Shown here: positions 1 to 64,000 of the stretch, piece after piece
Numbering within the stretch: position 1 is the first letter of the stretch
Layout: every line of letters begins with the position of its first letter
DNA from: a virus
IMG/VR virus record: IMGVR_UViG_3300025534_000004
Span: 83,744 to 147,743 of that record
Reading direction: 5' to 3' (one strand)
DNA: 64,000 nt
Position numbers and translations under genes: made by a program
The notes under the pieces: model-generated
Seen by the model: the letters and a program-made list of their open reading frames with translations, nothing else
What the model was told of the DNA's origin: nothing
Database searches by the model: none

Positions 1-13
1 CCTGACCGTCCCG

Positions 14-1162
14 ATGATCACGGTGTACCAGACTGGCCTCACCGGTCGGCGCGACGACGTGCAGTATCCGGGCTTCGTGGACACCTTGCAGGTGACCGAG
101 CGCGCCATCGATCCAAGTGGCCGGTACACGGGCGAAAAGGGCAACAGCTATTCGGTGCAGCGGCTCATGCCGCGCCCGTTCCTCATGACGGTGCAGGTCG
201 ATCTCTGGACGAGCAATCTCGATCAGAAGCACCAGTTGGCCGAACAGATTCTCACGATCATCTATCCGACCTTCGACATCCAGAACAGCAGCAACGCGCT
301 GGACTGGACGGCGCTCACGACGATTTCGGTCGAGGACATTAGCTGGACCTCGCGCTCCATCCCTGTCGGAACCGAATCCGACATCGACATCATGACGATC
401 ACGCTGAACGTGCCGATCTGGCTGAGCCCGCCCGCCAAGGTGAAGCAGCAGAAGATCATTCAGGCAATCGTGACGAACATCTTCGAGGGTGGGCGCGGGG
501 GCGCGGATGGCCGGATGATGAAGAAGGCGCTGCTGGCGCAGCACGTCACCACGCCGCACAACCATCGTTTGCTGGTGGATGGCGACGTGCTGACCCTTCT
601 GAACGGCCATGGCGGCGAGACCGGCGAGGACGGCGAACCCCTCTCGTGGAAGCGCCTGTTCGAGGAATACGGCCTGTTCGTTCCGGGCCAGAGCCGCATT
701 GCGCTCAATGGCACCGAGGATATCGAGGCCGAGGACCTGATCACCGGCCTGATCACCCTCGATGCCGCTGCGCCGAACAAGCTCCGCTGGCAGATCGACC
801 CCGAGACCCTGCCCGCGAACACGCTGCCCGCCGTGGACGCCATCATCGACCCGGTGCGCACCGCCCCCGGCTCCGGCCTCCCGGCCCCGGTCGAGGGCAT
901 CCGGTACCTGCTCGTGGGGGATGTCGCCCCGAGCCTCGCATGGGGTCAATTCTCCGCCCGCGAGCACGACATCATCGAGTACCGCGAGGGGCAATGGACG
1001 GTGGCGTTCAAATCGGCCGAGGTCGCGGAGCCACAGTTCGTCCTCAACCGGAACAAGGGGCGTCAGTTGCGCTGGAACGGCCGCGAATGGCTGTTGAGCA
1101 TCGACGGCGAGTACGGTCCGGGCTTCTGGAAGCTCATGCTCGCGGCCAATCCTGCCTCCTGA
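14..1162 (+). CDS. T4 gp15-like tail completion/sheath stabilizer (jumbo-phage type), probably 5'-truncated by window edge
   Basis: RLMPRPFLMTVQVDLWTSNLDQKHQLAEQIL and DIDIMTITLNVPIWLSPPAKVK resemble gp15-like proteins of large myophages. Confidence 0.7.
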   Translation: MITVYQTGLTGRRDDVQYPGFVDTLQVTERAIDPSGRYTGEKGNSYSVQRLMPRPFLMTVQVDLWTSNLDQKHQLAEQILTIIYPTFDIQNSSNALDWTALTTISVEDISWTSRSIPVGTESDIDIMTITLNVPIWLSPPAKVKQQKIIQAIVTNIFEGGRGGADGRMMKKALLAQHVTTPHNHRLLVDGDVLTLLNGHGGETGEDGEPLSWKRLFEEYGLFVPGQSRIALNGTEDIEAEDLITGLITLDAAAPNKLRWQIDPETLPANTLPAVDAIIDPVRTAPGSGLPAPVEGIRYLLVGDVAPSLAWGQFSAREHDIIEYREGQWTVAFKSAEVAEPQFVLNRNKGRQLRWNGREWLLSIDGEYGPGFWKLMLAANPAS

Positions 1163-1171
1163 TGGCCGGGC

Positions 1172-1642
1172 TCACCATTTCGTAACCGTCTCCTCGTCCA
1201 CCCACGTATAGTCGGGATGGCGGTCGTTGACTTCGTCGAGATGCTCGCCGAAGCGCATCTTGAAATGCAGGAGGTCGGCCTCGGTTTCGAAATTGAACTG
1301 CCAGTAGCCGTGGTTGACGTGCCGCCGCTCGGGATAGGCGTCGTACTTGTTGGGTTTCGGTAGGTACGAGTAGCTCTTGTCCCGATAGACGAGGATCACG
1401 TCGCCTTCGAGATGGCGTTCGACGAAGCGCCGGATGTCCACCCGCAGCGCGCCGCATTTGTGGCCCTCGCGGAATTCGTCGAAGCGATCCTTGTGCATGT
1501 ACAGTGCGTACGGGTACCCGGACTCGACGGTGAAATGCCAACGTCCGGTGCCCGACCGGCTGTCCCAATACGCATCGGGGAAGTAGAATTTAGGATCGCG
1601 CGGTCCGCTAGGCTGGAATTCATTGAGTTGGATCAATGCCAT
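1172..1642 (-). CDS. hypothetical protein, F-x3-D-x3-F-x-L-x-W/F paralog family
   Basis: ORF with FETEADLLHFKMRF motif. Confidence 0.65.
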   Translation of the reverse strand: MALIQLNEFQPSGPRDPKFYFPDAYWDSRSGTGRWHFTVESGYPYALYMHKDRFDEFREGHKCGALRVDIRRFVERHLEGDVILVYRDKSYSYLPKPNKYDAYPERRHVNHGYWQFNFETEADLLHFKMRFGEHLDEVNDRHPDYTWVDEETVTKW

Positions 1643-1644
1643 CG

Positions 1645-1854
1645 TCACCGTCCCAGCGGTGCGCAATAACGGGAACCGTCGTCCATGCTGCCCAAGACGG
1701 CGCAGCGCGCCACGAAGGGATCGGTGCCGCGTTCGATGAGCCGTGCGACCGCCTCATATCGCGCACGGTCGCGCAGATCGGAGAACCCGCTACAGGTGAT
1801 GATGGTCACCGCGACCAGCGCGGCGATGGCGAGCCAGAATTTCTTGGTATCCAT
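1645..1854 (-). CDS. small membrane/secreted protein
   Basis: N-terminal hydrophobic segment; AGAAGG RBS. Confidence 0.55.
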   Translation of the reverse strand: MDTKKFWLAIAALVAVTIITCSGFSDLRDRARYEAVARLIERGTDPFVARCAVLGSMDDGSRYCAPLGR

Positions 1855-1927
1855 GACGAATGCCTTCTCAAAATGGAGTTTTGAGAACCGACTTATCTCG
1901 GTTTGCGGCAGGCCGTCAAGGGAGGCT

Positions 1928-2004
1928 TGGATGCGGGCGGGGGACTTGCACCCCCATCGTTGGGTTATGAGCCCAAGCTGGCACTACTTCCAGTCTAGCC
2001 CGCA
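1928..2004 (-). tRNA. tRNA-Met(CAU), initiator-like, atypical D and T arms
   Basis: Acceptor UGCGGGC/GCCCGCA, anticodon arm UUGGG-CUCAUAA-CCCAA, T arm GGGGG-UGCAAGU-CCCCC, encoded CCA. Confidence 0.85.
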
Positions 2005-2008
2005 ACCC

Positions 2009-2014
2009 TATTTA
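2009..2014 (-). promoter_or_regulatory. TAAATA late-promoter box before tRNA
   Basis: 4 nt upstream of the tRNA 5' end; same box precedes many genes here. Confidence 0.6.
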
Positions 2015-2074
2015 TCAGCGGGGCTTAATCCCGCGCTCGCACCGAATTAGGAGGCGCTGCGGCGTGAAACCGGC

Positions 2075-2090
2075 TTGGACTTTACCGACC
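2075..2090. repeat. orphan perfect copy of origin iteron
   Basis: TTGGACTTTACCGACC identical to iterons at 49615-50588. Confidence 0.8.
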
Positions 2091-2545
2091 GGGAGGTCCG
2101 GACCGCCCTCGCCTCGGACCGGTTACAGGCTTCCGTGGGTGTGCGGGACTATCTGATGGCGCGGGCCAAGCTCAAGCAGCAGCGACGCGCTGCGTGAGGA
2201 AGAACATGGATGCATAGGCGACCCCGTTGTCGATCCTGTCGTCAGGAAGCAGGCCGACGAGGATTGCCTTTCTTTCCATGCAGGTTTCGATGAGATCGTT
2301 CATACCGGCTCCCATCTTGAATTTGTACTATTTCATCGATCTCGCCACGGGCCGCTACTGGTCCTCGAACGCTCAGGATTTCGTCGCGCCTGCTGATGCA
2401 ACGCCGCTGACGTGGTCCGACCGCGTATACCGTGGTGCGCCCGCTGCTCGACGATCCGGACTTCCGATATACCATGCTGGCCGTCGATGACGCTTCCGGT
2501 CGCGCCGTTCTGCTTCGTCGGCTCAAAGGGCACTATCAGGTTAGA

Positions 2546-4111
2546 TCACGCAGCCACTAGGGCTGGTGTCGTCCCTGATTTCACGGACGCCTCGCGGCGT
2601 TTGGATGACCTCACCACGGCCAGCGACACCCCACCGAAGTAAGGGTTCGTCATTCGTGGGTCGGCGGGGGCACCCCTGCTCCCGGTTCTGCCCGGCCGCA
2701 TGGACCGGACACGTCGCTCCCCGAAGGCGCGCACGACTTCGGCAAGGACAGACGCCTTCGACTGGAACACCGAACCGATAGCCAGCGCACGGCGCTGGCC
2801 GATGTTGGGTGCCGCATTGAGGTCGGCGTGCTTGGTGTGGCCGCACCACAGGCACCGGAAGGTGCCTTGTGATGGGCGATTGCGCTTGTCCACGTAGCCG
2901 CAGGCGTTGCAGGTCTGCGACGAATAGGCCGGGTTGACCTCGGTGGACGTGATGCCGAACCGCTGTTCGATGTCGGCCAATTTCGACTGGATGACGGACC
3001 TGCCGCAGTTCCGCAGGATGGCGTTCAGGCGTCGGGACAGGTCCGGGTTGCGGAAGTCCAGCCGCTCAAGAACCAGTTCCTTCGGGCGCCCCTGCGCCAC
3101 GAGGTGGTTCAGGACGCGGCCGACCTCGGTGCGGAGGAACCCGCGCACGTCCTCGACCAGCGCCCGATACCGCTTGCTGTCGCGGGGCTTCTTCCCGGCC
3201 CGCTGCTGGCTGGCGGCGATCATCGTGAGCAGGGCGTCGTAGCGCCGCAGGCGCCTGAGCCAGCCCTGCCCGAGCAACTGGCCCTCGGAGGTGGCGAATA
3301 GTGTGGAGAGGCCGAAGTCGAGCGCGATGACGCCGTGACCATTGTAGTCAGCACGCGACTTGGCGCACGCCTCGCCCATGTCGGTGACGACGCCGAAGGT
3401 CAGCCGCCCCTCGCGGTTCAGATTGACCTGCACGCCGTTGGTGACACGACCCGGCCGCTCCGCATGGTAGTCGTAGGTCAGCAGCGGGACGGCGATTTTC
3501 CGGCCCGGCTCCATGGTGGACAGGTTGACCCACCAGCCGACCTTGCCGCCCTGCGTGGCCTTGGTCGGGGCCGCGAGGCAGGCGGCCCGGTGGTCGAGGC
3601 GCATGGAGATGCGGGACAGGTCCGGCCTGCGGTGCCGCCCCATGACATGCCGCATGATGGACCGCGCCAGTCGCCGCACGTCGCCGGGGATAATTTCCCC
3701 GGTGTCCTTCATGGCGATGTCCGCCCGGAGGAACCACGCTCCCATGCGGTTCACGACGTGGAGCATGTGCTTGGTGTCGGGCGGCAGGGTGCTCCGGTTC
3801 ACCGCGTCGCGGAATTCGTTGGCGCGGTTGCTGATCCAGCCCTGCAACTGGCCGACGACCTGATACCGGCACATCTGGACCCGGTTCGCCGCGCCGATGA
3901 CGGCGGCGAAGGTCGTCTTGTCCACGTCGTGGTTCTTGTTGAACCGGCCCGTCTCGAAGAACAGCCGCCACTGCTCGCGCCCTAGCAACACCGCGCCCCG
4001 GCGATACGCCGCCAGCAGGTCCAGCACCTTCGCCCGCTTACCCGCCGTCAAGTTCGACGGCAGGAGGTCGGTGCGGTGGACCGGCGGGTGTTCGGGGCGC
4101 TTGCGTGCCAT
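2546..4111 (-). CDS. tnpB: TnpB-family RNA-guided endonuclease
   Basis: RuvC-I VIALDFGL, RuvC-II LVLERL, VNPAYSSQTCNACG..CLWCG zinc finger, RuvC-III HADLNAAPNI. Confidence 0.92.
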   Translation of the reverse strand: MARKRPEHPPVHRTDLLPSNLTAGKRAKVLDLLAAYRRGAVLLGREQWRLFFETGRFNKNHDVDKTTFAAVIGAANRVQMCRYQVVGQLQGWISNRANEFRDAVNRSTLPPDTKHMLHVVNRMGAWFLRADIAMKDTGEIIPGDVRRLARSIMRHVMGRHRRPDLSRISMRLDHRAACLAAPTKATQGGKVGWWVNLSTMEPGRKIAVPLLTYDYHAERPGRVTNGVQVNLNREGRLTFGVVTDMGEACAKSRADYNGHGVIALDFGLSTLFATSEGQLLGQGWLRRLRRYDALLTMIAASQQRAGKKPRDSKRYRALVEDVRGFLRTEVGRVLNHLVAQGRPKELVLERLDFRNPDLSRRLNAILRNCGRSVIQSKLADIEQRFGITSTEVNPAYSSQTCNACGYVDKRNRPSQGTFRCLWCGHTKHADLNAAPNIGQRRALAIGSVFQSKASVLAEVVRAFGERRVRSMRPGRTGSRGAPADPRMTNPYFGGVSLAVVRSSKRREASVKSGTTPALVAA

Positions 4112-5076
4112 CAGGCCGCTTTCGCCGTGACGAAGCCGTAGGACAGCAACCGCCCTTCGCCGTTGCGGACCATCTGCGTCATCCGGTCGAGGCAGGCGTC
4201 ACCCTTGCGGTTCCAGCGGAAGGTGGCCTCGCTGGCATACCTGCCGAGGTGCTTGACGCTGATCTGGTGCCAGACGCCGATGACGGCGCGGCGCATGAAG
4301 CCGTTGAAGGATTCGACCCGGTTGACGTGAACCCGGTGCCCTGTCGCCTCATCGGTGCGGGCATACTCGCGGTCGGAGTGATTGACCGAGAGGTGAGGCT
4401 GGTTCTTGCCGATGTGCTTGTAGGCCGGGAGGCCGTCCGTCATCACCGTGGCCTTCGGGTCCACCACCCCGTCCAGTGCCTCAGAAATCGCGGCCTTGCC
4501 GTGCGTCGGGATGACCTTCGCCACCACATCTCCGCCACGTTCGGCGGCCACGAGAACGAGCGGGCGCTTGGTGCCCCGTCCTTTCGGGTTGGCGGGCGGC
4601 GGCTCGCTGTCGTCGTGGTCACGGGACGGCTTGGCCCGCTTCCGGGGCGGCGCACCCGCATACATCTCGTCAATCTCGACCACCCCGGCGAGAATGGGAT
4701 TGGCTTCGGCCATCATTGCCCGGATGCGGTGCCCGAGGTGCCATGCGGTCGGGTATGAGACGCCCAACATCTCGCCCAACTTGACCGCGCTGATACCCTT
4801 GCTGGATGCCACAATCAGGTAGAACGCCTGCAACCATGTCAGCAGGGGCAAATGCGTCCGGTGCATCGGCGTCCCCGCCGTGACCGAGAAGTGCTTCCGG
4901 CAACCCGAGCAGCACCAGACCCGCTTCGTCCCGATCCACCACGCCTTGCCGACGAGGCCGCAGTGGTAGCACTCAGGGCCGTTCGGCCACCGGGCGTGCT
5001 CGAACCACGCCCGAGCGGCGTCCTCGTCGGGGAACATGGCGTTGAAGGCACGGAGGGACATGGACTGCTGACTCAC
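4111..5076 (-). CDS. IS1595-family (ISXO2-like) DDE transposase
   Basis: Zn ribbon RWPNGPECYHCG..CSGCRKHFSVTAGT, HTH, VEIDEMY, VMTDGLPAY, SVNHS, HVNRVESF. Confidence 0.95.
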   Translation of the reverse strand: MSQQSMSLRAFNAMFPDEDAARAWFEHARWPNGPECYHCGLVGKAWWIGTKRVWCCSGCRKHFSVTAGTPMHRTHLPLLTWLQAFYLIVASSKGISAVKLGEMLGVSYPTAWHLGHRIRAMMAEANPILAGVVEIDEMYAGAPPRKRAKPSRDHDDSEPPPANPKGRGTKRPLVLVAAERGGDVVAKVIPTHGKAAISEALDGVVDPKATVMTDGLPAYKHIGKNQPHLSVNHSDREYARTDEATGHRVHVNRVESFNGFMRRAVIGVWHQISVKHLGRYASEATFRWNRKGDACLDRMTQMVRNGEGRLLSYGFVTAKAA

Positions 5077-5154
5077 GTTGCGACACTACATCTATTCAGC
5101 GTGTTCGTCAACCTGATAGGTCCGGGCTCAAATATCTGATCGGCATTCAGCGAA

Positions 5155-5472
5155 GTGCCCGTCACGCCGGAGATGCTCATCGAGGCTCTCCGCCCGCACG
5201 ACGCGGTGTTGTGGTCCCATCTGGCGCTGGTTGATCATAAGGATGTCGTGGTGTCCGGGCGTCCGGTCAGGGATTTCGATCCCGAGGGCTGTGCCGAGCG
5301 TCTTTCGCGGATCGGAGTCTCGCCCGCGAATTACCGGATCGTCCCGCTCGGCAGTCTCCTGCTCAATGAGGAAGGCGCAGCGATGGTGATGCTCGCCGGA
5401 GGGAAGGCCGTCGGCCTCGACGCCGCCCGCGCTATCGCGGCAGAATGCAGTTTCGTAGAACTTCTTTCTTGA
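5155..5472 (+). CDS. hypothetical protein (possibly 3' part of IS-disrupted gene)
   Basis: Coding-like ORF directly after the IS, without clear RBS. Confidence 0.45.
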   Translation: MPVTPEMLIEALRPHDAVLWSHLALVDHKDVVVSGRPVRDFDPEGCAERLSRIGVSPANYRIVPLGSLLLNEEGAAMVMLAGGKAVGLDAARAIAAECSFVELLS

Positions 5473-5526
5473 CGTTCATCGCTCCTATGGCAGAGTACGG
5501 CCAGAATGCGATTTCAGGAGCCGTCG

Positions 5527-6108
5527 ATGCCGCAGGTCCGGATGTGGAAGTGCCCCAAGACGGGCAAGCTGTTCGAGGACCTCGACGAATACCGTCAGCA
5601 TCTCCGCGAGGTCGCGAGCGAGCGGTTCATGCGCCGGAAGGCCGTTGATTTCGTGCGGGCCGCCACCAGCGAGCTTCGGTGCCAGTCCAGCTTCGAGGAC
5701 ATCGCCGAGTGGATCGTCGCCAACAGCACCATGCTGGCGGTACGGGCTGCCTATCATAATGCCATCGGGTGGCGGCAGGGCGAGCCGAACCTGATCCCGC
5801 CCTTTTTCTTCATCCGGCACGTCGAGTTCAAGGACATGGAGTGGCGTGAGGCCATCCGCCATAACAACCACGCTCCGCTCGGCCAGCCGACAGACCGGGA
5901 TGTGGCCTCATCAGGATGGTATGGACGGTTGATCTTCCGGGCCAAGGGCGACCATTACTGCATTACGAGGGATTTGTTCGCGGAGACCGGCATCAACCTC
6001 TGCAACGGGGTGGGCGGCGACGGGCGCTACCGATACCAAGTGATCCTGTTCGATGAGGATTTCCCGAACCTCTCGGTGATGTCCCGCCTGCGGCAGGAGG
6101 CGGCCTAA
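5527..6108 (+). CDS. hypothetical phage protein
   Basis: CAGGAG RBS; WKCPKTGKLF start. Confidence 0.7.
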   Translation: MPQVRMWKCPKTGKLFEDLDEYRQHLREVASERFMRRKAVDFVRAATSELRCQSSFEDIAEWIVANSTMLAVRAAYHNAIGWRQGEPNLIPPFFFIRHVEFKDMEWREAIRHNNHAPLGQPTDRDVASSGWYGRLIFRAKGDHYCITRDLFAETGINLCNGVGGDGRYRYQVILFDEDFPNLSVMSRLRQEAA

Positions 6109-6164
6109 CCCGGCGGGTGCAGCCCCGGTGCTAAATATCCAAGGTCCATGCCGGGATTGTGCCG

Positions 6165-7019
6165 ATGCTTCTTAACGAGATGTTCCTGTCCGAGGCTCCC
6201 ATCGAGGACTTCACCCTGCTCGGGAATTGGGAGAGGTCCTCCTCTTTCCGCCACGAGCAGGACCGCAAACTCCTGACGAATCCGAAGGCGCAGGCCAAGA
6301 TCATCCACAAGTGGCGCAACACCGAAGTGCCCTTCAACATGTACTTCGTGAACAGCCCCGAAGCCAACCGACATACGGAGATCGGTGAGGTGACGCCGGA
6401 GTGGCTTGCGGAGAACATGCCCAAGACCTTCCCGGAGTTGAAGCTGCGCGACGACGCGGTGAACATCATCTTTACGAACAACAAGGGTGATGAGCGCGCG
6501 CCAATGACGGCTTGGATCATCGCCCATCGCCTTGGACACGCGGTGTCACGCTGGCAGCGGAATGCCCGCTACCGGCAGGTGCCGGAGTTCACGGAAGCCC
6601 GCAGTGCGGTATTTCGCGTTACCTCCGAGATTCTCCGCGATGCCTATGGCTGCCGGGGAGTGCCGGGGAGCGAGGCCGAGCATCTCCGTACGCAGGGTCC
6701 TGCCTACCGTGAAAACGACAGGCTGCTGACCGGTTTCTACGAGGCCATCGGCACATTCCGCTCCGCGCGCGAGCGCAATATCCGCAACGAGTTCGAGTTC
6801 CTGCTGGAGTGCTTGGCTCAGTACATCACGACCGGCAAGGTGCGCTTCAACCCGCTGCCGGACCATTTCCGGTGCGGACGACGCCTCATCGACCTGACGC
6901 AGACCGGACACATTGAGCGGGAGGATTTCGACCGGCTGCTTGCGGGCCTTGCCAATGAACTGAACTACTGGTTCCGCGACCTTCTTCAAGCCTGCGTCGG
7001 CCGCATTTTCGTCATGTGA
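6165..7019 (+). CDS. late-expressed, putative virion-internal protein
   Basis: TAAATA at 6132-6137; N-terminus MLLNEMFLSEAP; WIIAHRLGH motif. Confidence 0.7.
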   Translation: MLLNEMFLSEAPIEDFTLLGNWERSSSFRHEQDRKLLTNPKAQAKIIHKWRNTEVPFNMYFVNSPEANRHTEIGEVTPEWLAENMPKTFPELKLRDDAVNIIFTNNKGDERAPMTAWIIAHRLGHAVSRWQRNARYRQVPEFTEARSAVFRVTSEILRDAYGCRGVPGSEAEHLRTQGPAYRENDRLLTGFYEAIGTFRSARERNIRNEFEFLLECLAQYITTGKVRFNPLPDHFRCGRRLIDLTQTGHIEREDFDRLLAGLANELNYWFRDLLQACVGRIFVM

Positions 7020-7053
7020 TGAGGATGACTCGCCGCAGCGAAGCCGGGGTCGG

Positions 7054-7659
7054 CTAGGGCGCCTCGGGTATGCTCCACCGGTCGTAGGGCGTCTGCCACT
7101 TCGCAATGTACGCGTTGGCATCGGCACGGTCGGTGAAGAACCGGTTGCCTGTCATACCGAGATCGTACCATGAGCCGAGGGAGCAATATTTGCGGTTCGT
7201 GAAAAGACCTCCGCTGCTGCCCTGCCGGAGCGCAAGGCCGTTCTCCGCGTCGCACTCCTTGCTCTGCACCGCCTGCCGGGTGCGCAACCGCACGAACTCA
7301 CCAGACCCGCTCAGCCATTGACCATTGCGACGGCGGCGCACATAACCGACTTCCGTGTAGACATGTTGGAACAGCGTGATCGTGCTCTGCGCCGCGCTGA
7401 CCTGATAGACGACGCGCCACCCTCGTCCGTCTGCTTCAACAAACAGTAAGGTTTCCGGCCAGACGATCAGGGAGGGGTATTCTCTCGATTCCGCGAGCAA
7501 GGTGCGATATAGATCGCCGAGCGCCGGTTGGGTGATCGCAAGCAAACGTTCGACCGCATAGGCATCGCTCCGGCATTCTTGAAGCCGTCTGGATGACATA
7601 AAAACCCTTTCTGCAATGATCCGGATTGTGGCGAATGCCTGCTCGCGGGTCAACCGCAT
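7054..7659 (-). CDS. hypothetical protein
   Basis: 201-aa ORF of lower GC. Confidence 0.55.
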   Translation of the reverse strand: MRLTREQAFATIRIIAERVFMSSRRLQECRSDAYAVERLLAITQPALGDLYRTLLAESREYPSLIVWPETLLFVEADGRGWRVVYQVSAAQSTITLFQHVYTEVGYVRRRRNGQWLSGSGEFVRLRTRQAVQSKECDAENGLALRQGSSGGLFTNRKYCSLGSWYDLGMTGNRFFTDRADANAYIAKWQTPYDRWSIPEAP

Positions 7660-7727
7660 AAATCGGTTCTCAGAACCACATTGCTATTGACGCCACGACG
7701 GCTTGCCGTAGGCTGCGCCCCACCAAA

Positions 7728-8003
7728 ATGAGGTTTGGTATGCGGATTTTTACCGTAGCGGCCCTCATGGTCGCCCTGATCCCCGCTGTCGCGCAGGCCG
7801 AAGCCGGTGCGAACTCCACCGAGGTCATCGACGTACGCAACCGGGTGGTTGCGCGGATCGAGCATCGGGACAACCTGCTGTGGCTGTTCGATGCCAAGGG
7901 GCGCCTGCTCGGCACCGCCTCCGTCCCGCCGAGCCTGCAACCGCTGCAAACCGGCCTGACGCTTCCCCTCGATCTCTCGATCCCGCCCCGCCGCCGGTCC
8001 TGA
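7728..8003 (+). CDS. small secreted protein
   Basis: Signal-peptide-like N-terminus (VAQA-EA). Confidence 0.55.
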   Translation: MRFGMRIFTVAALMVALIPAVAQAEAGANSTEVIDVRNRVVARIEHRDNLLWLFDAKGRLLGTASVPPSLQPLQTGLTLPLDLSIPPRRRS

Positions 8004-8233
8004 GAAACGCCGACTTTGGCGAGCGAGACAGGCGGGCGGACGACCGCCTTGCCTGCTTGGCTCGGGTCCCGGCCTTCCATTGCGGGTCGGCTGGGCATCC
8101 AAAGGGCTCGAACGACGCTCTACCCGCGTCCCCGGACCACCGGAAGGGCTCGCTCCGCCGTGGACCAAACAAATAAGTTTGACGTAACCGCGTTTCGATG
8201 GTACGGTTCTCCCATCAGAACGGGATTGGACGG

Positions 8234-8854
8234 ATGGCCGCCACGATCATCAACCGTACCGCCTCTTGGTATCGTCCCTACCGGCTCGACGGCCGCAAGG
8301 TGCGCGATGTTCTATTCTACCGGAAGGGCGAGGTGGTGATCAGAACCGGTCGCGGTTGGATCGAGCGCCACGGCGACGTTTACGTCTCCGAGAAGGATGT
8401 GACCCAGATCAGGCTCGCGGCGCCGCTGCGCCGCGCCATGAAGGTCAACCTCACTCGGGGCGGCCACTTCTATGTGTCCGCCCGAGGCTTGGCGGGCGAG
8501 AAGGAATGGGACCTGTACCTCGATCTCGACGCGGGTGACTTCGAGATCAGCGAGGAGGAGGTCGTCCCGTTCTACAGCGACAGCCAAGGCACGACTTACT
8601 GCAAGGTCCGCAAGCTGACCGGCACCTTCGAAACGGGCAAGCGCGAGACCATCAGCATCATGGTGCCGGACAGCCTCTTGCGCCAGAACAACCTCTACGG
8701 CCAGAAGATGGCGGAGATCGTCGCGCGCCTCGCGGCGATCCACGGCGGGTCCAACCGCTCGGTCAGCCCCGAGGATTTCGTCAAGAACCCCGAGCTTCTG
8801 CAACTCCTCAACGAGGCCGCCGCGCTCTACGCCGCCTCGAAGGAGGACGCCTGA
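8234..8854 (+). CDS. hypothetical protein
   Basis: Follows TTGACG-N17-TACGGT promoter (8179-8207); strong codon bias. Confidence 0.7.
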   Translation: MAATIINRTASWYRPYRLDGRKVRDVLFYRKGEVVIRTGRGWIERHGDVYVSEKDVTQIRLAAPLRRAMKVNLTRGGHFYVSARGLAGEKEWDLYLDLDAGDFEISEEEVVPFYSDSQGTTYCKVRKLTGTFETGKRETISIMVPDSLLRQNNLYGQKMAEIVARLAAIHGGSNRSVSPEDFVKNPELLQLLNEAAALYAASKEDA

Positions 8855-9060
8855 TCCCGGACGCTGAGCCGGACCGAAGCCACGGCAGGCCATCGAAGCT
8901 TTCACACCAAACGAGGACCGAGCATGGACTGGACGAATTTGTTCCATCTGATCAAGTATAACAGCACCGCGACCGGCCACGGCGTGGCGTTCAGCCTGTG
9001 GATCAGTCCGTTGCTTATCCTGCTGGTCGCGATCCTCCTGTTCTGGGTATGGTCCCGAGT

Positions 9061-9324
9061 ATGACGACGCTGCGCACCGAGGAGGATGATCTCGCGCTGA
9101 TGGACATGGCACGCCCCATCGCCGCCGCCGAGGTCATGCAGATCATCCGGTCTCCCGATCCAGTCACCGCCCTCGCCCGGCACCTATTGCTGCGCGACCG
9201 GGGCGGCGAGAAAGCGCGGGTCCATGCCCGAGCAGTCTACCGCCTGAGTGGCAAGAGCGCAGAGGAAGCGCAGGCTATCGTCGAAAATCTCACCACCACC
9301 TTCATGGCCGAAGGAGGCCGCTGA
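9061..9324 (+). CDS. hypothetical protein
   Basis: ORF in operon. Confidence 0.5.
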   Translation: MTTLRTEEDDLALMDMARPIAAAEVMQIIRSPDPVTALARHLLLRDRGGEKARVHARAVYRLSGKSAEEAQAIVENLTTTFMAEGGR

Positions 9325-9540
9325 ATGTCCCAAGCCGCCGCTCCCGAGATCGACGTGGAAGTTTCCAACCACGGCTCAGTCATCATGGTCCGACCGGTCA
9401 CACAGGCCGCCAAGGACTGGGTTGAGGCAAATGTCTCCCTTGAGGGCTGGCAGTGGTTCGGCGGCGCCTTCGCGGTCGAACCCCGTTATGCCGACGCCTT
9501 GATCGAAGGGATGCAGGGCGACGGCCTCATGGTCCATTGA
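9325..9540 (+). CDS. hypothetical protein
   Basis: AAGGAGG RBS. Confidence 0.65.
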   Translation: MSQAAAPEIDVEVSNHGSVIMVRPVTQAAKDWVEANVSLEGWQWFGGAFAVEPRYADALIEGMQGDGLMVH

Positions 9541-9953
9541 GCCATTGCTCCAAGACACGCCATGAGCCATCATGGCGCGGTCGGAGCATGGCATCTCCGA
9601 TCAGTGTTGGCATGTTCTTGCCCCCGTCGTAACGCGACGGGGGGGCTTTTTCCTGATATCCTCCCGGCCATGAATGACCGAGGTCCCGGTTGGTCACATC
9701 ATGCGCCTCTCCGGATGGCCTTTGATCATCGAACGTCTGTTCTCCGTTGGCAAGAAGATACAGCGACGCAAACTTTTGACGGCCTCATCCGGCCATGAAC
9801 GGCCGGGCTTGTGGCTGTTCAATGATCACTGGGGTCGTCCCGGCGCGCCTATGGGACCACTGCGCCTTTGCCGCTCGCAGCGGCCTGAACCAAACAATAA
9901 TTTGACGAACCGAGTTCCTGTGGTATACCGGTGCCAACAGGAAAGGACGCTTC

Positions 9954-10490
9954 ATGGAGCAGCAGGACCCTATCCCGGAGGAGCCCCGCCGCCTTTATCT
10001 GGCCTATGGCTCGAACCTCAACCTCGCCCAGATGGAGATGCGCTGCCCGACGGCCATCCCCGTGCGGCGGCTGATGATCCGTGGATGGGCGCTGGTGTTC
10101 CGCGAATTCCTCGACATCGAGCCACGCGAGGGCTCCTGCGTCTATGGCGCCCTCTACAGCGTCACCGCCGAGGACGAGAAGGCGCTGGACCTCTATGAGG
10201 GCGTGCGGCACGGCTTCTACCGTCAGGTCGAATTCCGGATCAAGAGCACCGGGGAGACCGCGTTCTTCTACCGGATGAACGAGGGTGGCTACGAGGCGCC
10301 TCCCGCCCCCTACTACTACAACATCTGCAAGCAGGGGTTCCGCGACTGGAAGCTGCCTCTCAACGCGCTGTCGGCGGCGCTCGAAAGCGCCTACAACTTC
10401 ACGCAGCAGGAGGTGCTGTCCCCGGCCCTGCGCCGCCCCGCCCGGCGGCGCCGGAGCCGCAGCCCGGTGGTCCCGACGATCATCCGCTAG
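9954..10490 (+). CDS. gamma-glutamylcyclotransferase (AIG2-like)
   Basis: YLAYGSNLNLAQMEMRCP, VYGALY, LDLYEGV..FY. Confidence 0.9.
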   Translation: MEQQDPIPEEPRRLYLAYGSNLNLAQMEMRCPTAIPVRRLMIRGWALVFREFLDIEPREGSCVYGALYSVTAEDEKALDLYEGVRHGFYRQVEFRIKSTGETAFFYRMNEGGYEAPPAPYYYNICKQGFRDWKLPLNALSAALESAYNFTQQEVLSPALRRPARRRRSRSPVVPTIIR

Positions 10491-11246
10491 GCGGCGAACT
10501 CGCAGCAGAACGCGCGCCTGAACTCCGGCTGCCCGAGCGTGCCCTGCATCCTGCTCTCGAACGCCTCATCGCATTCGGGATGCAGGAAGTAGGGCAGCAT
10601 CATCCGGCCCCAATCGCCTGATGTCGTTCCAGAGCCGATAGAACAGCCCCTTCGGCCGGTTCGGGGCGCTGGCGAGGATCGCCCGGCCGCCGAACGCTAA
10701 GCTGGGGGCGAGCATCGTCCACATCTCATGGGCGTTGTGGTGCGGAATGAAGGCGGCATTGTCTATCATCAGCAGGTTGATCGCCATGCCGCGCACGGCG
10801 GCCCCGGACGCCTCGTGGATGATGATCCGCGAAACGCCCTCAAAGAGCACGTAGTCCTCGCGCACAGTGATCACGTCCCTCTGCCGCTGCTTGGCAAACC
10901 GGAGGACGGCTTCGGCCAATCCGGAGGTGAACCGGTCGGTCAGCATCAGCAACGTCTCGTTGGCCCTGCTGCGGGCGTAGTGGACCGCATAGGCGGCCAG
11001 CAAGGAGGTCGTGCCCATCCGGCGCGCCGCGTTCACCAGCAGCCGGGGACACCGTTCGAAAGCGTGGACAAGATCGCGCTGGAAATCATATAGGCGGAAT
11101 GCGACCTTGCCGCGCACCGGATGCGGCAACCGCATCTGCTGGATGGCATAGTGGGCCGGGGTGTCGTCGGGATGCGCGCCTCTGATCGGGACGCGGCCGT
11201 CGCGCAGACATCCCTCAATCTGGCTGACGAGCCTGAACACCTTCAT
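10487..11246 (-). pseudogene. terminase large-subunit ATPase-like paralog, catalytically degenerate, with frameshift near 10620
   Basis: HPVRGKVAFRLYDFQ, AARRMGTT (Walker A K absent), LLMIDNAAFI (Walker B E absent); shifted frame continues to FRRAFCCEFAA*. Confidence 0.75.
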
Positions 11247-11283
11247 TGGCGCTTGCCGTCTTGGGTGCGATGGCGAACGCGAT

Positions 11284-11718
11284 ATGAAGCACCCGGTCGC
11301 GCAGATCGTCCTTTTCCAAAACTCACATCCTCAAATCGCTTTCGTTCGGCTGCCGGGCACCTCGCTTCCGGGCGGCAACGCGCCATCTTATCGACGGTAT
11401 TATTGCGTTCGCAAGCACCGATTTGATATGGTACAAACCTCATTTGAGGAAGCCATACCGATGCCGCCAGACGATCTCCCCATCGTGCGGTCCCTGACGC
11501 CGCCGGGCTTTTGGATCGGGAACGTGTTCTATTCGGATACGCTCGCGGAGCGAATCCTGTCGCATTGGTCCGATGGGCCGACGCCGCAATATCCGGACCT
11601 GACCATCCACCGCTCGCCGGACCTCTACACCTACGATCCGGGCACCTTCCGCTTCTACCTCGACGACAGCGCCCTGTTGCCCTGCGACACCGAGCCCGGC
11701 GAGGGCGACCGCCAGTGA
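11284..11718 (+). CDS. hypothetical protein
   Basis: ORF overlapping next start (GTGA); true start may be 11461. Confidence 0.45.
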   Translation: MKHPVAQIVLFQNSHPQIAFVRLPGTSLPGGNAPSYRRYYCVRKHRFDMVQTSFEEAIPMPPDDLPIVRSLTPPGFWIGNVFYSDTLAERILSHWSDGPTPQYPDLTIHRSPDLYTYDPGTFRFYLDDSALLPCDTEPGEGDRQ

Positions 11719-12305
11719 TCCTCGACGATACGACGAATATGTGCCTCAGCGGCGGCGCGGATGGCGCCGATCTGATGTGGGGCATGACCGCCGGAATGGC
11801 CGGTCACAAGGTGTTCCACTGGTCCTTTAAAGGGCACCGCTCGAATGCCCCGGCCTCGGAAATCGTCGTACTGAACGACAGGCAGCTTGCCGAGGCGGAC
11901 GATTATTGCTTGCGCGCCAGCCACAGCCTCCGGCGCCGCTTCCCACCGAACTCGCTGTACGTGCGCAATCTCCTTCGCCGCAACTACTATCAGGTCGCAT
12001 GGAGCGACGCCTGCTATGCGGTCGCCAGTCTCGACGGCGCCGGGCAGGTCTCCGGCGGCACGGCGTGGGCGACGCAGATGTTCATCGACCGCCATAACGG
12101 CGCCGCCTGCCCCTGCTACCTGTTTGACCAGCAGGACGGGCGCTGGAAGGTCTGGGACGGGCCACAGGGCTGGCGGGCGATCTATGAGCCGCCGAAGCCC
12201 GTCGGCGTCTGGGCGGGCATCGGCAGCCGGGAGTTGCTCCTCGTCGGCAAACTGGCGATCCGGGTCCTCATGGGCTACCAGAAGCCGGTGGTGAAGGCGG
12301 CCTGA
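11715..12305 (+). CDS. SLOG-like nucleotide-binding protein
   Basis: SGGADGAD, LLRRNYYQV, VSGGTAWA. Confidence 0.6.
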   Translation: MILDDTTNMCLSGGADGADLMWGMTAGMAGHKVFHWSFKGHRSNAPASEIVVLNDRQLAEADDYCLRASHSLRRRFPPNSLYVRNLLRRNYYQVAWSDACYAVASLDGAGQVSGGTAWATQMFIDRHNGAACPCYLFDQQDGRWKVWDGPQGWRAIYEPPKPVGVWAGIGSRELLLVGKLAIRVLMGYQKPVVKAA

Positions 12306-12341
12306 AACGGTCGAACCGACGCGGCTGCGCCGCCAGACGCC

Positions 12342-14006
12342 TCAGCGGGCGTTCTGATCGGAGGAGCCGGAATCGCTGGTCTGCTGGCGCCCAGCCTGAT
12401 TTGGCGATGGGGCCAGCGGCCAGCCCATGAGGTCGGCGATGATGTTGTAGTAGTCGTTCGGCATGACGACATGCAAATCATCGGGCTCAAGCTTGTGCCG
12501 CAGCACATAGGTACGAAGCTGGATGCGCTGCATGTTGTTGAGGGCCAGCTTGCGGTCGTGGACAAGCTCGCCGATGGACCGCAGAAACCATGCCGGGCGC
12601 GCCTCGGAGACAACGACCAGAGCCGGTAGTATATCGAAGATGGCCGCGAAAGCCGTCAGTCCCTTCGGGGCTTCCACTGGCGTGCGCTTGCCGCTGCCCG
12701 GCGTCGCATCGGCGAACTTGCCATCATCGAGCAGCATGATGAGCTTGGTGACATACTCCTTGGCGGCAAAATTCTCGTCGGCGCCCGCCAGCACGATGTT
12801 CGCCATGTGGACGACCTGCTTGCGGATCGTGTCGAACTTCTTGTGGTAATCACGTCCGCCCATGCCCCGGAACTCGAATACGCCGTTGCCCCGGTCCCTG
12901 ATCGAGGAATACTTGTCGAAATAGTCGCGCAGCCTGTTGCCGATCTTCTTGAGGGCAGCCGTCGCCCTGCGAAGGTCGTTCCCTGACACGACCGTGCGGT
13001 AGTCCATCGGGGTGTCGGCCTCGATCCTGAGGATCATGCGCAGCGCGTCGATGAGGCGGTTGCGCATCGGCTTCGTGTACATGTTTTTCAGGCGGCCGAA
13101 CAATTGGGCGGCGTGGTTCTCGTCGAACAGGACCAGCATCTTGAGGAAGTCGTAATCCTCCGCGCCCTTGCCCTCCATGCTGATGTTGATGTGCAGGCCG
13201 GTGGAGTTGTCGGTCGAGTGGCCTTGGCGCTCCATCCAGTCGAACAGCGCGCGCAACTTTTCAAGGCCCTCGCCGACCGGGTACACCGCGCTCACCACCT
13301 CGGCGGGAATGCCCTCGCCATCATCCGTGATCGAGGCGTCGGGCTCGACATACCACAGGTTCTCGCTCTTGTTGTTGCTGTGGTATTCGTCGTTGACCTC
13401 CACATCGGCGCCGACGACGTGCCTGAGTTCCGAGGCCACTTCCTCGTGCGCGGCCTCGCTGCTCGCCTCCCGGTAGTCCTCGGTGTAGATATAGCCGTCA
13501 CGATTCCAGCCGTAGATCGGCTGGATGTCCATCTGCCGCATGAAGCTGGTGTTGGAGCCGTAGATTTCCGCGATGAAATCATCCATGTCGTAGCGGCGTT
13601 CAAAGTCGGCGGTATTTTCTTCAACGAAATCCGCGTAAGCATCATCCTCGTGCTCCGCGATGATCTCGTCCGCGTCCTCCTCCTCGTCATCAGAATCGAG
13701 CAGACCGTACCGCTCGCACCATTCGCGGGTATATTCGTCCTTCTTCTCGCCCCATTCCTCGTCAAGCTTCTGAAAGATGTACTCGCTGAATGCCTCGTTG
13801 ACAGCGGACTGCCGGTATTCGACGTAATCCCGAAGCTCGGACCATCGCAGGCTGTCCGGGTCCACCGGGGAGCCGTCGCGTGCCTCGCCTTCGACAGCAA
13901 GCATCATCTCGCACTCGAAGCCGATCCGAAGCGAGGGATGCTTGAGGATGTTGTTGAATTCGCTACGCGTCGCTTGCAGTTCGCGGAGGATTTCACGGGC
14001 CTTCAT
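12342..14006 (-). CDS. putative amidoligase (COOH-NH2 ligase type 2) with acidic insert
   Basis: IGFECEM, WYVEPDASI, EVVS, STGLHINIS, FEFRGMG; TAAATA at 14038-14043. Confidence 0.8.
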   Translation of the reverse strand: MKAREILRELQATRSEFNNILKHPSLRIGFECEMMLAVEGEARDGSPVDPDSLRWSELRDYVEYRQSAVNEAFSEYIFQKLDEEWGEKKDEYTREWCERYGLLDSDDEEEDADEIIAEHEDDAYADFVEENTADFERRYDMDDFIAEIYGSNTSFMRQMDIQPIYGWNRDGYIYTEDYREASSEAAHEEVASELRHVVGADVEVNDEYHSNNKSENLWYVEPDASITDDGEGIPAEVVSAVYPVGEGLEKLRALFDWMERQGHSTDNSTGLHINISMEGKGAEDYDFLKMLVLFDENHAAQLFGRLKNMYTKPMRNRLIDALRMILRIEADTPMDYRTVVSGNDLRRATAALKKIGNRLRDYFDKYSSIRDRGNGVFEFRGMGGRDYHKKFDTIRKQVVHMANIVLAGADENFAAKEYVTKLIMLLDDGKFADATPGSGKRTPVEAPKGLTAFAAIFDILPALVVVSEARPAWFLRSIGELVHDRKLALNNMQRIQLRTYVLRHKLEPDDLHVVMPNDYYNIIADLMGWPLAPSPNQAGRQQTSDSGSSDQNAR

Positions 14007-14059
14007 AAGCGGGTTTTCAACAGAATTGTTGACCCGCTATTTAGCCTCCGCGCGTCGCG

Positions 14060-15826
14060 TCATAGCCGCCGGGACAACGACGGGTCCGGAAACATGTCCT
14101 GCTGATATTGTCCGTACCGCTGCCAGTCCCGCGCACGCTCCTCGAAATCGTCCTCAGCGCCTTTGTCATCATCGGCATACGGGTACCCGCCGCGCATGGC
14201 GAAGGGGAGGACCGACTGCCGCTCGTCGTCGTTCCTGATGGCGAGGGGCCAGCCGAGTGGTCGGGCAATGGTGTTATACAGGTCATCCGGCACGACTTCG
14301 CGGAGGTCCTGCGGCGTCACGCGCATACGCACAGTGTAGGCTTTAAGCTGGTGAACCTGCTGGGGAGTGAGGCGGGTTTTGGATTTCATGATGACCCGAC
14401 CGAGACTCGTCAGGAATTCGAGCGGCTTCTGATAAAGCGTGATGATCTCCCCATACCCCGCCAGCAGCCGAGCGAAGGACGAAAGCTGGGGCGGAAGTTC
14501 GGCCTTCACATTGGCATCGTCATATCTCCGCGCGGAGAGAATGGCGTAGACCTTTGAGATGTACTCCTTGGCGAGGAGCTTCGGGTCGGAGCCGATGCGC
14601 ATGATGTAGGCCATATTGACGACCCGCTTGCGGATATCCTCGAAGTGGCTTTCGTAATCCTCGTTCCCCATGGAGCGGAACTCGAACACGCCGTTCTGGC
14701 GGGAATGGATGGACCAGTACTTGTCGAAGCTTTCCTCTAAGGCGCGGCCGAGCTTCTTGAGCCCGGCGAGCGCCGTGTCGAGGTTGCGACCACTCATGAT
14801 CTGATGCGGGTCGAGCGAGCGAGCACCCAACTGGTCGAATTGAGCCGCAATCTTGCCGAACAAAAGGGTACGCATCTGCTCGGCGTAGGTGTTGCCGAGG
14901 CGCTTGAACAACGACGCGACATATTTCTCGTCGTGGAAGATGATCATCTTGAGGAAGTCGTAGTCCTCCGCGCCCTTGCCTTGAATGCTCAGGTTGATAT
15001 GCAGGCCGGTAGATTCGTTCGTCCGGTGCCCATTTTCGTCCATCCAGTCGAACAGGCGCTTCATGGCGATCAGCCCGTCCTCAAGTTGGTAGACCGAACT
15101 AACGACCTCGCCAGCCGTCCCATTCTCATCATCGTCGATGGAATTGTCAGGCTCGACATACCAAGAATGCTCGGCCTTCTTGGTACCGTGGTACTTGTCG
15201 TTGACGGACACGCTCACGCCAATCTGGTCGCGCAGGCTTTCGGCGATCTCCTCGTAAACCTCGGACCTGCTAATCCCATCTTCGGTATAGATACGGAAGC
15301 CTTCCTCGTCCCAGCCGTAAAGCGGTGAGATAATGAATTCCTGCATCACGCGGGTGTTGGAGCCGTATTCCTCGGCGATCCAGTCATCCATGTCATACTT
15401 GTCGAGGATGGAAGGTTCCTTCTTGAACAGCCATTGCTCGCGGGCTTCGTCGCGGTACTTATCGAGTGTCCCCTCCTCATCAATGATGTTGCCGTCATCA
15501 TCCCGCTCGAACAGATCATTATCCTCGCAATACTGCCGGATGTACTCATCCTCCTGCTCGCGCCACGCCTCATCGACTTTCCTGATAAGCCATTCATCAA
15601 AGGCTTCGGCAACGCTCGACGTGACGCGGTCGCTCATGTCGAGATATTCGGTCAATTGCTCCCATTTATACTCGTCAGGGTCGATGGTTTCCCTGTTGCC
15701 TTTGGATGGGATGTCGAACACCATCTCGCATTCGAACCCCATGCGAATAGCGGGGTCCTTGGTGATCTTGTTGAACTGGCTGCGGGGGACGTTGACTTCT
15801 TGCAGGGCGATTTCGCGGTAGCGCAT
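14060..15826 (-). CDS. putative amidoligase, tandem paralog
   Basis: MGFECEM, WYVEPDNSI, STGLHINLS, FEFRSMG; TAAATA at 15858-15863. Confidence 0.8.
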   Translation of the reverse strand: MRYREIALQEVNVPRSQFNKITKDPAIRMGFECEMVFDIPSKGNRETIDPDEYKWEQLTEYLDMSDRVTSSVAEAFDEWLIRKVDEAWREQEDEYIRQYCEDNDLFERDDDGNIIDEEGTLDKYRDEAREQWLFKKEPSILDKYDMDDWIAEEYGSNTRVMQEFIISPLYGWDEEGFRIYTEDGISRSEVYEEIAESLRDQIGVSVSVNDKYHGTKKAEHSWYVEPDNSIDDDENGTAGEVVSSVYQLEDGLIAMKRLFDWMDENGHRTNESTGLHINLSIQGKGAEDYDFLKMIIFHDEKYVASLFKRLGNTYAEQMRTLLFGKIAAQFDQLGARSLDPHQIMSGRNLDTALAGLKKLGRALEESFDKYWSIHSRQNGVFEFRSMGNEDYESHFEDIRKRVVNMAYIMRIGSDPKLLAKEYISKVYAILSARRYDDANVKAELPPQLSSFARLLAGYGEIITLYQKPLEFLTSLGRVIMKSKTRLTPQQVHQLKAYTVRMRVTPQDLREVVPDDLYNTIARPLGWPLAIRNDDERQSVLPFAMRGGYPYADDDKGAEDDFEERARDWQRYGQYQQDMFPDPSLSRRL

Positions 15827-15919
15827 CGTAGGACAGGCCGTGTATTATGTGGCCTGCTATTTAGGTTTTCGCGCTTCGCGCATGACCTGCCACGCCGCGC
15901 CTTCTCGGCAGCGGGACAG

Positions 15920-16174
15920 CTATGCTTGATCCGAGCCCGGCATCCAGAAGGTGAGGAATAGCGCGGCGTTGGCTTCGACGGTGAAGGAGAGCTTATGATG
16001 GCTGATCCTGCGGGAGCGGCCGTTGAAGGACGCGAAGTGAACCTTTCGGTAGCTGTCCGGCGGCAGCGAGGACGCGCACCACTCCCGCACGGCCGCAACC
16101 TCCTCCAAGGAGGTCGCGGTCACGATGTAGGCCACCGGATCGTCAGGACCGTGCGTTGGCTTTAGAACGATCAT
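15920..16174 (-). CDS. hypothetical protein, paralog family
   Basis: VREWC ... FTVEANAALFLTFW. Confidence 0.6.
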   Translation of the reverse strand: MIVLKPTHGPDDPVAYIVTATSLEEVAAVREWCASSLPPDSYRKVHFASFNGRSRRISHHKLSFTVEANAALFLTFWMPGSDQA

Positions 16175-16559
16175 CGCAAGTCCCCGCGAAACTCGCGGAA
16201 AAGACCATTTTGAACAGAGCCGCCTTCGCCTTGTCCTCGATGAGGAGCAGATGTTCGCCGGAACCCGCCGAGGCGCCCCAAAACATGGCGAACCATATCC
16301 TCCCGTGCGGGCCGCAATTATCCGCAAGCCAGCGGCGGACCACCTTCCACTCGGCGGCCTCGTTCCACCGGATGCTGAACTGCCACCCTCCCCCGCCCCT
16401 GACGGGCTCCATCTCCCAGATGGTCAGCACGGCGTACCCCGCCGTGCCGCACCGGCCCATGCCCTGTCGGGGCGCACGCAGCGCATCACCGGTACGCAGT
16501 CTCGTGCAGACGACTGTTCTCGCGGCGAACGCGAGCGGGGTGTCCCGTGATGAACTCAC
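16143..16559 (-). CDS. hypothetical protein, paralog family
   Basis: RRWLADNCG ... IEDKAKAALFKMVF; start uncertain. Confidence 0.5.
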   Translation of the reverse strand: MSSSRDTPLAFAARTVVCTRLRTGDALRAPRQGMGRCGTAGYAVLTIWEMEPVRGGGGWQFSIRWNEAAEWKVVRRWLADNCGPHGRIWFAMFWGASAGSGEHLLLIEDKAKAALFKMVFSASFAGTCDDRSKANARS

Positions 16560-16950
16560 CCACTATGGCATTGGCGTCGCCGAGCCGGACCCAGAACCGC
16601 ACTGCCCCGTTGGCGAAAGTGCCCTTCGCACTCGGTTTCTTCCACGGCAGCAGCCGCTCGTCCGGGCTGTCGATGATCAGAAAAGTGATGCTGTCGAATG
16701 CCTCTTGCCCCTTGCGGAGATAGATGCGGTCCACCTGCAAGACGGTCCCCGGCTCCAATGTGTACATATCGAAGCGGCCACAATCGTCGCCATAGGGGAG
16801 GTCCCGCCAAGAGACTTGGATGCCGAGCGCCCAGAACAGGCTTGCATTGCGGTATTCGCCGTAGGCGCGGAAGCGCCAGCCATCGAGCAGGCGCAGTTGC
16901 GTTCCAATCGTCGGGAAAAATACGTTCATCGAAATGACCGTCGTGTGCAA
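16486..16950 (-). CDS. hypothetical phage protein
   Basis: GTVLQVDRIYLRKG..FDSITF..VRFWVRLGDAN. Confidence 0.65.
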   Translation of the reverse strand: MHTTVISMNVFFPTIGTQLRLLDGWRFRAYGEYRNASLFWALGIQVSWRDLPYGDDCGRFDMYTLEPGTVLQVDRIYLRKGQEAFDSITFLIIDSPDERLLPWKKPSAKGTFANGAVRFWVRLGDANAIVGEFITGHPARVRRENSRLHETAYR

Positions 16951-17046
16951 ACGCGGCGACGCTACCGCACCGTTGGAATGTCGTCAACTGACCCGAAATG
17001 AAGTGGGAGGCGCATAAATAGTTTTTGGAAACCGCATTCCGTCGTC

Positions 17047-17712
17047 ATGTTGCCCTTGGCACCAAAATCCCTGCACCGCGTTGAAATGCCCGATTCTCAC
17101 CGGTTCTGGGCGTGGTTCGGGGCTTCGAAGGTGGTGGATGCGCGGCAGGAACCGCTGGTCTGCTATCACGGCACACACGGACAGCCGAATTTCGGGCCTC
17201 TCACGCGGTTCGGGACCGCCGAGGCGGCGACCGAGGGTCTGTTGCTGGCGCTGACTCCCGAGGAGCTTGAACGGCTGCTCGGCGACCCCGAGGTGACGCC
17301 CTACCTTGACCGTCTGCGGTTCCGGCGCCGGTCCGTCTGGGGCGATGGCGAGGGCTATCACCTCTACGCGCCGGGCGCGGCCATCGCCCCCTGCTACCTG
17401 CGCATCGTCCGCCCACTGGTCCTCGACGAGGACCCGTTGCTGGTGCTGCCGCCGAGGCACCTCAAGGGTATTCCCGACGAGGCCCTCGTCATCCTCCTCG
17501 CGGCGGGCTATGATTTCCGGGAACTGGTCGGGACATTCAAGGGGCAGGACCCCCGGACCGCCGTACCGGCGATGCTTCTCGCCAAAGGCTATGACGGGGT
17601 GAGTTTCCCAGACCTAGTGGAGGGCGGCGGGAGCACCGCGTGGATCATCCTCGACGCGTCGCAGGCGTGGCCGATCTATGGCAGCCGGATCACCAGCGGG
17701 GTTTCGCCTTGA
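17047..17712 (+). CDS. ADP-ribosyltransferase-like protein (late)
   Basis: WFGASKVVD..PLVCYHGT, YLRIVRPL, KGYDGV; TAAATA at 17015-17020. Confidence 0.6.
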   Translation: MLPLAPKSLHRVEMPDSHRFWAWFGASKVVDARQEPLVCYHGTHGQPNFGPLTRFGTAEAATEGLLLALTPEELERLLGDPEVTPYLDRLRFRRRSVWGDGEGYHLYAPGAAIAPCYLRIVRPLVLDEDPLLVLPPRHLKGIPDEALVILLAAGYDFRELVGTFKGQDPRTAVPAMLLAKGYDGVSFPDLVEGGGSTAWIILDASQAWPIYGSRITSGVSP

Positions 17713-18136
17713 TGACGCGTTTGACCGCTTCCGCACCTGAGGGGACGGTCCATTCCCAATACGCTTCGATCAGGTCCATGTTGCTCCGGACCCACGCACC
17801 AAGCATCTCAAGTTCGTTGAAGTCAAGTGGTTGACCAGACAATTGGATTAGCGTCGGTTCCAAGAGAAACACCAATGCCGATCTCTCGTCATATTCCGCT
17901 GTTTCGGTCAGTTCTATGACGATTTCCTGATCCGCCCGCTTTCTTATCAGCCAAACTACCCACGGAAGGCCGGTGACGCGAGGCTTTAGGCCCAACTTGA
18001 TCCGTGCAGGCGGGTCCATCGCACCGATGTCCATTTTTAAGGCATCCGTATCCTTGATGGCATGAACCATACTCCGAGAATCATCCCGAATGCGCGACCG
18101 TCGCCGGGCCATCAAGAAAAAAACATGTGGTGGCAT
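17690..18136 (-). CDS. hypothetical protein
   Basis: Lower-GC ORF; start uncertain. Confidence 0.45.
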   Translation of the reverse strand: MPPHVFFLMARRRSRIRDDSRSMVHAIKDTDALKMDIGAMDPPARIKLGLKPRVTGLPWVVWLIRKRADQEIVIELTETAEYDERSALVFLLEPTLIQLSGQPLDFNELEMLGAWVRSNMDLIEAYWEWTVPSGAEAVKRVIKAKPRW

Positions 18137-18344
18137 GGTTCCTCGGGCTCATATCGGGCTTGGTGCATTTCGTGTCAATCAGCCATCCCTATCCTAACAT
18201 CCTGTCGCATTTAGGTACGCAGGCGACAATTCGGCAACCCTGCGCATACAATGTGGTAAGTCACAAAGCCCCCTTGCCTGATGCCACAGACCGGATTATA
18301 TGGTCTGCAAAACCGAGTTTGAGAAAGTTGTTGCGAGGCATCCC

Positions 18345-18542
18345 ATGCGCACGCCCAAGCGCAAGCCAGTCCGGCCGCGCAATCCGTTTGCGTTGGCGCT
18401 CATCACCGACCCCGCATTCAGGACGAAAATCGCCAAGTCCACCGCCGAGCGCGAGGAACAGCGGGGCGGTTGGAGCCGCAAGGCCAAGCACAAGAAGGTC
18501 CTGATCTCCGTGGACGGCGACCAGCCGTCGGATGATTCCTAG
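18345..18542 (+). CDS. ArfA-like alternative ribosome-rescue peptide
   Basis: ALITDPAFRTKI...GGWSRKAKHKK vs E. coli ArfA ALLHDPLFRQRV...GSYMRKGKH. Confidence 0.6.
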   Translation: MRTPKRKPVRPRNPFALALITDPAFRTKIAKSTAEREEQRGGWSRKAKHKKVLISVDGDQPSDDS

Positions 18543-18556
18543 CAGGAAACCCCATC

Positions 18557-18802
18557 GTGACCCCCTTTGCGCGCATCCGGTCCATCCTCGCCGCTGTTTG
18601 TGGGATCGAGGACGCCTCGACCATAACCCCGTTGACTACCCTCGATGAGGACCTCGGCTTCGACGCCCTCGATTTCGGCGAGACCGCTTCTCGTATCGAG
18701 GAAGAATTTGGTATCGAAATCCCCCTCGGCGAGGAAATGGCGTGGACCAATTTGGCGTCCATCCTTGCCGATGTCGAGGCCAAGCTCCGCGAGACGCCGT
18801 GA
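18557..18802 (+). CDS. acyl carrier protein homolog lacking the phosphopantetheine Ser
   Basis: EDLGFDALDFGE..IEEEFGIEIP (canonical DLGADSLD..LEEEFGIEIP). Confidence 0.8.
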   Translation: MTPFARIRSILAAVCGIEDASTITPLTTLDEDLGFDALDFGETASRIEEEFGIEIPLGEEMAWTNLASILADVEAKLRETP

Positions 18803-19695
18803 TGGAGCATGAGTGCCTCATCGTCATCGGGGACTGGGCGGGGATCGGGCATGGTCAGTCGGATATGTTCGTCTACCACGCCAATCGCCCGATTGACGAG
18901 CAGCGCCGCGCCTTTCTCGCAAGCACGGACCTGACCGGTCTTTGGCTCGCAAAAACGGACCGGGTCGGTTTTTGGCTCGATCATCTCTGTGGTACTCGGC
19001 AGCCCGACGACCCAAACGCGATCTGTACGGAACGCGGGGATGACTGGATCAATGCCTACCATATCGCGATCCTGCGCCGCTATGGCATGGATTGCAGTCG
19101 CCTCGGCAACAGCGACCCTTGTGGTTTTGCCCCGAAGCCGGTGGATTTCGCACATCTGATCCTTCGGTTCATCAGCCTGTCACTGCCGGATTTCGAGTGG
19201 TCCGAGCTACGGCACACCAACCTGCGGGAATGGTTGGAGAACCCCGGAAACAATGCCAGTACGCCATGGAGGGACCTCCCGCAGCGGGTCCTGAACGACG
19301 GCTGGAAGAACAGGAACCTCGACGGGATATTCGGCTACGGCATCTATGGTGGTGCCAGCAATGATGGCCTTGCCGACAAAAAGCAGCACGACGACAGCGT
19401 CGATTACGCGCGAAAGCTCGAAGCAGCGCGGATACGCCACTTTCGCCTGACCAAGAACGACGCGCGCACTCATGGCCGGATCGTCGAGGAGTTTCCCTTT
19501 GAGGCACGGGGCGTGAAAGTGCCGCCGAGCCATGAATCGGAAGCTTGGTGGTCATTCCTCGCACGGGTCCATGATTTCACGGAGGAAGCCGAGGGACGGG
19601 TGATGCTGGCAGGTGACCGCTTCTTTTTCGACAGCCTTCACGACTGCGTTTTGTTCAAACTGCGTTGGACGACATTCAACAATCCACACGAGTGA
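18802..19695 (+). CDS. hypothetical protein with C-terminal paralog-family motif
   Basis: FFDSLHDCVLFKLRW; TGATG coupling to ACP gene. Confidence 0.65.
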   Translation: MEHECLIVIGDWAGIGHGQSDMFVYHANRPIDEQRRAFLASTDLTGLWLAKTDRVGFWLDHLCGTRQPDDPNAICTERGDDWINAYHIAILRRYGMDCSRLGNSDPCGFAPKPVDFAHLILRFISLSLPDFEWSELRHTNLREWLENPGNNASTPWRDLPQRVLNDGWKNRNLDGIFGYGIYGGASNDGLADKKQHDDSVDYARKLEAARIRHFRLTKNDARTHGRIVEEFPFEARGVKVPPSHESEAWWSFLARVHDFTEEAEGRVMLAGDRFFFDSLHDCVLFKLRWTTFNNPHE

Positions 19696-19737
19696 ATTCC
19701 CCAAACACCATTAGCGATTTCAGAAGGACATTTGAGA

Positions 19738-20073
19738 ATGCAAGCTTTCAAGCGAGAAATCGCGTCGGCCTTTGCTGGCCTTGGCGTCGTCGGCGGCGCA
19801 GGCATCGCCGTCTTTCTCATCCTCCTCCTCCGGGCCGCCGTGCTCGCATGGGCATGGAACCATTTTGCAGTTGCCCTCGGCGCCGTCCCCATCGGCATGG
19901 CTATGGCATTTGGCATCATGCTGACACTTCGCCTGTTCTCCGGCTTCAATATCGGAAGCGAGGCATCCGTCAAAGCCAAGGGTTTAGTCGGCTTCGCCAT
20001 GCTGCTTTTCACCGAGGCCCTCCGGATGCTGCTGTTCTGGGGCATTCTCGTCGTCGTCTGGGCCTTCGTCTGA
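19738..20073 (+). CDS. membrane protein (about 3 TM)
   Basis: Hydrophobic helices. Confidence 0.7.
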   Translation: MQAFKREIASAFAGLGVVGGAGIAVFLILLLRAAVLAWAWNHFAVALGAVPIGMAMAFGIMLTLRLFSGFNIGSEASVKAKGLVGFAMLLFTEALRMLLFWGILVVVWAFV

Positions 20074-20123
20074 CGGCCGGGGCCGAGGGGCTCCGGCGCG
20101 CCCCTCGGCCACTAAATATCGTC

Positions 20124-21548
20124 ATGCGTGCCCTGCATTTTTCCGACCCCGCCCTCTCCCCGCAGGTCCTTTCGCTCATCGCGGAGGCCCAGTCCCTTCG
20201 CCTCGCTCTCGACGCCCTCCTGACCGAGCACCCGCAGGCCGGGCGCGCGGTCGTGGCGCATCTGCACGGGCGGCTTGACGAACTGGGGATCGGGCAGGCC
20301 ATCAAGGGCGCGGCCAAGGGCCTGTTCAAAAGTGCCTCCGCCGTCAACGCCAAGATCAACCAGCTTGGTGCGCTCCTACAGAACACCAAGCCGGTGCAGG
20401 ATTTCGACGCGCGCTTCGAGGCCCTGAAAGGGACGCTGGCCCGGAAGTTTCCGAGGCTTGCCGCGACGGTCGAGGGCTACGGGCGCTGGGCCAAGCAGCA
20501 CCCGCGCCTGCAAGCCTTCATCATCGGGATGCTGACAGCCTGCGCCAGCATCGCCGCCGGTCCGGCGGGCGGCGCCATCGTGGCGGCCATCATGCGGGGC
20601 GGCAACGAACTCATCAAGGGCTCGAAGCTCAGTACCGCCATCGGCAAGAGCGTGAAGGGTGCGGCCATCGGCTGGCTGGCGGGATACGGAATCAAGACCA
20701 TTGGTAACGCGCTCGCGGCGAACATGCTGCCGACGCCCGAGACCCTGCAAATGATCCAGCATTACCGCCTCTGGAACGTGCAGTACCGGTACACCGTCAA
20801 CGGCCAGACCCTTGTCAATATCGAGGGCATGGTCAACGGCGACATGCGCGAGAAGCTCAGGGCGGCGTGGAAGGCGTTCCATGCCGCCAAGAACGCGGCG
20901 GCGCAGGCGGCCTTCGAACATTCGGAGAACACGGACAGGCTGTACGCGCGGGCGGCCAAGGCGCTGGTGGATTTCCAGACATTGGCGGATCAGGCGTTCG
21001 ATCCGGCCGGGGAGACCCAGCGGATCGTCCAGAGCGAGATCGCCTCGAACCACCAGATGTACAACGACGTGGTGAACAACGCCGAACGCGCCAAGGACGG
21101 CATCCGGAAACTCGGCAGCTTCGTTGCCGCCACCTTGCAGGGCCGCCTTGCCGCCAAGGACACCGGCAACCAGCCCGCCCCGGCACAGCCGTCGCCGCAG
21201 GCGTCCGCTGTCCAGCCCGCCCCTCAGGCCGCCCCACAAGCCCCACAAGCCCCACAGGCCGCCCAAGCGGCGCAGCCACCTGTGCAGGATAATGCAGGCG
21301 CCGCGACCGGCAGGGTCTATCCGACCAACCCGAAGCTCTGGCAGCGGGCACTCGCGCTGGGCCAGCAGCAAAACCCGAATGACCGCCATGCGGCCGTGGA
21401 ATATGCCAAGAGCTACTACAAGAACCATGGCGGGCGGGTCGCACGTGGCCCGGCCCCGGCTGGCAATGCCGCCAAGCCCGGTGCTCCCCGTAGGGCCAAC
21501 CCACCACGCCGGGCTCCATCGCAACCCGCCTTTCGCCGCGCTTCATGA
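20124..21548 (+). CDS. late, putative internal/ejection protein
   Basis: TAAATA at 20113-20118; Gly/Ala hydrophobic hairpin; P/Q/A-rich linker. Confidence 0.65.
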   Translation: MRALHFSDPALSPQVLSLIAEAQSLRLALDALLTEHPQAGRAVVAHLHGRLDELGIGQAIKGAAKGLFKSASAVNAKINQLGALLQNTKPVQDFDARFEALKGTLARKFPRLAATVEGYGRWAKQHPRLQAFIIGMLTACASIAAGPAGGAIVAAIMRGGNELIKGSKLSTAIGKSVKGAAIGWLAGYGIKTIGNALAANMLPTPETLQMIQHYRLWNVQYRYTVNGQTLVNIEGMVNGDMREKLRAAWKAFHAAKNAAAQAAFEHSENTDRLYARAAKALVDFQTLADQAFDPAGETQRIVQSEIASNHQMYNDVVNNAERAKDGIRKLGSFVAATLQGRLAAKDTGNQPAPAQPSPQASAVQPAPQAAPQAPQAPQAAQAAQPPVQDNAGAATGRVYPTNPKLWQRALALGQQQNPNDRHAAVEYAKSYYKNHGGRVARGPAPAGNAAKPGAPRRANPPRRAPSQPAFRRAS

Positions 21549-21668
21549 GGCCGCCGCGACGCAGGTCGTCGCAGCAGGCGGTCGATTGCCGGATTTGGGC
21601 TGGCGCGCACCCGATAATTTGGTGTAAATACCCACATTATCTCAGTCCATTTTCAGAAGGCGATTTCA

Positions 21669-22238
21669 ATGCGGCTCGACGAGTTTTCCGGCGCTCCCAA
21701 ATTGCGGACGCTCTACGTCAAGCGCCCCCTCCTGAACGGTGAGCAGTTTCGCGCATGGGCGAAGTCCCAAGGCTTTACCTCCACCCTCCCCGCCGCCGAC
21801 CTGCACGTCACGATTGCGTACAGCAAGGAGCCGGTCGATTGGCGCAAGGTCAAGCCCCATGAGGACAAGCTCGTGGTCGAGGGTGGCGAGCGCCGGATCG
21901 AGGTGCTCGGTAAGGACGCGATCACCCTCGTGTTCGCGGAGCCGAGGTTGCACGCGCGGTGGGCCGAACTGATCGACGATGCCGGATGCTCGTGGGATTA
22001 TCCGGGATACAAGCCGCACGTCACGATCAGCTACGAGGGCAAGGGCATCAAGCCCTCGAAGCTCGACCCGTACACCGGCCCGCTGGTGTTCGGGCCGGAA
22101 ATCCTCAACGAGGTCGATGAGAACTGGTCCGACGATGTCGTCGAGGACCCGCTCACCGATGTCGAGACGCGTTCCTTGGCCGAGGCCATGCGCGCAATGC
22201 TGGGTAGCCTCCGGGCTCCCTTGGGAGGAAACCTCTGA
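21669..22238 (+). CDS. 2H phosphoesterase, Acb1/T4 gp57B-like (anti-CBASS candidate)
   Basis: Two HxT motifs LHVTIAYS and YKPHVTISY; TAAATA at 21625-21630. Confidence 0.8.
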   Translation: MRLDEFSGAPKLRTLYVKRPLLNGEQFRAWAKSQGFTSTLPAADLHVTIAYSKEPVDWRKVKPHEDKLVVEGGERRIEVLGKDAITLVFAEPRLHARWAELIDDAGCSWDYPGYKPHVTISYEGKGIKPSKLDPYTGPLVFGPEILNEVDENWSDDVVEDPLTDVETRSLAEAMRAMLGSLRAPLGGNL

Positions 22239-22413
22239 TGCGATGCCTCGCCACGGCCCTTCTGCTTCTCGCTCTGTCCGCGTGTGGGCAAACCATCGAT
22301 CCCGGCAGCATCAAGATCAGGGCGAATTTCGACAGCGAGAACGAGTTGATGAACGTCCTGCTTGGCGATGACGGTGTCGGTGTCCGGTTCCGCTTCGTCG
22401 CGTCGAGGTTCTG

Positions 22414-23051
22414 ATGCGGCGGCGCGAAATACTCCGCGAAGGAAAGTGGTGGGACGATAGCCCCACCATTACCCTGAATCACGGCACATCGAGTGCTCTC
22501 GTTCCAGCGATCCGCAAACACGGTTTACAGCCTCCATCTGCTCAGATGGAGGGCTACGTCCGCTCCATCCTCCGCGACTACCTTCCCGAGGAGCAGTGGC
22601 CTCCGGGCCTTCTGAATGCCGCCCTGCAAGCCGCGCTCGGATCAGCCATCCATAAGCGTCGGTCCACGCCAGATACGGGGCCGGTGCTCTATTTTTCACT
22701 GATTCCGACGCTACCGAGAGTTATGCCGCAGCCACTTGCCAGACCGGCGATGAGCTTGCCGGTGACGTGCTGACCGCTCTTGAACGCCACACTGGCCGTC
22801 ATTTCCTGCCGCGCTATGCCGGGGCCATGCCAGTAATCATCGAAGTGGAAATCCCCAAGGACTGGTGCATCTGGCGCCAGCCCATCGACCGTCTACGAGA
22901 TCGGATGTTCATAGTGTGGGATGAGCAAACCGCCGATGCACGCGAGTTCGACAACCGTGATGCATTCCTCGCCGATGTCATGTGGCGTGAGGAGGCCCGT
23001 GTCGCACGTCCGGTTCCGCCCGAGATGATCACTGCCATCTGCGAGGTCTGA
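22414..23051 (+). CDS. ADP-ribosyltransferase-like protein, split by 1-nt deletion in T-run near 22695
   Basis: LNHGTS..IRKHGL; restored frame YFFTDSDATESYA..VIIEVEIP..EEARV..VPPEMI. Confidence 0.55.
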
Positions 23052-23148
23052 ACGGCAAAATCTGGTGCCTCGCACGAGGATTATTGCGACCGGACTTCGC
23101 TCTATGCTACTCATTGGGTCATTTCAGAAGCCCATCTGAGGAAGTTCC

Positions 23149-23754
23149 GTGAGCCATCCCATTCAGGACACCATCGAATTCTCCGTCGGCGCCGAGAAGG
23201 TGCTGGTGAACGACACCGTCAAGATCGTCGCCCGGATCAACGCGCTGGTCGCGGGGGACACCTCCGAGGAGGCGCTGCGCGCCGATATCCGTGCGACGAT
23301 GAAGAAGTTCATCGACGCTGACTGGCAGTTCTCCAACATGCAGCGTGACGCCGACACCACGGGTTTCGAGCGTGTCGTGCTCACGGCCACCGCGCGGGTC
23401 AGCGAAAGGGAAAACTTCAATCTCGACAGCCGCGCGCGAGGCCAGCCGCAAGGGCTTGCAGATCGTCGGCGTGACCGTGGACACCTCCATTCCGGCCGCC
23501 CAGATCGAAGCTGCCGAGCGCGAACTGCGCGCCGACATCCTCCGCAAGGTGATGGAGGAATTGAAGTTCATCAATTCCACCCAGTTTTGCCCTTCCGCAT
23601 TGCAAGGATCAACTATGGCGCCGCGATGAACCAGAGCGTCGCCAGCACCCTCAAGATCGGCGCCCAGAGCTTGGAGGCTGCCGCCGCCAAGGCGAGCACC
23701 TATGGCATCGGCTTCGGCATGGGGATGATACCCTCGGAAATGCTTCGAAGCTGA
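23149..23754 (+). CDS. SIMPL/DUF541-like protein with two compensating frameshifts
   Basis: Coding-like frame switches near 23435 and 23590. Confidence 0.45.
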   Translation: MSHPIQDTIEFSVGAEKVLVNDTVKIVARINALVAGDTSEEALRADIRATMKKFIDADWQFSNMQRDADTTGFERVVLTATARVSERENFNLDSRARGQPQGLADRRRDRGHLHSGRPDRSCRARTARRHPPQGDGGIEVHQFHPVLPFRIARINYGAAMNQSVASTLKIGAQSLEAAAAKASTYGIGFGMGMIPSEMLRS

Positions 23755-23900
23755 CGATGCAGGCGCAGGTTGTGCTTGCACGGCTTGCGAACGGGTAAGC
23801 CTTCATCTGCCAACCGATAGCATGACGATGCACTGCGGCGGAGCGCATGGGCGAAGTCCCCGCATCCCGCCGCTGGTGCCCCCGGCAAGGAGGAACCGCC

Positions 23901-24134
23901 ATGGCGAGGATCGAGATCAACCGCATCAGCGGCGGCGAAGAATGCGAGGACTGCGGCTACTACGAATGGACCACCGTCACTCTCCGGATCGACGGCGTGG
24001 AGGTCGGCAGATGGTCCGGCGACACGCATTTCAGCGGCGGATACCACGAGCTTGATGGTGACCAGTTCCTCAAGAAGGTGCTTGAGATGCTCGGCCACGA
24101 GGTCGAGTTGAACTGCGAGGTTGACGAGGAATGA
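23901..24134 (+). CDS. hypothetical protein (CxxC)
   Basis: AAGGAGG RBS; CEDCG. Confidence 0.65.
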   Translation: MARIEINRISGGEECEDCGYYEWTTVTLRIDGVEVGRWSGDTHFSGGYHELDGDQFLKKVLEMLGHEVELNCEVDEE

Positions 24135-24297
24135 CGCGCCATCCCGGCAATGCCTGCATGTGGTCCTAGGCGAATAGCCTCAACGATGGCGGCCGACCCT
24201 TGGAGGAGCCGCAGGAGAATATCGACGCGGCATTCCGCGATCCGCTAGACTACCACTGATTTCAGAATTTCGCTTATTTCAGAACGGCATTTTGAGA

Positions 24298-24834
24298 ATG
24301 ATCATCACCGAGGACGGTTTCATTGAAATCGACATAACGCCCGAGATGACCGCACGAGCCAAGGCCAAGGCGGACGATTTGGGCGAGCTTCGCAACTCCA
24401 TACGGCGCGGCAAGGGGAATCTTGCGGGCTTTCTCGGTGAGGAGGTCGTACTGGCGGCGTGGGGTGGGTCCATCTCGCACAACACCTACCAGCACGACAT
24501 CGAGTTCGAAGGCACAACCTTCGAGGTCAAGACCAAGGACCGCACCGTCCCGCCCAGCATCCGGTACGAGGCTTCTGTTGCCAACTACAACCCGAATCAG
24601 CGGGCGGATTTCTACGTGTTCGTCTCGCTGCTGCGGCGCAAGCCGGACAATGCCTATGTGAAGGGTTATGTCCTCGGCATCATCAGCAAGGACGACTATT
24701 TCAGGCAGGCGACTTTCCTGCGCGTTGGCGATATCGACCCGTCGAATGGCTGGGTGGTGAGCGCGGATTGCTACAACCTGCCCTACTCGGCGCTGACGCG
24801 CTTCGAGACGTGGCGTGAACCGGTGGCGGCCTGA
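24298..24834 (+). CDS. PD-(D/E)xK nuclease-like protein
   Basis: GFLGEEVV..HDIEF..FEVKTK. Confidence 0.6.
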   Translation: MIITEDGFIEIDITPEMTARAKAKADDLGELRNSIRRGKGNLAGFLGEEVVLAAWGGSISHNTYQHDIEFEGTTFEVKTKDRTVPPSIRYEASVANYNPNQRADFYVFVSLLRRKPDNAYVKGYVLGIISKDDYFRQATFLRVGDIDPSNGWVVSADCYNLPYSALTRFETWREPVAA

Positions 24835-25223
24835 TGCCTGATCTGCTGCGGGTCAGCGGTCCCGCACTGGAATATCCGTTCGGCAAGAGCGATTTGCCAT
24901 TCTGGGCGGATTTGGCGTGGCGGATCAACAACCATGTAGGCTTCCGATTCAAAGAGGTCATGGAGTGCGATATCGCCGGGATAAGCGTGTCCCTGCGCTG
25001 CGATCCGCCCTCCACCGCCGCGTCGATATTCATCCTCCATCTCCGGGGCGGAGACCGGTGGATCACCTACTCGCACGAGGATACGTGGGATGCGCCCCGC
25101 AGGATGTGGCTGTCCAGCTACCGGGCCGAAGCCTCCTCCGAGGAGGATGCGAAAATCCTGCTTGCTGTGATGGCCCTCGCCCTGCCGCCTCCCACCGTCT
25201 TGGCTCAAACGGAGACCACGTAG
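24834..25223 (+). CDS. hypothetical protein
   Basis: TGATG coupling. Confidence 0.55.
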   Translation: MPDLLRVSGPALEYPFGKSDLPFWADLAWRINNHVGFRFKEVMECDIAGISVSLRCDPPSTAASIFILHLRGGDRWITYSHEDTWDAPRRMWLSSYRAEASSEEDAKILLAVMALALPPPTVLAQTETT

Positions 25224-26218
25224 GTGCGTGTCTTGGGAACCTCGCCGCGCGAGCCGCGCACGAAGGGGCTCCACCAGTAGAGCCCGGTCTTGCGCAGCTT
25301 GAAGTGTCCCCGAACGAGGTGCGCGTGCAGGTCCGCCGAGCCTCCTCCACCGCCCTCTCCCAGCCGGTTGCGCTGGACCTTCGAGAGGTTGAGCCTGATC
25401 TCCCGGTGGTCCAGCAGGGGCGGCTTCTTCTGCTTGGCGCGGGCCTTGTTCAGCTTCTCGTAGGAGACCGATGGCCCGTACTGGATGACGTTGCGGCTGT
25501 TCAGCGTGGTCAGCAACCCGAGCGCGAACTGAAACTCGGCCAGCAGGTCGTGCCTCGCCAAGTCGATCAAGTTCTCAAGCTTGGGCGTTCGCCCCAGCGT
25601 GCGTTCGAGGTCCTCCCATGTCGGCATGAGGTAGGGCGGCACCTCGTGCTTGACGCGGGCCTCCATCTGGATGGCAGCTTCCAACTCGGCCGGGTCCTTC
25701 GCCCATGGCGGCGGCGCCCTCTCCAACTCCGCCAGAACCCGCGCGCGGTCCTCCTCCGAGGGTGGCCCCGCCTCGCCCGTATTGATCCGGAAGGTCAGGT
25801 GGCAGATCGACACCGAACCGTCATGATGGGACCATGCCGGGTGGATCAGGATGTCCCTGCCCTCCTTGTCGAGGGCTTCCATGTAAAGGCCGAGCCGGGA
25901 GGGCGGCTCCGTGTCCTCCCGTGTCACCAGCCTGACCCCTCGGGCGCGCATCGAGGTCAGCCAGTCGGTCCGATCCTTGAAGGCAAACTCGACCCACAGG
26001 GTCGGGAATGGCAGGCGGCAGATATCGAGGGCCGCGAGGAAGCGGCTTGGCTTTGATTCGCCGATGTCATGCACCAGCATGACCGCATCCCGGTTCAATA
26101 CGAACCGGTTGGATGTGGCGATCCGGCGGCCGAGCGCACGGTAGCTCTCCCGCATCCCCGGCAGGAGAAGCGCCGAGGCGGGCTCGTCGGGGAAGGCGAT
26201 GATCGTGTCAGCCAGCAT
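25205..26218 (-). CDS. conserved phage protein (HxVRGH motif)
   Basis: RLPFPTLWVEF; AHLVRGHFK..WWSPFVRG. Confidence 0.7.
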   Translation of the reverse strand: MLADTIIAFPDEPASALLLPGMRESYRALGRRIATSNRFVLNRDAVMLVHDIGESKPSRFLAALDICRLPFPTLWVEFAFKDRTDWLTSMRARGVRLVTREDTEPPSRLGLYMEALDKEGRDILIHPAWSHHDGSVSICHLTFRINTGEAGPPSEEDRARVLAELERAPPPWAKDPAELEAAIQMEARVKHEVPPYLMPTWEDLERTLGRTPKLENLIDLARHDLLAEFQFALGLLTTLNSRNVIQYGPSVSYEKLNKARAKQKKPPLLDHREIRLNLSKVQRNRLGEGGGGGSADLHAHLVRGHFKLRKTGLYWWSPFVRGSRGEVPKTRTYVVSV

Positions 26219-26275
26219 GGGGTCGGGGCAGCCTTTGCCGCAGGCTACCCCGACACACCGTTTCGTCAACCGACC

Positions 26276-27028
26276 TCAGAGGCGGGATTCCGCAATCCCG
26301 GCGGCAAAGACGACCCGATCCACACCGATGGCGATTTCCAGCACCAGCACGTCGGTCTCGATCCATTCCTTTTTCTTGTTCTGGAAGCGATTCTTCACCG
26401 GAAAGTCCTTGCGCTTGCTGATGGAGCAGACCTCCATCCAGCGGTCGCCGGTATCGACCTCGATGTCCATGGTCCTGAGGCTGTAGTCCGGCAGCCGGTC
26501 GGAGGGCACGATGCGGGTCGGCAGGCCGGTGGCGGTGGCGATCATCCGGCGCACCGGCTCAAGGGACTTCTCCTGATAGTCGTTCGCCGTGTCCGCGCTA
26601 TAGGCGCACTGGAATTCCTGCTGATAGAACTCCTTGAGCCGCATATGCGAGAGGACCTTGTCCTGCTCGACGCGGAAGCTCTTGCCGACCTGCCAGCAGC
26701 AATAGGGCAGCCGCACGCCGTCGTGGGAGGCCAGCCGATGCGTCATCCACGCATAGGTGGACGGCGTCGTCTCCGGCCGCGCGACCAGCACCGGCTCGTT
26801 CTCGTCGTGCCGCACGAAGGTCCAGAGGTCCTCCGGCGCGTAGTTGGGGTTCACCAGCGCCATCGGGAGCATCATGGGTGCCTCGACGCGCTCGATCTCC
26901 CACGCGCGGTTCTGGCCGCGCAAGAAGGCGGCAACCTCGTCAGCGAAAAACGTCACGACGCGTTCGCGGGCCTTGATCTCGCGCTCGGACCAATGCACCA
27001 GCCCGTTGATGTTGTAGAGGGGACGCAT
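26276..27028 (-). CDS. class II aminoacyl-tRNA synthetase catalytic domain (GlyRS-like), no anticodon-binding domain
   Basis: ARPETT, QVGKSFRVE..RLKEFYQQEFQ (motif 2), LEIAIGVDRV (motif 3) at C-terminus. Confidence 0.8.
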   Translation of the reverse strand: MRPLYNINGLVHWSEREIKARERVVTFFADEVAAFLRGQNRAWEIERVEAPMMLPMALVNPNYAPEDLWTFVRHDENEPVLVARPETTPSTYAWMTHRLASHDGVRLPYCCWQVGKSFRVEQDKVLSHMRLKEFYQQEFQCAYSADTANDYQEKSLEPVRRMIATATGLPTRIVPSDRLPDYSLRTMDIEVDTGDRWMEVCSISKRKDFPVKNRFQNKKKEWIETDVLVLEIAIGVDRVVFAAGIAESRL

Positions 27029-27061
27029 TGCAAATGGCCTTCTGAAAGGACAGGGTGTGAA

Positions 27062-27304
27062 TTAAGGGTTCTGCGGGGTGAACAGGCGCTTTGCCGTGTC
27101 GTAGAGCGCGTCGGCAGCGCGGTTGAACTCCTCCTGCTCCTCCGCGACATAATCGGCCGTGGAATACTGCCCGGTGTAGCCGGAGGCGTTCTTGCGGGCA
27201 TCGGTCAGCTTCGCCTCGGCCGCCAGCGCCGCCGCGAGGGCCTCGAAGAACTCAAGGGCCTCGGGCTTGGCGGGCGTCACATCAGATGCGTTCAGGATCG
27301 TCAT
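27062..27304 (-). CDS. hypothetical protein
   Basis: ATGA overlap; GAGG RBS. Confidence 0.6.
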   Translation of the reverse strand: MTILNASDVTPAKPEALEFFEALAAALAAEAKLTDARKNASGYTGQYSTADYVAEEQEEFNRAADALYDTAKRLFTPQNP

Positions 27305-28170
27305 ACGTCCTCTGTGAGTTCGATGGTGGTGATCGGCTGGCCCATGAGCAGCATTCCGCTGACCGGCGGCTCCACGCGGGTCAGCGACATGGGATCGGCC
27401 ACCAGCGCCGCGTAAAGCTCGTCCAAGAGGCGACCGAGGACATTCCGGCCACGCAGCAGGCCCGCGCCGCATGGCATGGCGCCCCAGAAATCGTCCTTGA
27501 AGCTCTGCTCCACGATGGGCCGCCCGCCCGTGGCGAGGAGCACATCGCCGAAGCTGACGAAGTTCTGGATCAGCTTGACGCGGAGCACCCATGCCATCAG
27601 GGGCACCCGGACCTCCATCCAGTCCGGACGGCTGCGCTCCTCCCGGAAGGGCGCACAAACCGCCTTGGCGGCCATGGGACTGGCCTGCGCGATGATCTTC
27701 TCCTGCATCTCCGGCCAGTGCGGGAAGCGCATGGCCTGATACAGGGCCTCGGAGGTGCGGATGGCGATGCCGTTCACCAGCAGCGGGAACCCGGCCGCCA
27801 TGTTGGAACAGCCGCCATTCGCATCCCGCGTCTTGCAGAACACCGCGCAGTCGGCCACCCGGTAGGTCCGGACCGGGTAGACCTCCTCCGGTCGCCGGGC
27901 GGGCACGGACGCCGGTTCGAGATGGCTCACCGGGACGAAGCGATAGACATGGTTCACCTCGTCATCCGTCACCACCTCCGGAATGTCGTAGCCAAAGTCC
28001 GCCGCCTTGAAGCGGACCGCGACCTTCCCCGGAGGGGGCTCGTATCTGTCGGTGACCACGCCGATGGTGCCGACCGACAACGGCAGCGCGCAGGCTTCGA
28101 ACCGGTCGGTGCTGACCGCCGAGATACGCACGGGATCACCGGCCCTGAAAACCGGAGGCTGGGCGTCCAT
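27301..28170 (-). CDS. NADAR/YbiA-family protein with N-terminal extra domain
   Basis: TSEALYQAMRF, SPMAAK, RPDW, LLATG.RPIVE, DFWG, GRNVLGRLL. Confidence 0.88.
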   Translation of the reverse strand: MDAQPPVFRAGDPVRISAVSTDRFEACALPLSVGTIGVVTDRYEPPPGKVAVRFKAADFGYDIPEVVTDDEVNHVYRFVPVSHLEPASVPARRPEEVYPVRTYRVADCAVFCKTRDANGGCSNMAAGFPLLVNGIAIRTSEALYQAMRFPHWPEMQEKIIAQASPMAAKAVCAPFREERSRPDWMEVRVPLMAWVLRVKLIQNFVSFGDVLLATGGRPIVEQSFKDDFWGAMPCGAGLLRGRNVLGRLLDELYAALVADPMSLTRVEPPVSGMLLMGQPITTIELTEDV

Positions 28171-28171
28171 C

Positions 28172-28693
28172 TCAGAGTCCATCCCGGAAACGGGCCGCCA
28201 GCACCTTGCGGGCGGGATGGCCGTCGTCGAGGGTCTTGGACCAGTCGCGCAGCCGGGCCTTGCCAATCCGGGCGTCGGCCGCACGCAGGATGTCCGTGAA
28301 CTCCCAGTAGTCGTCCTTGAACGGCTCCATGAGCCGGTCGCGCGGCCGGTCGAGGTAGTCACGCAGCAGCAGGGAGATGATATGCGAGGGCTGATGCCGC
28401 CACCCCGGTATGGCCGGGATCGGCTTGCTGGCCTCGTCCCGATAGACGTAGAGGTCCTCGAAGGTGTGGATATACGCGCCGCGAGCCGGGTTGGGCACCA
28501 TGAAGGGACCGGGGAAGTCGAAGATCACCTCCCCGTCCAGCAGAAACCAGTGGCGGGGCAACTGGTAACTGTCGTGGTCCGTCCGATGGGTGTAGGCGTT
28601 GGCGTGGATCGCCAGCGGCAGGCCGGGCACCCAGAGCGCCTCGATACGCGCCTTGAGCTTCGACCACGGCTTCGGTCTATGGGTCCAGCCCAT
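28172..28693 (-). CDS. hypothetical protein
   Basis: WSKLKARIE..ADARIGKARL. Confidence 0.65.
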   Translation of the reverse strand: MGWTHRPKPWSKLKARIEALWVPGLPLAIHANAYTHRTDHDSYQLPRHWFLLDGEVIFDFPGPFMVPNPARGAYIHTFEDLYVYRDEASKPIPAIPGWRHQPSHIISLLLRDYLDRPRDRLMEPFKDDYWEFTDILRAADARIGKARLRDWSKTLDDGHPARKVLAARFRDGL

Positions 28694-28700
28694 CAGACAT

Positions 28701-28970
28701 TCACCACGAGATATTGCGCGCAGCGGCCCCGAGGGCGTTCCACATCGCCACGACGCCGATTCGCTGAATGTTGGCCTGCATGTGCAGAAAAGAGTAACGG
28801 CTGTGATCGCCGGACTTCTTGGCCGCGATGAGGGCGGCCTTCTCCTCGGCGCATATCCGCGTCAGGCCGCCCCGCAACTCGTCCAGCACGCCGTTCAGGG
28901 CCTCCCGGCGGATGGCGACCTCGCTGGCGTCATTCCATTCGAGGATCGCCGCATAGTCGGGGGTACTCAT
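28701..28970 (-). CDS. hypothetical protein
   Basis: AAGGGA RBS. Confidence 0.55.
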   Translation of the reverse strand: MSTPDYAAILEWNDASEVAIRREALNGVLDELRGGLTRICAEEKAALIAAKKSGDHSRYSFLHMQANIQRIGVVAMWNALGAAARNISW

Positions 28971-29022
28971 ATCAGTTCCCTTCAAATGCCCGCAGGCGGC
29001 CACTCGGCGCAGCGGGTTCTCC

Positions 29023-29400
29023 TCAGAGGCGCGTCTTGCGGCCGGTGATGATGTTCATCACGGTGACGCCTGCCCCGAAGGCGGCGCGCATCTCGGCCAT
29101 CTGCTCGGCGCTCGGGCCGCGATCCCGCTTCCGGTACTCGGCCAGAAAGGCGCTCGTCTCGCTCGCGCGGGTCGCCACCGCCTTGGCGTAGTCGAACTCC
29201 ATATCGGGCGTGCCGTGCAGCTTCCAGACATCGAGCATGTCGGTCATCGGCACGGCGTTGTTCGACTTCCACCGGGGCACCCCGTCCACCACCACAGCCT
29301 CGGCCCATTTCGCGACCATGCGGGCGACCTCACGACGCTCGAACTCGGTCTGCGGGTTGACAAGGCTGCGGTTGGTGTAGCGGTCAGGCTGGTGGCTCAT
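29023..29400 (-). CDS. hypothetical phage protein
   Basis: RWKSN..VP; EMRAAFGAG..VMNIITGRK; promoter 29430-29457. Confidence 0.7.
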   Translation of the reverse strand: MSHQPDRYTNRSLVNPQTEFERREVARMVAKWAEAVVVDGVPRWKSNNAVPMTDMLDVWKLHGTPDMEFDYAKAVATRASETSAFLAEYRKRDRGPSAEQMAEMRAAFGAGVTVMNIITGRKTRL

Positions 29401-29521
29401 GACGACTGCCTTATCCTCTCGATGCCCAGACTATAGCCTGAATACGGTTCTGGTCAACCCATTTACGGTGGTTTGCATGATCCTCGCCGACCTTGGACCG
29501 TTCAACGGCGCCCTCAACTGA

Positions 29522-29893
29522 TCAGAACGTGTACCGCTCGGCGGCACGATACACCGCCGCGTCCTCGCTATCGCTTGGCAGCACCAGCGGGAGATCGCCG
29601 AACTGTTCGCGCGTCGGATCGAGTATGAAGCCCTCGATCTCGATCCACGAATGGCCCGTCACGTCGCTGTTGCTCTCGTCCGGCCAAGGAAACGGATGGT
29701 CATAGTGCCCGGTGACGATCTGCCCATGCAGCCCCTCGGCCGCAAGGAGACCCGCGAGTTCCGCGACGGCCGCCGCAGTGTGCGGAAACAGACCCAGCCC
29801 GAACCGGGAGACATACTCGTCGCGAATTCTTTCGGTCAGTCGCACCGCCGTCTCTGGCGCATGGACCTCGGTGTTCGTCGGCAATTTGCGCAT
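29522..29893 (-). CDS. late protein, papain/transglutaminase-like H-x-W..D motif
   Basis: HSWIEIEGFILDPTREQF; TAAATA at 29915-29920. Confidence 0.55.
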   Translation of the reverse strand: MRKLPTNTEVHAPETAVRLTERIRDEYVSRFGLGLFPHTAAAVAELAGLLAAEGLHGQIVTGHYDHPFPWPDESNSDVTGHSWIEIEGFILDPTREQFGDLPLVLPSDSEDAAVYRAAERYTF

Positions 29894-29951
29894 TACGATG
29901 GCAGTCCCAGCGGGTATTTAGGGGCCGGGACTGCCAATCTACCCGTGCAGA

Positions 29952-30641
29952 TCAGTTCAGGAAGTAGAAGGCATTCGGCGGCAGGCCGAAGTGACGGATG
30001 ATCTTGTCCTGCGCCTCCGGAGACGGGGTGAACCGACCGCGCCGCCACTCATACACGCTGGCGGCGCTGACCCCGGCCACCGAGGCAACCACATCATCGG
30101 AGGCGTTCAGGCTGTCGAGCAGGGCGCTGATCTTCCTGCCGGTCTGCTTGCGCAGCAGAAACCTCGGCGCCTGAACGCCGAACTTGGCCGCGATGCTGCG
30201 CCATTCGGCAGGGGTCAGGTCCAGCGCGTCGGTTTCCCAATCCGAGATGCGCTTCTGGGGGACGCCGAGAATCTCGCCCATCTCGGTCTGCGACATCCGC
30301 CCGCCATTGCGGCCAGACTGTGCGTAACGCAGGGCACGAAGCCACTGGCCGGTGCTCGGCGTGAACAGAGCGCGGGTGGTGGACCGCTGCGGCGGCAGCG
30401 AGATAAGCGCCTCCCCGTTGAGGTTGATCACCTTCGGGGCCTCAGAGGCCTCAGGCGCCACCGGAGCGGCCGGAGAGGCGGGCGCGGCGGCAGAGAGATA
30501 ATCCGCGATGTGCTGCGCGCGCCTGAACGACGACAGGACGGAGGAAACGATTTCGCGGGGGTACCCCGTATCCGACGCGACGACGGAGATGAGCACCTCG
30601 TCGGGAAGTGGCGTGTTGGTCAAGGTCTGGGACATGCTCAA
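29952..30641 (-). CDS. XRE-family regulator with two HTH domains
   Basis: MSQTEMGEILGVPQKRISDWE; VASVAGVSAASVYEWRRG. Confidence 0.8.
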   Translation of the reverse strand: MSMSQTLTNTPLPDEVLISVVASDTGYPREIVSSVLSSFRRAQHIADYLSAAAPASPAAPVAPEASEAPKVINLNGEALISLPPQRSTTRALFTPSTGQWLRALRYAQSGRNGGRMSQTEMGEILGVPQKRISDWETDALDLTPAEWRSIAAKFGVQAPRFLLRKQTGRKISALLDSLNASDDVVASVAGVSAASVYEWRRGRFTPSPEAQDKIIRHFGLPPNAFYFLN

Positions 30642-30717
30642 AATTGCTTTGCCAAATGTGTTGCGAGGCTGAAAGGGGACCGGTCAGCCTCATACCGGTA
30701 TTTGTCGCGGGCGACGG

Positions 30718-31596
30718 TCAGGCCGCGAACCGCTCAAACGCAGCGGCATCGTCCGCTTCGTCCTGCCCGGCGAGGCGGGGAGCGGCGCCCTCGAAGATCA
30801 CCTCCACCCGGTTCACGACCTTGGAGAAGATCGGCATGTCGATGACCCGGACCTCGCTGCGCGTCACCATCGTGCCGGGCGCGGGGCGGTGCTTCTCGGG
30901 AATGCGGGCAAGCTCCTCCTCCGTGAAGGCGCGCTCGAACGCCTCCCGGCGCACGAAGGTGCCTTGCCTGAAGAAGGCCGGGTAATCGGTGAAGTTCACG
31001 CCCGCCTCCTGAAACAGGCGCTCCTGCATCTGGGCGCCACTCATGCCCTGCAAGCTCTTGTGCGAGAAATGGTGGTGCGCGGCCATCGAGATCGCATTCT
31101 TGGTCGCATCCATGGTCCGCCACAGCACCATGTTCGCCGCCTCGACGCGGCTCGGAAGCTGGATGACGCGGGCGTCGAAGTGCGGCAGTCGCTCGGCGTA
31201 GCGCCGGAACTCCACATCCTCGCAGGTCAAGACGGCGCGCATGAAAGCAGAGGTGGCGATCCCGGAAAGCACGCTCGCCATCTTCATGATCTTGCCGTCG
31301 AAGAAGATGCTGCCTTTGGGATCAGGCACGTGCCAGACCAAGGAAATCTCGTCCGACTGCACGTAGCCGATGAGCGCATGGGTCTCGGCCACAAGATGCT
31401 TGGTCGTCTCGATCATCGCATTTGTCATGCGAATGTCGTAAGGGCGGTTCATGCCCTTCGTGAAGCGCGAGAAACTCCGGCCATCAATTCTGGCATAGAC
31501 CGGAAGCGTCGGCAGGAACCGGCGCTGGGTCTCGTGGAACTCGTAGGACTTCATGCGTGCGCCGAGTGCGTCGCCGCCGGGGGTCCGCTGTGCCAT
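30718..31596 (-). CDS. tRNA-His guanylyltransferase Thg1-like
   Basis: RIDGRSFSRFT, YVQSDEISL, FDGKIMK, FDARV. Confidence 0.92.
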   Translation of the reverse strand: MAQRTPGGDALGARMKSYEFHETQRRFLPTLPVYARIDGRSFSRFTKGMNRPYDIRMTNAMIETTKHLVAETHALIGYVQSDEISLVWHVPDPKGSIFFDGKIMKMASVLSGIATSAFMRAVLTCEDVEFRRYAERLPHFDARVIQLPSRVEAANMVLWRTMDATKNAISMAAHHHFSHKSLQGMSGAQMQERLFQEAGVNFTDYPAFFRQGTFVRREAFERAFTEEELARIPEKHRPAPGTMVTRSEVRVIDMPIFSKVVNRVEVIFEGAAPRLAGQDEADDAAAFERFAA

Positions 31597-31670
31597 CTCG
31601 AAATCGCTTCGTGTCATGCTTTGGCGGCCATAACGGCGAAACTCCGTCATGACAAGCCATGTTTTTGCGG

Positions 31671-32225
31671 TCAGATGATGGTCAGATAGTGCGGCGGCAC
31701 CGCCTCGGTGAGCCACACGCCATTGTCGCTCAGGAAAAAGACGTGACCGTTCTCCCGCATCGCCTTGGCATCCACTGCGAGGATGATGGGGTTGCCGCGC
31801 CGCCCGCCGACCTTGCTCGCCGTCTCGATGTCCGGGCTCAGATGCACATGATGTCTCCGCATCTTGCGCAGGCCCTCGCGGAAGATCGGCTCGATGAAAT
31901 TCGCCACCGTGCCATGGTAGAGCGTGTCCGGCGGCTCGGCCTGCTGGAAGGCGAGGCGCACGCCCTCCACACTGTGGCCCTGATTGGCACGGATGAGGCG
32001 CTTGTCCGCCGACAGGGCATAGCGGCCCTTGCTGTCCTCAGCGACGATGCGTTCCAGATCGAAGCGGGACAAGAGGAACCCCTGTTCCTTGAGCGCCCGC
32101 AGCAGGTCCGGGACCGGTGTCCAACCCTCAGCGTCAAGGGTCAGCCCAACCGCCTCCGGATTGTGCCGCAACACAAGAGCCATGAATTTGCTGACCCGGA
32201 CCGGATCAAACGTCTTGTCGCTCAT
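31671..32225 (-). CDS. kptA: RNA 2'-phosphotransferase Tpt1/KptA
   Basis: LVLRH, KGRY, IRANQGHS, LYHGT, RHHVHLS, NGVWLT. Confidence 0.93.
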   Translation of the reverse strand: MSDKTFDPVRVSKFMALVLRHNPEAVGLTLDAEGWTPVPDLLRALKEQGFLLSRFDLERIVAEDSKGRYALSADKRLIRANQGHSVEGVRLAFQQAEPPDTLYHGTVANFIEPIFREGLRKMRRHHVHLSPDIETASKVGGRRGNPIILAVDAKAMRENGHVFFLSDNGVWLTEAVPPHYLTII

Positions 32226-32332
32226 GGCGAGCCCCGTACCGATTAATTCGGTTCCTTGCAACTGCCTTTTATTGGAACAGGGGCGGCGGACCGTCAAGGA
32301 TCGTGAAACTCCAGCCACCCAGCCGGTCGCTT

Positions 32333-32899
32333 TCATCCCTCCGCACCGATGATGTCGCCGGGCTTGAACATCTCGAACTCGGTCAGCAGCCATGTGGCCA
32401 CCAACTCGGCGTCCAGTGGCAGGAGGATGCAGCGGTCCGGGTCGCTGATGAGTTTGGGTCGCTCGCCGCGCCACGAAACGGGGGCCTTCTCGCCATTGCG
32501 GATGATCGCCTTAACGCTCAGCGTCCCACTCTCATTCACCGCGAGGACCTGACCGATCTCCAAGGCATGGGAGTTCTCGCCCACGCTGACCGAGTAGCAG
32601 AGCACGGCGCCGGGTTCGACCGTCCGGCCCGTCATGTCGGTCACGGGCGCGATGATCGGGTTGCCCTCGGCATCCACCAGATCGACCTTGGAGTATGGAA
32701 GGCGCACCTCCTTCTCCACCCCATCGACCGCTATGGTCAACTCCGATCCAGAGATGCGCTTGACCGTGCCAAGCTTGCCCTTGTGGCGCCCCTGTTTCAG
32801 GACAACGCGGACGGGGCTCTTGAAATCATCTTCGTGGAGGTAACGCCCATAACGGGCATCGTGCTCGTGCAGTAGGGTATCGAACTGAAATCGCCGCAT
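32333..32899 (-). CDS. hypothetical protein with KOW-like motif
   Basis: VRVVLKQGRHKGKLGTV. Confidence 0.65.
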   Translation of the reverse strand: MRRFQFDTLLHEHDARYGRYLHEDDFKSPVRVVLKQGRHKGKLGTVKRISGSELTIAVDGVEKEVRLPYSKVDLVDAEGNPIIAPVTDMTGRTVEPGAVLCYSVSVGENSHALEIGQVLAVNESGTLSVKAIIRNGEKAPVSWRGERPKLISDPDRCILLPLDAELVATWLLTEFEMFKPGDIIGAEG

Positions 32900-32989
32900 G
32901 GAATTTCCCTATCTGAAATAAGTTCCTTTGTGCCGGACCAAACGGTCAAAGGCCATATTGCCACGCGCTTGGATGAATGGAAAGCGCGC

Positions 32990-33271
32990 TCATGAAACGG
33001 GGAACGCTATGCAGAACATGGCGAGGTCGGATTTGCGCGCGAATTCGAGAGACCAGCGTTCCGGAATGAGCGCAAAGCCGTGCGGTTCACGGAGACGCCA
33101 TGGTCCCGCGCAACAGTCATCGAGCCATGCCTTGACCTCATCCCGCAGCACCCAATGCGACATGCCGGTCTGCCAGCACATCCGTCGCACGATCAAATTC
33201 TTCGCCGAAATCGAGAAGCCGGAGCGCAGGGAGAGGCGAAACAGGAAGTCGGTGAGCGCGTCGAGTTTCAT
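32990..33271 (-). CDS. hypothetical protein, paralog family
   Basis: LRDEVKAWLD..GPWRL..FARKSDLAMFCIAF. Confidence 0.6.
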   Translation of the reverse strand: MKLDALTDFLFRLSLRSGFSISAKNLIVRRMCWQTGMSHWVLRDEVKAWLDDCCAGPWRLREPHGFALIPERWSLEFARKSDLAMFCIAFPVS

Positions 33272-33576
33272 GTCAGCACCAATTCCAAATCCGGATAGGC
33301 CATCCGGAGCATGGCAAGGTCCGACAGTCGGGAAACCCGAATGTACCAGCGAGGATAAGGCGGGCCGCCAGTGAGGCGCCAAGGCCCGATCATGGTGCCG
33401 TCCAGCCACGCCTCAACATCCTCGCGCAAGGCGACGATGCGGCCATGGCCCTTGTCGCGCACGCACAGCAGCCGGGAGCAGGATACGGCATAACCGGACC
33501 ACAGATGGCAGCGGAACAGCAGGTCGAAGATCGCGAGGGTTAACCTTCGGGGCCAATCGCTCAAAATGCTCATCAT
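33268..33576 (-). CDS. hypothetical protein, paralog family (tandem duplicate)
   Basis: LREDVEAWLD..GPWRL..SRLSDLAMLRMAY. Confidence 0.6.
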   Translation of the reverse strand: MMSILSDWPRRLTLAIFDLLFRCHLWSGYAVSCSRLLCVRDKGHGRIVALREDVEAWLDGTMIGPWRLTGGPPYPRWYIRVSRLSDLAMLRMAYPDLELVLT

Positions 33577-33668
33577 CCAAATACCATTTTGAATTTCGCC
33601 GCATCCTCCTGCGACGAGAAATAGGCAACCCGGTAGCGGAGATTCCAGCGCACCCTGCAATTGGCGCG

Positions 33669-33977
33669 TTAGAATACCCGCGCTTTGCGCGGGACCGGGG
33701 GCCACCGGGGATCAAGGAAATGGGCGTCCGGCCCGTATGGGACGCAGTGCCCGTCCACTTCGGAAACCCAATGGCGGGGGTTCAGCGAGCGATAGGGCTG
33801 GGAACAGTGGACCCAGATCACCAAGGCTTGCAGCCCCGTGATATGGGCCACGGCGCTCCACGGCACTCCCTCGACGAGCAGGAAACCGGCCATGATGCCG
33901 GTCACGCAGCCCAAGACCGCCTCGGTCGCCAGTCTTGCCGGAAGCCTGCGGGACCGAGGGCGGTCTGGCTCGTCCAT
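33669..33977 (-). CDS. membrane protein
   Basis: Two hydrophobic segments. Confidence 0.5.
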   Translation of the reverse strand: MDEPDRPRSRRLPARLATEAVLGCVTGIMAGFLLVEGVPWSAVAHITGLQALVIWVHCSQPYRSLNPRHWVSEVDGHCVPYGPDAHFLDPRWPPVPRKARVF

Positions 33978-33986
33978 CGGCCTGCC

Positions 33987-34421
33987 TCAATCGACGAAGA
34001 TCGGCTTGGCCTCGGGATCGAAGCGGATGCCCGCCTCGGTGAGGGTATGGGCGAGGTAGTCCATCGGCAGCCGCATGTAGCGGTTGAGCAACTGCATGTA
34101 GAGGCCGACAAAGATCGCGCCGTGATGGTTCGAACGGCCTTCGGCGTCCGAGGAGAGGGCGTGCGCCACCTCGTGCAGCACGATCCATGACGAGGTCTCC
34201 TCGGGGAATTCCAAGGTCAGACGTGTCCCGGTGGCCGCATGACGGCGCGCCTGCTTGGGCAGGGGGACGACCTTGGGCGGATATTTCAAGCCAAGATCGG
34301 CCCAGATGGCGTCCACCATGCCCTGCACCGCCGCGAAGGGAACCTTGGAGGAGTCGCGGGGCTTCACCACCCGCTTCTCCCACGCATAGACCTTGCTCCG
34401 CTGTAGGTCCCGTACATACAT
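33987..34421 (-). CDS. SprT-like zincin metallopeptidase
   Basis: QRSKVYAWE; VLHEVAH..HGAIF. Confidence 0.75.
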   Translation of the reverse strand: MYVRDLQRSKVYAWEKRVVKPRDSSKVPFAAVQGMVDAIWADLGLKYPPKVVPLPKQARRHAATGTRLTLEFPEETSSWIVLHEVAHALSSDAEGRSNHHGAIFVGLYMQLLNRYMRLPMDYLAHTLTEAGIRFDPEAKPIFVD

Positions 34422-34423
34422 GG

Positions 34424-35146
34424 TCAGGCTGCAAGCCGCTGGTGACCAGCACCCTGCTCGACTGGGCGGGTCAGATTCACCTTGGCGCCCGCCTCGTAGC
34501 CCTGATGGTAGGCGCTGCCGTTGCTGATCCGCACCCTGTGCTTGCACGAGACGAGCTTGATCGAGGTCTGCTTGAAGGCGTCCTCGACCATCTGCTCCTT
34601 GATGACCATCAGCGCCGTCCCGGTCGAGGCGCGCTGGCGGGTCACTTCCGCATCGCGCTCCTTGCGCATCTCCATCAGCCGGACCGCCACCCGGTGCGCC
34701 ATGCCGCGCGCGAAGCTCTGGGTCGCCATGCGCAGCGCAGCGCCGGTCGCCGTGCTGTTGCGCTTGAAGGCCGCCGTCTCGACCGCGATGGCGCGATCCA
34801 CGACCTCGTAGAGGTAGCGGGCCATGGCCGTGTCATGCTCAAGGCCGAAGAACATGTAACTGCCGGACTGGGTGAACCAGACCTTGCAGTCCACGAACCG
34901 GGCGATGGCCGTCACGCTGAGGTCGATGGGGCGCCGCCGCTTGCCGCCGGTCTTGATCTCGACCTGCACACAGGTCTCGGCCCGAACGTCGATCTCCTCC
35001 ATGGTGAGGGCATAGCGTTCCAGCAGGCGGCCCACCATCTCAGCAGCAGCCAGCGCCTCAGCCTCGGTGCAGCCGCGATCCACGGTTTTCTCGCTCAGCG
35101 CCTTGATACGGGCCTTGACCTTGGCGAGTTCAGCGTGCTGGCTCAT
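34424..35146 (-). CDS. DUF2786-like protein
   Basis: KARIKAL..GCTEAEALAAAEMVGRLLERY; AYHQGYEAG. Confidence 0.75.
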   Translation of the reverse strand: MSQHAELAKVKARIKALSEKTVDRGCTEAEALAAAEMVGRLLERYALTMEEIDVRAETCVQVEIKTGGKRRRPIDLSVTAIARFVDCKVWFTQSGSYMFFGLEHDTAMARYLYEVVDRAIAVETAAFKRNSTATGAALRMATQSFARGMAHRVAVRLMEMRKERDAEVTRQRASTGTALMVIKEQMVEDAFKQTSIKLVSCKHRVRISNGSAYHQGYEAGAKVNLTRPVEQGAGHQRLAA

Positions 35147-35227
35147 GGACGACCTCAAGCTCCTCAGGATGGGCTCATCGTACCGGATTAATTCGGTTCG
35201 TCAACCCGTGTTTTTCGGGAAGGCAGC

Positions 35228-35261
35228 AGAAACCCCGCGTGACCGGGCCACGCGGGGTTTC
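35228..35261. terminator. intrinsic terminator hairpin
   Basis: GAAACCCCGCGTG..CACGCGGGGTTTC after the XRE gene. Confidence 0.6.
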
Positions 35262-35295
35262 TTCGGACGATCCGGCAGTCTTGCTCAAGCCGGTG

Positions 35296-35952
35296 TTAGG
35301 CGGCCTGCGCCTCCTTCCGGTCCTTGCCGAGATAGGAGGCAGGCACACCGAGCAGCTTGGCGATATGGCCGAGGTCCTGTTCAGCGAGTTCCGGCGAGCC
35401 CATCTCCCAGTCATGCACCCGGATCACCGTGACGCCGAGTTCGGTGGCGAGCTTCTTGCGCGACCAGTTGGCGCGCTTGCGGGCGATGCGGAGCCGGTCG
35501 CCCAGCGACAGGTCGGCTCCGCCGATCAGGTCGCCCTCGCCGGTCAGATGCGCGAGCGTGACGCCCAGCAGCTTTGCCAGCCGCTCCGCGCTCTCGCGGT
35601 CGATCTGGACGTTCCGGCCCTTCTCGATCTGCGAGATTACTTCGGTGCGGATGCCGGTTGCCGCCATGACGCTACGCTGGCGCATGTTCAGAACGGCACG
35701 GGCCTCGCGCAGGCGATGCGGGGCGATGGAGACGAGATCGGCGCCGGACCGCCGGACGCGAGGACGCTTCGGCGGGGTCACTGCCGAAGCGGCGACCGCA
35801 CTTTCCACCATGGCAGCGAAATCGGGCACCTGTGCATTGGCCCCAAGGGTGGAGCGCAGCAGCACAGTTGCGCGGGCCATGGAGGAAATGATCTCGGCAA
35901 GGGTATCCTGCTGCGCCGCATCGGCGCCAGCCGTGGTGGAAGCAGACATCAA
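35296..35952 (-). CDS. XRE-family regulator with two HTH domains
   Basis: RLREAR..ISQIEKG; LGDRLRIARKRANWSRKKLATELGV..DWEMG. Confidence 0.85.
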   Translation of the reverse strand: MMSASTTAGADAAQQDTLAEIISSMARATVLLRSTLGANAQVPDFAAMVESAVAASAVTPPKRPRVRRSGADLVSIAPHRLREARAVLNMRQRSVMAATGIRTEVISQIEKGRNVQIDRESAERLAKLLGVTLAHLTGEGDLIGGADLSLGDRLRIARKRANWSRKKLATELGVTVIRVHDWEMGSPELAEQDLGHIAKLLGVPASYLGKDRKEAQAA

Positions 35953-36715
35953 AATCAGGTCCTCAAAATAGGTTTAGTTGAACTGCATTTTTAGGTGCGG
36001 GGCGTTGGTCGCGTCAACCGATTTTCTCGCGGCCATTCCCGAATTTCGACGTACTCCGTTATCCGGTCAGCCTCATCCGCGAAAGGCAAAAGGATCGGCC
36101 TCGCCCGGCAAACCGTACGGCATGGGGTGCGGGGCGTTGGTGACCAGAGGATGCGTGCAGAGCGTCAACAGCATGACGGTATAATCCTCCTGACGCACAT
36201 GCCCGCCGGGATAATTCCGGGCACCCTCCACGACACATCGCACCGAGGCACTGAGTTCTTCGGGTTTCGCGGCCAGTACGGTGATCCATCCGGATAGGAT
36301 GTAGATCGCGTAGCCCAGCAGGAAGCCGAGGACGAAGGCGATGACACGCTGCATCTCAGATACCGCCCCCCCCCCCCAGCGGACGGTAACCGTTGTCGAT
36401 GACGGCGCGGCGACGCTCATAGGCGGCATCGCAGCGCCGGATCATCTCGTCGTCATACCGCCCATGCAGGCAGACCTCCATGAACAGCGGCCGAAGGAAC
36501 CAGTCCGATGCCCAGCGAGGCAGACCCACGGACATGCCGATCAGGGGAGACACTGATGACTGCGATCATCAGAACGCAGTATGCGGAGATTATCAAACGC
36601 AAGCGCGTCATGGTTGATGGCTGCCGGTGATTTGGGAAGGAATGGTGTCAGACATCAAAATGCCCTCCTGAAAAATCAGTTGAAAGCAAGCGGCGATGCT
36701 GGTGTCACCCCTGTC

Positions 36716-36898
36716 CTAGAACTTGGCGTGCCGGACAAGGGTGAGGAGGACCGGCCGCAAGTCATCCAGCGTGGCCGCCTCCGCGATGGCCTTTTCGAGC
36801 GCCTCGCGGAGTTCCAGCCTGCGCGCCTCCAAGACGCCGATGTCGCGCTCGATGCGCAGGGTCCTGATGCGCTCCGCGAGGAAGGAATCATCCAGCAT
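36716..36898 (-). CDS. hypothetical protein
   Basis: Short ORF in operon. Confidence 0.5.
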   Translation of the reverse strand: MLDDSFLAERIRTLRIERDIGVLEARRLELREALEKAIAEAATLDDLRPVLLTLVRHAKF

Positions 36899-36901
36899 GG
36901 C

Positions 36902-37114
36902 TCAACGAAACCCCGGCGAGGTCAGGCCGCCGAGGATCATGTCCACGGCGATCTGCCGATTGCGGTGCTGCGACCGCTCCGTGTTGCAGATGGCGATCAG
37001 ACCGGTGGGCAGGTGCGTAACCTTGACGCCGGTCCGCACCCCGACATGCTGGCCGCCCGGCGGGGTGGGTTCATAGGTCTCGACCCGGAGGTCCTGTGGC
37101 GGGATGCCGGTCAT
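36902..37114 (-). CDS. minimal GGQ peptidyl-tRNA hydrolase (release factor domain 3 only)
   Basis: PGGQHV..VKVTHLPTGL..ERSQHRNR. Confidence 0.85.
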   Translation of the reverse strand: MTGIPPQDLRVETYEPTPPGGQHVGVRTGVKVTHLPTGLIAICNTERSQHRNRQIAVDMILGGLTSPGFR

Positions 37115-37410
37115 GGGGTCGCTGCGAGGGCGATGCCGAACACCATGCGCAGGCGTTCGCGGTCAGGCTGGCCGCGCGTGGTGTTGCGCGAGCCACCGAA
37201 GCCCGAGGCGTTGAACTCGGAGCCGCAGCCATCGCAGGCGATGTTGCGCGTACCGCCGCCTTCGGGACCCACGTATAGCCCGCCGCCGCAATCAGGGCGG
37301 CGGCCTCGCATGATCTCCCGAATTTCGACGGCAGAAAGATACTCGCCCCGGTTCGAGGTGCGTTCCTCGACAACGGGCTTACGGAACCATCGGATCAGGA
37401 ATGTGAGCAT
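37111..37410 (-). CDS. small Zn-ribbon protein
   Basis: PDCGG..GPEGG..CDGCG. Confidence 0.55.
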   Translation of the reverse strand: MLTFLIRWFRKPVVEERTSNRGEYLSAVEIREIMRGRRPDCGGGLYVGPEGGGTRNIACDGCGSEFNASGFGGSRNTTRGQPDRERLRMVFGIALAATP

Positions 37411-37464
37411 GAATGTCGGTTCTTTCGACGACAGGCAAGGAGCAGGATGGGTGGGTGTCAGCCG

Positions 37465-37902
37465 TCAGGCCAGCACCCGCTTCACGACCGCCGAGGCGAG
37501 CTTGCCGTCGTACTGGCCCGCACGCTCGGCCTTGAGGGTCGCCATGATGCCGCCCATGTTCAGGCCCTCGGCCTTCTTCGCCTGCGCGAAGGCTTCGATC
37601 TCGTCCTCGGTCATCTGCGTCGGCAGATAGGCTTCGAGAATGGCCTTCTCGCGGGCGTTCTTGGCGATGTCCTCGGTGCGACCGGAATTCGCCAGTACGG
37701 TGGCCGTCTCCTCGACACCCTTGAGGAACTTGCGCACCACGGCGACCACCTCCTCGTCGGTGAGGGGCCGGGCCGGAGAGAAGTTCTTCTCCCGCGTGGT
37801 GATCTCGCCGAGCACGGTGCCCAGCAGGCCAGCCGCGACGGAATCGCGCGCCTTGCGGGCCGCGATGCTGTCGTTGCGGATGCGGTCGGCGATGGGGCTC
37901 AT
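37465..37902 (-). CDS. GatB/YqeY-domain protein
   Basis: ARKARD..EKAILEAYLPTQM..MGGIM..GQYDGK. Confidence 0.88.
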   Translation of the reverse strand: MSPIADRIRNDSIAARKARDSVAAGLLGTVLGEITTREKNFSPARPLTDEEVVAVVRKFLKGVEETATVLANSGRTEDIAKNAREKAILEAYLPTQMTEDEIEAFAQAKKAEGLNMGGIMATLKAERAGQYDGKLASAVVKRVLA

Positions 37903-37984
37903 GGCCTGTGTCCTTCTGCAAAATCTCTTTCAGGATGGCGGAACATAGAGAACCGCAATAATGCCGTCAACTGGTCCGAATTTT

Positions 37985-38206
37985 TCAGGCCGACTTGCGG
38001 CCGAACAACCGGCCGAGCAGGCTTGGCTTCCCCGGCGGTGCAGTCGGAATGTTACCCGCAAGGGCCTTGGCGAGATTGCGCTGCGACCCGCACGTCACCA
38101 GACCCGTCTCCATCAGGCGTTTTGCGAGCTTTCTGTCATTCTCCTGCTGCAACAGCGGACGGGCAACATCCACGATTTTTCGTAGCCGAGCCAATTCGGC
38201 GCGCAT
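37985..38206 (-). CDS. hypothetical protein
   Basis: GAGG RBS. Confidence 0.45.
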   Translation of the reverse strand: MRAELARLRKIVDVARPLLQQENDRKLAKRLMETGLVTCGSQRNLAKALAGNIPTAPPGKPSLLGRLFGRKSA

Positions 38207-38368
38207 CCTCGCGTCGCCGTTCCAGAAGCTCGGGTTCGGCGACCCGCACTGCCACCGTGAGGGCGTCCAGCGCCGAGCGGACCGTGTCGTTCTCGCTTAC
38301 GGCGGCCGTCAGGAACACCGCAAGAGGCTCCTCGTCGCCAAAGACGAAGGCGTATTCCGTTCCTTCGC

Positions 38369-38743
38369 TCATCCCCGCAGCGCCATCCGGAAGGTGGCGA
38401 GGTCGTCATCGGTGCGTCTACGGGCCATGGTCGCGCGGAGGGATTGCCCGGCTCTTATGGGGCTGCTCGTGATGAACCAGTCCTGTGGCTGTGTCTCGAC
38501 CTGATGACGCTCGCGCTCGCGACGGTCATGCAAATCTTCGAGCAGGCAGTCGAGCGCATCTAGGTCGCAGCGCATGGCCGCCTCCACCCTCTGGACCAAC
38601 GGGGCGTCGTTAAGGCGGACCAAGACCATCAGCGCGTCGAGGGCTTCCTCCACGATCTCGTTGTCCGAGGTGAGCGCCGCGATCAGGCTCGCGACCTGCT
38701 CGGGCGGTATCGGCACGATTGACATGTCAGGCACGGCGATCAC
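38369..38743 (-). CDS. hypothetical protein
   Basis: AGAAAGGA RBS. Confidence 0.55.
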   Translation of the reverse strand: MIAVPDMSIVPIPPEQVASLIAALTSDNEIVEEALDALMVLVRLNDAPLVQRVEAAMRCDLDALDCLLEDLHDRRERERHQVETQPQDWFITSSPIRAGQSLRATMARRRTDDDLATFRMALRG

Positions 38744-38770
38744 CGTGTTCCTTTCTGAAATGGGGTTGAG

Positions 38771-38995
38771 TCAGCGCACCGGAATCCAGCGGTGGCCCTT
38801 GTGATGGTCGTGGTGATGTCGGTGGTGCCAATGACCATGGACGCCGTGCCCGAGACGGAAGCGGATGACCGGAGGCGGGGTATAGACGACCGGAGGCGGC
38901 GGGGTATGGTAGCTCCGTACCGGTGGCGGCATATAGGCCACGGGGGCGCAGCCCGAAAGGGCAAGCAGGGCCGCAGCGAGGAACAGTGGCTTCAT
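38771..38995 (-). CDS. Pro/His-rich lipoprotein
   Basis: Lipobox LSGC; AAGGA RBS. Confidence 0.6.
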   Translation of the reverse strand: MKPLFLAAALLALSGCAPVAYMPPPVRSYHTPPPPVVYTPPPVIRFRLGHGVHGHWHHRHHHDHHKGHRWIPVR

Positions 38996-39012
38996 GGCAA
39001 TGGCTTCCTTGT

Positions 39013-39225
39013 TCAGACGGGCAGAGGCGGGGATCGCATGGCCCGGTCACGGGCAGCGGACCAGCCGCGATGCCATTCGGCGGCTTCGGTGGTGTCCTCG
39101 TACGGACAGTCCATGATCTCGACGCCGCGCCGGAAGGCAGCCTCGCCCCGCTCGAACGGGGTCATCTCGGTGCAGACCGCCGGATAGGCACGGCAATAGG
39201 TCCGGTCGAACGCCTCGGTCGCCAT
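39013..39225 (-). CDS. small protein with Rmf/CrpP-like motif
   Basis: FERGEAAF..CPY..EWHRGW. Confidence 0.55.
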   Translation of the reverse strand: MATEAFDRTYCRAYPAVCTEMTPFERGEAAFRRGVEIMDCPYEDTTEAAEWHRGWSAARDRAMRSPPLPV

Positions 39226-39234
39226 GAGGGGTCC

Positions 39235-39915
39235 TCAGCGGGCTCCCTCGGGCGACGCCAAGCTGCGGCCGATATTGGCGCGGGCCTTGGCCTCGAACAG
39301 GTCGTGCAGAACCGGGTCGCGGAAGATGCGCGGCACCTGACCGACCATGCGCAGGAAGGAGCCGCGCCCGGCTGCCCACTCGGCATTGCTCAGATGTGCA
39401 TATTCCAGCCGGATGAGGGCCGTGTTGAGGTCGAACTGCGCCGGTTCCGCCGCCAGTGATACGAGGTCGAGACCCACAAACCACTCCCGCCTGCGATCCG
39501 CCTCGGTATCATACGGGCGGTTGGCGAAATGCTGAGCGGTGGCGAGGATCATGGCTTCCACGAGATCAATGTCGATAACGGCGGCGGCACCGGCAGCGGC
39601 GGCATGGCTCCGCCAGAGTTCCGCCGAGGCGGCCTCGTTCCGGCTTGACCGGGCGTCATAGATGATATCGTGATACAGGATCGCCGAGGCGATCTCCCGG
39701 TCCCCGTCACGGGTCAGATATGGTGGCGCGAATCGGGCCTTGAGACGATGATGTGCCCACCACATGGTGGCATAATGATACAGCCCGTGATACAACCGCG
39801 TCGGCCCCATCATGGCGTTGCGCAGCGCGATCTTGTGGGCCTCCATGACCGGTACATGCCGAAGCAGGTCGTCGATGACGTTTGCCGGTTCCGCTACGTC
39901 AAGGTCGAAAGTCAT
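39235..39915 (-). CDS. HD-superfamily phosphohydrolase
   Basis: RLYHGLYH, ILYHDIIYD..NEAASA, IRLEYAH. Confidence 0.85.
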   Translation of the reverse strand: MTFDLDVAEPANVIDDLLRHVPVMEAHKIALRNAMMGPTRLYHGLYHYATMWWAHHRLKARFAPPYLTRDGDREIASAILYHDIIYDARSSRNEAASAELWRSHAAAAGAAAVIDIDLVEAMILATAQHFANRPYDTEADRRREWFVGLDLVSLAAEPAQFDLNTALIRLEYAHLSNAEWAAGRGSFLRMVGQVPRIFRDPVLHDLFEAKARANIGRSLASPEGAR

Positions 39916-40103
39916 GATTCATTACCGGCATACAAATCAGCCAGAACCGAGGCGATTTCGGCATGGGCGGCCCGCAGGCGATCCCAGTCCGATATGGTGA
40001 GACCTCGCCGGAGCGGACCGAAGCGGCGCGCGACCTCGGCGAACAGGGCCTCGGAAAAGCCGAGGACCATGCGGTCAAGCTCTTTCAAATCGGGTTCGGG
40101 CAT
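39912..40103 (-). CDS. hypothetical protein
   Basis: Downstream of promoter 40134-40161. Confidence 0.5.
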   Translation of the reverse strand: MPEPDLKELDRMVLGFSEALFAEVARRFGPLRRGLTISDWDRLRAAHAEIASVLADLYAGNES

Positions 40104-40418
40104 CGTCGTATGGCTTTCTGAAAAACCCGCTTTCGGGTACCACATTTTTCGGTTCCGTCAACGCAAGCGGGAGCAAAGATCATGGATATGCGATCATGTG
40201 TTGCAAACATGACACACATGCCTTTTCGGGAAATGAAAAGCCGTTGAGCCTCGGCCCGAAGCTGTCTAAGAAAACATGTAGTTTCAATATGAGTTCAAGG
40301 TGGGTTCCTGACCAAGCACTGTATGCGTTTGAAATAACCGCAACGAGGACACCACAAAGCCTGCGCGCCTGCGGCGCTGGACGCGGGGTCAGGTGATGCC
40401 TAGCGAGAGCAACGGATC

Positions 40419-41972
40419 GTGAGTACCGCGCAAACATTGGAAGCCGACGAAACCACGCGGTCTCGCGTGATGAATGCATTGTTCTTGGCGATCCCTGACT
40501 GCCTGTTCGCCAAGGACCGGGAGGGGCGCTACATTCTGCTGAACGCAGCATCCACGGCCGTGGCGGAGTATGCGGGCCGTCTCCCGCCCGACTCCGACCT
40601 GACCGGGCTCACCGCCAATGACGTGTTCCCACCCAAATTGGCCCAACGCGTTCTTGAGACGGACGACATCGCGCTGAACGGCGGGGTGTCAAGCTTCGAG
40701 GCGCGCATTCCTTCGGCCACCCAGAATGGCGAAGGCCGGTGGTTCCTTGTCTCCAAGGCCCCGTTGCACGACGATGCGGGGCAGATCGTCGGCATTATCG
40801 GCATCGCCAAGGATATTACAGCGCAAAAACGTACCGAACAGACCATCGCCGAGGAGAAGGAGCGCGCCGACCGCCAGCGCGAGGCGGTGGCCCGTTTCCT
40901 GAGCGTCACGGCGCATGATTTGCGGCAGCCGCTACAGGCCGTCCAGTTCTACACCACTGCGCTGGCGCCTTCTGTCCCGCCGGAGGCGTGGCCCCTGTTC
41001 TCGAAGCTTGAGGTCGCGCAGGCGACGGTCAACAGCCTGTTTGAAACCCTGCTCGATGCAACCCGGCTGGATACCGGCATTTTCAATGCGCAACTTGAGG
41101 AATTCGCGGCCAGCGAGGTCTTGGATCAGGTAGCGACCGCAACGGGACGGCTCGCGGAGGCCAAGGGTCTCAAGGCGCACTACCTCCCCTCGGATGCGAT
41201 AATCCGCTCCGACCGTGCCATGCTGACCCGGTTGTTCATGAACCTGACCGAGAATGCGGTGCGCTATACCACGACGGGTCGGGTGATCATCGACTGCATC
41301 GAGCGGGAGGACCGCCTGCTGGTCGAAATCCGCGACAGCGGCATCGGCATCCCGCCGGAACGCCTCGCGCGCATCTGGGAGGAGTCGCGGAATCCCGAAT
41401 CCGGCGGCTTGGGCCTCGGCCTGACCATGGTGCGGCGCATCGCCGACATCCTCGACCTCAACGTGCAGATCAAGTCCGATCTCGGGCACGGCACGACCTG
41501 CATCGTGAGCCTGCCGCTGGTGGCGCGCGGCATCGACGAGACGGATGCCGCCACGGCCGCTTTCCTTGCACGCGGCCACAGGCCGGATTCGGCGTCGCCC
41601 GTGGAGGGGGAGCCGTCCGTCCTCGTCGTCGATGATGATGCGATCCTGCGCGATGCGTTCGATGTCGTGCTGTCGGAGGTCGGCCTGTCGGTGACCGCCG
41701 TCGGCACCTATCCGGAGGCCGCCAAAGCGGTCATCCAGTCCGAACCCGATGTCATGATCATCGACTACCGGCTCATCGGGATAACCGGTGTCGAAATTTA
41801 CCAAAGGCTGTGCGGGAGTTTGGGGCGGAAGGTCCCCGCCATCCTCCTGACCGGAGAGATCAGCGACGAGGTTCGGCGCTTGGCGGCGGAGAACGGGATG
41901 CGCCTGATGCACAAGCCGATCATCACCGCGAACCTGATCGCCGCCGTCAGGGAACTCGCCAAGCAGGACTGA
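40419..41972 (+). CDS. cytoplasmic hybrid sensor kinase (PAS-HisKA-HATPase-REC)
   Basis: FAKDREGRY..GIAKDIT; AHDLRQPL; NLTENAVRYT, DSGIGIP, GLGLGL; VVDDD..DYRL..HKP. Confidence 0.93.
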   Translation: MSTAQTLEADETTRSRVMNALFLAIPDCLFAKDREGRYILLNAASTAVAEYAGRLPPDSDLTGLTANDVFPPKLAQRVLETDDIALNGGVSSFEARIPSATQNGEGRWFLVSKAPLHDDAGQIVGIIGIAKDITAQKRTEQTIAEEKERADRQREAVARFLSVTAHDLRQPLQAVQFYTTALAPSVPPEAWPLFSKLEVAQATVNSLFETLLDATRLDTGIFNAQLEEFAASEVLDQVATATGRLAEAKGLKAHYLPSDAIIRSDRAMLTRLFMNLTENAVRYTTTGRVIIDCIEREDRLLVEIRDSGIGIPPERLARIWEESRNPESGGLGLGLTMVRRIADILDLNVQIKSDLGHGTTCIVSLPLVARGIDETDAATAAFLARGHRPDSASPVEGEPSVLVVDDDAILRDAFDVVLSEVGLSVTAVGTYPEAAKAVIQSEPDVMIIDYRLIGITGVEIYQRLCGSLGRKVPAILLTGEISDEVRRLAAENGMRLMHKPIITANLIAAVRELAKQD

Positions 41973-42048
41973 GGACTGGAACGCTCAGGGTGTCCGGGCC
42001 TCCCCGGCACCCTGAGTTTGACCCGGACCCCGGCCGGGCCGGGTTGCG

Positions 42049-42531
42049 TCACGCGGCAAGGATGGCCGTCCGATAACGCTCCACGAAGCGGTGCCAATTC
42101 GGCACCTCGGTGCTGCGCAGCGGTATCCGGTGCGTACGGATGAGTTCCCGCATCACTGCGACCGGTATCACCGCCTCCGCGATCTGCCCGGCCCGTTCCT
42201 CCGAAAAGCCGTCCGTCGTAATCCGGCCGTCCAGTACGTCCCTGACCATCGCGGGCGTGACATCGCCCTCAAAACGGTCGAGCATGTCGCCGAGCAGAAC
42301 ATTGACACGGCGGCTGATCTCGGCGTTGAGGCCGTGCCTCCCGGCGTCCCCGGCCCGGAACAGCCGGTTCCATTCCTCACAAAGGGGCACGAGCGCACGA
42401 GCCTGCGCGAGCGTCGTTTCGATGTGCGTCGGACCGCCCATCTTCATCGACATAGCAAAGCTGGTCGGGCTCAGAAGTGTCCCAGCCGTCGCGGTACAAA
42501 GTATGGCACCAAGCAACGCACGACGATTCAT
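42049..42531 (-). CDS. secreted protein (Tat-like RR signal)
   Basis: MNRRALLGAILC..SFA. Confidence 0.55.
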   Translation of the reverse strand: MNRRALLGAILCTATAGTLLSPTSFAMSMKMGGPTHIETTLAQARALVPLCEEWNRLFRAGDAGRHGLNAEISRRVNVLLGDMLDRFEGDVTPAMVRDVLDGRITTDGFSEERAGQIAEAVIPVAVMRELIRTHRIPLRSTEVPNWHRFVERYRTAILAA

Positions 42532-42620
42532 CGGTAACATCCTCCGAGAACGCATTGGCCCAAGTGCCAACACGTATTGTGCTTCCTCCTTACCGCCCAT
42601 TTTGGCGGTCACTGCCAACC

Positions 42621-42872
42621 CTAACGTGGGGCAAACAGCAGAAACATTGCCGCCCGGTCCTTGCTCCGAAACGCAACGCCCAAGGCGCCTGCCCATCGGT
42701 AATCCTGTCCTTTGACAAGACCGCTGAGGGCCGGATTGCCGAGGATCGCTGCCGCACAGGCGATGATCTCCTCATCAGACGCCCCATCGGGCAGGACAGC
42801 CTCGACGACATGACCGAAGGCTTGCCTTGCACGCGGAAAGTACGTCCAACGCACCACGTTGGCAAGCGACAT
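42621..42872 (-). CDS. hypothetical protein, paralog family
   Basis: VAFRSKDRAAMFLLF. Confidence 0.55.
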   Translation of the reverse strand: MSLANVVRWTYFPRARQAFGHVVEAVLPDGASDEEIIACAAAILGNPALSGLVKGQDYRWAGALGVAFRSKDRAAMFLLFAPR

Positions 42873-43013
42873 TCCGGCCTACCGCGAAAAAAAATCGGTG
42901 CAAAAGACTGTTTTCATTTTGTTCACACCGAAAAATTCGGTATGACGCCATTGACTTGGTTCGGCGTTTATGGTCCTATCGCGGCCGATTTCAGAACGCC
43001 CTTTGAGGTCCTG

Positions 43014-43946
43014 ATGCGCCCTACCCTCGCCGAACCACCCCGCGCCGATGCCGTGTTCATCCTTCTCGGCTCCCGCGCCGCGCGGGCATGGTTCCCCGAT
43101 TTCCGGCGGCCATCCGACTGGGATGCCATCGCCTCGCACGAGGCCATCTCGCGATGGGCCGACCGGAACCGCGCGAGGATCACTTCCCTGACCCGCAAGA
43201 GCGACCGGAAGATGGCCTGCCGGATGCACGGGGGCGTCCGGATCGAGTTCGAGCTTCTGGGCAGCAACCCCTCGACGGAGATGCTGGCCGAGATGGCGCG
43301 GGCGCGCCGCTTCAAGCCAACCATCTTTCCGGGCGGCGTGGCGGCCTATGCGGCGACGCCTGCGGTGCTCTGGCTGACCAAGCGGAGCCATGCCTACTGG
43401 CCCATCCATTGGGAAAAGACGATGGCCGATCTGCATTGGCTCAAGGCCCGTGCCGCCCCGGCGACGGCCGCCGAATTGGCCTATTACGAGGCCCGGCTTG
43501 CCGAGAACAAGGCGCGGCTCGGTGACCGCAAGGCCAAGCTCGACATGTCGAACGAGGCATTCTTCGCCAAGAGCGAGCGGGCGGTCAGGCGGGTGGTCGA
43601 ACACGACCGCCTGCACGAATGGGTTGCCTATTATGATCGCCCCCTGTTCGAACGCTTCAAGACCGACCTCAGCAAGGCGGCGCTGAGCCGTGCCCTGTTC
43701 GAGCAGGCTCCCATGCTGGACAAGCTCCGCCTCGTCCGCGAGGAGGCGATGGTCATCGCCCTTGAGCGGTACCTCATCCCCGGCAAGCTCACCGACCCTG
43801 CCGAGGCATACGCAAGCGCCCTCAAGCGCATCTGCACGACGCTGACCTCGGGTTGGTTCCGCGACTTCGCCATCGACCACTGGCCCATCCTGAACACTCC
43901 GGACAAGGACTTTGCGCCGCCGGTCATGGCGAGGATCGCCGCATGA
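43014..43946 (+). CDS. nucleotidyltransferase-like phage protein
   Basis: LLGSRA..SDWDAI (GS..DxD); HDRLHEWVA; TTLTSGWFRDFA. Confidence 0.7.
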   Translation: MRPTLAEPPRADAVFILLGSRAARAWFPDFRRPSDWDAIASHEAISRWADRNRARITSLTRKSDRKMACRMHGGVRIEFELLGSNPSTEMLAEMARARRFKPTIFPGGVAAYAATPAVLWLTKRSHAYWPIHWEKTMADLHWLKARAAPATAAELAYYEARLAENKARLGDRKAKLDMSNEAFFAKSERAVRRVVEHDRLHEWVAYYDRPLFERFKTDLSKAALSRALFEQAPMLDKLRLVREEAMVIALERYLIPGKLTDPAEAYASALKRICTTLTSGWFRDFAIDHWPILNTPDKDFAPPVMARIAA

Positions 43947-44377
43947 GACACGATGCGGAAGCGGAAGGCAAGCTCGCCCCTATTTACGAGGCAGTCCGCC
44001 ACGCCTTCACAAATCCCGTTTCGGACACCCCGACGATTCTCCGGCTGGACGTGCAGGGCTCCGACTTCAGCCTGTTCCTCCTGTCGGGACAGCCGGACCG
44101 GTCGGAACGGCCGGGTCGCTGCCCAATTGTCGCCTTCGTGGTGTTCGAGGACGAGAAGGCCGGGGTCGCGGCCTGCGAGGAACTCGGCTTTCCGGCCATC
44201 CGCTATCCTTCGCCGGGCGTCTGCTGCGTCGGCCTGCACCAACCCGACCCCCTGCCGCTCCTCATGGTGCTCGGGCGCATCTGCACCATTCATGAGCGCA
44301 TTCCGCCGGGGGGCGAGTCCCTGCTGGTGCCGTATTTCGGCGAGCGGCTCGTGTTGGGCGCGAGCTACACGCCATGA
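43943..44377 (+). CDS. hypothetical protein
   Basis: ATGA coupling. Confidence 0.55.
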   Translation: MRHDAEAEGKLAPIYEAVRHAFTNPVSDTPTILRLDVQGSDFSLFLLSGQPDRSERPGRCPIVAFVVFEDEKAGVAACEELGFPAIRYPSPGVCCVGLHQPDPLPLLMVLGRICTIHERIPPGGESLLVPYFGERLVLGASYTP

Positions 44378-44455
44378 GACCACACCAAGACCCGCAATCC
44401 CATTTCAGGATGCCCCATAGAAAAAGATTCCCAACCCATCCGCATTGATGAACTG

Positions 44456-44707
44456 ATGCAGGATTTGATGGACGGGCTGCTGATCGCCAAGAACTACCCT
44501 GCTTGGGAGGACGAGGCGCTGGCACTCGAAAACCGCCTTTTCACCTCCCATGACGCGCTGATGATGGACATTGCCGAGGCGCGCAAGGCCGGGATCACCA
44601 CCGTCTCGCGGCTGGCCTCGGAGGATTTCTTTCGGACTTCCAACGACATCCGAGCCTTCCTGCTACGGGTGCTCGCGGACATCAGCCACCCCGGCAGGAC
44701 GGCATGA
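44456..44707 (+). CDS. hypothetical protein
   Basis: Coding-like ORF. Confidence 0.5.
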   Translation: MQDLMDGLLIAKNYPAWEDEALALENRLFTSHDALMMDIAEARKAGITTVSRLASEDFFRTSNDIRAFLLRVLADISHPGRTA

Positions 44708-45153
44708 CCGAGGTCGTCAAGGTCTAGCGTCCGCACAAGAAGCGGATCGGCAATGGCTGGTACAACCGCGATACCACCTTGCTCCTGTCCTGCGGCACCC
44801 GACTGTGCTTCCGGCTGCATAAGAAGGCCCCGCAGGGCTTTCCGATCCGCATCCCCCGGTACGTCGCCCTGCGGCACGGTTCGTGGAGCCAAGCGCACTG
44901 GGAGACCGTTCGCGCCGTCGTGGAGAATATGGGCTACGAGCACTGCTACGGGCCGAAGTACGAGCATGACTGCATTCGCCTGCGCGACTGCGAAGCCCTG
45001 CTGCCGATCAAGATCGCGGGCGCCCTCATGCAGGTCGAGGAATACCTGAGCGGGGGCGACGAAACGCCCTCCCTGCTTTGCGACTGGTTCGGGATCGAGA
45101 TGCCCCCGCTCCCGTCGATTCCGCCGCTCCTGCCACGTCCGGCACTTGCATAA
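44704..45153 (+). pseudogene. hypothetical protein with in-frame TAG at codon 8
   Basis: ATGA-coupled start, TAG at 44725-44727, same frame continues as ORF 44779-45153. Confidence 0.45.
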
Positions 45154-45176
45154 TGTGGTTCAGTCGTCTATAAATA
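45146..45176 (+). promoter_or_regulatory. tmRNA promoter: sigma70-like plus TATAAATA late box
   Basis: TTGCAT-N17-TATAAA overlapping TATAAATA. Confidence 0.65.
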
Positions 45177-45180
45177 CCTC

Positions 45181-45437
45181 GGTTCTGATGACCAACTCGG
45201 AATAGGCTGATCGGACCGGAGGGCAGTACTCCGCCCGTCCACCATTACTCCATGGGCGGGAAATAGGATCGACGACGGCAGTAAAGGACGTTGCGAGGAA
45301 CTCGGTAAGACACGACCGGCCGGGCAACCGGCATCAGTTCATCGTTACAAAGGCCAACGACAACGAGGCTTTTGCTCTCGCCGCCTAAGGCGTGAGCGCG
45401 GAGGCGGGGACCTGCCGGGCAACAGAAGTGGTCCCCA
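45181..45437 (+). ncRNA. ssrA: permuted two-piece tmRNA, tag ANDNEAFALAA
   Basis: T arm CGGAG-GGCAGTA-CTCCG, CCCGTCC-ACCA (45234-45244), 9-nt intervening segment, GGGCGGG-AAATAGGATCGAC (45254), G3:U70, tag ORF 45353-45388; outer ends approximate. Confidence 0.95.
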
Positions 45438-45466
45438 TCAAAAATCCCTTTCAGGACTCCATTTCA

Positions 45467-47026
45467 GTGCAGGACCTCTGGAACCGCTACATCGAGAACG
45501 ACCATGCGAAGGTCGTCGCCGAAGCGGACAAGGCTTTGTTTGCCGCTTCCGCCCCGGACATGCTGCATGTATCCGGCCTGTCGCTTCTCTCCCTTGGCCG
45601 TATACAGGAAGCCCTGCCCCGGCTGCGGGCGGCACTGACGCTGTTCCCCTCTGCGTCGTGGTTCGCCAATACCGCCATCGCCACTCTCAATTCCGGCGCG
45701 ACGCAGGAATCCGCCGCCTTCGCCAAGGCGGGCCTCGTCCTCTATCCGGGGGACGCGGTGCTGAACTTCGCCTATGGCAATGCCCTGATGGCGGCCAATG
45801 ATTGCGACGCCGCGCTGGCCTTCTTCGAGAAGGCGCTCGCCATCGACCCATCCATGGCGGATGCCCGGCTGAATCTGGCGAACTGCCTGCGGCGGCTGAA
45901 CCGCTTCGCCGAGGCGCTGGCGGCCTATGACGGGTTGCTCGCCATGGAGCCGGGCAATATCCCGGCACTGGTCAACAAGGTGAGCGCCCTGATGGAGACG
46001 GGGCGCGATGGCGAGGCCGAAGCGATCCTCTTGGACCTTGGCAAGACCGGCCTGCCCGAGGTGGACTTCATGCGCTCCATGATCCGTCTTGCCGAGGGCG
46101 ACTATGAACAGGGTTGGGCGCTTTACCGCAAACGATGGTCCTGCGCTTTTGCCGCCACGGACGCGGCGCAGTTCCGCGCGCCGCTCGCCAACTCCCTGAC
46201 GGACATCGCAGGCAAGCGAGTGCTGGTCTCGCACGAGCAGGGTTTCGGCGACAGCTTGCAGTTCGTCCGTTACGTGCCGCTGCTGGCGCGCTTCGGCGAA
46301 ATGGTCGGCTGTCGCGTCGCCCTGCTGGCCCCGAAGCCGCTGGCACGCCTGTTCGCCAATCTGGACAAGGTGGGTGAGGTGGTCACCTCCCGCGACGATG
46401 CAGGGCAGATCGACCTCGAAGTGCCGATGCTCGACCTGCCCTATCTGTTCGGCACGAAGCTCGACACCATCCCGGCCACCCTGCCCTATCTCCGCGCCCC
46501 GGCGGAACTGCTGGACAAGCGGCGGCTGCCCTTCGCGAAGGACGATACCCGTCTCAAGGTCGGCCTGTGCTGGGCCGGGCAGATGCGCTCGAATCCGGAC
46601 CTCGCGGCGGTGGACCGGCGCCGGTCCATGCGCCTCGCCGACTTCCATGATCTCGATATGGACGGAGTGGCCCTCGTGAGCTTGCAGCTTGGCGAGCCCG
46701 CGCGGCAGGTGGAGGAAGTCCCGGCGGGCATGGAGATCATGACACCGCTCGATCCGTCCTTCGATTTCGCCGACACGGCGGCCGTCATCGAGCAGCTTGA
46801 CCTCGTGATCACCGTGGACACGGCCGTCGCGCATCTTGCTGGGGCGCTCGGCAAGCCGGTCTGGGTCCTGTCGCGCTACGACGCCTGCTGGCGCTGGCTC
46901 AAGGGCCGCGACGACAGCCCGTGGTATCCGAAGGTCATGCGCCTGTTCCGGCAGACGGTCCCCGGCGACTGGTCCGGGCCGCTCGCCGAGGTCCGCGCGG
47001 CGCTCGCCGAACGCGCGGCACGCTGA
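45467..47026 (+). CDS. TPR-repeat glycosyltransferase family 9-like protein
   Basis: TPRs; EQGFGDSLQFVRY; VGLCWAG; DLVITVDTAVAHLAGALGKP; SPWYP. Confidence 0.9.
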   Translation: MQDLWNRYIENDHAKVVAEADKALFAASAPDMLHVSGLSLLSLGRIQEALPRLRAALTLFPSASWFANTAIATLNSGATQESAAFAKAGLVLYPGDAVLNFAYGNALMAANDCDAALAFFEKALAIDPSMADARLNLANCLRRLNRFAEALAAYDGLLAMEPGNIPALVNKVSALMETGRDGEAEAILLDLGKTGLPEVDFMRSMIRLAEGDYEQGWALYRKRWSCAFAATDAAQFRAPLANSLTDIAGKRVLVSHEQGFGDSLQFVRYVPLLARFGEMVGCRVALLAPKPLARLFANLDKVGEVVTSRDDAGQIDLEVPMLDLPYLFGTKLDTIPATLPYLRAPAELLDKRRLPFAKDDTRLKVGLCWAGQMRSNPDLAAVDRRRSMRLADFHDLDMDGVALVSLQLGEPARQVEEVPAGMEIMTPLDPSFDFADTAAVIEQLDLVITVDTAVAHLAGALGKPVWVLSRYDACWRWLKGRDDSPWYPKVMRLFRQTVPGDWSGPLAEVRAALAERAAR

Positions 47027-47032
47027 AACGAG

Positions 47033-47057
47033 AAAGGGGCGCCTCGGGCGCCCCTTC
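47033..47057. terminator. bidirectional terminator hairpin
   Basis: AAGGGGCGCC-TCG-GGCGCCCCTT between convergent genes. Confidence 0.65.
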
Positions 47058-47062
47058 GCTGT

Positions 47063-47236
47063 TCACCACCAGACCTCGTACCGCAGGCCATAAGGGTTGC
47101 GGTACCATCGTCCCTTCTCGACCTTCTCCATGCGCCACGCGAATTCCTCCGGCGTTTGCGCCTCGGCAAGGTACCGCCCGATATCGTAATCGGGCGACAT
47201 GCGCGCCGCGATGGCGCGAAGCAGGCGGCGGATCAT
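47063..47236 (-). CDS. small protein (57 aa), absent from ORF track
   Basis: MIRRLLRAIAARMSPDYDIGRYLAEAQTPEEFAWRMEKVEKG. Confidence 0.5.
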   Translation of the reverse strand: MIRRLLRAIAARMSPDYDIGRYLAEAQTPEEFAWRMEKVEKGRWYRNPYGLRYEVWW

Positions 47237-47603
47237 TGTCCGATCCCCTCCGGGCGCTTTGCGTAGAGGGTGAGGTAGGCGGCATGGAAACGGGTCAGGG
47301 CGGCCCAGAGCTTGCGGATCATAATCGGCACCATGAAAATGGAGTTCAGTGGACGAGCTTTCTGCCGCCTATTTACGCCTCCAACATGGTGCGATGCACA
47401 ACGATCCTGATGCGACAGCCATGCATTCGATGCATGTCTCGCCTAGGCTAGGCCCTCGCTTGCTGCGCGCGGTTCTGGCCCGGATCGGCGACAACGGTCC
47501 ACTGCTCGGCAAGACCCCGCACCCAGCCGATTGCCGTTGTTCACCTGCTCTCACCTGACAGGAAAAGCCCCGACCGGGGGACCGGCCGGGGCGCCGTTGT
47601 AGC

Positions 47604-48587
47604 TCAGAGGCCCAGAAGCTCGCGGAGGCGGGCGAAGTCATCGGCGAAGAAGGTCACGACCACCACGTCCTCGGCGCGGTCATTGATCTCCTTGGCGCCC
47701 TTGAGCAGGTCGTGCAGTTCCTTGCGGACCTTCTCGCCGCTCGGGCGCCGCAGCACCGCGCCGGTCAGGTGCTTGGCCGAGGCGCGGGTCTTGCCCTTGG
47801 CCGCCGCGTTCTCGATGGCGCTGGTCAGGTCGGCCAGCGTCTTGGCCTCGTCGCCGCCATTGGCGGTCAGGCGGTTCAGCACGAAATCCGCCGACACCTT
47901 GCCGCCGTTCACCAGCGCCCGGATGTCCTTGCCGACCGCGCCGAGGGTGAGAATCTGCTGCACCCGCACCGTGGACAGGCCGAACCGCTTGGCGATCTGC
48001 GCCTCATCCCAGCCGAGACCGAGCAGCTTCTTGTAGTTGTCGGCCCGCTCGAACACGCTGAACGGCTTCGAGCCGTTGCGGGTGATCTGGTTGGCGATCA
48101 TCTCCGCCTTGGAGGCGTACCGCTCGACGATCACCGGGACCGTCAGCACCTCGGCGCCATAGACCTCGATGGCCCGGAGCGTGGCGCGCAGGCGGCACTC
48201 ACCGTCGGTCACGTAGGGGCGGCCGTCCTCGAACACGACCGTGATCGGCTTGTCCCTGAGGAAACCGATCTCGGCGATGGAACGGGCGATGGTGTCCACG
48301 TGCTCCTGATTCGACGGATCGGAGAAGTCGCGGGAGTTGAAGCCCGGCATCACGCCGATCAGGTAGGGGTTCAGGGTGTAAACATCCTGCCGCTTGTCGG
48401 AGAGGCCCTGAATGCCGCCCTTCCTCGCATTCGCCAGCCCGGCGAATTTGGCCTCGGCCTCGGCCGCGAGCCGCTTGGCGAACTCGCTCTGCGGAGCAGA
48501 GGCGGCCTTGAAGTCCACGGCGATGACATTGCTGGCGGCCTGCGCGGCAACCGGAGAAGTGGCGATCTGGGCGACAGAGGCGTTCAT
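47604..48587 (-). CDS. ParB/Srx-family partition-like protein
   Basis: GFNSRD, IARSIAEIGF..PITV..VTDGECRLRA, HTH GWDEAQIAKRFG. Confidence 0.8.
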   Translation of the reverse strand: MNASVAQIATSPVAAQAASNVIAVDFKAASAPQSEFAKRLAAEAEAKFAGLANARKGGIQGLSDKRQDVYTLNPYLIGVMPGFNSRDFSDPSNQEHVDTIARSIAEIGFLRDKPITVVFEDGRPYVTDGECRLRATLRAIEVYGAEVLTVPVIVERYASKAEMIANQITRNGSKPFSVFERADNYKKLLGLGWDEAQIAKRFGLSTVRVQQILTLGAVGKDIRALVNGGKVSADFVLNRLTANGGDEAKTLADLTSAIENAAAKGKTRASAKHLTGAVLRRPSGEKVRKELHDLLKGAKEINDRAEDVVVVTFFADDFARLRELLGL

Positions 48588-49018
48588 CAGGGAAAGTCCT
48601 TCTCAAACGGCGTTGTCCTGTGGCCCCTTTCTACCAGCTTCCGGGCCGGGCGCAACAACTTTTTTTCGGTCTGCACCGATTTTTTTTGGTTCGCGCCGAA
48701 CAGAAACCTCGTGATGTTGTGAGCAGACGGGCGACCCGCGTCTCGGGCTTGCGCCAGATTTCTCGTGCAACCCTTGCGTGTATACGGTATGGTTCTGCGC
48801 TCTGCGGCGGAAAGCCGTTCGAGTCCCCAACCGGTGCTCCGTCCCCCCCCCGATGTACAATGAGCGGGCATCGGAAGGTCCCCCTTGCGCGGATCGGCCA
48901 TCCCCCACATGCGCCGATCCGCGCATTTCCTCCCGGCAAACCCGGTTTTCCGAATGTTTTTTTGGTTGCACCACATTTGCGTCGTGCTACGATGGCCGTC
49001 CATTTCAAGGAGGCACAG

Positions 49019-49612
49019 ATGCTCAATGCCGTCACCGGGGTTCCCCCGCACCGCGAGAATGCCGATGTGGTCCGGCTCGATCTCGATGCGGGCCTGACCA
49101 ACAAGGCCATCAAGCTCCTGCGCGACGGCCTCGACATCAGCTTCCATCGCCAGCAGTACCCCGAGGCCCTCTGCGATAGGATCATCGTCTGGGGCAAGGG
49201 TTCCCGGCGTCAGGATGCCATGCTGGAAGCAACCCGCGTCATCGACACGCGGACGCGGTGGACCAGCACCACGACCATGGTCACCGAAGCCTATGCCAGC
49301 GTTGGCGGCGGCGGCACCACATGGGCCACCATCGCCTCCCTGCTCAAGGTCAACGACATTCTGTGGCTGGAATGGAGGTGCGACAGCCACTCGAACGCAT
49401 ACTGCCGGGGCGCCAAGGCCGACCACACCTTCCTCGGCTACGAGGGAAAGCCCCTCTGGCGGGAGGATGAGTGGAGGGGCCTGCACGGCGACAGTCTTGA
49501 ACTGGTGATTGAGCGACCCGCCAAGCGCGCGGGCGGCAGGCCGAAGATGCTCCGCTTCCTGCTCTACGTCTCCATCTGCCCCGACAACTCGGCGCGGATG
49601 ATCCAGAAATAG
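49019..49612 (+). CDS. hypothetical protein adjoining origin
   Basis: AAGGAGG RBS; TTGCAC..TACGAT promoter. Confidence 0.7.
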   Translation: MLNAVTGVPPHRENADVVRLDLDAGLTNKAIKLLRDGLDISFHRQQYPEALCDRIIVWGKGSRRQDAMLEATRVIDTRTRWTSTTTMVTEAYASVGGGGTTWATIASLLKVNDILWLEWRCDSHSNAYCRGAKADHTFLGYEGKPLWREDEWRGLHGDSLELVIERPAKRAGGRPKMLRFLLYVSICPDNSARMIQK

Positions 49613-49614
49613 GC

Positions 49615-50588
49615 GGTCGGTAAAGTCCAAGATCGCTCGGACGCGCTCCGAACGGGGCTTGGTCGGTAAAGTCCAAATTCTCCCGGAGCCGCCCAGACGG
49701 GCCTCCCCGGTCGGTAAAGTCCAAATCCGGCCGGGACGCGGCCCTCGGTCGGTAAAGTCCAATTTCCTCTGCGGTGGCGGCTCCTGCGGTCGGTAAAGTC
49801 CAACTCCGACCGGGCGGCGCCCAGACAGGCTCCCGGTCGGCAAAGTCCAAATCCGGGCGGTGGCCCCCGGTCGGTAAAGTCCAAAATCTCCCGGAGCCGC
49901 CCAGACGGGCCTCCCCAGACGGGCCTCCCCAGTCGGCAAAGTCCAATCCCGCCCGAGCCGATCCGGGCCTCGGTCGGTAAAGTCCAAATCCGGGTCCGGC
50001 GGCGGCCCCCGGTCGGTAAAGTCCAAATGCGCCCTTTGGCCCCACACCCCACCGAAGAACCACAAGGATTTATAAGGAGTTGCGGGAGATCGTTAAGGCA
50101 CTGCCGAAAGGGCATGGTCGGCAAAGTCCAACTCCGAGCCCTTTGAAGAAGGCGCCCCATCCCGTTCCGAATTGGACTTTACCGACCGACTGGACTCTAC
50201 CGACCGCATCCCCAGCCGCGCAGGTGCCCCCTTCCGCCGGGTTTGGACTTTACCGACCGGCTTCCTCCGCGACTCCATGGCCCGAAATTGGACTTTGCCG
50301 ACCGGCTCCTCTGCGACTCGAAGGTCCGAAATTGGACTTTGCCGACCGGTACACGGCGATCCGCCACCACTTATCCACAGGTTATCAACTGGACTTTGCC
50401 GACCGCCCGTCATAATCCACAGGCGCGTTCTTGGACCTTACCGACGCCGCCTTGGACTTTGCCGACCAGTCGAAAAAAGCAAAACCCGCGTTTCCAACGG
50501 CTTGGACATTCCATCCACTGGGCTTTACCGACCATACTAATAAGAGTCTCAAATACGATTCCAAATAGCTTTGGTCGGTAAAGTCCAA
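49615..50588. repeat. iteron array / plasmid-type replication origin (about 21 copies of GGTCGGYAAAGTCCAA)
   Basis: 11 forward copies 49615-50131, 9 reverse copies 50172-50533, one forward at 50573; AT-rich 50534-50572; directly upstream of repA. Confidence 0.92.
50371..50379 (+). promoter_or_regulatory. DnaA box
   Basis: TTATCCACA consensus; near-match TAATCCACA at 50413-50421. Confidence 0.75.
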
Positions 50589-50650
50589 ATAGACACCGCC
50601 CGTGGAATCGTGCATTGGGAAGCCGTATCGAAGCAGTCCGCTGGGAGGCG

Positions 50651-51601
50651 ATGGGCATGGGGAAGGTACATGACCTACTCGCAACGAAGGGCAAGGCCGC
50701 ATCCCTGACCGAGGCCGAGGACGACAGGCTAAGGAGGGCCATTCAAACGGCAGCCTCCTACATGGCCGACGAGAACGTAGACACCCTCTTTTTCTTTTCC
50801 GGGTGGGCGTTGGCCGGTCTGCCGCATCGCCGGATTCCCGACGACAGAGAGTGGCGCGTCGAAACCGATCACGTGACGCTTCTCGTCGAGCCGGGTCGCA
50901 GACCCGATGCGGGCGGCCTGAGCCCCTTTGTCGGCGTCCCATACGGCAGCCGGGCGCGGCTCATCCTGCTGTATCTGCAATCCGAAGCCCTGCGGACCCG
51001 CCGCCGTGAGGTCGAACTCGGCGGCAGCCTCAATGCTTGGATGGCAAAGCTCGGCATCTCCATCGGCGGCAAGTCCTACAAGGAGGTCCGCGAACAGGCC
51101 GAGCGCATCTCCCGCTGCCGCCTGACCTTCCAGATGACGCGCGCTGGCCGCACCGCCTTGGTGCAGCAGAACATCCTCGACAGCGCCATGTTCGTCGATG
51201 ACGACTGGCGGCAGGGCCGCCTCGCGCTGGATGTCGCGCGCCTCTCCGAAGGCTTCTTCGAACAACTAATGCGCCACCCGGTGCCCGTCGAGGAGAGCGC
51301 CATTCGCGCCCTGAACAACAATTCGATGGCGCTCGACCTCTATTGCTGGCTGGTCTACCGGATGCACGCGCTCGACAAGCCGACGAGAATCCCGTGGACA
51401 TCCATCCACAAGCAATTCGGCACCGGCTTCAAGCAGATGAAGCACTTCAAGCCCGTCTTTCTCGACAATCTCGAAGTGGCTCTCGCCGTTTATCCGGACG
51501 CCAAACTCGAACTGCTTGATGAAGGCATCCGGCTCCTACCGAGCCCGCCCCCGGTTGCCAAGGTGATCGTCCCGGTCGCCAAAGTCGCGGCCATCGCCTG
51601 A
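50651..51601 (+). CDS. repA: plasmid-type replication initiator RepA (RepA_C family)
   Basis: LPHRR, GVPYGSRARLILLYLQSEA, SMALDLYCWLVYR, IPW..QFG, LAVYPDA; GGAGG RBS. Confidence 0.9.
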   Translation: MGMGKVHDLLATKGKAASLTEAEDDRLRRAIQTAASYMADENVDTLFFFSGWALAGLPHRRIPDDREWRVETDHVTLLVEPGRRPDAGGLSPFVGVPYGSRARLILLYLQSEALRTRRREVELGGSLNAWMAKLGISIGGKSYKEVREQAERISRCRLTFQMTRAGRTALVQQNILDSAMFVDDDWRQGRLALDVARLSEGFFEQLMRHPVPVEESAIRALNNNSMALDLYCWLVYRMHALDKPTRIPWTSIHKQFGTGFKQMKHFKPVFLDNLEVALAVYPDAKLELLDEGIRLLPSPPPVAKVIVPVAKVAAIA

Positions 51602-51714
51602 CCCGAACGCGACCGCACCACAATAACGCTTTCATTATCGTTTTGAACTGCGTTATACTGGTTCGCCTCACAGCCAACCGGCTGCGACGCGCAACCACTT
51701 TGAGAAGGTCCTTG

Positions 51715-52974
51715 ATGAAACTCGACTTGACGACGCTGCCCTCCGGGCTGCGTGTTGTGACCGCGTGCCTCCCCGGCTTCCAGTCTGCTTCCACCGCCGT
51801 GTTCGTCCGCGCGGGTTCACGCTGCGAGACCGAGGCGAATGGCGGTATCGCCCATTTCCTCGAACACATGGCCTTCAAGGGAACCGCGAAGCGGTCCGCC
51901 TTGCAGATCGCCCGCGAGGTCGAGGAACTCGGCTCCTACATCAATGCCTATACGGGCACCGAGGTCACCGCCTACTACGTGAACGGCCTCGGCCGCAACG
52001 TGGCGCAGTCGGTCGCCATCCTCGGGGACGTGCTGACCAACTCGGCGTTCGATCCGAAGGAAATCGAGGTCGAGAAGGGCGTGATCCTGCAAGAGATCAA
52101 CCGCCACCTCGACAACCCCATGAGCGTCGCCTTCGACGGTTTCGGCCTGACCGCTTTTCCGGAGCAGGCCCTCGGCCGTCCCATTCTCGGCAAGGCCGAA
52201 TTCATCCAGACGGTGAACCGCGATCATTTCGTGGAGTTCGTCGGCCAGAACTACCATGCCAGCAACATGGTGGTCGTGGGCACCGGGGCCGTGCAGCATG
52301 AGGACTTCGTTTCCATGGTGGCCGAGCATTTCGCCGGTCTCGCCACCGGTCAGGCTCCGGCTTGGGAACCGGCCGTCTATCACGGCGGCATCCACCGCGA
52401 GACGACCCGGCCCTTCGAGCAGGTCACGGTGCTGCTGGGCTTCCCGAGCGTCGCGGAGTGCGATGCCCGCTTCTGGCGGCACAACCTGCTGGCCGATGTG
52501 CTGGGTGGCGGCATGTCCTCCCCGCTTTTTCAGGAGGTCCGCGAGAAGCGCGGCCTCGTCTATTCGACCCACGCATGGTCCGACCACGCCACCGACCACG
52601 GGCTGCTGATCATCGAAGCCGGAACCACGACCGCACATGTCGATGAATGCATCAAGGTCGCCTGTGAGGAGATCGCGAAGCTGACGCGGCATGTCGAGGA
52701 ACGCGACCTGTCGCGCGCCAAGAACTCGGCGCTCGTGGGTCTCGCCACCCGCAAGGAGAAGCCCTTCGCGCTGGCCGAGTCCCTCGCCACCGGCCTGTTC
52801 CAGCATGGCACGCTGCGCGCGCCGGAGGAGAGGATGGCGGAGGTCGAGGCCGTGACTCTCGACGAAATCCGGTCTGCGGCGGAGGAAATCATCGCCTCCA
52901 CGCCGACCATCTCACTGGTCGGTCCGGCACCGGATACCGACTATCTCGGGATGGTGAAGTCGATCCTCGGCTGA
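51715..52974 (+). CDS. M16 (pitrilysin) family Zn peptidase
   Basis: AHFLEHMAFKGT (HxxEH), NAYT, GGGMSS.LFQEVREKRGLVY. Confidence 0.95.
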   Translation: MKLDLTTLPSGLRVVTACLPGFQSASTAVFVRAGSRCETEANGGIAHFLEHMAFKGTAKRSALQIAREVEELGSYINAYTGTEVTAYYVNGLGRNVAQSVAILGDVLTNSAFDPKEIEVEKGVILQEINRHLDNPMSVAFDGFGLTAFPEQALGRPILGKAEFIQTVNRDHFVEFVGQNYHASNMVVVGTGAVQHEDFVSMVAEHFAGLATGQAPAWEPAVYHGGIHRETTRPFEQVTVLLGFPSVAECDARFWRHNLLADVLGGGMSSPLFQEVREKRGLVYSTHAWSDHATDHGLLIIEAGTTTAHVDECIKVACEEIAKLTRHVEERDLSRAKNSALVGLATRKEKPFALAESLATGLFQHGTLRAPEERMAEVEAVTLDEIRSAAEEIIASTPTISLVGPAPDTDYLGMVKSILG

Positions 52975-53030
52975 AACGGGCAGTGGCCATGCGGCCCCTC
53001 CCTCAGCCTCCGCAGGGCTGGGTCGAACAC

Positions 53031-53059
53031 GAGAAAGGGCGCCGCTGGCGCCCTTTCTC
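53031..53059. terminator. bidirectional terminator
   Basis: GAGAAAGGGCGCC-GCT-GGCGCCCTTTCTC. Confidence 0.7.
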
Positions 53060-53066
53060 TTTCCGG

Positions 53067-53978
53067 TCAGCCCTTCCAGCCCGGAGGCGGCTGGCAGCCC
53101 GTCTGCATCGCCGGGAATGCCTGCGGCTGGGAGGCGAACTTCTGCTGGCGGCGGCCAACCTCGATGCCCCGCTGACGCAGGCCCCGCGCGCTGTCGTAAT
53201 AGACGACGAGCATCGCAAGCATGTCGCCGCGCTCGAAACGCACCTCAGTGGTGGCGAAGTCGGTTGCCGCGCCGAACCCCGTGCCGAGGCTCTGCACCGC
53301 GTCGGCGTTATTTCCGACGGTGGTGGCGTTATGAGACAGAAGGGTCTCCTGTGCGGCACAGCCCACAGCGATTCCATTCAGACCGGCGCCCAAGGCAACT
53401 GCCTTTGCGGTAGCGAAATCGCGCGCGTCAGCCACGCCGCGCAGCACACCATGGATCGACCCTTGCGACCAACCACCATCGGCCATGCCGCCAACCACTC
53501 CCTGTGACCAGCCGCCAGTGGCAGATACCACCCACGGCGTGACGCCAGTGTTCGGAAAGCCGGGCGCGGGCATGACCGGGTGACGAAAGACCGGCCGTTC
53601 CCTCTCCCGGTAAACCAGTGCGCCGATGACGCCGTTGTTCCGGGAGGAGCCGGTCATGGCGGTCGCGTAGCTGCCGTGCTTGCCCGCGAACTCGAAGCGG
53701 GCAGCCTGCGCGTTGTCGAGCTTCCAGCCGGGGATGCGGATCGTCGAATTGGCATCGACGATATAGCCGCTGGACTGTGGCCCGGCTTCCTTGCCGTCGA
53801 GCACGGAAAGGCCGTCCACGCTCAGCACGACCTCGACGCGGAAGGGATTGGCGTTGCGGACCTCAAGCTCATAGGCCGATCCTTCCCGGCCCTCCACGTA
53901 ATGCTGGCCGCGATGGAAATACTCGGTGATGGGCTTGCCCTTCACCAGCACGGAAAGGGTGATGTTGTTCACGAACAT
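53067..53978 (-). CDS. conserved hypothetical protein
   Basis: RVEVVLSVDGLSVLDG..GYIV..IPGW..NGVIG..LGTGFG. Confidence 0.75.
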   Translation of the reverse strand: MFVNNITLSVLVKGKPITEYFHRGQHYVEGREGSAYELEVRNANPFRVEVVLSVDGLSVLDGKEAGPQSSGYIVDANSTIRIPGWKLDNAQAARFEFAGKHGSYATAMTGSSRNNGVIGALVYRERERPVFRHPVMPAPGFPNTGVTPWVVSATGGWSQGVVGGMADGGWSQGSIHGVLRGVADARDFATAKAVALGAGLNGIAVGCAAQETLLSHNATTVGNNADAVQSLGTGFGAATDFATTEVRFERGDMLAMLVVYYDSARGLRQRGIEVGRRQQKFASQPQAFPAMQTGCQPPPGWKG

Positions 53979-53990
53979 GTCTGAAATTCC

Positions 53991-54656
53991 TCAGCAAGCG
54001 GCGGTCTGGGCGCCAAAAAAGCTGGTCGTAGTGGCTGCGGCAGCACGGAAAGCCGTGGTCGCAGCGGAAAGGGCCTGCATGGTCTGACGGGTCTCGCGCG
54101 CCTCAAATGTCTTGATGTTCCCTTCCGGGAAACCGAGCTTCAAGCCCGTGGCGGCTGAGCGAGGCGGGCCGAGATAGACACAGGTCCAGCCGAGCGTATT
54201 GCCATTCAAAACGCAATCACGTGCCTGTTCCACGGTATTCCGGCTGGCGTTGTCGTCACCATCGGTCATGACGACGAACAACACGTTGGGCCGGATGTCC
54301 CATTTAGCGAGACGTGTTTTCAGGACGGCGGCGCGCCACACGATGGCGTCGTACAGATTGGTCCACTCACCCGGCACATAGGTCGCCAGCGTGAGGTCCG
54401 GCACCAGCCCGATCTCAATGTCGGTATAGGGCGTCCGCAGGCCGCGCGTGTCGAATTTGGTGAGGGTAAGGAGGCAAACGCCGGGCTGGCCCCGCTGCTC
54501 ACGGAGGAAGTCGTTATAGCCGCCGATGGTGGCGGCCTGATCCATCGAGCCGGTTTCGTCGAGAACGAACTCGATGATGGTGGGCACTGGGTACTCGACG
54601 GACAGCGCGGAATGCGCAGCCGCGACCCGGCGCCTAATGCGCTTGGTCATAATCAC
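53991..54656 (-). CDS. vWA-domain protein
   Basis: VLDETGSM (MIDAS), TNLYDAI, VMTDGDDNAS; TAAATA at 54740-54745. Confidence 0.85.
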   Translation of the reverse strand: MIMTKRIRRRVAAAHSALSVEYPVPTIIEFVLDETGSMDQAATIGGYNDFLREQRGQPGVCLLTLTKFDTRGLRTPYTDIEIGLVPDLTLATYVPGEWTNLYDAIVWRAAVLKTRLAKWDIRPNVLFVVMTDGDDNASRNTVEQARDCVLNGNTLGWTCVYLGPPRSAATGLKLGFPEGNIKTFEARETRQTMQALSAATTAFRAAAATTTSFFGAQTAAC

Positions 54657-55613
54657 TTTCTCCCGCAGGACTTAACTGCCGCGCCGACTTGCGCGGGCTC
54701 ACTGCCTGCAAATGGACGGGGTTAATTCCCCGCTGCACTTATTTAGCACAGTGCATTTACCGAAAGCGATATGATTCGCACGGGCAGAGCATCCCTTCGC
54801 GCCTGCCGGTCGCACAGGCGCGGCAGGACGGCAATGGATCACCGCTCGGCGCGACCTTCCAGCTTCGCCACGGTGCGCATCCCCAGCAGAACCAGCGCCT
54901 CAGCGCCGAGAGCGAATATGGAGGCACCCGACGGGCGCATCATCACAGCGGAAATGATGAGGGCGATGAGGAGCAGCCAAATGGAAAGACGGCCTCGGAC
55001 TAGGAAATCATTCATGAAAACCTCTTTCAATGATACGCGCCCGATATCACATCGATACTCCGTGCGCAACCGAATTATAGGGTGCAGGCCGGACACAGCC
55101 GACGCCAACGGACGCGCCGTCGCGGATCAACCTGCCCTGATGGACAAGGCGGCGCCAGCATACAGTGACACAGAATTGCGCGGCCTCACGCTCGATCCCC
55201 CGGCCTCGCAGATAGCATTCGACATCGATCTTCTCGACCCAAGAGCCTCTCCACGAACACTCCATCGTCTGCTGGACCGCAATGGCGCCGACGGCCTCCT
55301 CGACAAGGAGGTCGAAGTCCTCCCATGCCATTCCCTGCGGGAGGTACTTGGCGAAATACGCCTGATCGTACTCAAGCGTGCATCGGGCAAGGGTGAGACC
55401 GGGGCGGCTCATGGGGCCGATATAACCAAAAAAATAGGGTTGACCACAACCGGAATATATGGAATAGAGATACCACCGCGCATGAGGGCGTTCCGCCCTT
55501 GGCGACGTGCGTTGGCAGGTGGACAGCATCCCGCCGTGGCTCTGCAAACCCATAGCCGCCCGGAAACACAGGCCGGGTCGCGCGGTACCTCAAAGACTCC
55601 GAAGCTGGTTCAA

Positions 55614-55910
55614 ATGGAACTCCATTGCGGCGATTTCGGCCCATTTTCACCGGGCTTCTCCCGGCAGATGACCGGGCGTTTCGCGGCCCGCGTGGACATC
55701 CCGCCCAGCGAGTTCGAGCGGCTCGAAACCGGTCGGTACGAGAAACCGGACCGGGTAACCCCTTTCGTGGTCTATCTGCACGAGAAGGTCGGGCGCTGGG
55801 GGACGGACTGGTACATCGACCATGACCCCCTCCATCTCGAAGGCGGCGAGTGCGTCTACTTCGCCTGCCCGAACGACGCCGTCTATTTCCTGCTGCGGTG
55901 GTCGCCATAA
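55614..55910 (+). CDS. hypothetical protein, paralog family
   Basis: VYFACPNDAVYFLLRWS. Confidence 0.55.
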   Translation: MELHCGDFGPFSPGFSRQMTGRFAARVDIPPSEFERLETGRYEKPDRVTPFVVYLHEKVGRWGTDWYIDHDPLHLEGGECVYFACPNDAVYFLLRWSP

Positions 55911-55949
55911 TTCAGTTGACAAGACCGGATTTCGTGGCATCACCGGTTC

Positions 55950-56228
55950 ATGGATGATGCCGCCGATCACTGGCCGATCTCATGGTCCCACGTGGTACCG
56001 CGAGGGGACCTCTACCCGTTCGCGGTACAGGCCAATCGTCCCCTGACGAATGACGAGTGGCTCGACATGGTCCGCTTCTGCACCAACACGTTCGGCAAAG
56101 GCGGCAAATTCCCCGAGCCCGGTAACCAGTGGTTCGGTACCGACGCCGCAGCCGGATCAGGGCACGGATACTTCGCCTTCGCGTCCGAGGGCGACCTGAC
56201 CCTGTTCGTCGTGACCTTCACGCGCTGA
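55950..56228 (+). CDS. hypothetical protein, paralog family
   Basis: FCTNTFG..FAFASEGDLTLFVVTF. Confidence 0.6.
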   Translation: MDDAADHWPISWSHVVPRGDLYPFAVQANRPLTNDEWLDMVRFCTNTFGKGGKFPEPGNQWFGTDAAAGSGHGYFAFASEGDLTLFVVTFTR

Positions 56229-56338
56229 GACACGCCTTTCGGTCTCCGAGCATAAATAGGGGTCTTTCGATCAAGCAAACGTTAATCCGGACACCACAAG
56301 GATAAGTAGTCGGCCAAAGAACCAAAGAGGGGTTTCAA

Positions 56339-58165
56339 ATGGCCGACAAAATCAAGAATTTCGGGTTGAGCGGCGTCGCTTCCGACGTTCAACTCGGCAA
56401 GGCAGGCAATCGCCTGAAGTCCAGCGAAGGAGCCATCGAGGCACGCAATGCTGCGGGCAACGAATTGGCGAAAATCCGCGCGGCGGCAGCGGTCGATCCC
56501 AATGACGTGGTCATCCTGTCCCAGCTTCAAAACCTGAGCGGGGAGCTGGATGGCTTCCACATCCAGCTTGGCGACGTGACCACCGATGGTGACGGGTCGT
56601 GGCAGCCGGGTGCTGTGCCGCTGACCAACGATACCCCGGTCAGCCAAGCCATCGACAAGATGAACGCGATCCTCGCGCTCCTCACGCCGGATGCGCCGCC
56701 GAACTTCCCGAACGGCACGCTCTCCGTCAGCAACTCCAGCGGCACCTCTCCGCTTCTGGCCGATGGCGCCGTTCCTGACAACACCGGGGGCAGCACTCTC
56801 AGCGCAGGCGATTCCGTCACCCGTATCACCGCTACCGGCGTGAACTCCAACACCTTTCAGGATGTGGGACCGGGCGATTCCGGTACTGTCAGCCTGATCG
56901 TGAACGGCAGCGCCGTTGGCTCGCGCACTCTCACCGGCTCGGGCGACGCTGGCACCTACAATGGCCTCGTCATCGCCGACCAGAAGGACTATCCGACCGA
57001 CACTCCGGGCTTCTGGAAGTCCATCGACGTGAGCGTATCCAATGCCGCCGTCCAGCAGGGCATCAACTCCTTCAAGCTGACGCACTCCGGCGCTGGCAGC
57101 ACGAACGAGGTCGTGTTCGTCCGTGACAACCTGACGGCCACGCCTGCGGTCTCCAACGGTTCCGTCACGCAGGAAGCCGCTGGCACCTTCGCCTACTCCT
57201 CCTCTGTCCCGCATTACGGCAATGGCGGTCAGATCAAGGTTGCCCTGTCGATGAGCAACCTCGCTGGCGAGACCTATTATGGCGGCAACAACCCGCTCAC
57301 CATCACCGGCACCAACGGCATCTTCTCGTCGCAGACCTACACCTACGCCAACATCGGCATCGTCACGCCGATTGCCCGACAGACGACCAGCGCGGTGGCG
57401 ATCACCCCGGTGACGATCAGCGTGAACGGCAACAACGTCCATGCCTCCGGTGTCGTGCAGGCAACTGCCCGTAACGTCAATGGCGCCTCGTCCGCCACCA
57501 CGGTGAGCCCGGTGACCATTCTCGTCAAGCGCGGCACTGCTCCCACGACCAAAATCGACGAGATGAGCATCCCGGTGACCGGCCTCGGCTCCGCGCCGAA
57601 CACCAACAACGCGGTCCGCGTCGGTGGCTTCGACGATGACGATACCGCGTCCGGCACTGCGAGCGAGTGGGATGCAACGGAGGAACTCCCGGCGCATGAG
57701 GCCACGGTCGTCGCTGGCGTGCTCAAGCACGACACGACCGACTATTCGACTGGCTATCTCCCGGTCGGTCCCGATCTCTCGGTCGGCCGCGATGGCGCCC
57801 AGTATGCCACCTTCTCGTTCAACCGTGCCGCCGTCTCGACCTTCAAGATCAAGGTCACGGGCAGCTATGCTGGCGTGTGGGTGAAGCTGCCGGGCGTCTC
57901 CGACAACGCCACGATCTCCCCGAACGGCGCTGCGGCAAATGGCTGGTGGGACGCGTTCAAGCCGTATGACGGCGCTGGCGTTCCGGGCGAAACCGGTGAT
58001 TCCACCAATGGCTGCGCCCTTGGCACCGTGATGACCGGCAGCAGCGGTACCTTCACGATCACCTTCGGCACCCAGTCGTCCACGAATGCGACTGGCAACA
58101 CCATTCTGGTCCGCATCAAGCTGACTGCGGGGCAGAGCATCACCGAACTCTCCTTCTCGAACTAA
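56339..58165 (+). CDS. virion structural protein (beta-rich, tail/baseplate-associated)
   Basis: TAAATA at 56253-56258; G/T/S/N-rich composition; strong codon bias. Confidence 0.7.
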   Translation: MADKIKNFGLSGVASDVQLGKAGNRLKSSEGAIEARNAAGNELAKIRAAAAVDPNDVVILSQLQNLSGELDGFHIQLGDVTTDGDGSWQPGAVPLTNDTPVSQAIDKMNAILALLTPDAPPNFPNGTLSVSNSSGTSPLLADGAVPDNTGGSTLSAGDSVTRITATGVNSNTFQDVGPGDSGTVSLIVNGSAVGSRTLTGSGDAGTYNGLVIADQKDYPTDTPGFWKSIDVSVSNAAVQQGINSFKLTHSGAGSTNEVVFVRDNLTATPAVSNGSVTQEAAGTFAYSSSVPHYGNGGQIKVALSMSNLAGETYYGGNNPLTITGTNGIFSSQTYTYANIGIVTPIARQTTSAVAITPVTISVNGNNVHASGVVQATARNVNGASSATTVSPVTILVKRGTAPTTKIDEMSIPVTGLGSAPNTNNAVRVGGFDDDDTASGTASEWDATEELPAHEATVVAGVLKHDTTDYSTGYLPVGPDLSVGRDGAQYATFSFNRAAVSTFKIKVTGSYAGVWVKLPGVSDNATISPNGAAANGWWDAFKPYDGAGVPGETGDSTNGCALGTVMTGSSGTFTITFGTQSSTNATGNTILVRIKLTAGQSITELSFSN

Positions 58166-58177
58166 AGGAAACGTACC

Positions 58178-59269
58178 ATGGCCGTTAATGACAGCGACAA
58201 AATTGACTTCCTTTGGAAGAAGGTGATTTTCGGTGTCGGCAAGACTGCCTCCGGCAGTGCGAAGTTCGGCTCCAACGAGACCATCGCCTCGGCTCTCCCG
58301 GTGTACAACAGCAACATCTGGGCCAAGACCGACGCCGCGTCGATCCCGGCGGTGCCGCCTGCCGAATCCACCGAGACGGTCGAGAAGCTGACGGGTGCGC
58401 AGCGCATCCGTCTGACCAACGACCCGACCTCGGCGCCGAACGTGGCGTGGCTCGCCACCACCTCCTATGGCGATCCGGCGACGGTCGCGGGTGACTTCAT
58501 CCCGCCGACCTTCGGCACCGGCTATGCCGTGAAGGTGTGGATCGGCGATCCGAATGAAGGCCCGGCGGCACGCATCTTCCCCGACACCGCCAATGAGGAG
58601 TGGGTGTTCGACTACAATGCCGGTATCCTGTTCTTCCCGAACAACGTGCCGTCCGCGAAGTCGGCTACCGTCGGCAACGGTACCGTCTCGGTTGCCAGCA
58701 ATGGCATCTATGTGGAACTGTACCGCTACACCGGTCCGAAGGGCCTGTCGGTGCCGGGCGTGTCCTCCAACAAGACCTACGTGGTCGCGGACATCGCGCA
58801 GCGTGACGCCCTCACGGGCCTCAACGCGGGCGATCTCGTCCATGTCGAAGATGCGAGCGGCATCGCCTCGGATGCCGGTCCGGGCGAGTATGCGGGCTAT
58901 CTCTGGACCGGTTCCGCGTGGCGCCTGTCCTATACGCAGGACAGTGCCCGCTCCGATGCCCTGTCCACCGAGGTGACCCTGTCCGGTGACGCGCTCGACG
59001 ACAAGTCGCTCGGCCGGGCCGGGAACAACACCCGCGTCGTGGCCGTGACCGTCGAGGTCATCACGCCCTTTGACGGTGACGCCGCCATCTCGGTCGGCTT
59101 CGCGGGCAGCGAGGACCGCCTGATGAGCGTGAACGAGAACGACCTGCAAGCCGCAGGCATCTACGTCTCGAACCCGAGCGTCCAGTTCACGGACGAGACC
59201 GAGATCGTCGTCTACGCGACGGGCACCTCCACCGTCGGTGAGTGCAAGGTCTCCCTGACCTACGCCTAA
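58178..59269 (+). CDS. virion structural protein
   Basis: KIDFLWKK, EWVFDYNAGILFF, YRYTG, VVADIAQRDAL. Confidence 0.7.
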   Translation: MAVNDSDKIDFLWKKVIFGVGKTASGSAKFGSNETIASALPVYNSNIWAKTDAASIPAVPPAESTETVEKLTGAQRIRLTNDPTSAPNVAWLATTSYGDPATVAGDFIPPTFGTGYAVKVWIGDPNEGPAARIFPDTANEEWVFDYNAGILFFPNNVPSAKSATVGNGTVSVASNGIYVELYRYTGPKGLSVPGVSSNKTYVVADIAQRDALTGLNAGDLVHVEDASGIASDAGPGEYAGYLWTGSAWRLSYTQDSARSDALSTEVTLSGDALDDKSLGRAGNNTRVVAVTVEVITPFDGDAAISVGFAGSEDRLMSVNENDLQAAGIYVSNPSVQFTDETEIVVYATGTSTVGECKVSLTYA

Positions 59270-59274
59270 CCAAA

Positions 59275-59304
59275 CGGGATGGGCACCTCCGGGTGCCCAT
59301 CCCG
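59275..59304 (+). terminator. terminator-like hairpin
   Basis: CGGGATGGGCACC-TCCG-GGTGCCCATCCCG. Confidence 0.6.
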
Positions 59305-59921
59305 CCCTCAATGGATATCCTGCGGCAGGGGATCGACGGCGTGCCCTTCCGGGAGGTCGCCATCATCGGTGGGCATCTCTACCAGCCGGTCATGCAGAGC
59401 TTCGTGGCCGCCAGTTGGGGGAGATCGTCGCTGGTCACAGCCTACGATCTCCCCCGAAAGCGCACGATCCGTGGTCCTACCCCGAGGGGGCACCCTCCGT
59501 AGGAGCATCCATCCACGGCCTGCCGCGCTAATAGCGCCCCTCGGGCCACCCGGCTCACCGATACCTTGCGGCATGAAGGCGTCACCGTCGTGCGTGGGAA
59601 GTCTCTACACCAGCCACCAGCATAAATCAAGGATGTAAAACCACATTATCATGGTTGCGCCGTGGTCCGCCTGCGATAGGATGATCGCAACGGAAACCGT
59701 CGTTCCAGCATTCCAATGCCCACCGTTCCTTCACACCTTGCGCGGCAGGCGGGACAGCGCCTCCAAGAAGCGGCACTTTCTCGTCCCCATCGCCGAGTAC
59801 GATGCCAGAAGCCGCTACGGCTTCGTCGTGGACCCGGTGCGGCACAAGGAAATCGCGGCAGCCTGACGCCCGCCGGATGCGGCGGTGCTGTATAAATAGC
59901 GCGGAACCAAGGATGTGGCCC

Positions 59922-60251
59922 ATGGACCTCCGCGTTTCCAATGCCGTCGAGATGGCGGCCTCCCACTACCTCCGCGACGTCCTGACCGACCCGGAATATG
60001 CCGACCTGTTGCGCGCCACCGTGCGCAGGTTCGTCGATGGATCGGTGCTGGTACTGGTTCTGCGCGATGAGGCGTCGGCCTCGGCGTTCTCCACCCTTGC
60101 CGGGCGCCCCTTCCCTGTCGCCGATGGCGGCAGCGCGACGCTGCGCTTCGAGGTCGCCAATCCAGCGGCCGAGCGCGAGGAACGGCTTGAGGCCCGCTAT
60201 GGCAGGCCCGCTCTCGCGGACCTGCTGCTCAATCAGATGATCGACCTCTGA
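59922..60251 (+). CDS. late hypothetical protein
   Basis: TATAAATA at 59891-59898. Confidence 0.55.
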   Translation: MDLRVSNAVEMAASHYLRDVLTDPEYADLLRATVRRFVDGSVLVLVLRDEASASAFSTLAGRPFPVADGGSATLRFEVANPAAEREERLEARYGRPALADLLLNQMIDL

Positions 60252-60791
60252 TCAGCCCTGCCAGTTGCCGTAGAAGGTCTCGCCCTCAAGGTCAGGGCGC
60301 AGGTTCTCGCCATCGGTTGACCCGTAGCCGTACTTCTCGATGGACTGAAAGGTCACCGCACCGGTCACGTAGACTTCCTGCTCGTGCGGATAGAGGCAGT
60401 TGTGGGCGACGGTCAGCGGCAGGTTCACCGCATCGCGGGTCACGGTCGCGGTGATCAGGTACAGCCTATCATGGTCGTTGACGTGGAGGCCGAGATCGCC
60501 ATCGGGATCGGTCGTCCAATGATTGCCGAGATGGTCGCCCGGCGCGAGGTCCTCCACCTGATCCTCATCGAGTTCCATCACCCGGTAGACCGTCACCGGC
60601 CCGCCCGAGAACAGATCGGCATGACGAGCCACATACTGCCGCACGGCATCCGGGGTGATGTCATTCGCATCCATGTGCGGCTGGAAGATTTCATGCTCGG
60701 ACGCCGCCTCGCGTGCCGCCGCGACCATCCGGCCCAGCCGCGTCCCCTCCACCCCTTCGGCAACGATCCGTATCGCGGTGCGCATATCCAT
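60252..60791 (-). CDS. late ADP-ribosyltransferase-like protein
   Basis: VYRVM..LGNHWT..HEQEVYV (R..ExE); MDMRTAIRIVAE start; TAAATA at 60818-60823. Confidence 0.55.
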   Translation of the reverse strand: MDMRTAIRIVAEGVEGTRLGRMVAAAREAASEHEIFQPHMDANDITPDAVRQYVARHADLFSGGPVTVYRVMELDEDQVEDLAPGDHLGNHWTTDPDGDLGLHVNDHDRLYLITATVTRDAVNLPLTVAHNCLYPHEQEVYVTGAVTFQSIEKYGYGSTDGENLRPDLEGETFYGNWQG

Positions 60792-60915
60792 GGCTGCCTC
60801 ATGCGTTTGATGTCGCCTATTTACCAAATCGTGGGCGGCCGAACCATAATAATTCGGTTGACTGCGCCCTGATTTATGGCAGTATCGTTCCAGCAGCGAA
60901 CGAGGGCCATCCCCG

Positions 60916-61092
60916 ATGATCACCGCGCATGTCATCGTCAGCCATCCGACGGCCAAGCCCGCCAAGTACAGCGTCCAGCACCACGACAAGGTGGAGGTCG
61001 AGGTCGGCATTGCCACGGTCGTGGTCGGCTATGCCCGCGAGAACCGGGTCCCGCTCCGCGAGGTCAACACCAAGGTCACGTGGGTAAACTGA
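60916..61092 (+). CDS. small protein (58 aa), absent from ORF track
   Basis: GAGGG RBS; MITAHVIVSHPTAKPAKYSV... Confidence 0.5.
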   Translation: MITAHVIVSHPTAKPAKYSVQHHDKVEVEVGIATVVVGYARENRVPLREVNTKVTWVN

Positions 61093-61423
61093 TGCCCAAA
61101 CTCCCTCGCCTCCGGGCTGTAAAGCAACGGCCGAGGCGAGGGTGAGGGCTTTGTCCCGCACCAATCCGCTCACCGCCAATCACACACGGCCGGTCCGGGG
61201 CCGGGCGCCCTGTAGGCGAAAACGCCGCTCCGCCTCAACCAAAAACGCCACCGCCTGCCCACAAAATCGAAGTAGACTGACCGGAATTATCCGGTAGGAT
61301 AACGAAATCGTGCGGAGAGGTGCCATGCCAGAGTTCCACGCCGGTTTCGCCCCATGCCTGCGACCCGCGAATGATGCCGCGTCGCTCTGACAGTTACGTT
61401 GCAACCACAAAAGGAGACCTCGC

Positions 61424-61729
61424 ATGAATACTGCCTCCCCCGATATCGACATCCGCCAGATGCGTTACGATGCCAACAAGAAGTCAGCAGGCGTCGCCTA
61501 CGTCCTCTGGTTCTTCTTCGGTCTCATCGGGGCACACCGGTTCTACGCGTCCAAAACCGGATCGGCCGTCGTGATGCTGTGCATCACCCTCGTTTCCCTG
61601 CTGCTGACCGTCGTGGGCATCGGTTTCATTGGTCTGGCCATCACCGGCATCTGGGCGCTGATCGACGCCTTCCTGATTCCGGGCATGATCCGCGACTTCA
61701 ACAATCGGCTGATCACCATGATTTCGTAA
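61424..61729 (+). CDS. TM2-domain membrane protein
   Basis: KKSAGVAYVLWFFFGLIGAHRFY..WALIDAFLIPGM. Confidence 0.9.
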   Translation: MNTASPDIDIRQMRYDANKKSAGVAYVLWFFFGLIGAHRFYASKTGSAVVMLCITLVSLLLTVVGIGFIGLAITGIWALIDAFLIPGMIRDFNNRLITMIS

Positions 61730-61799
61730 CCACGAGACGGGCGGGTCGCAGAGCGACCCGCCCGCCGTCTCCGAGGCGCCCGAGACTACAAAGGGCGTT

Positions 61800-62342
61800 T
61801 CACGCGGATGCTACGGCATCGCCGGGCAGGCCATGCTCCGCGAGGATAGCCGCAATGGCCTGATCCGATGCCGGGAGCACCTTGTAGGGGATGCCGTGCC
61901 GCTCCAACAGGGCGATCAGGTCCGCATCCCGCTGACGCGCCATCTGGACATCCCCGACCCGGCCGACCGGGTTGAATCGATGTTCACGCCGCAGCAGGTA
62001 GTTCGCATTATCGTAGGTCTGGAACACGTCCAGCACCAGCCGCTCAAGCGCCGGAGCCTCCGGCAAGTTGCGGTTCAGGTAGAGCAGGCCGGTCAACAGC
62101 GGGCAATCCATGATGGCGAAATCGAGCCCGTGATCCAGCAGGCGGCCGAGCCGCCGGTTCTGCTTGGCGAAGATGTATATCTGATCGCCAAGCAGGCTTT
62201 CATGCCGTTCCCAGACAAGGTCCTTGGCGAACTCAGTCACAAGCTCGACATTGAGGCCGAGCTTTTTCATGGCGAAGAACAAGCCGGAGGCCGTGGTGGA
62301 TTTGCCCACGCACGGCCCGCCCAAGAGATTGATCACGCGCAT
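61800..62342 (-). CDS. P-loop nucleotide kinase/AAA-family protein
   Basis: GGPCVGKST, ELVTEFAKDLVWE, DCPLL. Confidence 0.8.
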   Translation of the reverse strand: MRVINLLGGPCVGKSTTASGLFFAMKKLGLNVELVTEFAKDLVWERHESLLGDQIYIFAKQNRRLGRLLDHGLDFAIMDCPLLTGLLYLNRNLPEAPALERLVLDVFQTYDNANYLLRREHRFNPVGRVGDVQMARQRDADLIALLERHGIPYKVLPASDQAIAAILAEHGLPGDAVASA

Positions 62343-62380
62343 AGGGCTTTGTGCAACTTCCGCACGCTATCTCTCATCCC

Positions 62381-62629
62381 TCACTGACCGGTGCCCTGCG
62401 TTTCCACCGGAGGGCTTGCATTGGCTTCGGCCTCAAAGCGCGCGATGATCTCGGTGGATGCCTTGAGGGTGTCGCGCACATCCTGCCACGCGACCTCACC
62501 GCGCACATAGGCGCGGAACACGCCGTCGAGGTATTTGAGATAGGCCAACGGACTGGCGAGGTCCTGACGAACCGGCTTCTTGAATGCAAGGCGCAAGTCG
62601 TCGTTCGGGGTGCCTTCGACAAACATCAC
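62381..62629 (-). CDS. hypothetical protein
   Basis: Coupled ORF. Confidence 0.5.
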   Translation of the reverse strand: MMFVEGTPNDDLRLAFKKPVRQDLASPLAYLKYLDGVFRAYVRGEVAWQDVRDTLKASTEIIARFEAEANASPPVETQGTGQ

Positions 62630-62859
62630 ACACCCTCCGCAACACGCTCGAAGCGCGGCTTCCCGTCCACTTCCTCAAGGAACATTGCCGCCGGGCGCAC
62701 CCAGACGCGTCGCTTGCCGTACTGCGCGCGGTAGACCACGAGTTCCTCAAGGGTCTCGCTATGCCTGCCGACGGCGATCACCTCGTAGAGGTTGCCCTTG
62801 TAATGGCGGTAGAGGCCAAGACTGACCTGCGCGGTCGGCTCGAAACCATCGTCCATCAT
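62626..62859 (-). CDS. DUF1653-domain protein
   Basis: GLYRHYKGNLY..HSETLEELVVY..WVRPAAMF..PRF. Confidence 0.9.
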   Translation of the reverse strand: MMDDGFEPTAQVSLGLYRHYKGNLYEVIAVGRHSETLEELVVYRAQYGKRRVWVRPAAMFLEEVDGKPRFERVAEGV

Positions 62860-62910
62860 TGTTCAAAATGACTTTCTGAAAATGGGTTGAAGGAAGGATT
62901 GGTGCGCTTT

Positions 62911-63441
62911 TCAGCGCACCAAGGAATCGCGCCAGTCGTCCCACGCCTTATTGTCGGCAATCTCCCGCCGGATGGCTTCCTGCCGGGTGCGGTGAATGGC
63001 TTGCCATTCGGTCTCGTAATCCGTCAGGTGCTTGTGGGCAGCCTCAAGATCACCCCGAGCCAGCGCATCATACGCGAGAGGGATGTGCTTCCGGGCGATC
63101 TTGTCGTGATTGTATAGGTATTCGTTCCTCGTCATCTTCTCAAACGACCTTTTGAGTCTCAGCCGGTAGTCGTAATAGAGCAGCACCGCGCTTTCATCAC
63201 GCAAGATGAAACAGCCGACCAGCAGATGCTCGTTGCCCTCATGGTCCTCGGCGAACGCGTCGAACTTGTAGGCACTCGAATTGCTCACGTCTCGGGCTGC
63301 GCAATGCGCGGCCTGAACCTTGGCGGCCACAAAGGCCGCGTCATCCTCCGTGGGGTAGAGCGGGATCACACGTCCCTGCGGCTCCCCACAGAGGATGCGA
63401 CGGTCCCCTTCGAAGCGGATGGCGGCGAAGGGAGACATCAC
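62911..63441 (-). CDS. hypothetical protein
   Basis: Coupled ORF. Confidence 0.55.
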   Translation of the reverse strand: MMSPFAAIRFEGDRRILCGEPQGRVIPLYPTEDDAAFVAAKVQAAHCAARDVSNSSAYKFDAFAEDHEGNEHLLVGCFILRDESAVLLYYDYRLRLKRSFEKMTRNEYLYNHDKIARKHIPLAYDALARGDLEAAHKHLTDYETEWQAIHRTRQEAIRREIADNKAWDDWRDSLVR

Positions 63442-63815
63442 TGGCTCAGGCCGAGAGCAGCGCGCTCCTCGGGCGTCAGCTTGGCGAGACCGGTCAGCCT
63501 CGGGTCGGTTGGGACGGGCTGTGGAGCAGGCACATTGCCGGGGGGAGCCACGGACTGGGTTCTCGTGCAGTTCTTCCCGCAGGATTCAGTCCAAGTGACC
63601 GTCGCACCGGGAACCACCCAGAGCCCCATATTGCCCAAGGTGGTCGGTACGATGATGTAGTAGATGTCAAACGGTCCACTGGTGGCGACATGCGCGGGGG
63701 CGGAGAGCGTCATGGGACGACCCATCGCCTGCTCGGCCTTCTGCTGTTCCGTCCGCTGATCGCAGCCGGAGAGGATCAGGGCGATGCCCGCGAGAGCAAG
63801 GAAGGAGCGCCGCAT
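63438..63815 (-). CDS. lipoprotein
   Basis: Lipobox LSGC; LAKLTPEERAALGL tail. Confidence 0.65.
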   Translation of the reverse strand: MRRSFLALAGIALILSGCDQRTEQQKAEQAMGRPMTLSAPAHVATSGPFDIYYIIVPTTLGNMGLWVVPGATVTWTESCGKNCTRTQSVAPPGNVPAPQPVPTDPRLTGLAKLTPEERAALGLSQ

Positions 63816-64000
63816 CAGAACCCCCTCTCCGCTGCGATCTGGTTCAGGTCATGGATGGCCTGCGCGGCATTCCGGTAATGGATTGCCGTCCCGCCTGCCC
63901 GTTCCCAGCGCCGCACATTGACGATGAAGTCATCGACCAGCACGTCGCCGGGTTTCTCCATGTACTGCGGCTTGTGTCGCGACAGACAGGTGATCACCCG
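63815..64000 (-). CDS. 5'(3')-deoxyribonucleotidase-like HAD protein (C-terminal part)
   Basis: K..GDVLVDD..NVRRWERAGG.AIHY. Confidence 0.75.
   Translation of the reverse strand, partial: RVITCLSRHKPQYMEKPGDVLVDDFIVNVRRWERAGGTAIHYRNAAQAIHDLNQIAAERGF

Follow-up and report, generated by a model that had tools for sequence, protein, structure and literature searches.

The locus described here raises the question of how the guide and the TAM of a TnpB nuclease could be reconciled with a DDE transposase that duplicates its target site. It lies at an intergenic position in a large, T4-like giant phage genome, inside the window, the whole stretch of 64,000 nucleotides that was analysed. A first-pass annotation of this DNA had proposed that a TnpB was captured inside a DDE transposon of the IS1595 family, with intact RuvC residues, and that this represented a pairing different from the known ones.

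The element and its two genes

The element occupies positions 2528-5124 of the window, with its genes on the minus strand. The bounded 2597-bp unit with imperfect terminal inverted repeats, as annotated earlier, was recovered: CTATCAGGTT (2533-2542) faces AACCTGATAG (5110-5119), and the termini read GGGCACTATCAGGTT and, reverse-complemented, CGGACCTATCAGGTT. The 8-bp duplication proposed at the same time was also perfect. The features are as follows.

2528..5124, minus strand: whole IS1595-family transporter IS, delimited by inverted repeats, the 8-bp duplication and junctions in source-sample contigs
2520..2527, unstranded: duplication copy at the tnpB-proximal (right) end, GGCTCAAA; in gene orientation TTTGAGCC
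5125..5132, unstranded: duplication copy at the transposase-proximal (left) end, also GGCTCAAA, with 8/8 identity to 2520-2527
5103..5124, unstranded: left terminal inverted repeat, in gene orientation CGGACCTATCAGGTTGACGAAC; its terminus CGGNNYTATCNNNTT is conserved in related copies
2528..2549, unstranded: right terminal inverted repeat, in gene orientation ...GTGATCTAACCTGATAGTGCCC; over 30 loci share its conserved terminus GATAGTGCCC, and many relatives have the tnpB stop codon within the repeat
4111..5076, minus strand: DDE transposase of the IS1595 family (321 aa), starting with GTG and bearing a zinc ribbon at the N terminus, assigned by Pfam and NCBIfam
2546..4111, minus strand: TnpB-like RuvC nuclease, 521 aa, assigned by PF07282, predicted fold and residue conservation
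3317-3319, 3065-3067 and 2822-2824, minus strand: codons of the TnpB triad residues D265, E349 and D430, respectively

The source sample and hot-spring metagenomes contained further copies of the element. In source-sample contigs the junction with other flanks fell precisely at 2528 and at 2525, and coverage by hot-spring contigs was limited to 2533-5119. Since the same termini and 8-bp duplications recurred in independent copies, the element is not a product of chance. The phage record held no second copy, no source-run contig skipped the element, and an exact search of viral contigs for the restored junction of an empty site gave no match.

The transposase ORF (5076..4111) matched Pfam DDE_Tnp_IS1595 (PF12762, 1.6e-32) and Zn_ribbon_IS1595 (PF12760, 5e-09), and reached 162.7 bits against NCBIfam transpos_IS1595 (NF033547), for which the cut-off is 75, in agreement with its earlier assignment. 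A DDE transposase with a zinc ribbon, terminal inverted repeats and an 8-bp duplication together place the element in the IS1595 family. RefSeq gives no IS name for the relatives. The end pattern GGnnnyTATC presumably resembles the consensus ends of IS1595 subgroups (ISfinder subgroups such as ISNwi1 and ISSod11). The two genes overlap by one nucleotide at base 4111, where the transposase stop and the tnpB start form the TGATG that had been noted before.

The second ORF (4111..2546) matched Pfam Cas12f1-like_TNB (PF07282) at 7e-15 (more precisely 7.2e-15). Retention of all three RuvC acidic residues was confirmed across 56 homologues: D265 and D430 were invariant, and E349 was kept in at least 90%. 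The triad spacing of 84 and 81 residues is canonical, and by position D430 corresponds to D361 in ISDra2 and to D401 in AsCas12f. A CCCC zinc finger (C401/C404/C420/C423) located between RuvC-II and RuvC-III was invariant or nearly so in the same homologues. With the AF2 model (pLDDT 80.4), the best Foldseek matches were AsCas12f structures (8j12/8dzj, E 1e-14 to 3e-13, TM 0.60-0.66), followed by ISFba1 TnpB (8iaz, E 9e-12) and ISDra2 TnpB (8h1j, E 4e-10). The protein as a whole is predicted to adopt the WED-REC-RuvC architecture of the Cas12f/TnpB fold. The match to NCBIfam guided_TnpB (NF040570) was confined to the C-terminal half and, at 70 bits, was under the cut-off of 100; relatives are labelled in RefSeq as "zinc ribbon domain-containing protein". 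The stop codon (2546-2548) leaves 18 nt to the element end, exactly as annotated.

Conservation of the pair and the insertion site

The tnp-tnpB pair was conserved across bacteria and recurred at TnpB identities from 89% to 41%, which bears out the view of TnpB as captured inside an IS1595 transposon. In loci L002-L009, L081-L148 and L158-L170 the two genes lay side by side in the same orientation, and transposase identity followed TnpB identity (r = 0.85). Loci L003, L005 and L006 come from records of Parvibaculum indicum DSM 25305, Azospirillum sp. B21 and Acidiphilium sp. C61. Independent insertions, whose collection had been suggested in the annotation, numbered 11 with a perfect 8-bp duplication (the window and 10 others). 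Duplications that did not match occurred in metagenome contigs L083, L085/L086, L103 and L159-L164; these were treated as repeat-induced assembly chimeras or as the outcome of recombination between copies, and were not counted against the duplication. Among 401 sampled genomes, IS1595 relatives without tnpB shared at most 43% identity. Locus L180 (genome G245) was left out of the target-preference control on tnpB-less relatives described below. The count of 45 of the 401 genomes includes G245, and nothing else concluded here depends on that genome.

The annotation had also named what would speak against capture, namely a tnpB lying outside the IS1595 ends or bearing its own, or a pair that is not conserved across copies. 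Such a nested arrangement, in which an IS607- or IS1341-type tnpB element with its own ends landed by chance in an ordinary IS1595, draws on phylogeny. In a quick tree with SH-aLRT support, the tnpB clade mixed tnp-linked and solo copies and adjoined IS607-linked TnpBs, its nearest outgroup; one of these (L010) has a serine recombinase upstream, and the IS607 TnpBs of Thermus phages showed 33% identity. The anatomy of the element argues the other way. The transposase stop and the tnpB start share a nucleotide, leaving no space between the genes, and homologous tnpB genes lay inside IS1595 ends, their stop codons falling within the right inverted repeat or at a distance of 0-18 nt. Transposase-less derivatives of 1.66 kb, in which tnpB stands alone, kept the same IS1595-type ends, 8-bp duplications included, and the pair persisted down to 41% identity. 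Separate IS607-type ends around tnpB inside the element, which nesting requires, were sought, and none fit. Nesting is therefore considered very improbable, and the data support TnpB as a passenger that is conserved in, and integral to, a DDE element of the IS1595 family, and not as a nested IS605/IS607 element.

A logo of the flanks, also proposed in the annotation, revealed a one-sided motif, represented in the window by the following feature.

5133..5135, minus strand: ATA (R-T-A) motif, candidate TAM and target motif, which immediately precedes the left duplication copy when read in gene orientation

TA was present at this position in 24 of 28 distinct left flanks, compared with 4 of 43 at the mirrored position on the right (binomial p = 1.6e-29; Fisher p = 5.6e-11), and the full RTA in 23 of the 28. 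The first duplicated base was constrained to W, and the rest of the 8-mer was unconstrained. The insertion site is asymmetric, 5'-R-T-A|W-N7, with the motif on the transposase-proximal side. In distant subfamilies CT or CA stood in place of TA, as seen at three sites only. Each of five host genomes yielded 1-3 matches, a number that did not suffice for separate logos. RTA could be the transposase's own target preference. For the tnpB-less IS1595 relatives (28 loci), automatic detection of inverted repeats and duplications gave no clean ends, the best duplication match being 6/8, and this result counts neither way.

The 3' region of tnpB and a proposed model of RNA-guided homing

Constraint at the nucleotide level was concentrated at the 3' end of tnpB, where the following features were delimited.

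2528..2914, minus strand: candidate omega-RNA (reRNA) scaffold, which takes in the 3' end of tnpB and extends across the right inverted repeat
2528-2690, minus strand: best-supported structured core of the candidate omega-RNA, containing the covarying helices
2574..2579, minus strand: AUCAGG, 5' arm of the helix with the best covariation, pairing with CCUGAU of the right repeat (2535-2540)
CCGGGAGC/GCCCCCGG: a further candidate hairpin
2508..2527, minus strand: predicted template of the guide, made up of the duplicated 8-mer and 12 nt of flank beyond it, placed by canonical TnpB geometry and the RTA/W asymmetry

Synonymous change was suppressed over the last ~390 nt (~130 codons) of tnpB, third-position identity at identical four-fold codons rising from ~0.45 in codons 31-390 to 0.62-0.74 in codons 391-510. 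The last ~160 nt, terminal repeat included, held covarying helices in which 95.7% of cells were paired and 10 pairs showed double changes, a result matched by 0 of 500 shuffles. Three variable pairs of the AUCAGG/CCUGAU helix (alignment A4, columns 130-135 with 169-174) switched together (GC16/AU4; CG9/GC6/UG3; CG12/GC6). The long-range pairs given by RNAalifold (A2 63-64:322-323 and A4 11-13:179-181) fall in invariant columns, count neither way, and were set aside. The stretch with the covarying helices also codes for residues 469-521, the predicted disordered tail of TnpB. A metatranscriptome contig (run X15) covered 2555-2822; its origin may be DNA, strand and ends are not shown by the contig, and it was not counted as support. 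From covariation and synonymous suppression combined, we infer that the tnpB 3' region looks as an omega-RNA would.

In the main helix, the triplet that covaries is at the same time the variable triplet of both terminal repeats, and the region might accordingly be read as a DNA-level feature (subterminal transposase-binding sites or a DNA hairpin), with TnpB in some other role, for example as a regulator or as a nuclease with another RNA source. Only six paired bases are common to the helix and the repeat core, however, and the TATC/TT that flanks the core in the repeat is absent from the helix; helices distant from the repeats covary too (A2 columns 153-172 and 77-98; A4 helices 4, 6 and 7). 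The Rfam search returned no family at E <= 1 and the single-sequence fold gave a z-score of -1.3, uninformative in G+C-rich DNA, and both would suit a role in DNA, as would the unrelated passengers carried by other IS1595 elements (10.1101/2021.05.26.445724). The synonymous suppression, in turn, extends well past any terminal binding site, and the RuvC triad is kept, unlike in TldR-type repressors. A DNA-level role is rated as quite unlikely.

The best explanation, held with somewhat more confidence than doubt, is an autonomous transporter IS with a fixed, catalytically intact TnpB passenger that works according to the following proposed model of RNA-guided homing. The DDE transposase would bind the imperfect terminal repeats and insert the element by an 8-bp staggered cut, in a single orientation at the non-palindromic 5'-R-T-A|W-N7, so that RTA would always lie outside the duplication on the transposase-proximal side. 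Both genes would be co-expressed via the 1-nt stop/start overlap, and the tnpB transcript would fold over its final ~160-390 nt, right inverted repeat included, into the omega-RNA scaffold. Read-through beyond the right end would supply the guide, its first 8 nt being the duplicated 8-mer. We infer the existence of this RNA and its binding by TnpB, together with the guide start, RTA as the TAM, cleavage and homing. With a guide starting at the 8-mer and RTA as the TAM, TnpB-RNA would recognise only the unoccupied site (RTA, 8-mer and flank), and so only empty sites would be cut. Recombination would then copy the element into the cut site, resulting in homing or retention, for instance among phage genomes in a co-infected cell, copies of a plasmid or sister chromosomes. 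A site that already holds the element would escape cutting: at the right end ...GTGCCC, and not RTA, precedes the guide match, and at the left junction the match to the guide spans 8 nt only.

The geometry of the guide could also follow that of Fanzors in DDE transposons, in which case the 3' duplication copy would form part of the scaffold, the guide would start after it, and RTA|W would reflect transposase preference and not a TAM. The duplication does belong to the scaffold in Fanzor1/2, and right-flank nucleotides to IS607 scaffolds (PMC13565253, PMC10711439). The nearest outgroup of the clade is of the IS607 type, and the restriction of the first duplicated base to W would fit as well. 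The remaining seven bases are unconstrained, however, and hard to view as scaffold or TAM; a guide starting after them would place variable bases 5' of the target, with no fixed TAM. Target preferences of DDE transposases are usually two-fold symmetric, and for this reason the one-sided motif (24/28 versus 4/43) counts against a pure DDE preference. We regard the Fanzor-like geometry as unlikely. Returning to the guide that starts at the 8-mer, it can be proposed tentatively, and with some doubt, that a fixed TAM just outside the duplication, with the 8-mer as guide seed, makes the IS1595 element an RNA-guided homing element; in the boldest form, TAM recognition by TnpB would polarise or select the DDE insertion site.

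The function of TnpB/OMEGA systems outside IS605/IS607 is an open point, and their characterisation was called for by a 2026 review. In the view of that review, a DDE element stands to profit little from TnpB: since a break is left anyway when a cut-and-paste DDE transposase excises its element, the advantage is less obvious than for IS605 (PMC13565253). The present family of TnpB-carrying IS1595 elements is a compact example with clear boundaries, and it yields a concrete prediction: RTA as the TAM, a guide from the duplicated 8-mer, and a scaffold through the terminal repeat. Derivatives that lost the transposase and kept tnpB, and subfamilies with differing repeat triplets, provide natural controls. 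A nuclease lineage of ~520 aa with a short candidate TAM would be added, and the T4-like giant phage carrier makes homing between co-infecting genomes plausible. If the model is true, a DDE element would have its own solution to the guide/TAM problem despite the duplication, and could drive itself through phage, plasmid and chromosome populations.

Comparison with known systems

The claim of a different TnpB-transposon pairing held, with a caveat on its novelty. With its DDE partner, inverted repeats and 8-bp duplication, the element falls outside both IS200/IS605 and IS607; TnpB-DDE pairing as such is already catalogued, the main text of Altae-Tran 2023 (PMC10691335) listing six TnpB-DDE branches with terminal inverted repeats, DDE-1 to DDE-6. 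The TnpB-IS1595 pairing is a further case of this kind. IS1595 does not appear by name in that main text, where only IS630 (DDE-6) is named, nor in the 2026 review, whose list comprises ISL2, IS630 and IS1031 (PMC13565253). Literature searches that combined IS1595 with TnpB or RNA guidance, or went by the names of its subgroups, brought up no description of the pairing. New here are the asymmetric insertion site, the synonymous suppression at the tnpB 3' end, and the covarying 3' helices that include the terminal repeat.

As far as the main text of PMC10691335 goes, DDE-1 to DDE-6 share with this element a TnpB and a DDE transposase inside terminal inverted repeats, a tnpB 3' end close to the transposon end (<250 bp; 18 bp here and 0-18 bp in relatives), solo tnpB copies with the same ends, and the presence of some members on viruses or plasmids. 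They differ in that the text assigns to DDE-linked TnpBs neither a target motif nor a guide geometry or an RNA structure.

The nearest relatives outside the clade (31-37% identity) are IS607-family TnpBs with reRNA (ISXfa1, PMC10711439; Thermus phage TMA/YS40). The long TnpB format and canonical D-E-D spacing are common to both, and an RNA over the 3' end of the gene is expected. IS607 elements, in contrast, use a serine recombinase and have neither inverted repeats nor a duplication, whereas a DDE transposase and both features are found here. The IS200/IS605 TnpB of ISDra2 shares the fold, and its logic would apply as well, with the left-flank target motif as the TAM and a guide from the right flank. 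Those elements differ in their Y1 HUH transposase, single-stranded DNA, scarless excision and lack of a duplication; here the first 8 nt of the guide would be duplicated target sequence.

Fanzor1/2 in eukaryotic DDE transposons likewise combine a TnpB-type nuclease with inverted repeats, duplications and an RNA through the terminal repeat. They come from eukaryotes or giant viruses, the TAM includes their short fixed duplication (e.g. TA), and the scaffold contains the 3' copy (PMC13565253), whereas here the duplication, 8 bp long, varies in sequence and the fixed motif stands beyond its edge. Elements of the IS1595 family with passenger genes (tIS) were already known, and the zinc-ribbon IS1595 transposase, inverted repeats, 8-bp duplication and single passenger are shared with them (10.1101/2021.05.26.445724). 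What sets the present element apart from other tIS is that its passenger is a TnpB, conserved across the transposase lineage and kept when the transposase is deleted.

Element anatomy and the encoded nuclease

The first-pass annotation had described a bounded 2597-bp element with terminal repeats, an 8-bp duplication, and an IS1595 transposase overlapping the start of tnpB. All of these features were borne out in the window, which belongs to a virus record of 147.7 kb.

Features at and around the insertion
14–1162, plus strand: tail-sheath-like gene, just upstream of the insertion (PHROG 2.7e-66)
1928–2004, minus strand: tRNA-Met, just upstream of the insertion
2520–2527 and 5125–5132: 8-bp duplication GGCTCAAA, identical at both element flanks
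2528–5124: IS1595-family element, 2597 bp, recognized by its ends and duplication
4111..2546, minus strand: ORF of the TnpB-like protein, 521 aa (Cas12f1-like TNB domain 7e-15)
5076..4111, minus strand: ORF of the IS1595-family DDE transposase with zinc ribbon (Pfam 1.6e-32 and 5e-09; NCBIfam 162.7 bits, cut-off 75)
5135..5133, minus strand: ATA motif of the window copy

The element termini are GGGCACTATCAGGTT and, as reverse complement, CGGACCTATCAGGTT, and base 4111 is common to both ORFs. Deletion of the element and one repeat copy in silico restored an intergenic spacer with a small ORF on either side; the insertion site is an intergenic spacer in a large phage genome.

The 521-aa protein matched the NCBIfam guided_TnpB model only partially and below threshold (70 bits against a cut-off of 100). 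A profile of 56 homologues matched Cas12f and TnpB chains in the PDB, and the AlphaFold model (pLDDT 80) was matched full-length by AsCas12f (E 1e-14, TM 0.60–0.66) and also by ISFba1 TnpB and ISDra2 TnpB. Retention of the RuvC acidic residues, as initially claimed, was evident among the 56 homologues: D265, D430, and four zinc-finger cysteines are invariant, E349 is nearly so, and the triad D265/E349/D430 has canonical spacing. Disorder was predicted for residues 469–521. From the fold and family matches, the conserved triad, and the zinc finger, the protein was named a divergent TnpB-type nuclease, predicted to be catalytically intact. Most of its relatives are labeled 'zinc ribbon domain-containing protein' in RefSeq.

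Conservation and origin of the transposase–TnpB pair

The relatives of the protein number at least 361, with lengths of about 520 aa; many are on contigs of about 2.5–2.6 kb, which is the element length. An IS1595 transposase lies directly upstream on the same strand at genome loci L002–L009, at most metagenome loci among L081–L148, at assembly loci L158–L169, and on a Salipiger plasmid, with TnpB identity over the paired loci ranging between 41% and 89%. Across 28 loci, identity to the window copy was correlated between transposase and TnpB (r = 0.85). The right terminus ...GATAGTGCCC is conserved among copies, and the tnpB stop codon lies inside it or 0–18 nt away, leaving no room for separate IS605/IS607 ends; a nested insertion of an IS605/IS607 element was excluded. 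The search for independent insertions yielded eleven copies with perfect 8-bp duplications.

Copies with a perfect 8-bp duplication
Full-length, 2568–2617 bp: window, L003, L006, L088, L092, L100, L102, L158
1.66 kb, without transposase: L091, L093, L094

In further copies the transposase is internally deleted, and non-autonomous derivatives therefore retain tnpB and the IS1595 ends. The overall observation was thus confirmed, and its reading as an IS1595–TnpB pairing, with TnpB an integral part of the element, was supported by anatomy, duplications, fold, the recurrence of the pair, and solo copies with IS1595 ends.

Four metagenome copies (L106, L109, L135, L145) have transposase residues ~5–34 fused to ~286–321 with tnpB intact, and this shared deletion looks like a spreading non-autonomous derivative. 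The copy in Indioceanicola profundi (L169, CP030128) splits terC, with TerC fragments on either side; its transposase is reduced to the 136-aa zinc-ribbon part, its tnpB is intact, and another IS1595 transposase lies 1.8 kb downstream. For a 60%-identity element (P0111), the duplication was perfect in L158, while identical copies in L159/L163, L160, L162, and L164 had unmatched left and right flank 8-mers, reflecting either repeat-induced misassembly or inter-copy recombination.

The element is rare: of 401 genomes sampled from one carrier's class, 1 contained it, and the tnpB-less IS1595 transposases across this genome set were only 33–43% identical. Among other contigs of the source sample, junctions with the element fall precisely at 2528 and 2525; hot-spring metagenomes contain the element alone (2533–5119). 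The hot-spring copies (runs X2/X3) showed 1 difference in 580 nt of tnpB (2533–3112) and 40 differences, about 4%, in the transposase (4109–5119), which suggests mosaic exchange between lineages of both genes. At L006 and L100, the transposase is nearer to that of the window than TnpB is. An anaerobic-digester metatranscriptome (run X15) contained a 268-nt contig with 11 differences spanning window 2555–2822, the proposed RNA region, which is silent on strand, ends, and RNA origin; further contigs of this run span parts of tnp and tnpB.

The nearest TnpBs beyond the clade were 31–37% identical and included L010, with a serine recombinase directly upstream, and IS607-annotated copies in Thermus phages TMA and YS40. 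A quick, midpoint-rooted maximum-likelihood tree placed 13 members linked to a transposase and 7 solo ones in one group (SH-aLRT 86), sister to the L010/L012/L015 group (joint node 97). This topology would fit a history in which an IS1595 lineage acquired an IS607-type TnpB once and the transposase was later lost repeatedly; given the nature of the tree, we infer this history only provisionally. Relatives of 67–71% identity in A+T-rich DNA (L095:3328-5584, L099, L113, L115) lack an IS1595 transposase and have a different right terminus, …GATGGTAGTACT. Directly upstream of the relative in L095, an ORF carries a TnsA-like endonuclease N-terminal domain (Pfam 3.5e-20), which could be a third partner type or a mere neighbor.

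Target motif and constraint at the tnpB 3' end

Comparison of flanks across copies yielded a one-sided motif, RTA/W (slash, start of the duplication), which is a new observation of this analysis. In gene orientation, 24 of the 28 distinct left flanks have TA as the two bases immediately 5' of the duplication (RTA in 23, RTAW in 22), against only 4 of 43 flanks at the mirror position past the right copy (binomial p 1.6e-29 against local composition; Fisher p 5.6e-11). The first duplicated base was A or T in 39 of 41 right flanks. The site is therefore 5'-R-T-A/W-N7, non-palindromic, and insertion is orientation-specific. Three distant-subfamily sites have CT (L127, L130) or CA (L009) instead of TA. 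The CT in L127:3571-5701 and L130:3708-5689 hints at a different motif in their subfamily; these solo copies are 39–40% identical, have other termini (GGCTWTGCGACATCCGAGGTTGAA), and are flanked by 8-bp duplications that match perfectly (AGGTTTGT, AAAGAAGG).

Third-position identity at identical four-fold codons was ~0.45 over codons 31–390, 0.62 over codons 391–420, and 0.74, 0.72, and 0.70 in three blocks spanning codons 421–510, where amino-acid identity was no higher. The last 163–260 nt aligned form local helices with compensatory changes. In alignment A4 of this region, 95.7% of cells pair, with double changes at 10 pairs; none of 500 shuffles attained these values, and pairing dropped to 38–52% when partners were slid sideways. 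The clearest helix joins AUCAGG (2574–2579) with CCUGAU (2535–2540, inside the right inverted repeat), and its three variable pairs switch jointly (AGG/CCU, GCC/GGC, GGG/CCC). In a second hairpin (CCGGGAGC...GCCCCCGG), coordinated changes turn Ser/Pro codons into Gly/Thr codons, and the residues of the disordered tail thus track nucleic-acid pairing. This nucleotide-level constraint and structure is likewise a new observation. As judged from the alignments, the region would look like a candidate omega-RNA scaffold that overlaps tnpB and extends across the end of the transposon.

Guide/TAM model and known systems

The mechanism considered most likely as a whole, held with modest confidence, combines RTA-sparing insertion, an omega-RNA, a guide taken from the 8-mer, and targeting of empty sites. 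The DDE enzyme would insert the element and leave RTA outside the left duplication copy, and a transcript through tnpB and the right repeat would provide the scaffold plus a guide with the right-hand 8-mer copy at its start. An empty site, in which RTA precedes the 8-mer and flank, would be a target. In an occupied site, GTGCCC rather than RTA precedes them and at the left junction no more than 8 nt fit the guide, which would keep the element from cutting itself.

In the main rival explanation the RNA is retained, with the guide starting after the 8-mer and RTA reflecting transposase preference alone. The 3' constraint at tnpB may instead be a DNA-level feature, in favor of which the variable triplet of the clearest helix is common to both terminal repeats. 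The added value of the preferred reading, with the guide beginning in the 8-mer, is a concrete, testable guide/TAM model arising from the asymmetric RTA/W site and the RNA-level constraint.

PMC10691335 already reports six branches of DDE-associated TnpB that have inverted repeats, with the 3' end of tnpB no more than 250 bp from that of the transposon and with solo copies sharing the same ends; the IS family named in that text is IS630. A 2026 review (PMC13565253) lists ISL2, IS630, and IS1031 and stresses that DDE–TnpB systems are rare and uncharacterized, and passenger genes are known in two IS families, one of them IS1595 (10.1101/2021.05.26.445724). No paper naming the IS1595–TnpB pairing was found in the literature searched, a scope outside which lie the PMC10691335 supplement and ISfinder, where it may be tabulated. 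The pairing is a further case of the DDE–TnpB kind already described. The logic of the proposed model is like that of IS605, in which the left-flank motif is the TAM and the right flank the guide, here with a duplication tolerated. It differs from Fanzor, whose TAM includes a short fixed duplication and whose scaffold contains the 3' duplication (PMC13565253, PMC10711439).

Follow-up and report, generated by a model that had tools for sequence, protein, structure and literature searches.

The viral DNA analysed here, a stretch of 64,000 nucleotides that we refer to as the window, carries on its minus strand (2528..5124) an IS1595-family DDE transposon, which probably contains a complete OMEGA module working in the following way. 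The tnpA-tnpB transcript would read past the 3′ end of tnpB and through the right inverted repeat (IR) into the flanking DNA; no terminator was found between the tnpB stop codon and the flank. The last ~270 nt inside the element (2799-2528) would fold as the guide-RNA scaffold bound by TnpB, with one helix built from the IR. As the guide would be RNA copied from the flank, it would start with the first base of the 8-bp target-site duplication (UUUGAGCC GACGAAGC...). From TnpB/omegaRNA geometry, and with a length of 16 nt assumed, the predicted guide is TTTGAGCC-GACGAAGC, that is, the duplication and the next 8 nt of the flank (2512..2527, minus strand).

Insertion would take place 8 bp downstream of a short R-T-A motif and always in the same orientation, so an uninterrupted site would consist of RTA, the duplication and the right flank. 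If RTA is the TAM, such a site would read as a TAM followed by a full match to the guide. At an occupied locus, the left junction would keep the TAM with only 8 matching nucleotides, and the right junction would offer the full match, but with CCC instead of RTA before it. Since neither occupied junction would combine the TAM with a full match, TnpB would cut only element-free copies; with an occupied copy as the repair template, the element would then be regained or spread, which in phages may amount to homing from one genome to another. The benefit that TnpB brings is less obvious than in IS605, because cut-and-paste excision leaves a break and not a resealed empty site, an argument made in a recent review (PMC13565253).

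The boundaries and identity of the element (2597 bp) follow from Pfam matches, IRs, an 8-bp duplication and the point at which homology with relatives stops. The left IR, CGGACCTATCAGGTT, occupies 5110..5124 and the right one, AACCTGATAGTGCCC, 2528..2542, both given on the minus strand. The first-pass annotation had placed the element end at 2528 and a duplicated TTTGAGCC beside both ends, and we found both as described: the left copy lies at 5125..5132 and the right copy, which would supply the first 8 nt of the guide, at 2520..2527 (minus strand). The first gene, tnpA (4111..5076, minus strand), encodes an IS1595/ISXO2-type DDE transposase of 321 aa (PF12762, E = 1.6e-32; PF12760, E = 5e-9), and its stop codon overlaps the start of tnpB in the sequence TGATG. 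Only 18 nt separate the stop codon of tnpB (2546..4111, minus strand; 521 aa; PF07282, E = 7e-15) from the end of the element, and this distance is constant in most relatives. The DDE_Tnp_IS1595 domain, the N-terminal zinc ribbon, the terminal IRs and the 8-bp duplication all place the element in the IS1595 family. It does not belong to IS200/IS605 or IS607, as its transposase is a DDE enzyme of the IS1595 type and IRs and a duplication are present.

TnpB has an intact RuvC triad (D265/E349/D430) and a CxxC...CxxC zinc ribbon. Among 33 TnpB homologues, D265, D430 and the four cysteines (C401, C404, C420 and C423) are invariant, and E349 is retained in at least 90%. The first-pass annotation had also noticed a tail of ~80 aa beyond RuvC-III, and this tail is real, given the position of the catalytic D430 and the fact that the profile match to solved Cas12f/TnpB chains ends near residue 441-448 of 521.

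The surroundings of related insertions revealed a landing motif. In the window it is represented by ATA at 5133..5135 (minus strand), a TAM-like R-T-A motif that adjoins the left duplication on its 5′ side. We tabulated 22 independent left flanks and 32 right flanks; the three positions 5′ of the duplication were R (13 A, 9 G), T and A in 22/22 cases each, and the first duplicated base was A or T in every left (22/22) and right (32/32) flank. R-T-A was also present in three left flanks that were added later, namely L009 (47% TnpB identity), L280 (about 62-65%) and L271. There was no mirror-image motif on the right side of the tabulated flanks. The first-pass annotation had put forward ATCAGATA as the candidate TAM, and the last three bases of this sequence are the conserved R-T-A. 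Perfect 8-bp duplications with the geometry described here were seen in 15 of the tabulated insertions, and two insertions of more distant relatives share this geometry; 6 of 21 two-ended copies had no matching duplication. Across insertions the duplication varies at 7 of 8 positions, which excludes a role as a scaffold element. Similarity among relatives breaks off exactly at 2528 and their flanks are unrelated, as expected if the guide is taken from flanking DNA, which had been proposed earlier. Judged from these flanks, the element would have the arrangement typical of OMEGA systems: a fixed short motif lies on the 5′ side of the left end, and an empty site would read as TAM plus target, with TnpB as the putative reader.

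It might be argued that the scaffold is real, but that R-T-A/W is no TAM and only reflects which targets this transposase clade prefers. The guide might then start elsewhere, for example if the constrained first base (A or T) were absorbed into the scaffold, like the right-flank nucleotide of IS607 TnpB. The A or T that follows the right end in 32/32 flanks could indeed be a requirement of the scaffold or of the transposase, and IS607 and Fanzor RNAs are known to absorb flank or duplication bases into their scaffolds (PMC10711439). Moreover, the identity of a TAM is not readable from sequence. The motif is absent from eight TnpB-less IS1595 relatives, but these comparators are few and their transposases share just 35-43% identity with ours. 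We nevertheless regard this explanation as unlikely. The motif is one-sided and stands exactly where a TAM is required relative to the guide strand, the duplication is variable apart from its first base, which leaves it no scaffold role, and in IS605 and IS607 systems the target motif of the transposase and the TAM coincide (PMC13565253).

The reading of R-T-A as a TAM presupposes a guide RNA, and a candidate omegaRNA scaffold of ~270 nt with ten conserved helices was found at 2528..2799 (minus strand), identified through covariation, a codon-position test and a covariance model. On the minus strand, helix 1 is formed by 2799-2793/2787-2781, helix 2 by 2749-2744/2719-2713, helix 3 by 2742-2734/2729-2721, helix 4 by 2711-2703/2697-2689, helix 5 by 2683-2677/2672-2666, helix 6 by 2659-2655/2618-2614, helix 7 by 2644-2639/2634-2629 (with a UUCG loop), helix 8 by 2600-2596/2591-2587 (with a GNRA loop), helix 9 by 2579-2574/2540-2535 and helix 10 by 2565-2561/2555-2551. 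The first-pass annotation had predicted an omegaRNA at 2500-2720; a structured region does lie there, but it is larger than that interval and extends from ~2799 to 2528.

The helices were evaluated on a MAFFT alignment of 25 relatives' ends, built without structural information. Across 65 pairs in ten helices, 86.8% of cells were paired, compared with 37.7-44.3% when the partners were slid by 1-3 columns. The covariation score reached 0.284 (0.05-0.08 in slid controls, 0.127 in shuffles), a value attained by none of 500 shuffles, and 34 pairs showed changes on both sides. A covariance model built from the last 163 nt of the element matched only the tnpB 3′ ends of this clade in 91 sources (448 kb); in the window it recognised a single place, 2528-2690 on the minus strand, and it gave zero matches in 28 TnpB-less IS1595 loci. 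Eleven of its 14 matches came from loci outside the model-building set, and in the resulting alignment 86.7% of cells were paired, with a covariation score of 0.369. Covariation among homologous ends, the earlier proposal's own check on its omegaRNA, was thus found on two alignments.

Individual elements of the structure are also worth describing. The UUCG loop is closed by C-G in most relatives. The GNRA loop occurs in its carriers as GCGA, GCAA, GAAA, GUGA, GGGA or GUAA, and six relatives have a different hairpin at this position. Two hairpins pointed out earlier, CAGCC (2551-2555) with GGCTG (2561-2565) and ACGCC (2587-2591) with GGCGT (2596-2600), are present and conserved with compensatory changes as helices 10 and 8 of the 25-end alignment; in the numbering of the covariance-model alignment this pair of hairpins corresponds to helices 4 and 6. 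A third suggestion, a long-range helix between GGTGTCG (2565-2571) and CGACACC (2624-2630), was rejected: the letters are there, but only 46.5% of cells are paired, a level reached by 216 of 500 shuffles. The features listed by the first-pass annotation are in this sense partly confirmed. An additional helix around helix 10 (ACUCA/UGAGU), seen by eye in L002-type ends, was dropped, as it is not kept in the lineage of the window. For the terminal 7 nt, AGUGCCC, we found no covarying column and no pseudoknot partner. Cells with G-U (131) outnumber those with A-C (76), which favours the sense strand of tnpB, though the bias is modest (86.8% vs 83.2% paired).

Helix 9 links the scaffold to the transposon end. 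In it, a subterminal AUCAGG pairs with the CCUGAU of the right IR (CCTGAT at 2540-2535). The helix tracks IRs that differ among relatives (AUCGCC/GGCGAU, AUUUAC/GUAAAU, GUUGCG/CGCAAU), often through G-U pairs. Its covariation is confounded in part by the transposase, which requires the right IR to match the left one. At the right end, the exact inverted copy occurs at a fixed distance of 47 nt in 5 of 15 elements, and at the left end an inverted copy occurs in 1 of 15, at a different distance. With the right IR paired inside the scaffold, the RNA must run through the IR, and the structure on the tnpB sense strand does reach the end of the element, in agreement with the earlier prediction. The notion that the IR itself serves as the guide was rejected, since it is paired within the conserved scaffold. 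A structured RNA that overlaps the 3′ end of tnpB and reaches the transposon end, as in OMEGA systems, would accordingly be encoded here, and as far as comparative analysis reaches, the omegaRNA interpretation is supported.

We consider it improbable that the helices serve the transposon or the mRNA, with TnpB using another RNA or none. They could then be subterminal transposase-binding or DNA-hairpin features, or a structure at the mRNA 3′ end involved in stability or translational control. Helix 9 does reuse a 6-mer of the left IR, as a transposase site would, and a search of Rfam gave no family above the gathering score, only four chance-level matches elsewhere in the element (each E >1). 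However, the subterminal complement is found only at the tnpB end and contains wobble pairs in place of exact repeats. Nine more helices with compensatory changes, together with UUCG and GNRA loops, reach 270 nt into coding sequence, far exceeding a transposase site, and the whole agrees in position, size and orientation with omegaRNA scaffolds at the 3′ end of tnpB. In addition, an Azospirillum plasmid retains a solo 165-nt copy that covers this structured 3′ region and nothing else.

Codon positions were compared as well. Conservation of third positions rises over the last ~95 codons of tnpB, where the third-codon deficit, about -0.27 in the gene body, narrows to between -0.03 and -0.13 over residues 427-521. 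Opposite-strand ORFs, which are called over the tail in some metagenome records, were rejected as an explanation because the conservation pattern is paired and not codon-like. That the helices are an artefact of high G+C and of coding conservation in a peptide tail is highly implausible: five tail residues (G477, P485, R486, N489 and F492) are invariant in the 33 homologues and the single-sequence fold is just modestly better than shuffles (z = -1.7), but the third positions gain conservation precisely in the tail, amino-acid changes correspond to paired nucleotide changes that keep the helices, the slid and shuffled controls fail, and the tail is predicted to be disordered at residues 473-480 and 493-521 (AlphaFold pLDDT <50).

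Relatives of the element occur in phages, in several alphaproteobacteria, in Ramlibacter (Betaproteobacteria) and in Methylacidimicrobium (Verrucomicrobiota). One contig contains four identical copies, each with a perfect duplication, so the element is active. Most relative copies were gathered through exact-protein look-ups; scans of genomes and metagenome contigs gave few close relatives among the matches listed, and a class-level search of 400 genomes recovered this TnpB only in the already known Azospirillum genome. All analyses were run without one locus, L292, from the unpublished genome G245, and no claim depends on it. No further copy of the element was found elsewhere in the genome of the virus studied here. 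Neither an empty allele nor a sister phage came to light: in IMG/VR, a 22-mer taken from the reconstructed empty site had no exact match and the 105-aa ORF in the flank had no relatives, and the phage collection contained no similar DNA. The insertion appears to be intergenic, as no long ORF spans the reconstructed site.

DDE-linked TnpB branches, DDE-1 to DDE-6, were described by Altae-Tran et al. (2023, PNAS; PMC10691335). As presented in the main text of that paper, they resemble our element in that TnpB lies beside a DDE transposase within inverted terminal repeats, that the 3′ end of tnpB is at most 250 bp from the transposon end (18 nt here) and that solo tnpB relatives keep the right end, as L170 and L273 do in our set. 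The same main text names only IS630 (DDE-6) and does not mention IS1595, target duplications, the position of the TAM or RNA structure; relative to it, the present analysis would add a scaffold helix containing the IR and a TAM-like motif outside an 8-bp variable duplication.

In comparison with the TnpB-omegaRNA of ISDra2 and IS200/IS605 (PDB 8EXA, 8H1J), a scaffold that overlaps the 3′ end of tnpB and adjoins the right end, and a TAM-like motif 5′ of the left end, are common features. So, presumably, are a guide taken from the right flank and the combination of motif and full guide match in the empty site only. The transposase, however, is Y1 there and DDE here, the hairpin ends (LE/RE) are replaced here by IRs, and an 8-bp duplication, which would start the guide, lies between the TAM-like motif and our element. 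ISDra2 TnpB is also shorter (408 vs 521 aa) and matches weakly over the RuvC/zinc-ribbon part (E = 1.6e-5). The element lies outside IS200/IS605 and IS607, yet its TnpB module appears to work alike.

A parallel for the IR helix comes from the reRNAs of Fanzor1 and Fanzor2* (PMC10711439), encoded by eukaryotic TIR/TSD elements moved by a cut-and-paste transposase, in which the guide RNA passes through the terminal inverted repeat and the repeat is part of the scaffold. There, however, a short fixed duplication (such as TA or TTAA) belongs to the scaffold on the 3′ side and to the TAM on the 5′ side, whereas the 8-bp duplication described here is constrained only at its first base and would serve as guide, and the host is a bacteriophage or bacterium. 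The full Fanzor-type architecture, with both the IR and the duplication in the scaffold, is not what we found, as only the IR is included.

Within the IS1595 family (ISfinder; passenger-gene subgroups ISNwi1+, ISPna2+ and ISNha5), the DDE_Tnp_IS1595 domain, N-terminal zinc ribbon, IRs and 8-bp duplication are shared. Our element differs in that its passenger is TnpB with its candidate RNA, that the identity of its transposase to the nearest TnpB-less members found does not exceed 43%, and that its insertion is orientation-specific and adjoins R-T-A/W, a preference that those TnpB-less relatives lack.

What is understood about OMEGA nucleases comes mainly from IS605 and IS607, where excision is scarless and no target duplication is made. 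To our knowledge, insertion in one orientation beside an asymmetric motif is unusual for DDE transposases, and the oriented insertion at R-T-A suggests that the transposase has co-evolved with the nuclease. A direct mechanistic coupling between the site choice of the transposase and the motif reading of TnpB, in which TnpB positions the transpososome or both share a co-evolved asymmetric recognition, is a speculative and rather doubtful extension. If true, the element would land solely 8 bp downstream of R-T-A and in a single orientation, each new insertion would be born with a working TAM and with its own duplication as the guide seed, and an RNA-guided nuclease would dictate how a prokaryotic DDE transposon integrates.

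The pairing of TnpB with DDE transposases in prokaryotes is rare and its workings have only been conjectured, according to a 2026 review (PMC13565253). The clade described here would offer a concrete and testable solution: its guide-RNA scaffold co-opts the IR, its TAM-like motif lies outside an 8-bp variable duplication, and that duplication provides the first bases of the guide. For editing applications it would contribute a new TnpB with a short R-T-A-type motif, and in a phage the module could behave like a homing endonuclease in co-infected cells.

The parent of the window is a 147.7-kb IMG/VR virus record, with a T4 gp15-like tail gene immediately upstream of a 2597-bp insertion sequence (window 5124–2528, minus strand). 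The element opens with the left inverted repeat CGGACCTATCAGGTT (minus strand) and encodes a 321-aa transposase with an IS1595 zinc ribbon (PF12760) and an ISXO2/IS1595 DDE domain (PF12762), joined through a TGATG overlap to a TnpB of 521 aa (PF07282). The right inverted repeat, AACCTGATAGTGCCC, follows, with the TnpB stop 18 nt from the element end, and copies of the target duplication TTTGAGCC lie at 5132–5125 and 2527–2520. Two small plus-strand phage ORFs (5155–5472 and 2227–2490) border the element, which appears to sit between them and not inside a gene; IMG/VR contains no relatives of the 105-aa ORF directly past its left end. Across 33 aligned homologues, TnpB residues D265, D430 and the four zinc-ribbon cysteines never vary, and at least 90% keep E349. 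Resemblance to solved Cas12f/TnpB chains stops near residue 441–448, so the first-pass annotation was correct in describing a tail of about 80 aa.

Close relatives of this TnpB number in the hundreds (56–94% identity) and come from Azospirillum, Indioceanicola, Acidiphilium, Parvibaculum, Ramlibacter, Methylacidimicrobium and many metagenomes. Contigs of about 2.6 kb, on which the repeat has assembled by itself, hold a large share of them. Comparison of about 35 loci showed that DNA similarity ends exactly at window position 2528, with unrelated flanks beyond. Perfect 8-bp duplications surround 15 independent insertions as well as two more distant elements. Since four identical copies among these 15 share one 386-kb contig, the element is active. 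In 6 out of 21 two-ended copies (L163, L164, L166, L173, L271 and L082) the two flanks give no matching duplication, probably because copies have recombined or because assembly has joined contigs across the repeat. Each of their single flanks still obeys the R-T-A/W rule (R, T and A directly 5′ of the left duplication, whose first base is A or T). L082:2330–3483, on the viral IMG/VR contig UViG_3300025534_000006, is an internally deleted copy in which the left end and 5′ part of tnpA are fused to the last ~470 nt (tnpB 3′ end, RNA region and right end); it has no matching duplication, and its left flank nonetheless reads GTA, then A.

Twenty-five right ends (last ~300 nt) were aligned with MAFFT without structural information, and ten helices were placed on the alignment. 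In total, 86.8% of cells were paired, compared with 37.7–44.3% when partners were slid by 1–3 columns and 75.6% in shuffles. The covariation score was 0.284 (0.05–0.08 slid, 0.127 shuffled), and 153 cells were changed on both sides (22–50 slid, 53.7 shuffled). For the ten-helix set, none of 500 shuffles equalled the alignment on any of the five measures, and both-sided changes fell in 34 pairs. The covariation named as a test in the first-pass annotation is therefore present at the tnpB 3′ end. Structure had rightly been placed there, but the proposed interval of 2500–2720 is too short upstream, as the structured region reaches about 2799. Two of the three hairpins listed earlier, CAGCC/GGCUG (helix 10) and ACGCC/GGCGU (helix 8, with a GNRA loop), are conserved and covary; the third, GGUGUCG/CGACACC, was rejected as not conserved: it pairs in 46.5% of cells, a level that 216 of 500 shuffles also reach.

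One hairpin carries in most relatives a UUCG loop with C-G closure, coded by "YFGG". The loop of a second is of the GNRA type in those relatives where this hairpin occurs, and six relatives have a different hairpin there. Where amino acids change in the tail, the nucleotides change in pairs: one stem reads GAAGUCG/CGCCUUC in the window (one mismatch) and GAACUCG/CGAGUUC, GAACUGG/CCAGUUC or GAAUUGG/CCAAUUC in relatives. A covariance model built on the last 163 nt and run on 91 sources matched solely tnpB 3′ ends of the element's clade, at one place in the window, and found no match in 28 TnpB-less IS1595 loci. Eleven of its 14 matches came from loci outside the training set. The model-fitted alignment, which leans towards the model's structure, gave 86.7% paired cells and a covariation score of 0.369. 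Altogether, a structured RNA at the tnpB 3′ end and right end is very probable.

The RNA had been predicted to run through the terminal repeat, and indeed the right repeat pairs within the conserved scaffold: in helix 9, which encloses helix 10, AUCAGG (2579–2574) pairs with CCUGAU (2540–2535). Elements with other repeats have AUCGCC/GGCGAU, AUUUAC/GUAAAU, GUUGCG/CGCAAU or, via G-U, AUCAGG/CUUGAU. Since the two terminal repeats also have to match each other, a DNA-level effect could by itself account for this covariation. RNA is favoured on two grounds: helix 9 contains wobble pairs in elements whose left repeat is exactly complementary, and in 5 out of 15 elements an inverted subterminal copy lies at a constant distance of 47 nt from the right end, compared with one left-end case at a different distance.

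The conservation could also reflect the peptide, which is partly conserved. The third-codon conservation deficit relative to positions 1–2 is 0.17–0.37 over residues 12–425 and 0.03–0.13 over residues 427–521, AlphaFold2 pLDDT is below 50 at residues 473–480 and 493–521, and G-U cells outnumber A-C cells (131 vs 76), favouring the tnpB sense strand. These independent lines indicate constraint on nucleotides, not protein. We consider it likely that the RNA is the TnpB scaffold.

The right repeat as guide is ruled out because it is paired within the scaffold, in helix 9; the guide would thus lie 3′ of it, at or a few bases from the element boundary. The stretch from the tnpB stop to the flank contains no terminator-like site. 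The analogy with IS605 and IS607 TnpB is our basis for inferring where the guide starts, how long it is, and that the system has a functional TAM, cleaves and homes. Neither an empty allele nor a sister phage was found in IMG/VR or the phage collection.

Directly 5′ of the duplication, every one of 22 distinct left flanks reads R (13 A, 9 G), then T, then A, and the duplication's first base is A or T. Likewise, all 32 distinct right flanks start with A or T, and the right-flank table contains no mirror-image TAY at positions 9–11 past the right end. From the tabulated base frequencies, a four-base match is expected by chance at <1% of sites. The rule also fits three further elements, L009 (47% TnpB identity), L280 (about 62–65%) and L271. 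The motif is absent, in either orientation, from eight TnpB-less IS1595 elements of other alphaproteobacteria (35–43% transposase identity), though these have duplications. On the guide strand, R-T-A is found 5′ to the predicted target, which is where a TAM must lie. Of the candidate TAM proposed earlier, ATCAGATA, the terminal ATA is the window's own motif and fits the R-T-A kept in 22/22 left flanks. The A or T that opens the flank may be part of the TAM, scaffold or guide. The full model, in which RTA serves as the TAM and the guide begins with the duplication, is reasonably likely, if less so than the scaffold assignment.

Other copies differ in content. On Azospirillum sp. TSA2s plasmid p2 (NZ_CP039644.1, at about 208.8 kb), a solo ~165-nt scaffold and right end (L261:2986–3146) lies between annotated genes without upstream tnpB or transposase, its flank beginning with T; this copy could be either a relic or a guide-RNA locus in its own right. 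L170:2501–4074 (75% TnpB identity) and L273:1501–3097 (71%) keep the right end and RNA region, with no DDE transposase or detectable left repeat. With their phage-like neighbours (SSB and DUF1064; T4 gp2-like and TnsA-like), these are solo tnpB copies in phages. Seven TnpB-less IS1595 elements of 1.8–2.45 kb in alphaproteobacterial genomes (L286, L288, L294, L296, L297, L299, L306) have perfect 8-bp duplications and passenger ORFs of about 170–370 aa beside the transposase. A distant Paracoccus haematequi element (L010:1864–4830, 41% TnpB identity), its TnpB apparently in two pieces, has a 7/8 duplication (GTTGTTCC vs ATTGTTCC) preceded by CCA, not RTA; this element has either decayed or relies on another motif.

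Six branches of DDE-associated TnpB, with inverted terminal repeats and with tnpB 3′ ends ≤250 bp from the transposon end, were described by Altae-Tran et al. 2023 (PMC10691335); the main text of that paper names IS630 as the sole family and is silent on IS1595, on duplications and on where the TAM lies. A 2026 review (PMC13565253) lists ISL2, IS630 and IS1031 as partners and calls prokaryotic DDE pairing rare. In Fanzors (PMC10711439), the scaffold includes the inverted repeat and a short fixed duplication. The inverted repeat of our element is also within the scaffold, but its duplication, 8 bp long and variable, cannot be. As a whole, the first-pass observation is partly confirmed. Sequence comparison supports an IS1595-TnpB element whose guide RNA would incorporate the inverted repeat and whose target duplication would seed the guide beside R-T-A.

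Follow-up and report, generated by a model that had tools for sequence, protein, structure and literature searches.

Does a giant phage with genes resembling parts of each bacterial ribosome rescue route encode one rescue machine, or are these genes independent acquisitions? Ribosome rescue is essential to bacteria, and abortive-infection nucleases generate stalled ribosomes that rescue factors clear. The window, i.e., the whole 64,000-nucleotide stretch analyzed here, is the end portion of a 147,743-bp (148-kb) viral record, and its positions 18,345 to 45,437 had been proposed from sequence alone to hold counterparts of all three bacterial rescue routes within 27 kb. Genes for terminase, tail sheath, tail tube and fibres found in the record identify the phage, a high-GC myovirus, and a contig of 484,642 bp (~485 kb) encodes the same proteins. 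The record represents about 30% of the phage genome, and the absences stated below for this phage apply to that part. The interval contains the following features:

18345..18542, plus strand: predicted ArfA-type rescue peptide, 65 aa, basic (sub-threshold Pfam match; profile-profile comparison)
18557..18802, plus strand: acyl-carrier-protein-like gene (Pfam PP-binding, E 2e-11; NCBIfam ACP models below their cut-offs)
21669..22238, plus strand: Acb1 anti-CBASS 2H phosphodiesterase (Pfam Acb1, E 7e-37)
26276..27028, minus strand: class II aaRS catalytic core, 250 aa, nearest GlyRS (Pfam tRNA-synt_2b, E 1.8e-9)
27301..28362, minus strand: NADAR-domain protein, longest ORF (Pfam NADAR, E 1.6e-16)
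28172-28693: SF0329-family gene (SF0329, E 7e-12), overlapped by the 5' part of the NADAR ORF
30718..31716, minus strand: Thg1-like 3'-5' nucleotidyltransferase (Pfam Thg1, E 5e-28; Thg1C, E 1e-4)
31671..32474, minus strand: RNA 2'-phosphotransferase Tpt1/KptA, longest ORF (Pfam, E 1e-48)
36716..36898, minus strand: 60-aa helical ORF, 3 nt downstream of mini-GGQ (strong coding signal, GC3 0.90)
36902..37114, minus strand: mini-GGQ, a 70-aa stand-alone release-factor domain 3 (Pfam RF-1, E 9e-15)
37111..37410, minus strand: 99-aa ORF with a zinc-ribbon-like CxxG...CxGC motif (sequence; weak Zn_ribbon match, E 0.04)
37465..37902, minus strand: YqeY/GatB-tail-like protein, 145 aa (Pfam YqeY, E 1.4e-24; phrog_1460, E 7e-37)
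39013..39225, minus strand: Rmf/CrpP-family small protein, 70 aa (Pfam RMF, 29.1 bits against 27.9)
45142..45437, plus strand: two-piece (permuted) tmRNA of alphaproteobacterial type (RF01849 and RF04321, both full length)

Genes for a tmRNA, an ArfA-like peptide and a GGQ protein are thus present, but the claim of counterparts to all three routes goes too far: two defining elements of ArfB, the linker and the basic tail, are missing from the GGQ protein. The YqeY, Thg1, Tpt1 and class II aaRS core genes of the sequence-only reading were all confirmed by profile matches. Its tRNA was not: the single tRNA-Met called by ARAGORN (1928-2004) falls outside the interval, and an Rfam search of positions 18000-45600 at E ≤ 0.1 returned the tmRNA as the sole match and no tRNA. 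Gaps of 18.5 and 8 kb with ~35 unrelated genes separate the ArfA-like, mini-GGQ and tmRNA genes, which lie on the plus, minus and plus strand, respectively, and form no operon. They are independently inherited accessory genes, neither a cluster nor a single machine. In our reading, the phage is a giant high-GC myovirus and the interval is part of its accessory region, where three unlinked genes touching on ribosome rescue lie amid RNA-repair and anti-defence genes; we put the probability of this reading at about 0.68. Identity, conservation and distribution of the parts come directly from the searches, and from them we infer every activity.

The ArfA-like peptide and its cellular relatives

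The ArfA-like peptide (MRTPKRKPVRPRNPFALALITDPAFRTKIAKS...WSRKAKHKK...) starts with an ATG at 18345 that has GAGG 6 nt upstream. Its match to Pfam ArfA (PF03889) stayed below threshold (E 0.0079, 16.1 bits against a cut-off of 25.5), and it was below the NCBIfam threshold, too. In hhalign, however, the family aligned with 25 true ArfAs over 36 columns at a probability of 92.3% (P 5.5e-7) and a score of 32.8, against a maximum of 13.6 in 150 composition-matched column shuffles. Searched against the PDB, the family profile matched six ArfA chains only (best E 0.049). Hence the label "ArfA-like" finds no backing at the Pfam cut-off but is supported by profile-profile comparison, by which we regard the 65-aa peptide as a divergent ArfA homolog.

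ArfA (YhdL; PF03889; PDB 5MDV, 5MGP, 5U4I, 5H5U) is a peptide of gamma- and betaproteobacteria. The present family shares with it a length of 55-72 aa, a basic N-terminus, a helix 'A..LL.DPLFR.R' followed by a short strand, and a basic tail with a KH motif. In E. coli ArfA numbering, the phage peptide aligns at L19, D22, P23, F25, R26, the strand 27-30 and the KH motif; its F25-R26 and T27-A30 lie opposite F25-R26 and Q27-E30 of ArfA, and AKHK lies opposite the KH motif. The roles of these ArfA residues are known, and in solved complexes F25 and the 27-30 segment bind RF2 superdomain II/IV (PMC8012679). The basic KHK tail of the phage peptide would probe the empty mRNA channel, while the conserved LLxDPxFR helix and the next strand would, like in E. 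coli ArfA, bring in a full-length release factor, host RF2 being the likeliest. A second RF1-like gene lies upstream of the window; it is the phage's own release-factor-like gene, RF1 in type and without domain 1, so that the recruited factor could be other than host RF2. ArfT accepts either RF1 or RF2. ArfT (Francisella) and BrfA (Bacillus) are basic and small as well and bring class I release factors to non-stop ribosomes; no sequence similarity of either to the phage peptide was detected.

The differences from ArfA include two sequence features. The KGKGS motif is absent from the phage peptide, which has EEQRGGW and a 4-residue insertion instead, and in the family a longer ...ER..Q.D.W.R (...RDxW) segment replaces it. 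Position 18, where the alanine is essential in E. coli ArfA, is not conserved: it is Ala in the phage copy and Asp or Glu in most family members. With position 18 so changed, release-factor activation by this family may differ from that by E. coli ArfA.

Unlike ArfA, the family is alphaproteobacterial, and cellular relatives of the gene occur only in Acidiphilium and other Acetobacteraceae, with a single carrier among the 81 genomes of an Acetobacteraceae sample. In all six Acidiphilium/Acetobacteraceae copies, a 12-17 bp hairpin with a T-run follows the KHK codons ahead of the stop. Such an intrinsic terminator within the reading frame is the hallmark of arfA and brfA; it is a feature of ArfA, and in BrfA a rho-independent terminator precedes the stop codon (PMC8012679). 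With the terminator inside the frame, the Acidiphilium peptides would be made only from stop-less mRNA, once tmRNA is saturated. In contrast to ArfA, the phage gene ends in an ordinary stop codon, and no hairpin with T-run was found before the stop in either short phage copy; the phage peptide is hence probably made constitutively. The phage copy would have lost the terminator switch, giving peptide whenever the gene is transcribed, and if the ArfA pathway is real, the phage would have stripped it of its tmRNA-dependent off-switch. A viral ArfA homolog freed in this way would be evidence that phages tune the host's back-up rescue route.

Might the peptide instead be a mere basic nucleic-acid-binding peptide, unrelated to ribosome rescue and ArfA-like by convergence? 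Its sub-threshold Pfam and NCBIfam scores would fit this, as would the failure of Pfam ArfA to detect the gene in Acidiphilium genome G055 at E ≤ 0.001. Moreover, longer proteins start with the same N-terminal module and continue into a beta-rich, winged-helix-like part, which matches a 'virion structural protein' PHROG and contains no hydrolase. Convergence would not, however, account for a profile-profile score well above all 150 shuffles, for PDB matches confined to ArfA chains, or for the terminator seen independently in the six cellular copies. In addition, each of the five carrier genomes searched has just two RF-1-domain genes, whereas three or more were found in 55 of 80 relatives; lacking a third such gene, the carriers have no ArfB, a pattern that counts as a single phylogenetic event, as they form one small clade. 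We thus consider convergence quite improbable and retain ArfA homology. If this is correct, the Acidiphilium relatives would carry ArfA-type rescue into the Alphaproteobacteria, where a survey of 15,259 genomes found arfA in none of 2,376 (PMC11633108).

A release-factor domain on its own

The tail-less GGQ domain described from sequence alone stood up to analysis. Mini-GGQ matches positions 7-65 of the 116 in the RF-1 profile, with GGQ at residues 20-22, and contains the motifs GGQHVG, THLPTGL and ERSQHRNR together with a family-specific C-terminus, DMILGGLTSPxFR. It corresponds to RF2 residues 224-282 and RF1 residues 219-276. Its AF2 model (pLDDT 87.5) gave RF1/RF2 domain 3 as best Foldseek matches (TM 0.72, ~40% identity), the alignment comprising 62 of ~360 release-factor residues. 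Only RF-model residues 219-282 are matched, and the codon-recognition superdomain II/IV is missing; the 70 aa include neither basic tail nor linker. With ArfB (YaeJ) and ICT1 it shares the catalytic GGQ fold, and like them it would act independently of codons. ArfB, however, also possesses a linker and, as sensor of the mRNA channel, a basic helix at its C-terminus; mini-GGQ breaks off ~16 residues into the helix that follows ERSQ, and it is nearer to RF1/RF2 domain 3 than to ArfB. Proteins of ArfB size (130-159 aa) are encoded by Otagovirus phages.

Mini-GGQ belongs to a family of 88 clusters (66-113 aa, mostly ~70 aa) found in 77 IMG/VR contigs, mostly of 40-110 kb and including some proviruses. 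GGQ, H23, R47-S48-Q49 and N52 are invariant throughout. By its motifs, the family keeps all catalytic and rRNA-contacting elements of release-factor domain 3 and lacks the anchoring domain. The closest described proteins are short and consist of an RF-1 domain only: phrog_20323 (73 positions, 'RF-1 domain peptide chain release factor'), which matches mini-GGQ at E 9e-12, and the products of mycobacterial and mycobacteriophage tRNA-array genes. Those of mycobacteriophages sometimes occur with tmRNA and Pth and were read as extra rescue factors (PMC5966550). Unlike them, the mini-GGQ family is of high-GC proteobacterial type with its own C-terminal motif, and cultured phages hold no relative above 60% identity.

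In the local gene run, YqeY comes first, followed by the zinc-ribbon-like ORF, mini-GGQ and the 60-aa ORF. The 99-aa zinc-ribbon-like ORF and mini-GGQ share an ATGA in which the stop of the former overlaps the start of the latter, an arrangement suggestive of translational coupling. No neighbour gene is conserved across the family: homologs of the 99-aa ORF were not found beside other mini-GGQ genes, and the 60-aa ORF, without a family match in profile searches, is absent there as well.

Mini-GGQ would most likely be a codon-independent peptidyl-tRNA hydrolase that acts alone or with a host factor, without the ArfA-like peptide. Such a GGQ-only hydrolase would have no anchor and dispense with codon reading, mRNA-channel sensor and ArfA-type adaptor; it might, for instance, act on peptidyl-tRNA that stays behind on 50S subunits after splitting, or on ribosomes whose A site is empty. 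Isolated GGQ domains are not known to bind ribosomes, and tail-less ArfB is inactive; mini-GGQ may thus need a further partner. How a bare catalytic domain reaches the peptidyl-transferase centre is a question that this widespread 70-residue family raises. We tentatively suggest, while holding it more doubtful than probable, that phage proteins of ~70 aa with only a GGQ domain are a fourth kind of peptide-release factor and that the phage and Acidiphilium ArfA homologs represent the first alphaproteobacterial ArfA-type pathway.

The PrmC methylase activates RF1 and RF2 by methylating the Gln of the GGQ segment, and mini-GGQ is the exact release-factor segment that bears this residue. It might hence be a tool of host takeover, either as a decoy that soaks up PrmC or as a free hydrolase that releases host nascent chains early. 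The RF1-PrmC complex 2b3t is also among the Foldseek matches, the family is present in ordinary temperate phages of 40-60 kb that have no further translation genes, often close to the terminase genes, and an Rmf/CrpP-family gene adjoins mini-GGQ in two other phages. Yet the rRNA-contacting and catalytic residues are invariant, so action on the ribosome fits at least as well as a decoy; nothing points to toxicity, and the Rmf/CrpP co-occurrence amounts to 2 of 50 records, both below threshold. Takeover therefore appears unlikely to us, and a ribosomal hydrolase is the reading we prefer.

The sequence-only reading had joined the two proteins: the ArfA-like peptide would sense the empty mRNA channel and bring the tail-less GGQ domain into the peptidyl-transferase centre, the pair being an ArfB equivalent in two parts that needs no RF2. 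Both genes do occur in one phage, and an anchor-less mini-GGQ plausibly needs a partner. Co-occurrence had been named as the check on this idea, and it came out negative: the ArfA-like family was absent from all 79 viral records that carry a GGQ-domain gene, of which 29 have a completeness of 90% or more, while the same search on the present phage, as positive control, gave E 8.5e-29. Canonical Pfam ArfA and alpha_tmRNA were each absent from all 50 GGQ-carrying viral records tested. These counts were taken from the GGQ side; the further phage records with an ArfA-like gene in which GGQ was sought are fragments. Furthermore, the two genes lie on opposite strands, 18.5 kb apart, the binding site of the conserved ArfA segment, RF2 domains II/IV, is missing from mini-GGQ, and the fusion partners of the ArfA-like module are non-hydrolases. 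As the genes fail to co-occur, which had been named as a refuting outcome, and the stub is without RF2 domains II/IV, the two-part ArfB is not supported, and we regard it as extremely improbable. There is no single co-inherited phage 'rescue system', since the component genes neither co-occur in the GGQ-carrying records tested nor form an operon in the window; ArfA-like, mini-GGQ and tmRNA genes should thus not be annotated or modelled as one.

The phage tmRNA and its accessory neighbourhood

The claim of a phage tmRNA proved correct, with 126.2 bits to RF01849 (alpha_tmRNA; gathering score 50) over the full model (1-355) and a full-length match to RF04321 (112.7 bits). As read from the covariance alignment, the acceptor stem is GGGCGGG / CCCGUCC-ACCA with a G3-U70 pair and a CCA end. 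The T arm is intact, and the tag frame, GCC AAC GAC AAC GAG GCT TTT GCT CTC GCC GCC TAA, is open and encodes (A)ANDNEAFALAA. With G3-U70, the CCA end and the ...ALAA degradation tag, the tmRNA looks complete. The 147,743-bp record, which covers ~30% of the genome, gave no match to SmpB (PF01668), and the tmRNA should hence depend on host SmpB; together with host SmpB, AlaRS and EF-Tu, it would free ribosomes stalled on broken mRNAs.

Mobile elements often integrate at ssrA genes (PMC11915505), and the tmRNA could accordingly be an inert passenger, e.g., a recombination remnant from a host ssrA site and no working phage gene. The missing phage SmpB and the fact that ARAGORN did not call the tmRNA would agree with this. 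However, the covariance model is matched from end to end; T arm, acceptor stem, G-U pair and CCA are intact, and the tag frame is open and ends in ALAA. Its identity to Acidiphilium tmRNAs is only ~73% over 82 nt, so that it is no recent scrap of these genomes, and its flanks contain no integrase. Moreover, huge phages and mycobacteriophages are known to have tmRNAs (PMC7162821, PMC5966550). We thus judge an inert passenger very unlikely and favour a working gene. The tmRNAs of huge phages and cluster C mycobacteriophages are likewise borne beside release factors, tRNAs and aaRS genes (PMC7162821, PMC9583779); in contrast to them, the present tmRNA is a permuted two-piece molecule of alphaproteobacterial type (RF01849), with no phage SmpB in the ~30% of the genome covered.

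Around these three genes lie RNA-repair and anti-defence genes. Tpt1/KptA exceeds the NCBIfam NF002014 equivalog cut-off (245.9 bits against 239) over residues 92-265, its true start probably lying near 32220, and Thg1 is directly downstream. The class II aaRS core matches NCBIfam GlyRS models at E 8e-14, far under their cut-offs, and no anticodon-binding domain was detected in this protein. The sequence-only reading had proposed a counter-defence against mRNA- and tRNA-cleaving systems; the gene content fits this, and the function itself we infer. A giant phage with translation-maintenance and RNA-repair accessories could blunt such defences; for jumbo and huge phages, this idea is already in the literature (PMC7824862, PMC7162821, PMC5966550).

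Beyond the genes noted earlier, the analysis added the Rmf/CrpP ORF, NADAR, Acb1 and the RF1-like gene upstream of the window. The Rmf/CrpP ORF scores 36.6 bits against 28 for NCBIfam Rmf_CrpP_fam and 21.6 against 40 for the RMF equivalog. The acyl-carrier-protein-like gene starts 15 nt past the ArfA-like stop, and Acb1 and the ArfA-like gene share one rightward gene run. On a related T4-like phage contig (L094), an ArfA-like gene is likewise followed by Acb1, ~0.3 kb apart.

Gene layout of the phage

The IMG/VR record comprises 147,743 bp, is about 28% complete by CheckV and has the window as its right end, at G000:C1:83744-147743. Its left part encodes a large terminase, a tail sheath, a tail tube and tail fibres, and we hence regard the phage as a myovirus. 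A 484,642-bp contig also carries the window's ArfA-like protein and its stand-alone GGQ domain (mini-GGQ), which is compatible with a giant phage. The window has a G+C content of about 63%; genes were picked by third-position G+C and then scanned against Pfam, NCBIfam and PHROGs. A megablast comparison of 24.6 kb of phage DNA gave no match among cultured phages. The following features of the window are relevant here:

1928-2004: tRNA-Met, the sole ARAGORN call; not reported by a whole-window Rfam scan at the gathering threshold
18345-18542, plus strand: ArfA-like gene, 65 aa
18557-18802: acyl-carrier-protein-like (ACP-like) gene, 15 nt after the ArfA-like gene
21669-22238: anti-CBASS gene Acb1
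26276-27028: GlyRS-like class II catalytic core without anticodon-binding domain, 8 kb from the ArfA-like and ACP-like genes
36902-37114, minus strand: mini-GGQ gene
40419-41972: phage-encoded hybrid sensor histidine kinase (PAS, HisKA, HATPase and receiver domains)
45142-45437, plus strand: two-piece alpha-type tmRNA
47604-48587: ParB-HTH protein, inside the phage
50615-51601: RepA_C plasmid initiator, inside the phage

The ArfA-like gene is the first of a rightward run, in which the ACP-like gene comes next and further genes including Acb1 follow. A leftward run of 14.7 kb (39915 to 25205) holds mini-GGQ, Rmf/CrpP-like, YqeY, Tpt1, Thg1, NADAR and the synthetase core, and the tmRNA sits in a separate rightward run. 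YqeY, Thg1, Tpt1 and a class II synthetase core had all been named by the sequence-only reading and are indeed present; the tRNA it placed within 18345-45437 was found neither by ARAGORN nor by a permissive Rfam scan of that interval, which returned the tmRNA only. Class II synthetases in truncated form that load carrier proteins are known. RtcB and Rnl RNA ligases, which would complete a tRNA-repair pathway, are absent from the 148 kb of the phage record. Some 9.3 kb ahead of the window, on the minus strand, there is another release-factor gene, which is of the RF1 type (G000:C1:73738-74433, corresponding to L091:13738-14433). It scores 171 bits to prfA and is without domain 1; its codon-reading tripeptide PxT has become PRS, and a TGA stands in frame at the position of the release-factor Trp.

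The ArfA-like family in phages and Acetobacteraceae

The start assigned to the ArfA-like gene is right, because GAGG stands 6 nt upstream of the ATG at 18345 and relatives begin at the same point. Its match to Pfam ArfA stays under threshold (E 0.0079). As a single query the reading frame returned only itself from a word-indexed database and nothing from IMG/VR and cultured phages; the search had to be exhaustive to see any relatives, and phmmer then yielded 20. A profile search gave 24 clusters, one of them named ArfA by JGI. An NCBIfam scan of the family produced only noise, and a PDB search with the family profile returned ArfA chains only, at a best E of 0.049. As a reference for hhalign, we searched 301 genomes from the same phylum with PF03889 and took 25 true ArfAs from the matches. 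The ArfA-like family aligned with these over residues 12-51 with a probability of 92.3% (P 5.5e-7, score 32.8), compared with a maximum score of 13.6 among 150 column-shuffled controls and 7.2 for the reversed control.

In E. coli numbering, L19, D22, P23, F25, R26, the strand at 27-30 and the KH motif are shared with canonical ArfA, whereas another sequence stands in place of the KGKGS motif and A18 is not kept across the family. In ArfA, F25 and residues 27-30 bind superdomain II/IV of RF2, while the mRNA channel is occupied by the C-terminus (reviewed in PMC8012679).

Cellular relatives occur, among species-representative genomes, only in Acidiphilium and other Acetobacteraceae, and in 1 of 81 sampled Acetobacteraceae genomes. 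They are chromosomal reading frames of 61-82 aa (loci L096-L101, L093 and L095) with the pattern MARKRNPMARDLLTNPLYR...DRW.RRAKHK, and a class II DAHP synthase gene lies upstream of them. All six copies examined contain a G+C-rich hairpin of 12-17 bp followed by a T-run inside the reading frame; it lies past the KHK codons and, where measured, 57-120 nt before the annotated stop. This in-frame hairpin explains why the protein alignment shows a conserved 'EPG.GSGDF' and then random tails. An in-frame terminator is also the route by which arfA and brfA give rise to stop-less mRNAs that are kept silent by tmRNA (PMC8012679). Furthermore, each of the five carrier genomes that were searched contains two RF-1-domain genes and thus no ArfB, whereas at least three such genes were found in 55 of 80 relatives. 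Since the carriers form one clade, this pattern counts as one event. We take the in-frame terminator together with the absent ArfB as independent support for ArfA homology. A published survey found arfA in none of 2,376 Alphaproteobacteria (PMC11633108), and the family in Acidiphilium and other Acetobacteraceae is a candidate for the first ArfA-type rescue factor of this class.

The two short phage copies, in the window and on the T4-like phage contig L094, have no in-frame hairpin and end at ordinary stops, so the phage protein would escape control by tmRNA. In both, Acb1 follows the ArfA-like gene, 3 kb away in the window and 0.3 kb away in L094 (L094:5519-6022). Other T4-like phage proteins, of 220-315 aa, open with the ArfA-like module (P0095, P0100, P0103, P0107 and P0111; L130:5603 onward) and continue with a beta-rich part, followed at the C-terminus by a winged-helix-like domain that matches phrog_16215, 'virion structural protein'. 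A low-confidence model of such a fusion (pLDDT 68) likewise has beta-rich and winged-helix-like parts, and neither this predicted structure nor the PHROG match points to a hydrolase domain.

The tmRNA and the question of a joint rescue system

Huge phages are known with tmRNA, SmpB, release factors, tRNAs and synthetases of their own (PMC7162821). Reviews cover how jumbo phages may counter RNA-cleaving defences by repairing RNA and rescuing ribosomes (PMC7824862; PMC9503650), and mycobacteriophage tRNA arrays contain RF-1-domain genes together with tmRNA and Pth (PMC5966550). Our literature search turned up no publication that deals with a phage ArfA homolog or with the 70-aa GGQ family.

The proposed tmRNA is real and complete. 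It matches RF01849 over model positions 1-355 with 126 bits and RF04321 with 113 bits; ARAGORN made no call at this position. In the alignment, the acceptor stem reads GGGCGGG / CCCGUCC and contains a G3-U70 pair; the molecule ends in CCA, and its tag frame encodes (A)ANDNEAFALAA. No SmpB gene was found in the 147,743-bp record. Host assignment via the tmRNA failed, Acidiphilium tmRNAs being only about 73% identical over 82 nt.

The earlier reading had joined the ArfA-like sensor and the tail-less GGQ domain into a two-part, RF2-independent equivalent of ArfB, and had counted a lack of co-occurrence against this idea. The ArfA-like profile, which finds this phage at E 8.5e-29, gave no match in 79 viral records with a GGQ-domain gene, examined as one set of 50 and one of 29. 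Among these 79, 29 reach a completeness of at least 90%, and several span 180-390 kb. Pfam ArfA and alpha-type tmRNA were likewise each found in 0 of the 50 records, and in the window the three genes are not clustered. Mechanistically, ArfA grips RF2 via domains II/IV, which mini-GGQ does not have. The longer proteins that open with the ArfA-like module also speak against the idea, as no hydrolase was seen in them. We hence consider a two-part ArfB equivalent very improbable. While the observation of the individual genes was largely right, their reading as one system did not hold, and separate acquisition of three accessories, a tmRNA, an ArfA homolog and a GGQ-only protein, is best supported. 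The tmRNA appears functional, the switch-less ArfA homolog should recruit a full-length release factor, and mini-GGQ, from an uncharacterised GGQ-only phage family, probably acts without the ArfA homolog.

The mini-GGQ family

As first described, the protein is a 70-aa RF-1 domain with GGQ. Its family comprises 88 clusters at 90% identity, with lengths of 66-113 aa but mostly about 70; GGQ, G25, R47-S48-Q49, N52 and A56 are invariant, and the C-terminus DMILGGLTSPxFR is particular to the family. The AlphaFold model (pLDDT 87.5) superposes on domain 3 of RF1/RF2 with a TM score of 0.72 at about 40% identity. NCBIfam aligns the protein to RF2 residues 224-282, and it matches the 73-position 'RF-1 domain' family of PHROGs.

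An alignment-based scan of IMG/VR gave 77 loci, mostly on contigs of 40-110 kb and including several proviruses, with G+C contents from 36 to 65%. Terminase genes are often close. A conserved partner gene was not identified, the top neighbour family occurring in only 9 of 42 loci. In this phage, a 99-aa Zn-ribbon frame overlaps the mini-GGQ start; neither this frame nor the 60-aa frame after mini-GGQ stands beside any other mini-GGQ gene. Hibernation factors adjoin other stand-alone release-factor-type hydrolases (Burroughs and Aravind, PMC6514570). In two other phages an Rmf/CrpP-family gene neighbours mini-GGQ, 8 nt upstream of it in L006 (L006:5805-6219) and close to it in L079 (L079:9537-10210); the window has both genes on one strand, with 1.9 kb between them. 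As a general partner Rmf/CrpP was rejected, with matches in 2 of 50 records, both below threshold. Directly after mini-GGQ, phage contig L006 also carries an Acb2/Tad1-hairpin anti-defence sponge gene (L006:6223-6465).

Cultured phages contain distant relatives only. Among them are ArfB-sized Otagovirus GGQ proteins of 130-159 aa, annotated 'peptide chain release factor 1', which offer a tractable system to test phage GGQ proteins:

L131:2498-2890: GGQ protein of 130 aa, Pseudomonas phage phiPsa381
L132:1998-2477: GGQ protein of 159 aa, phage VCM
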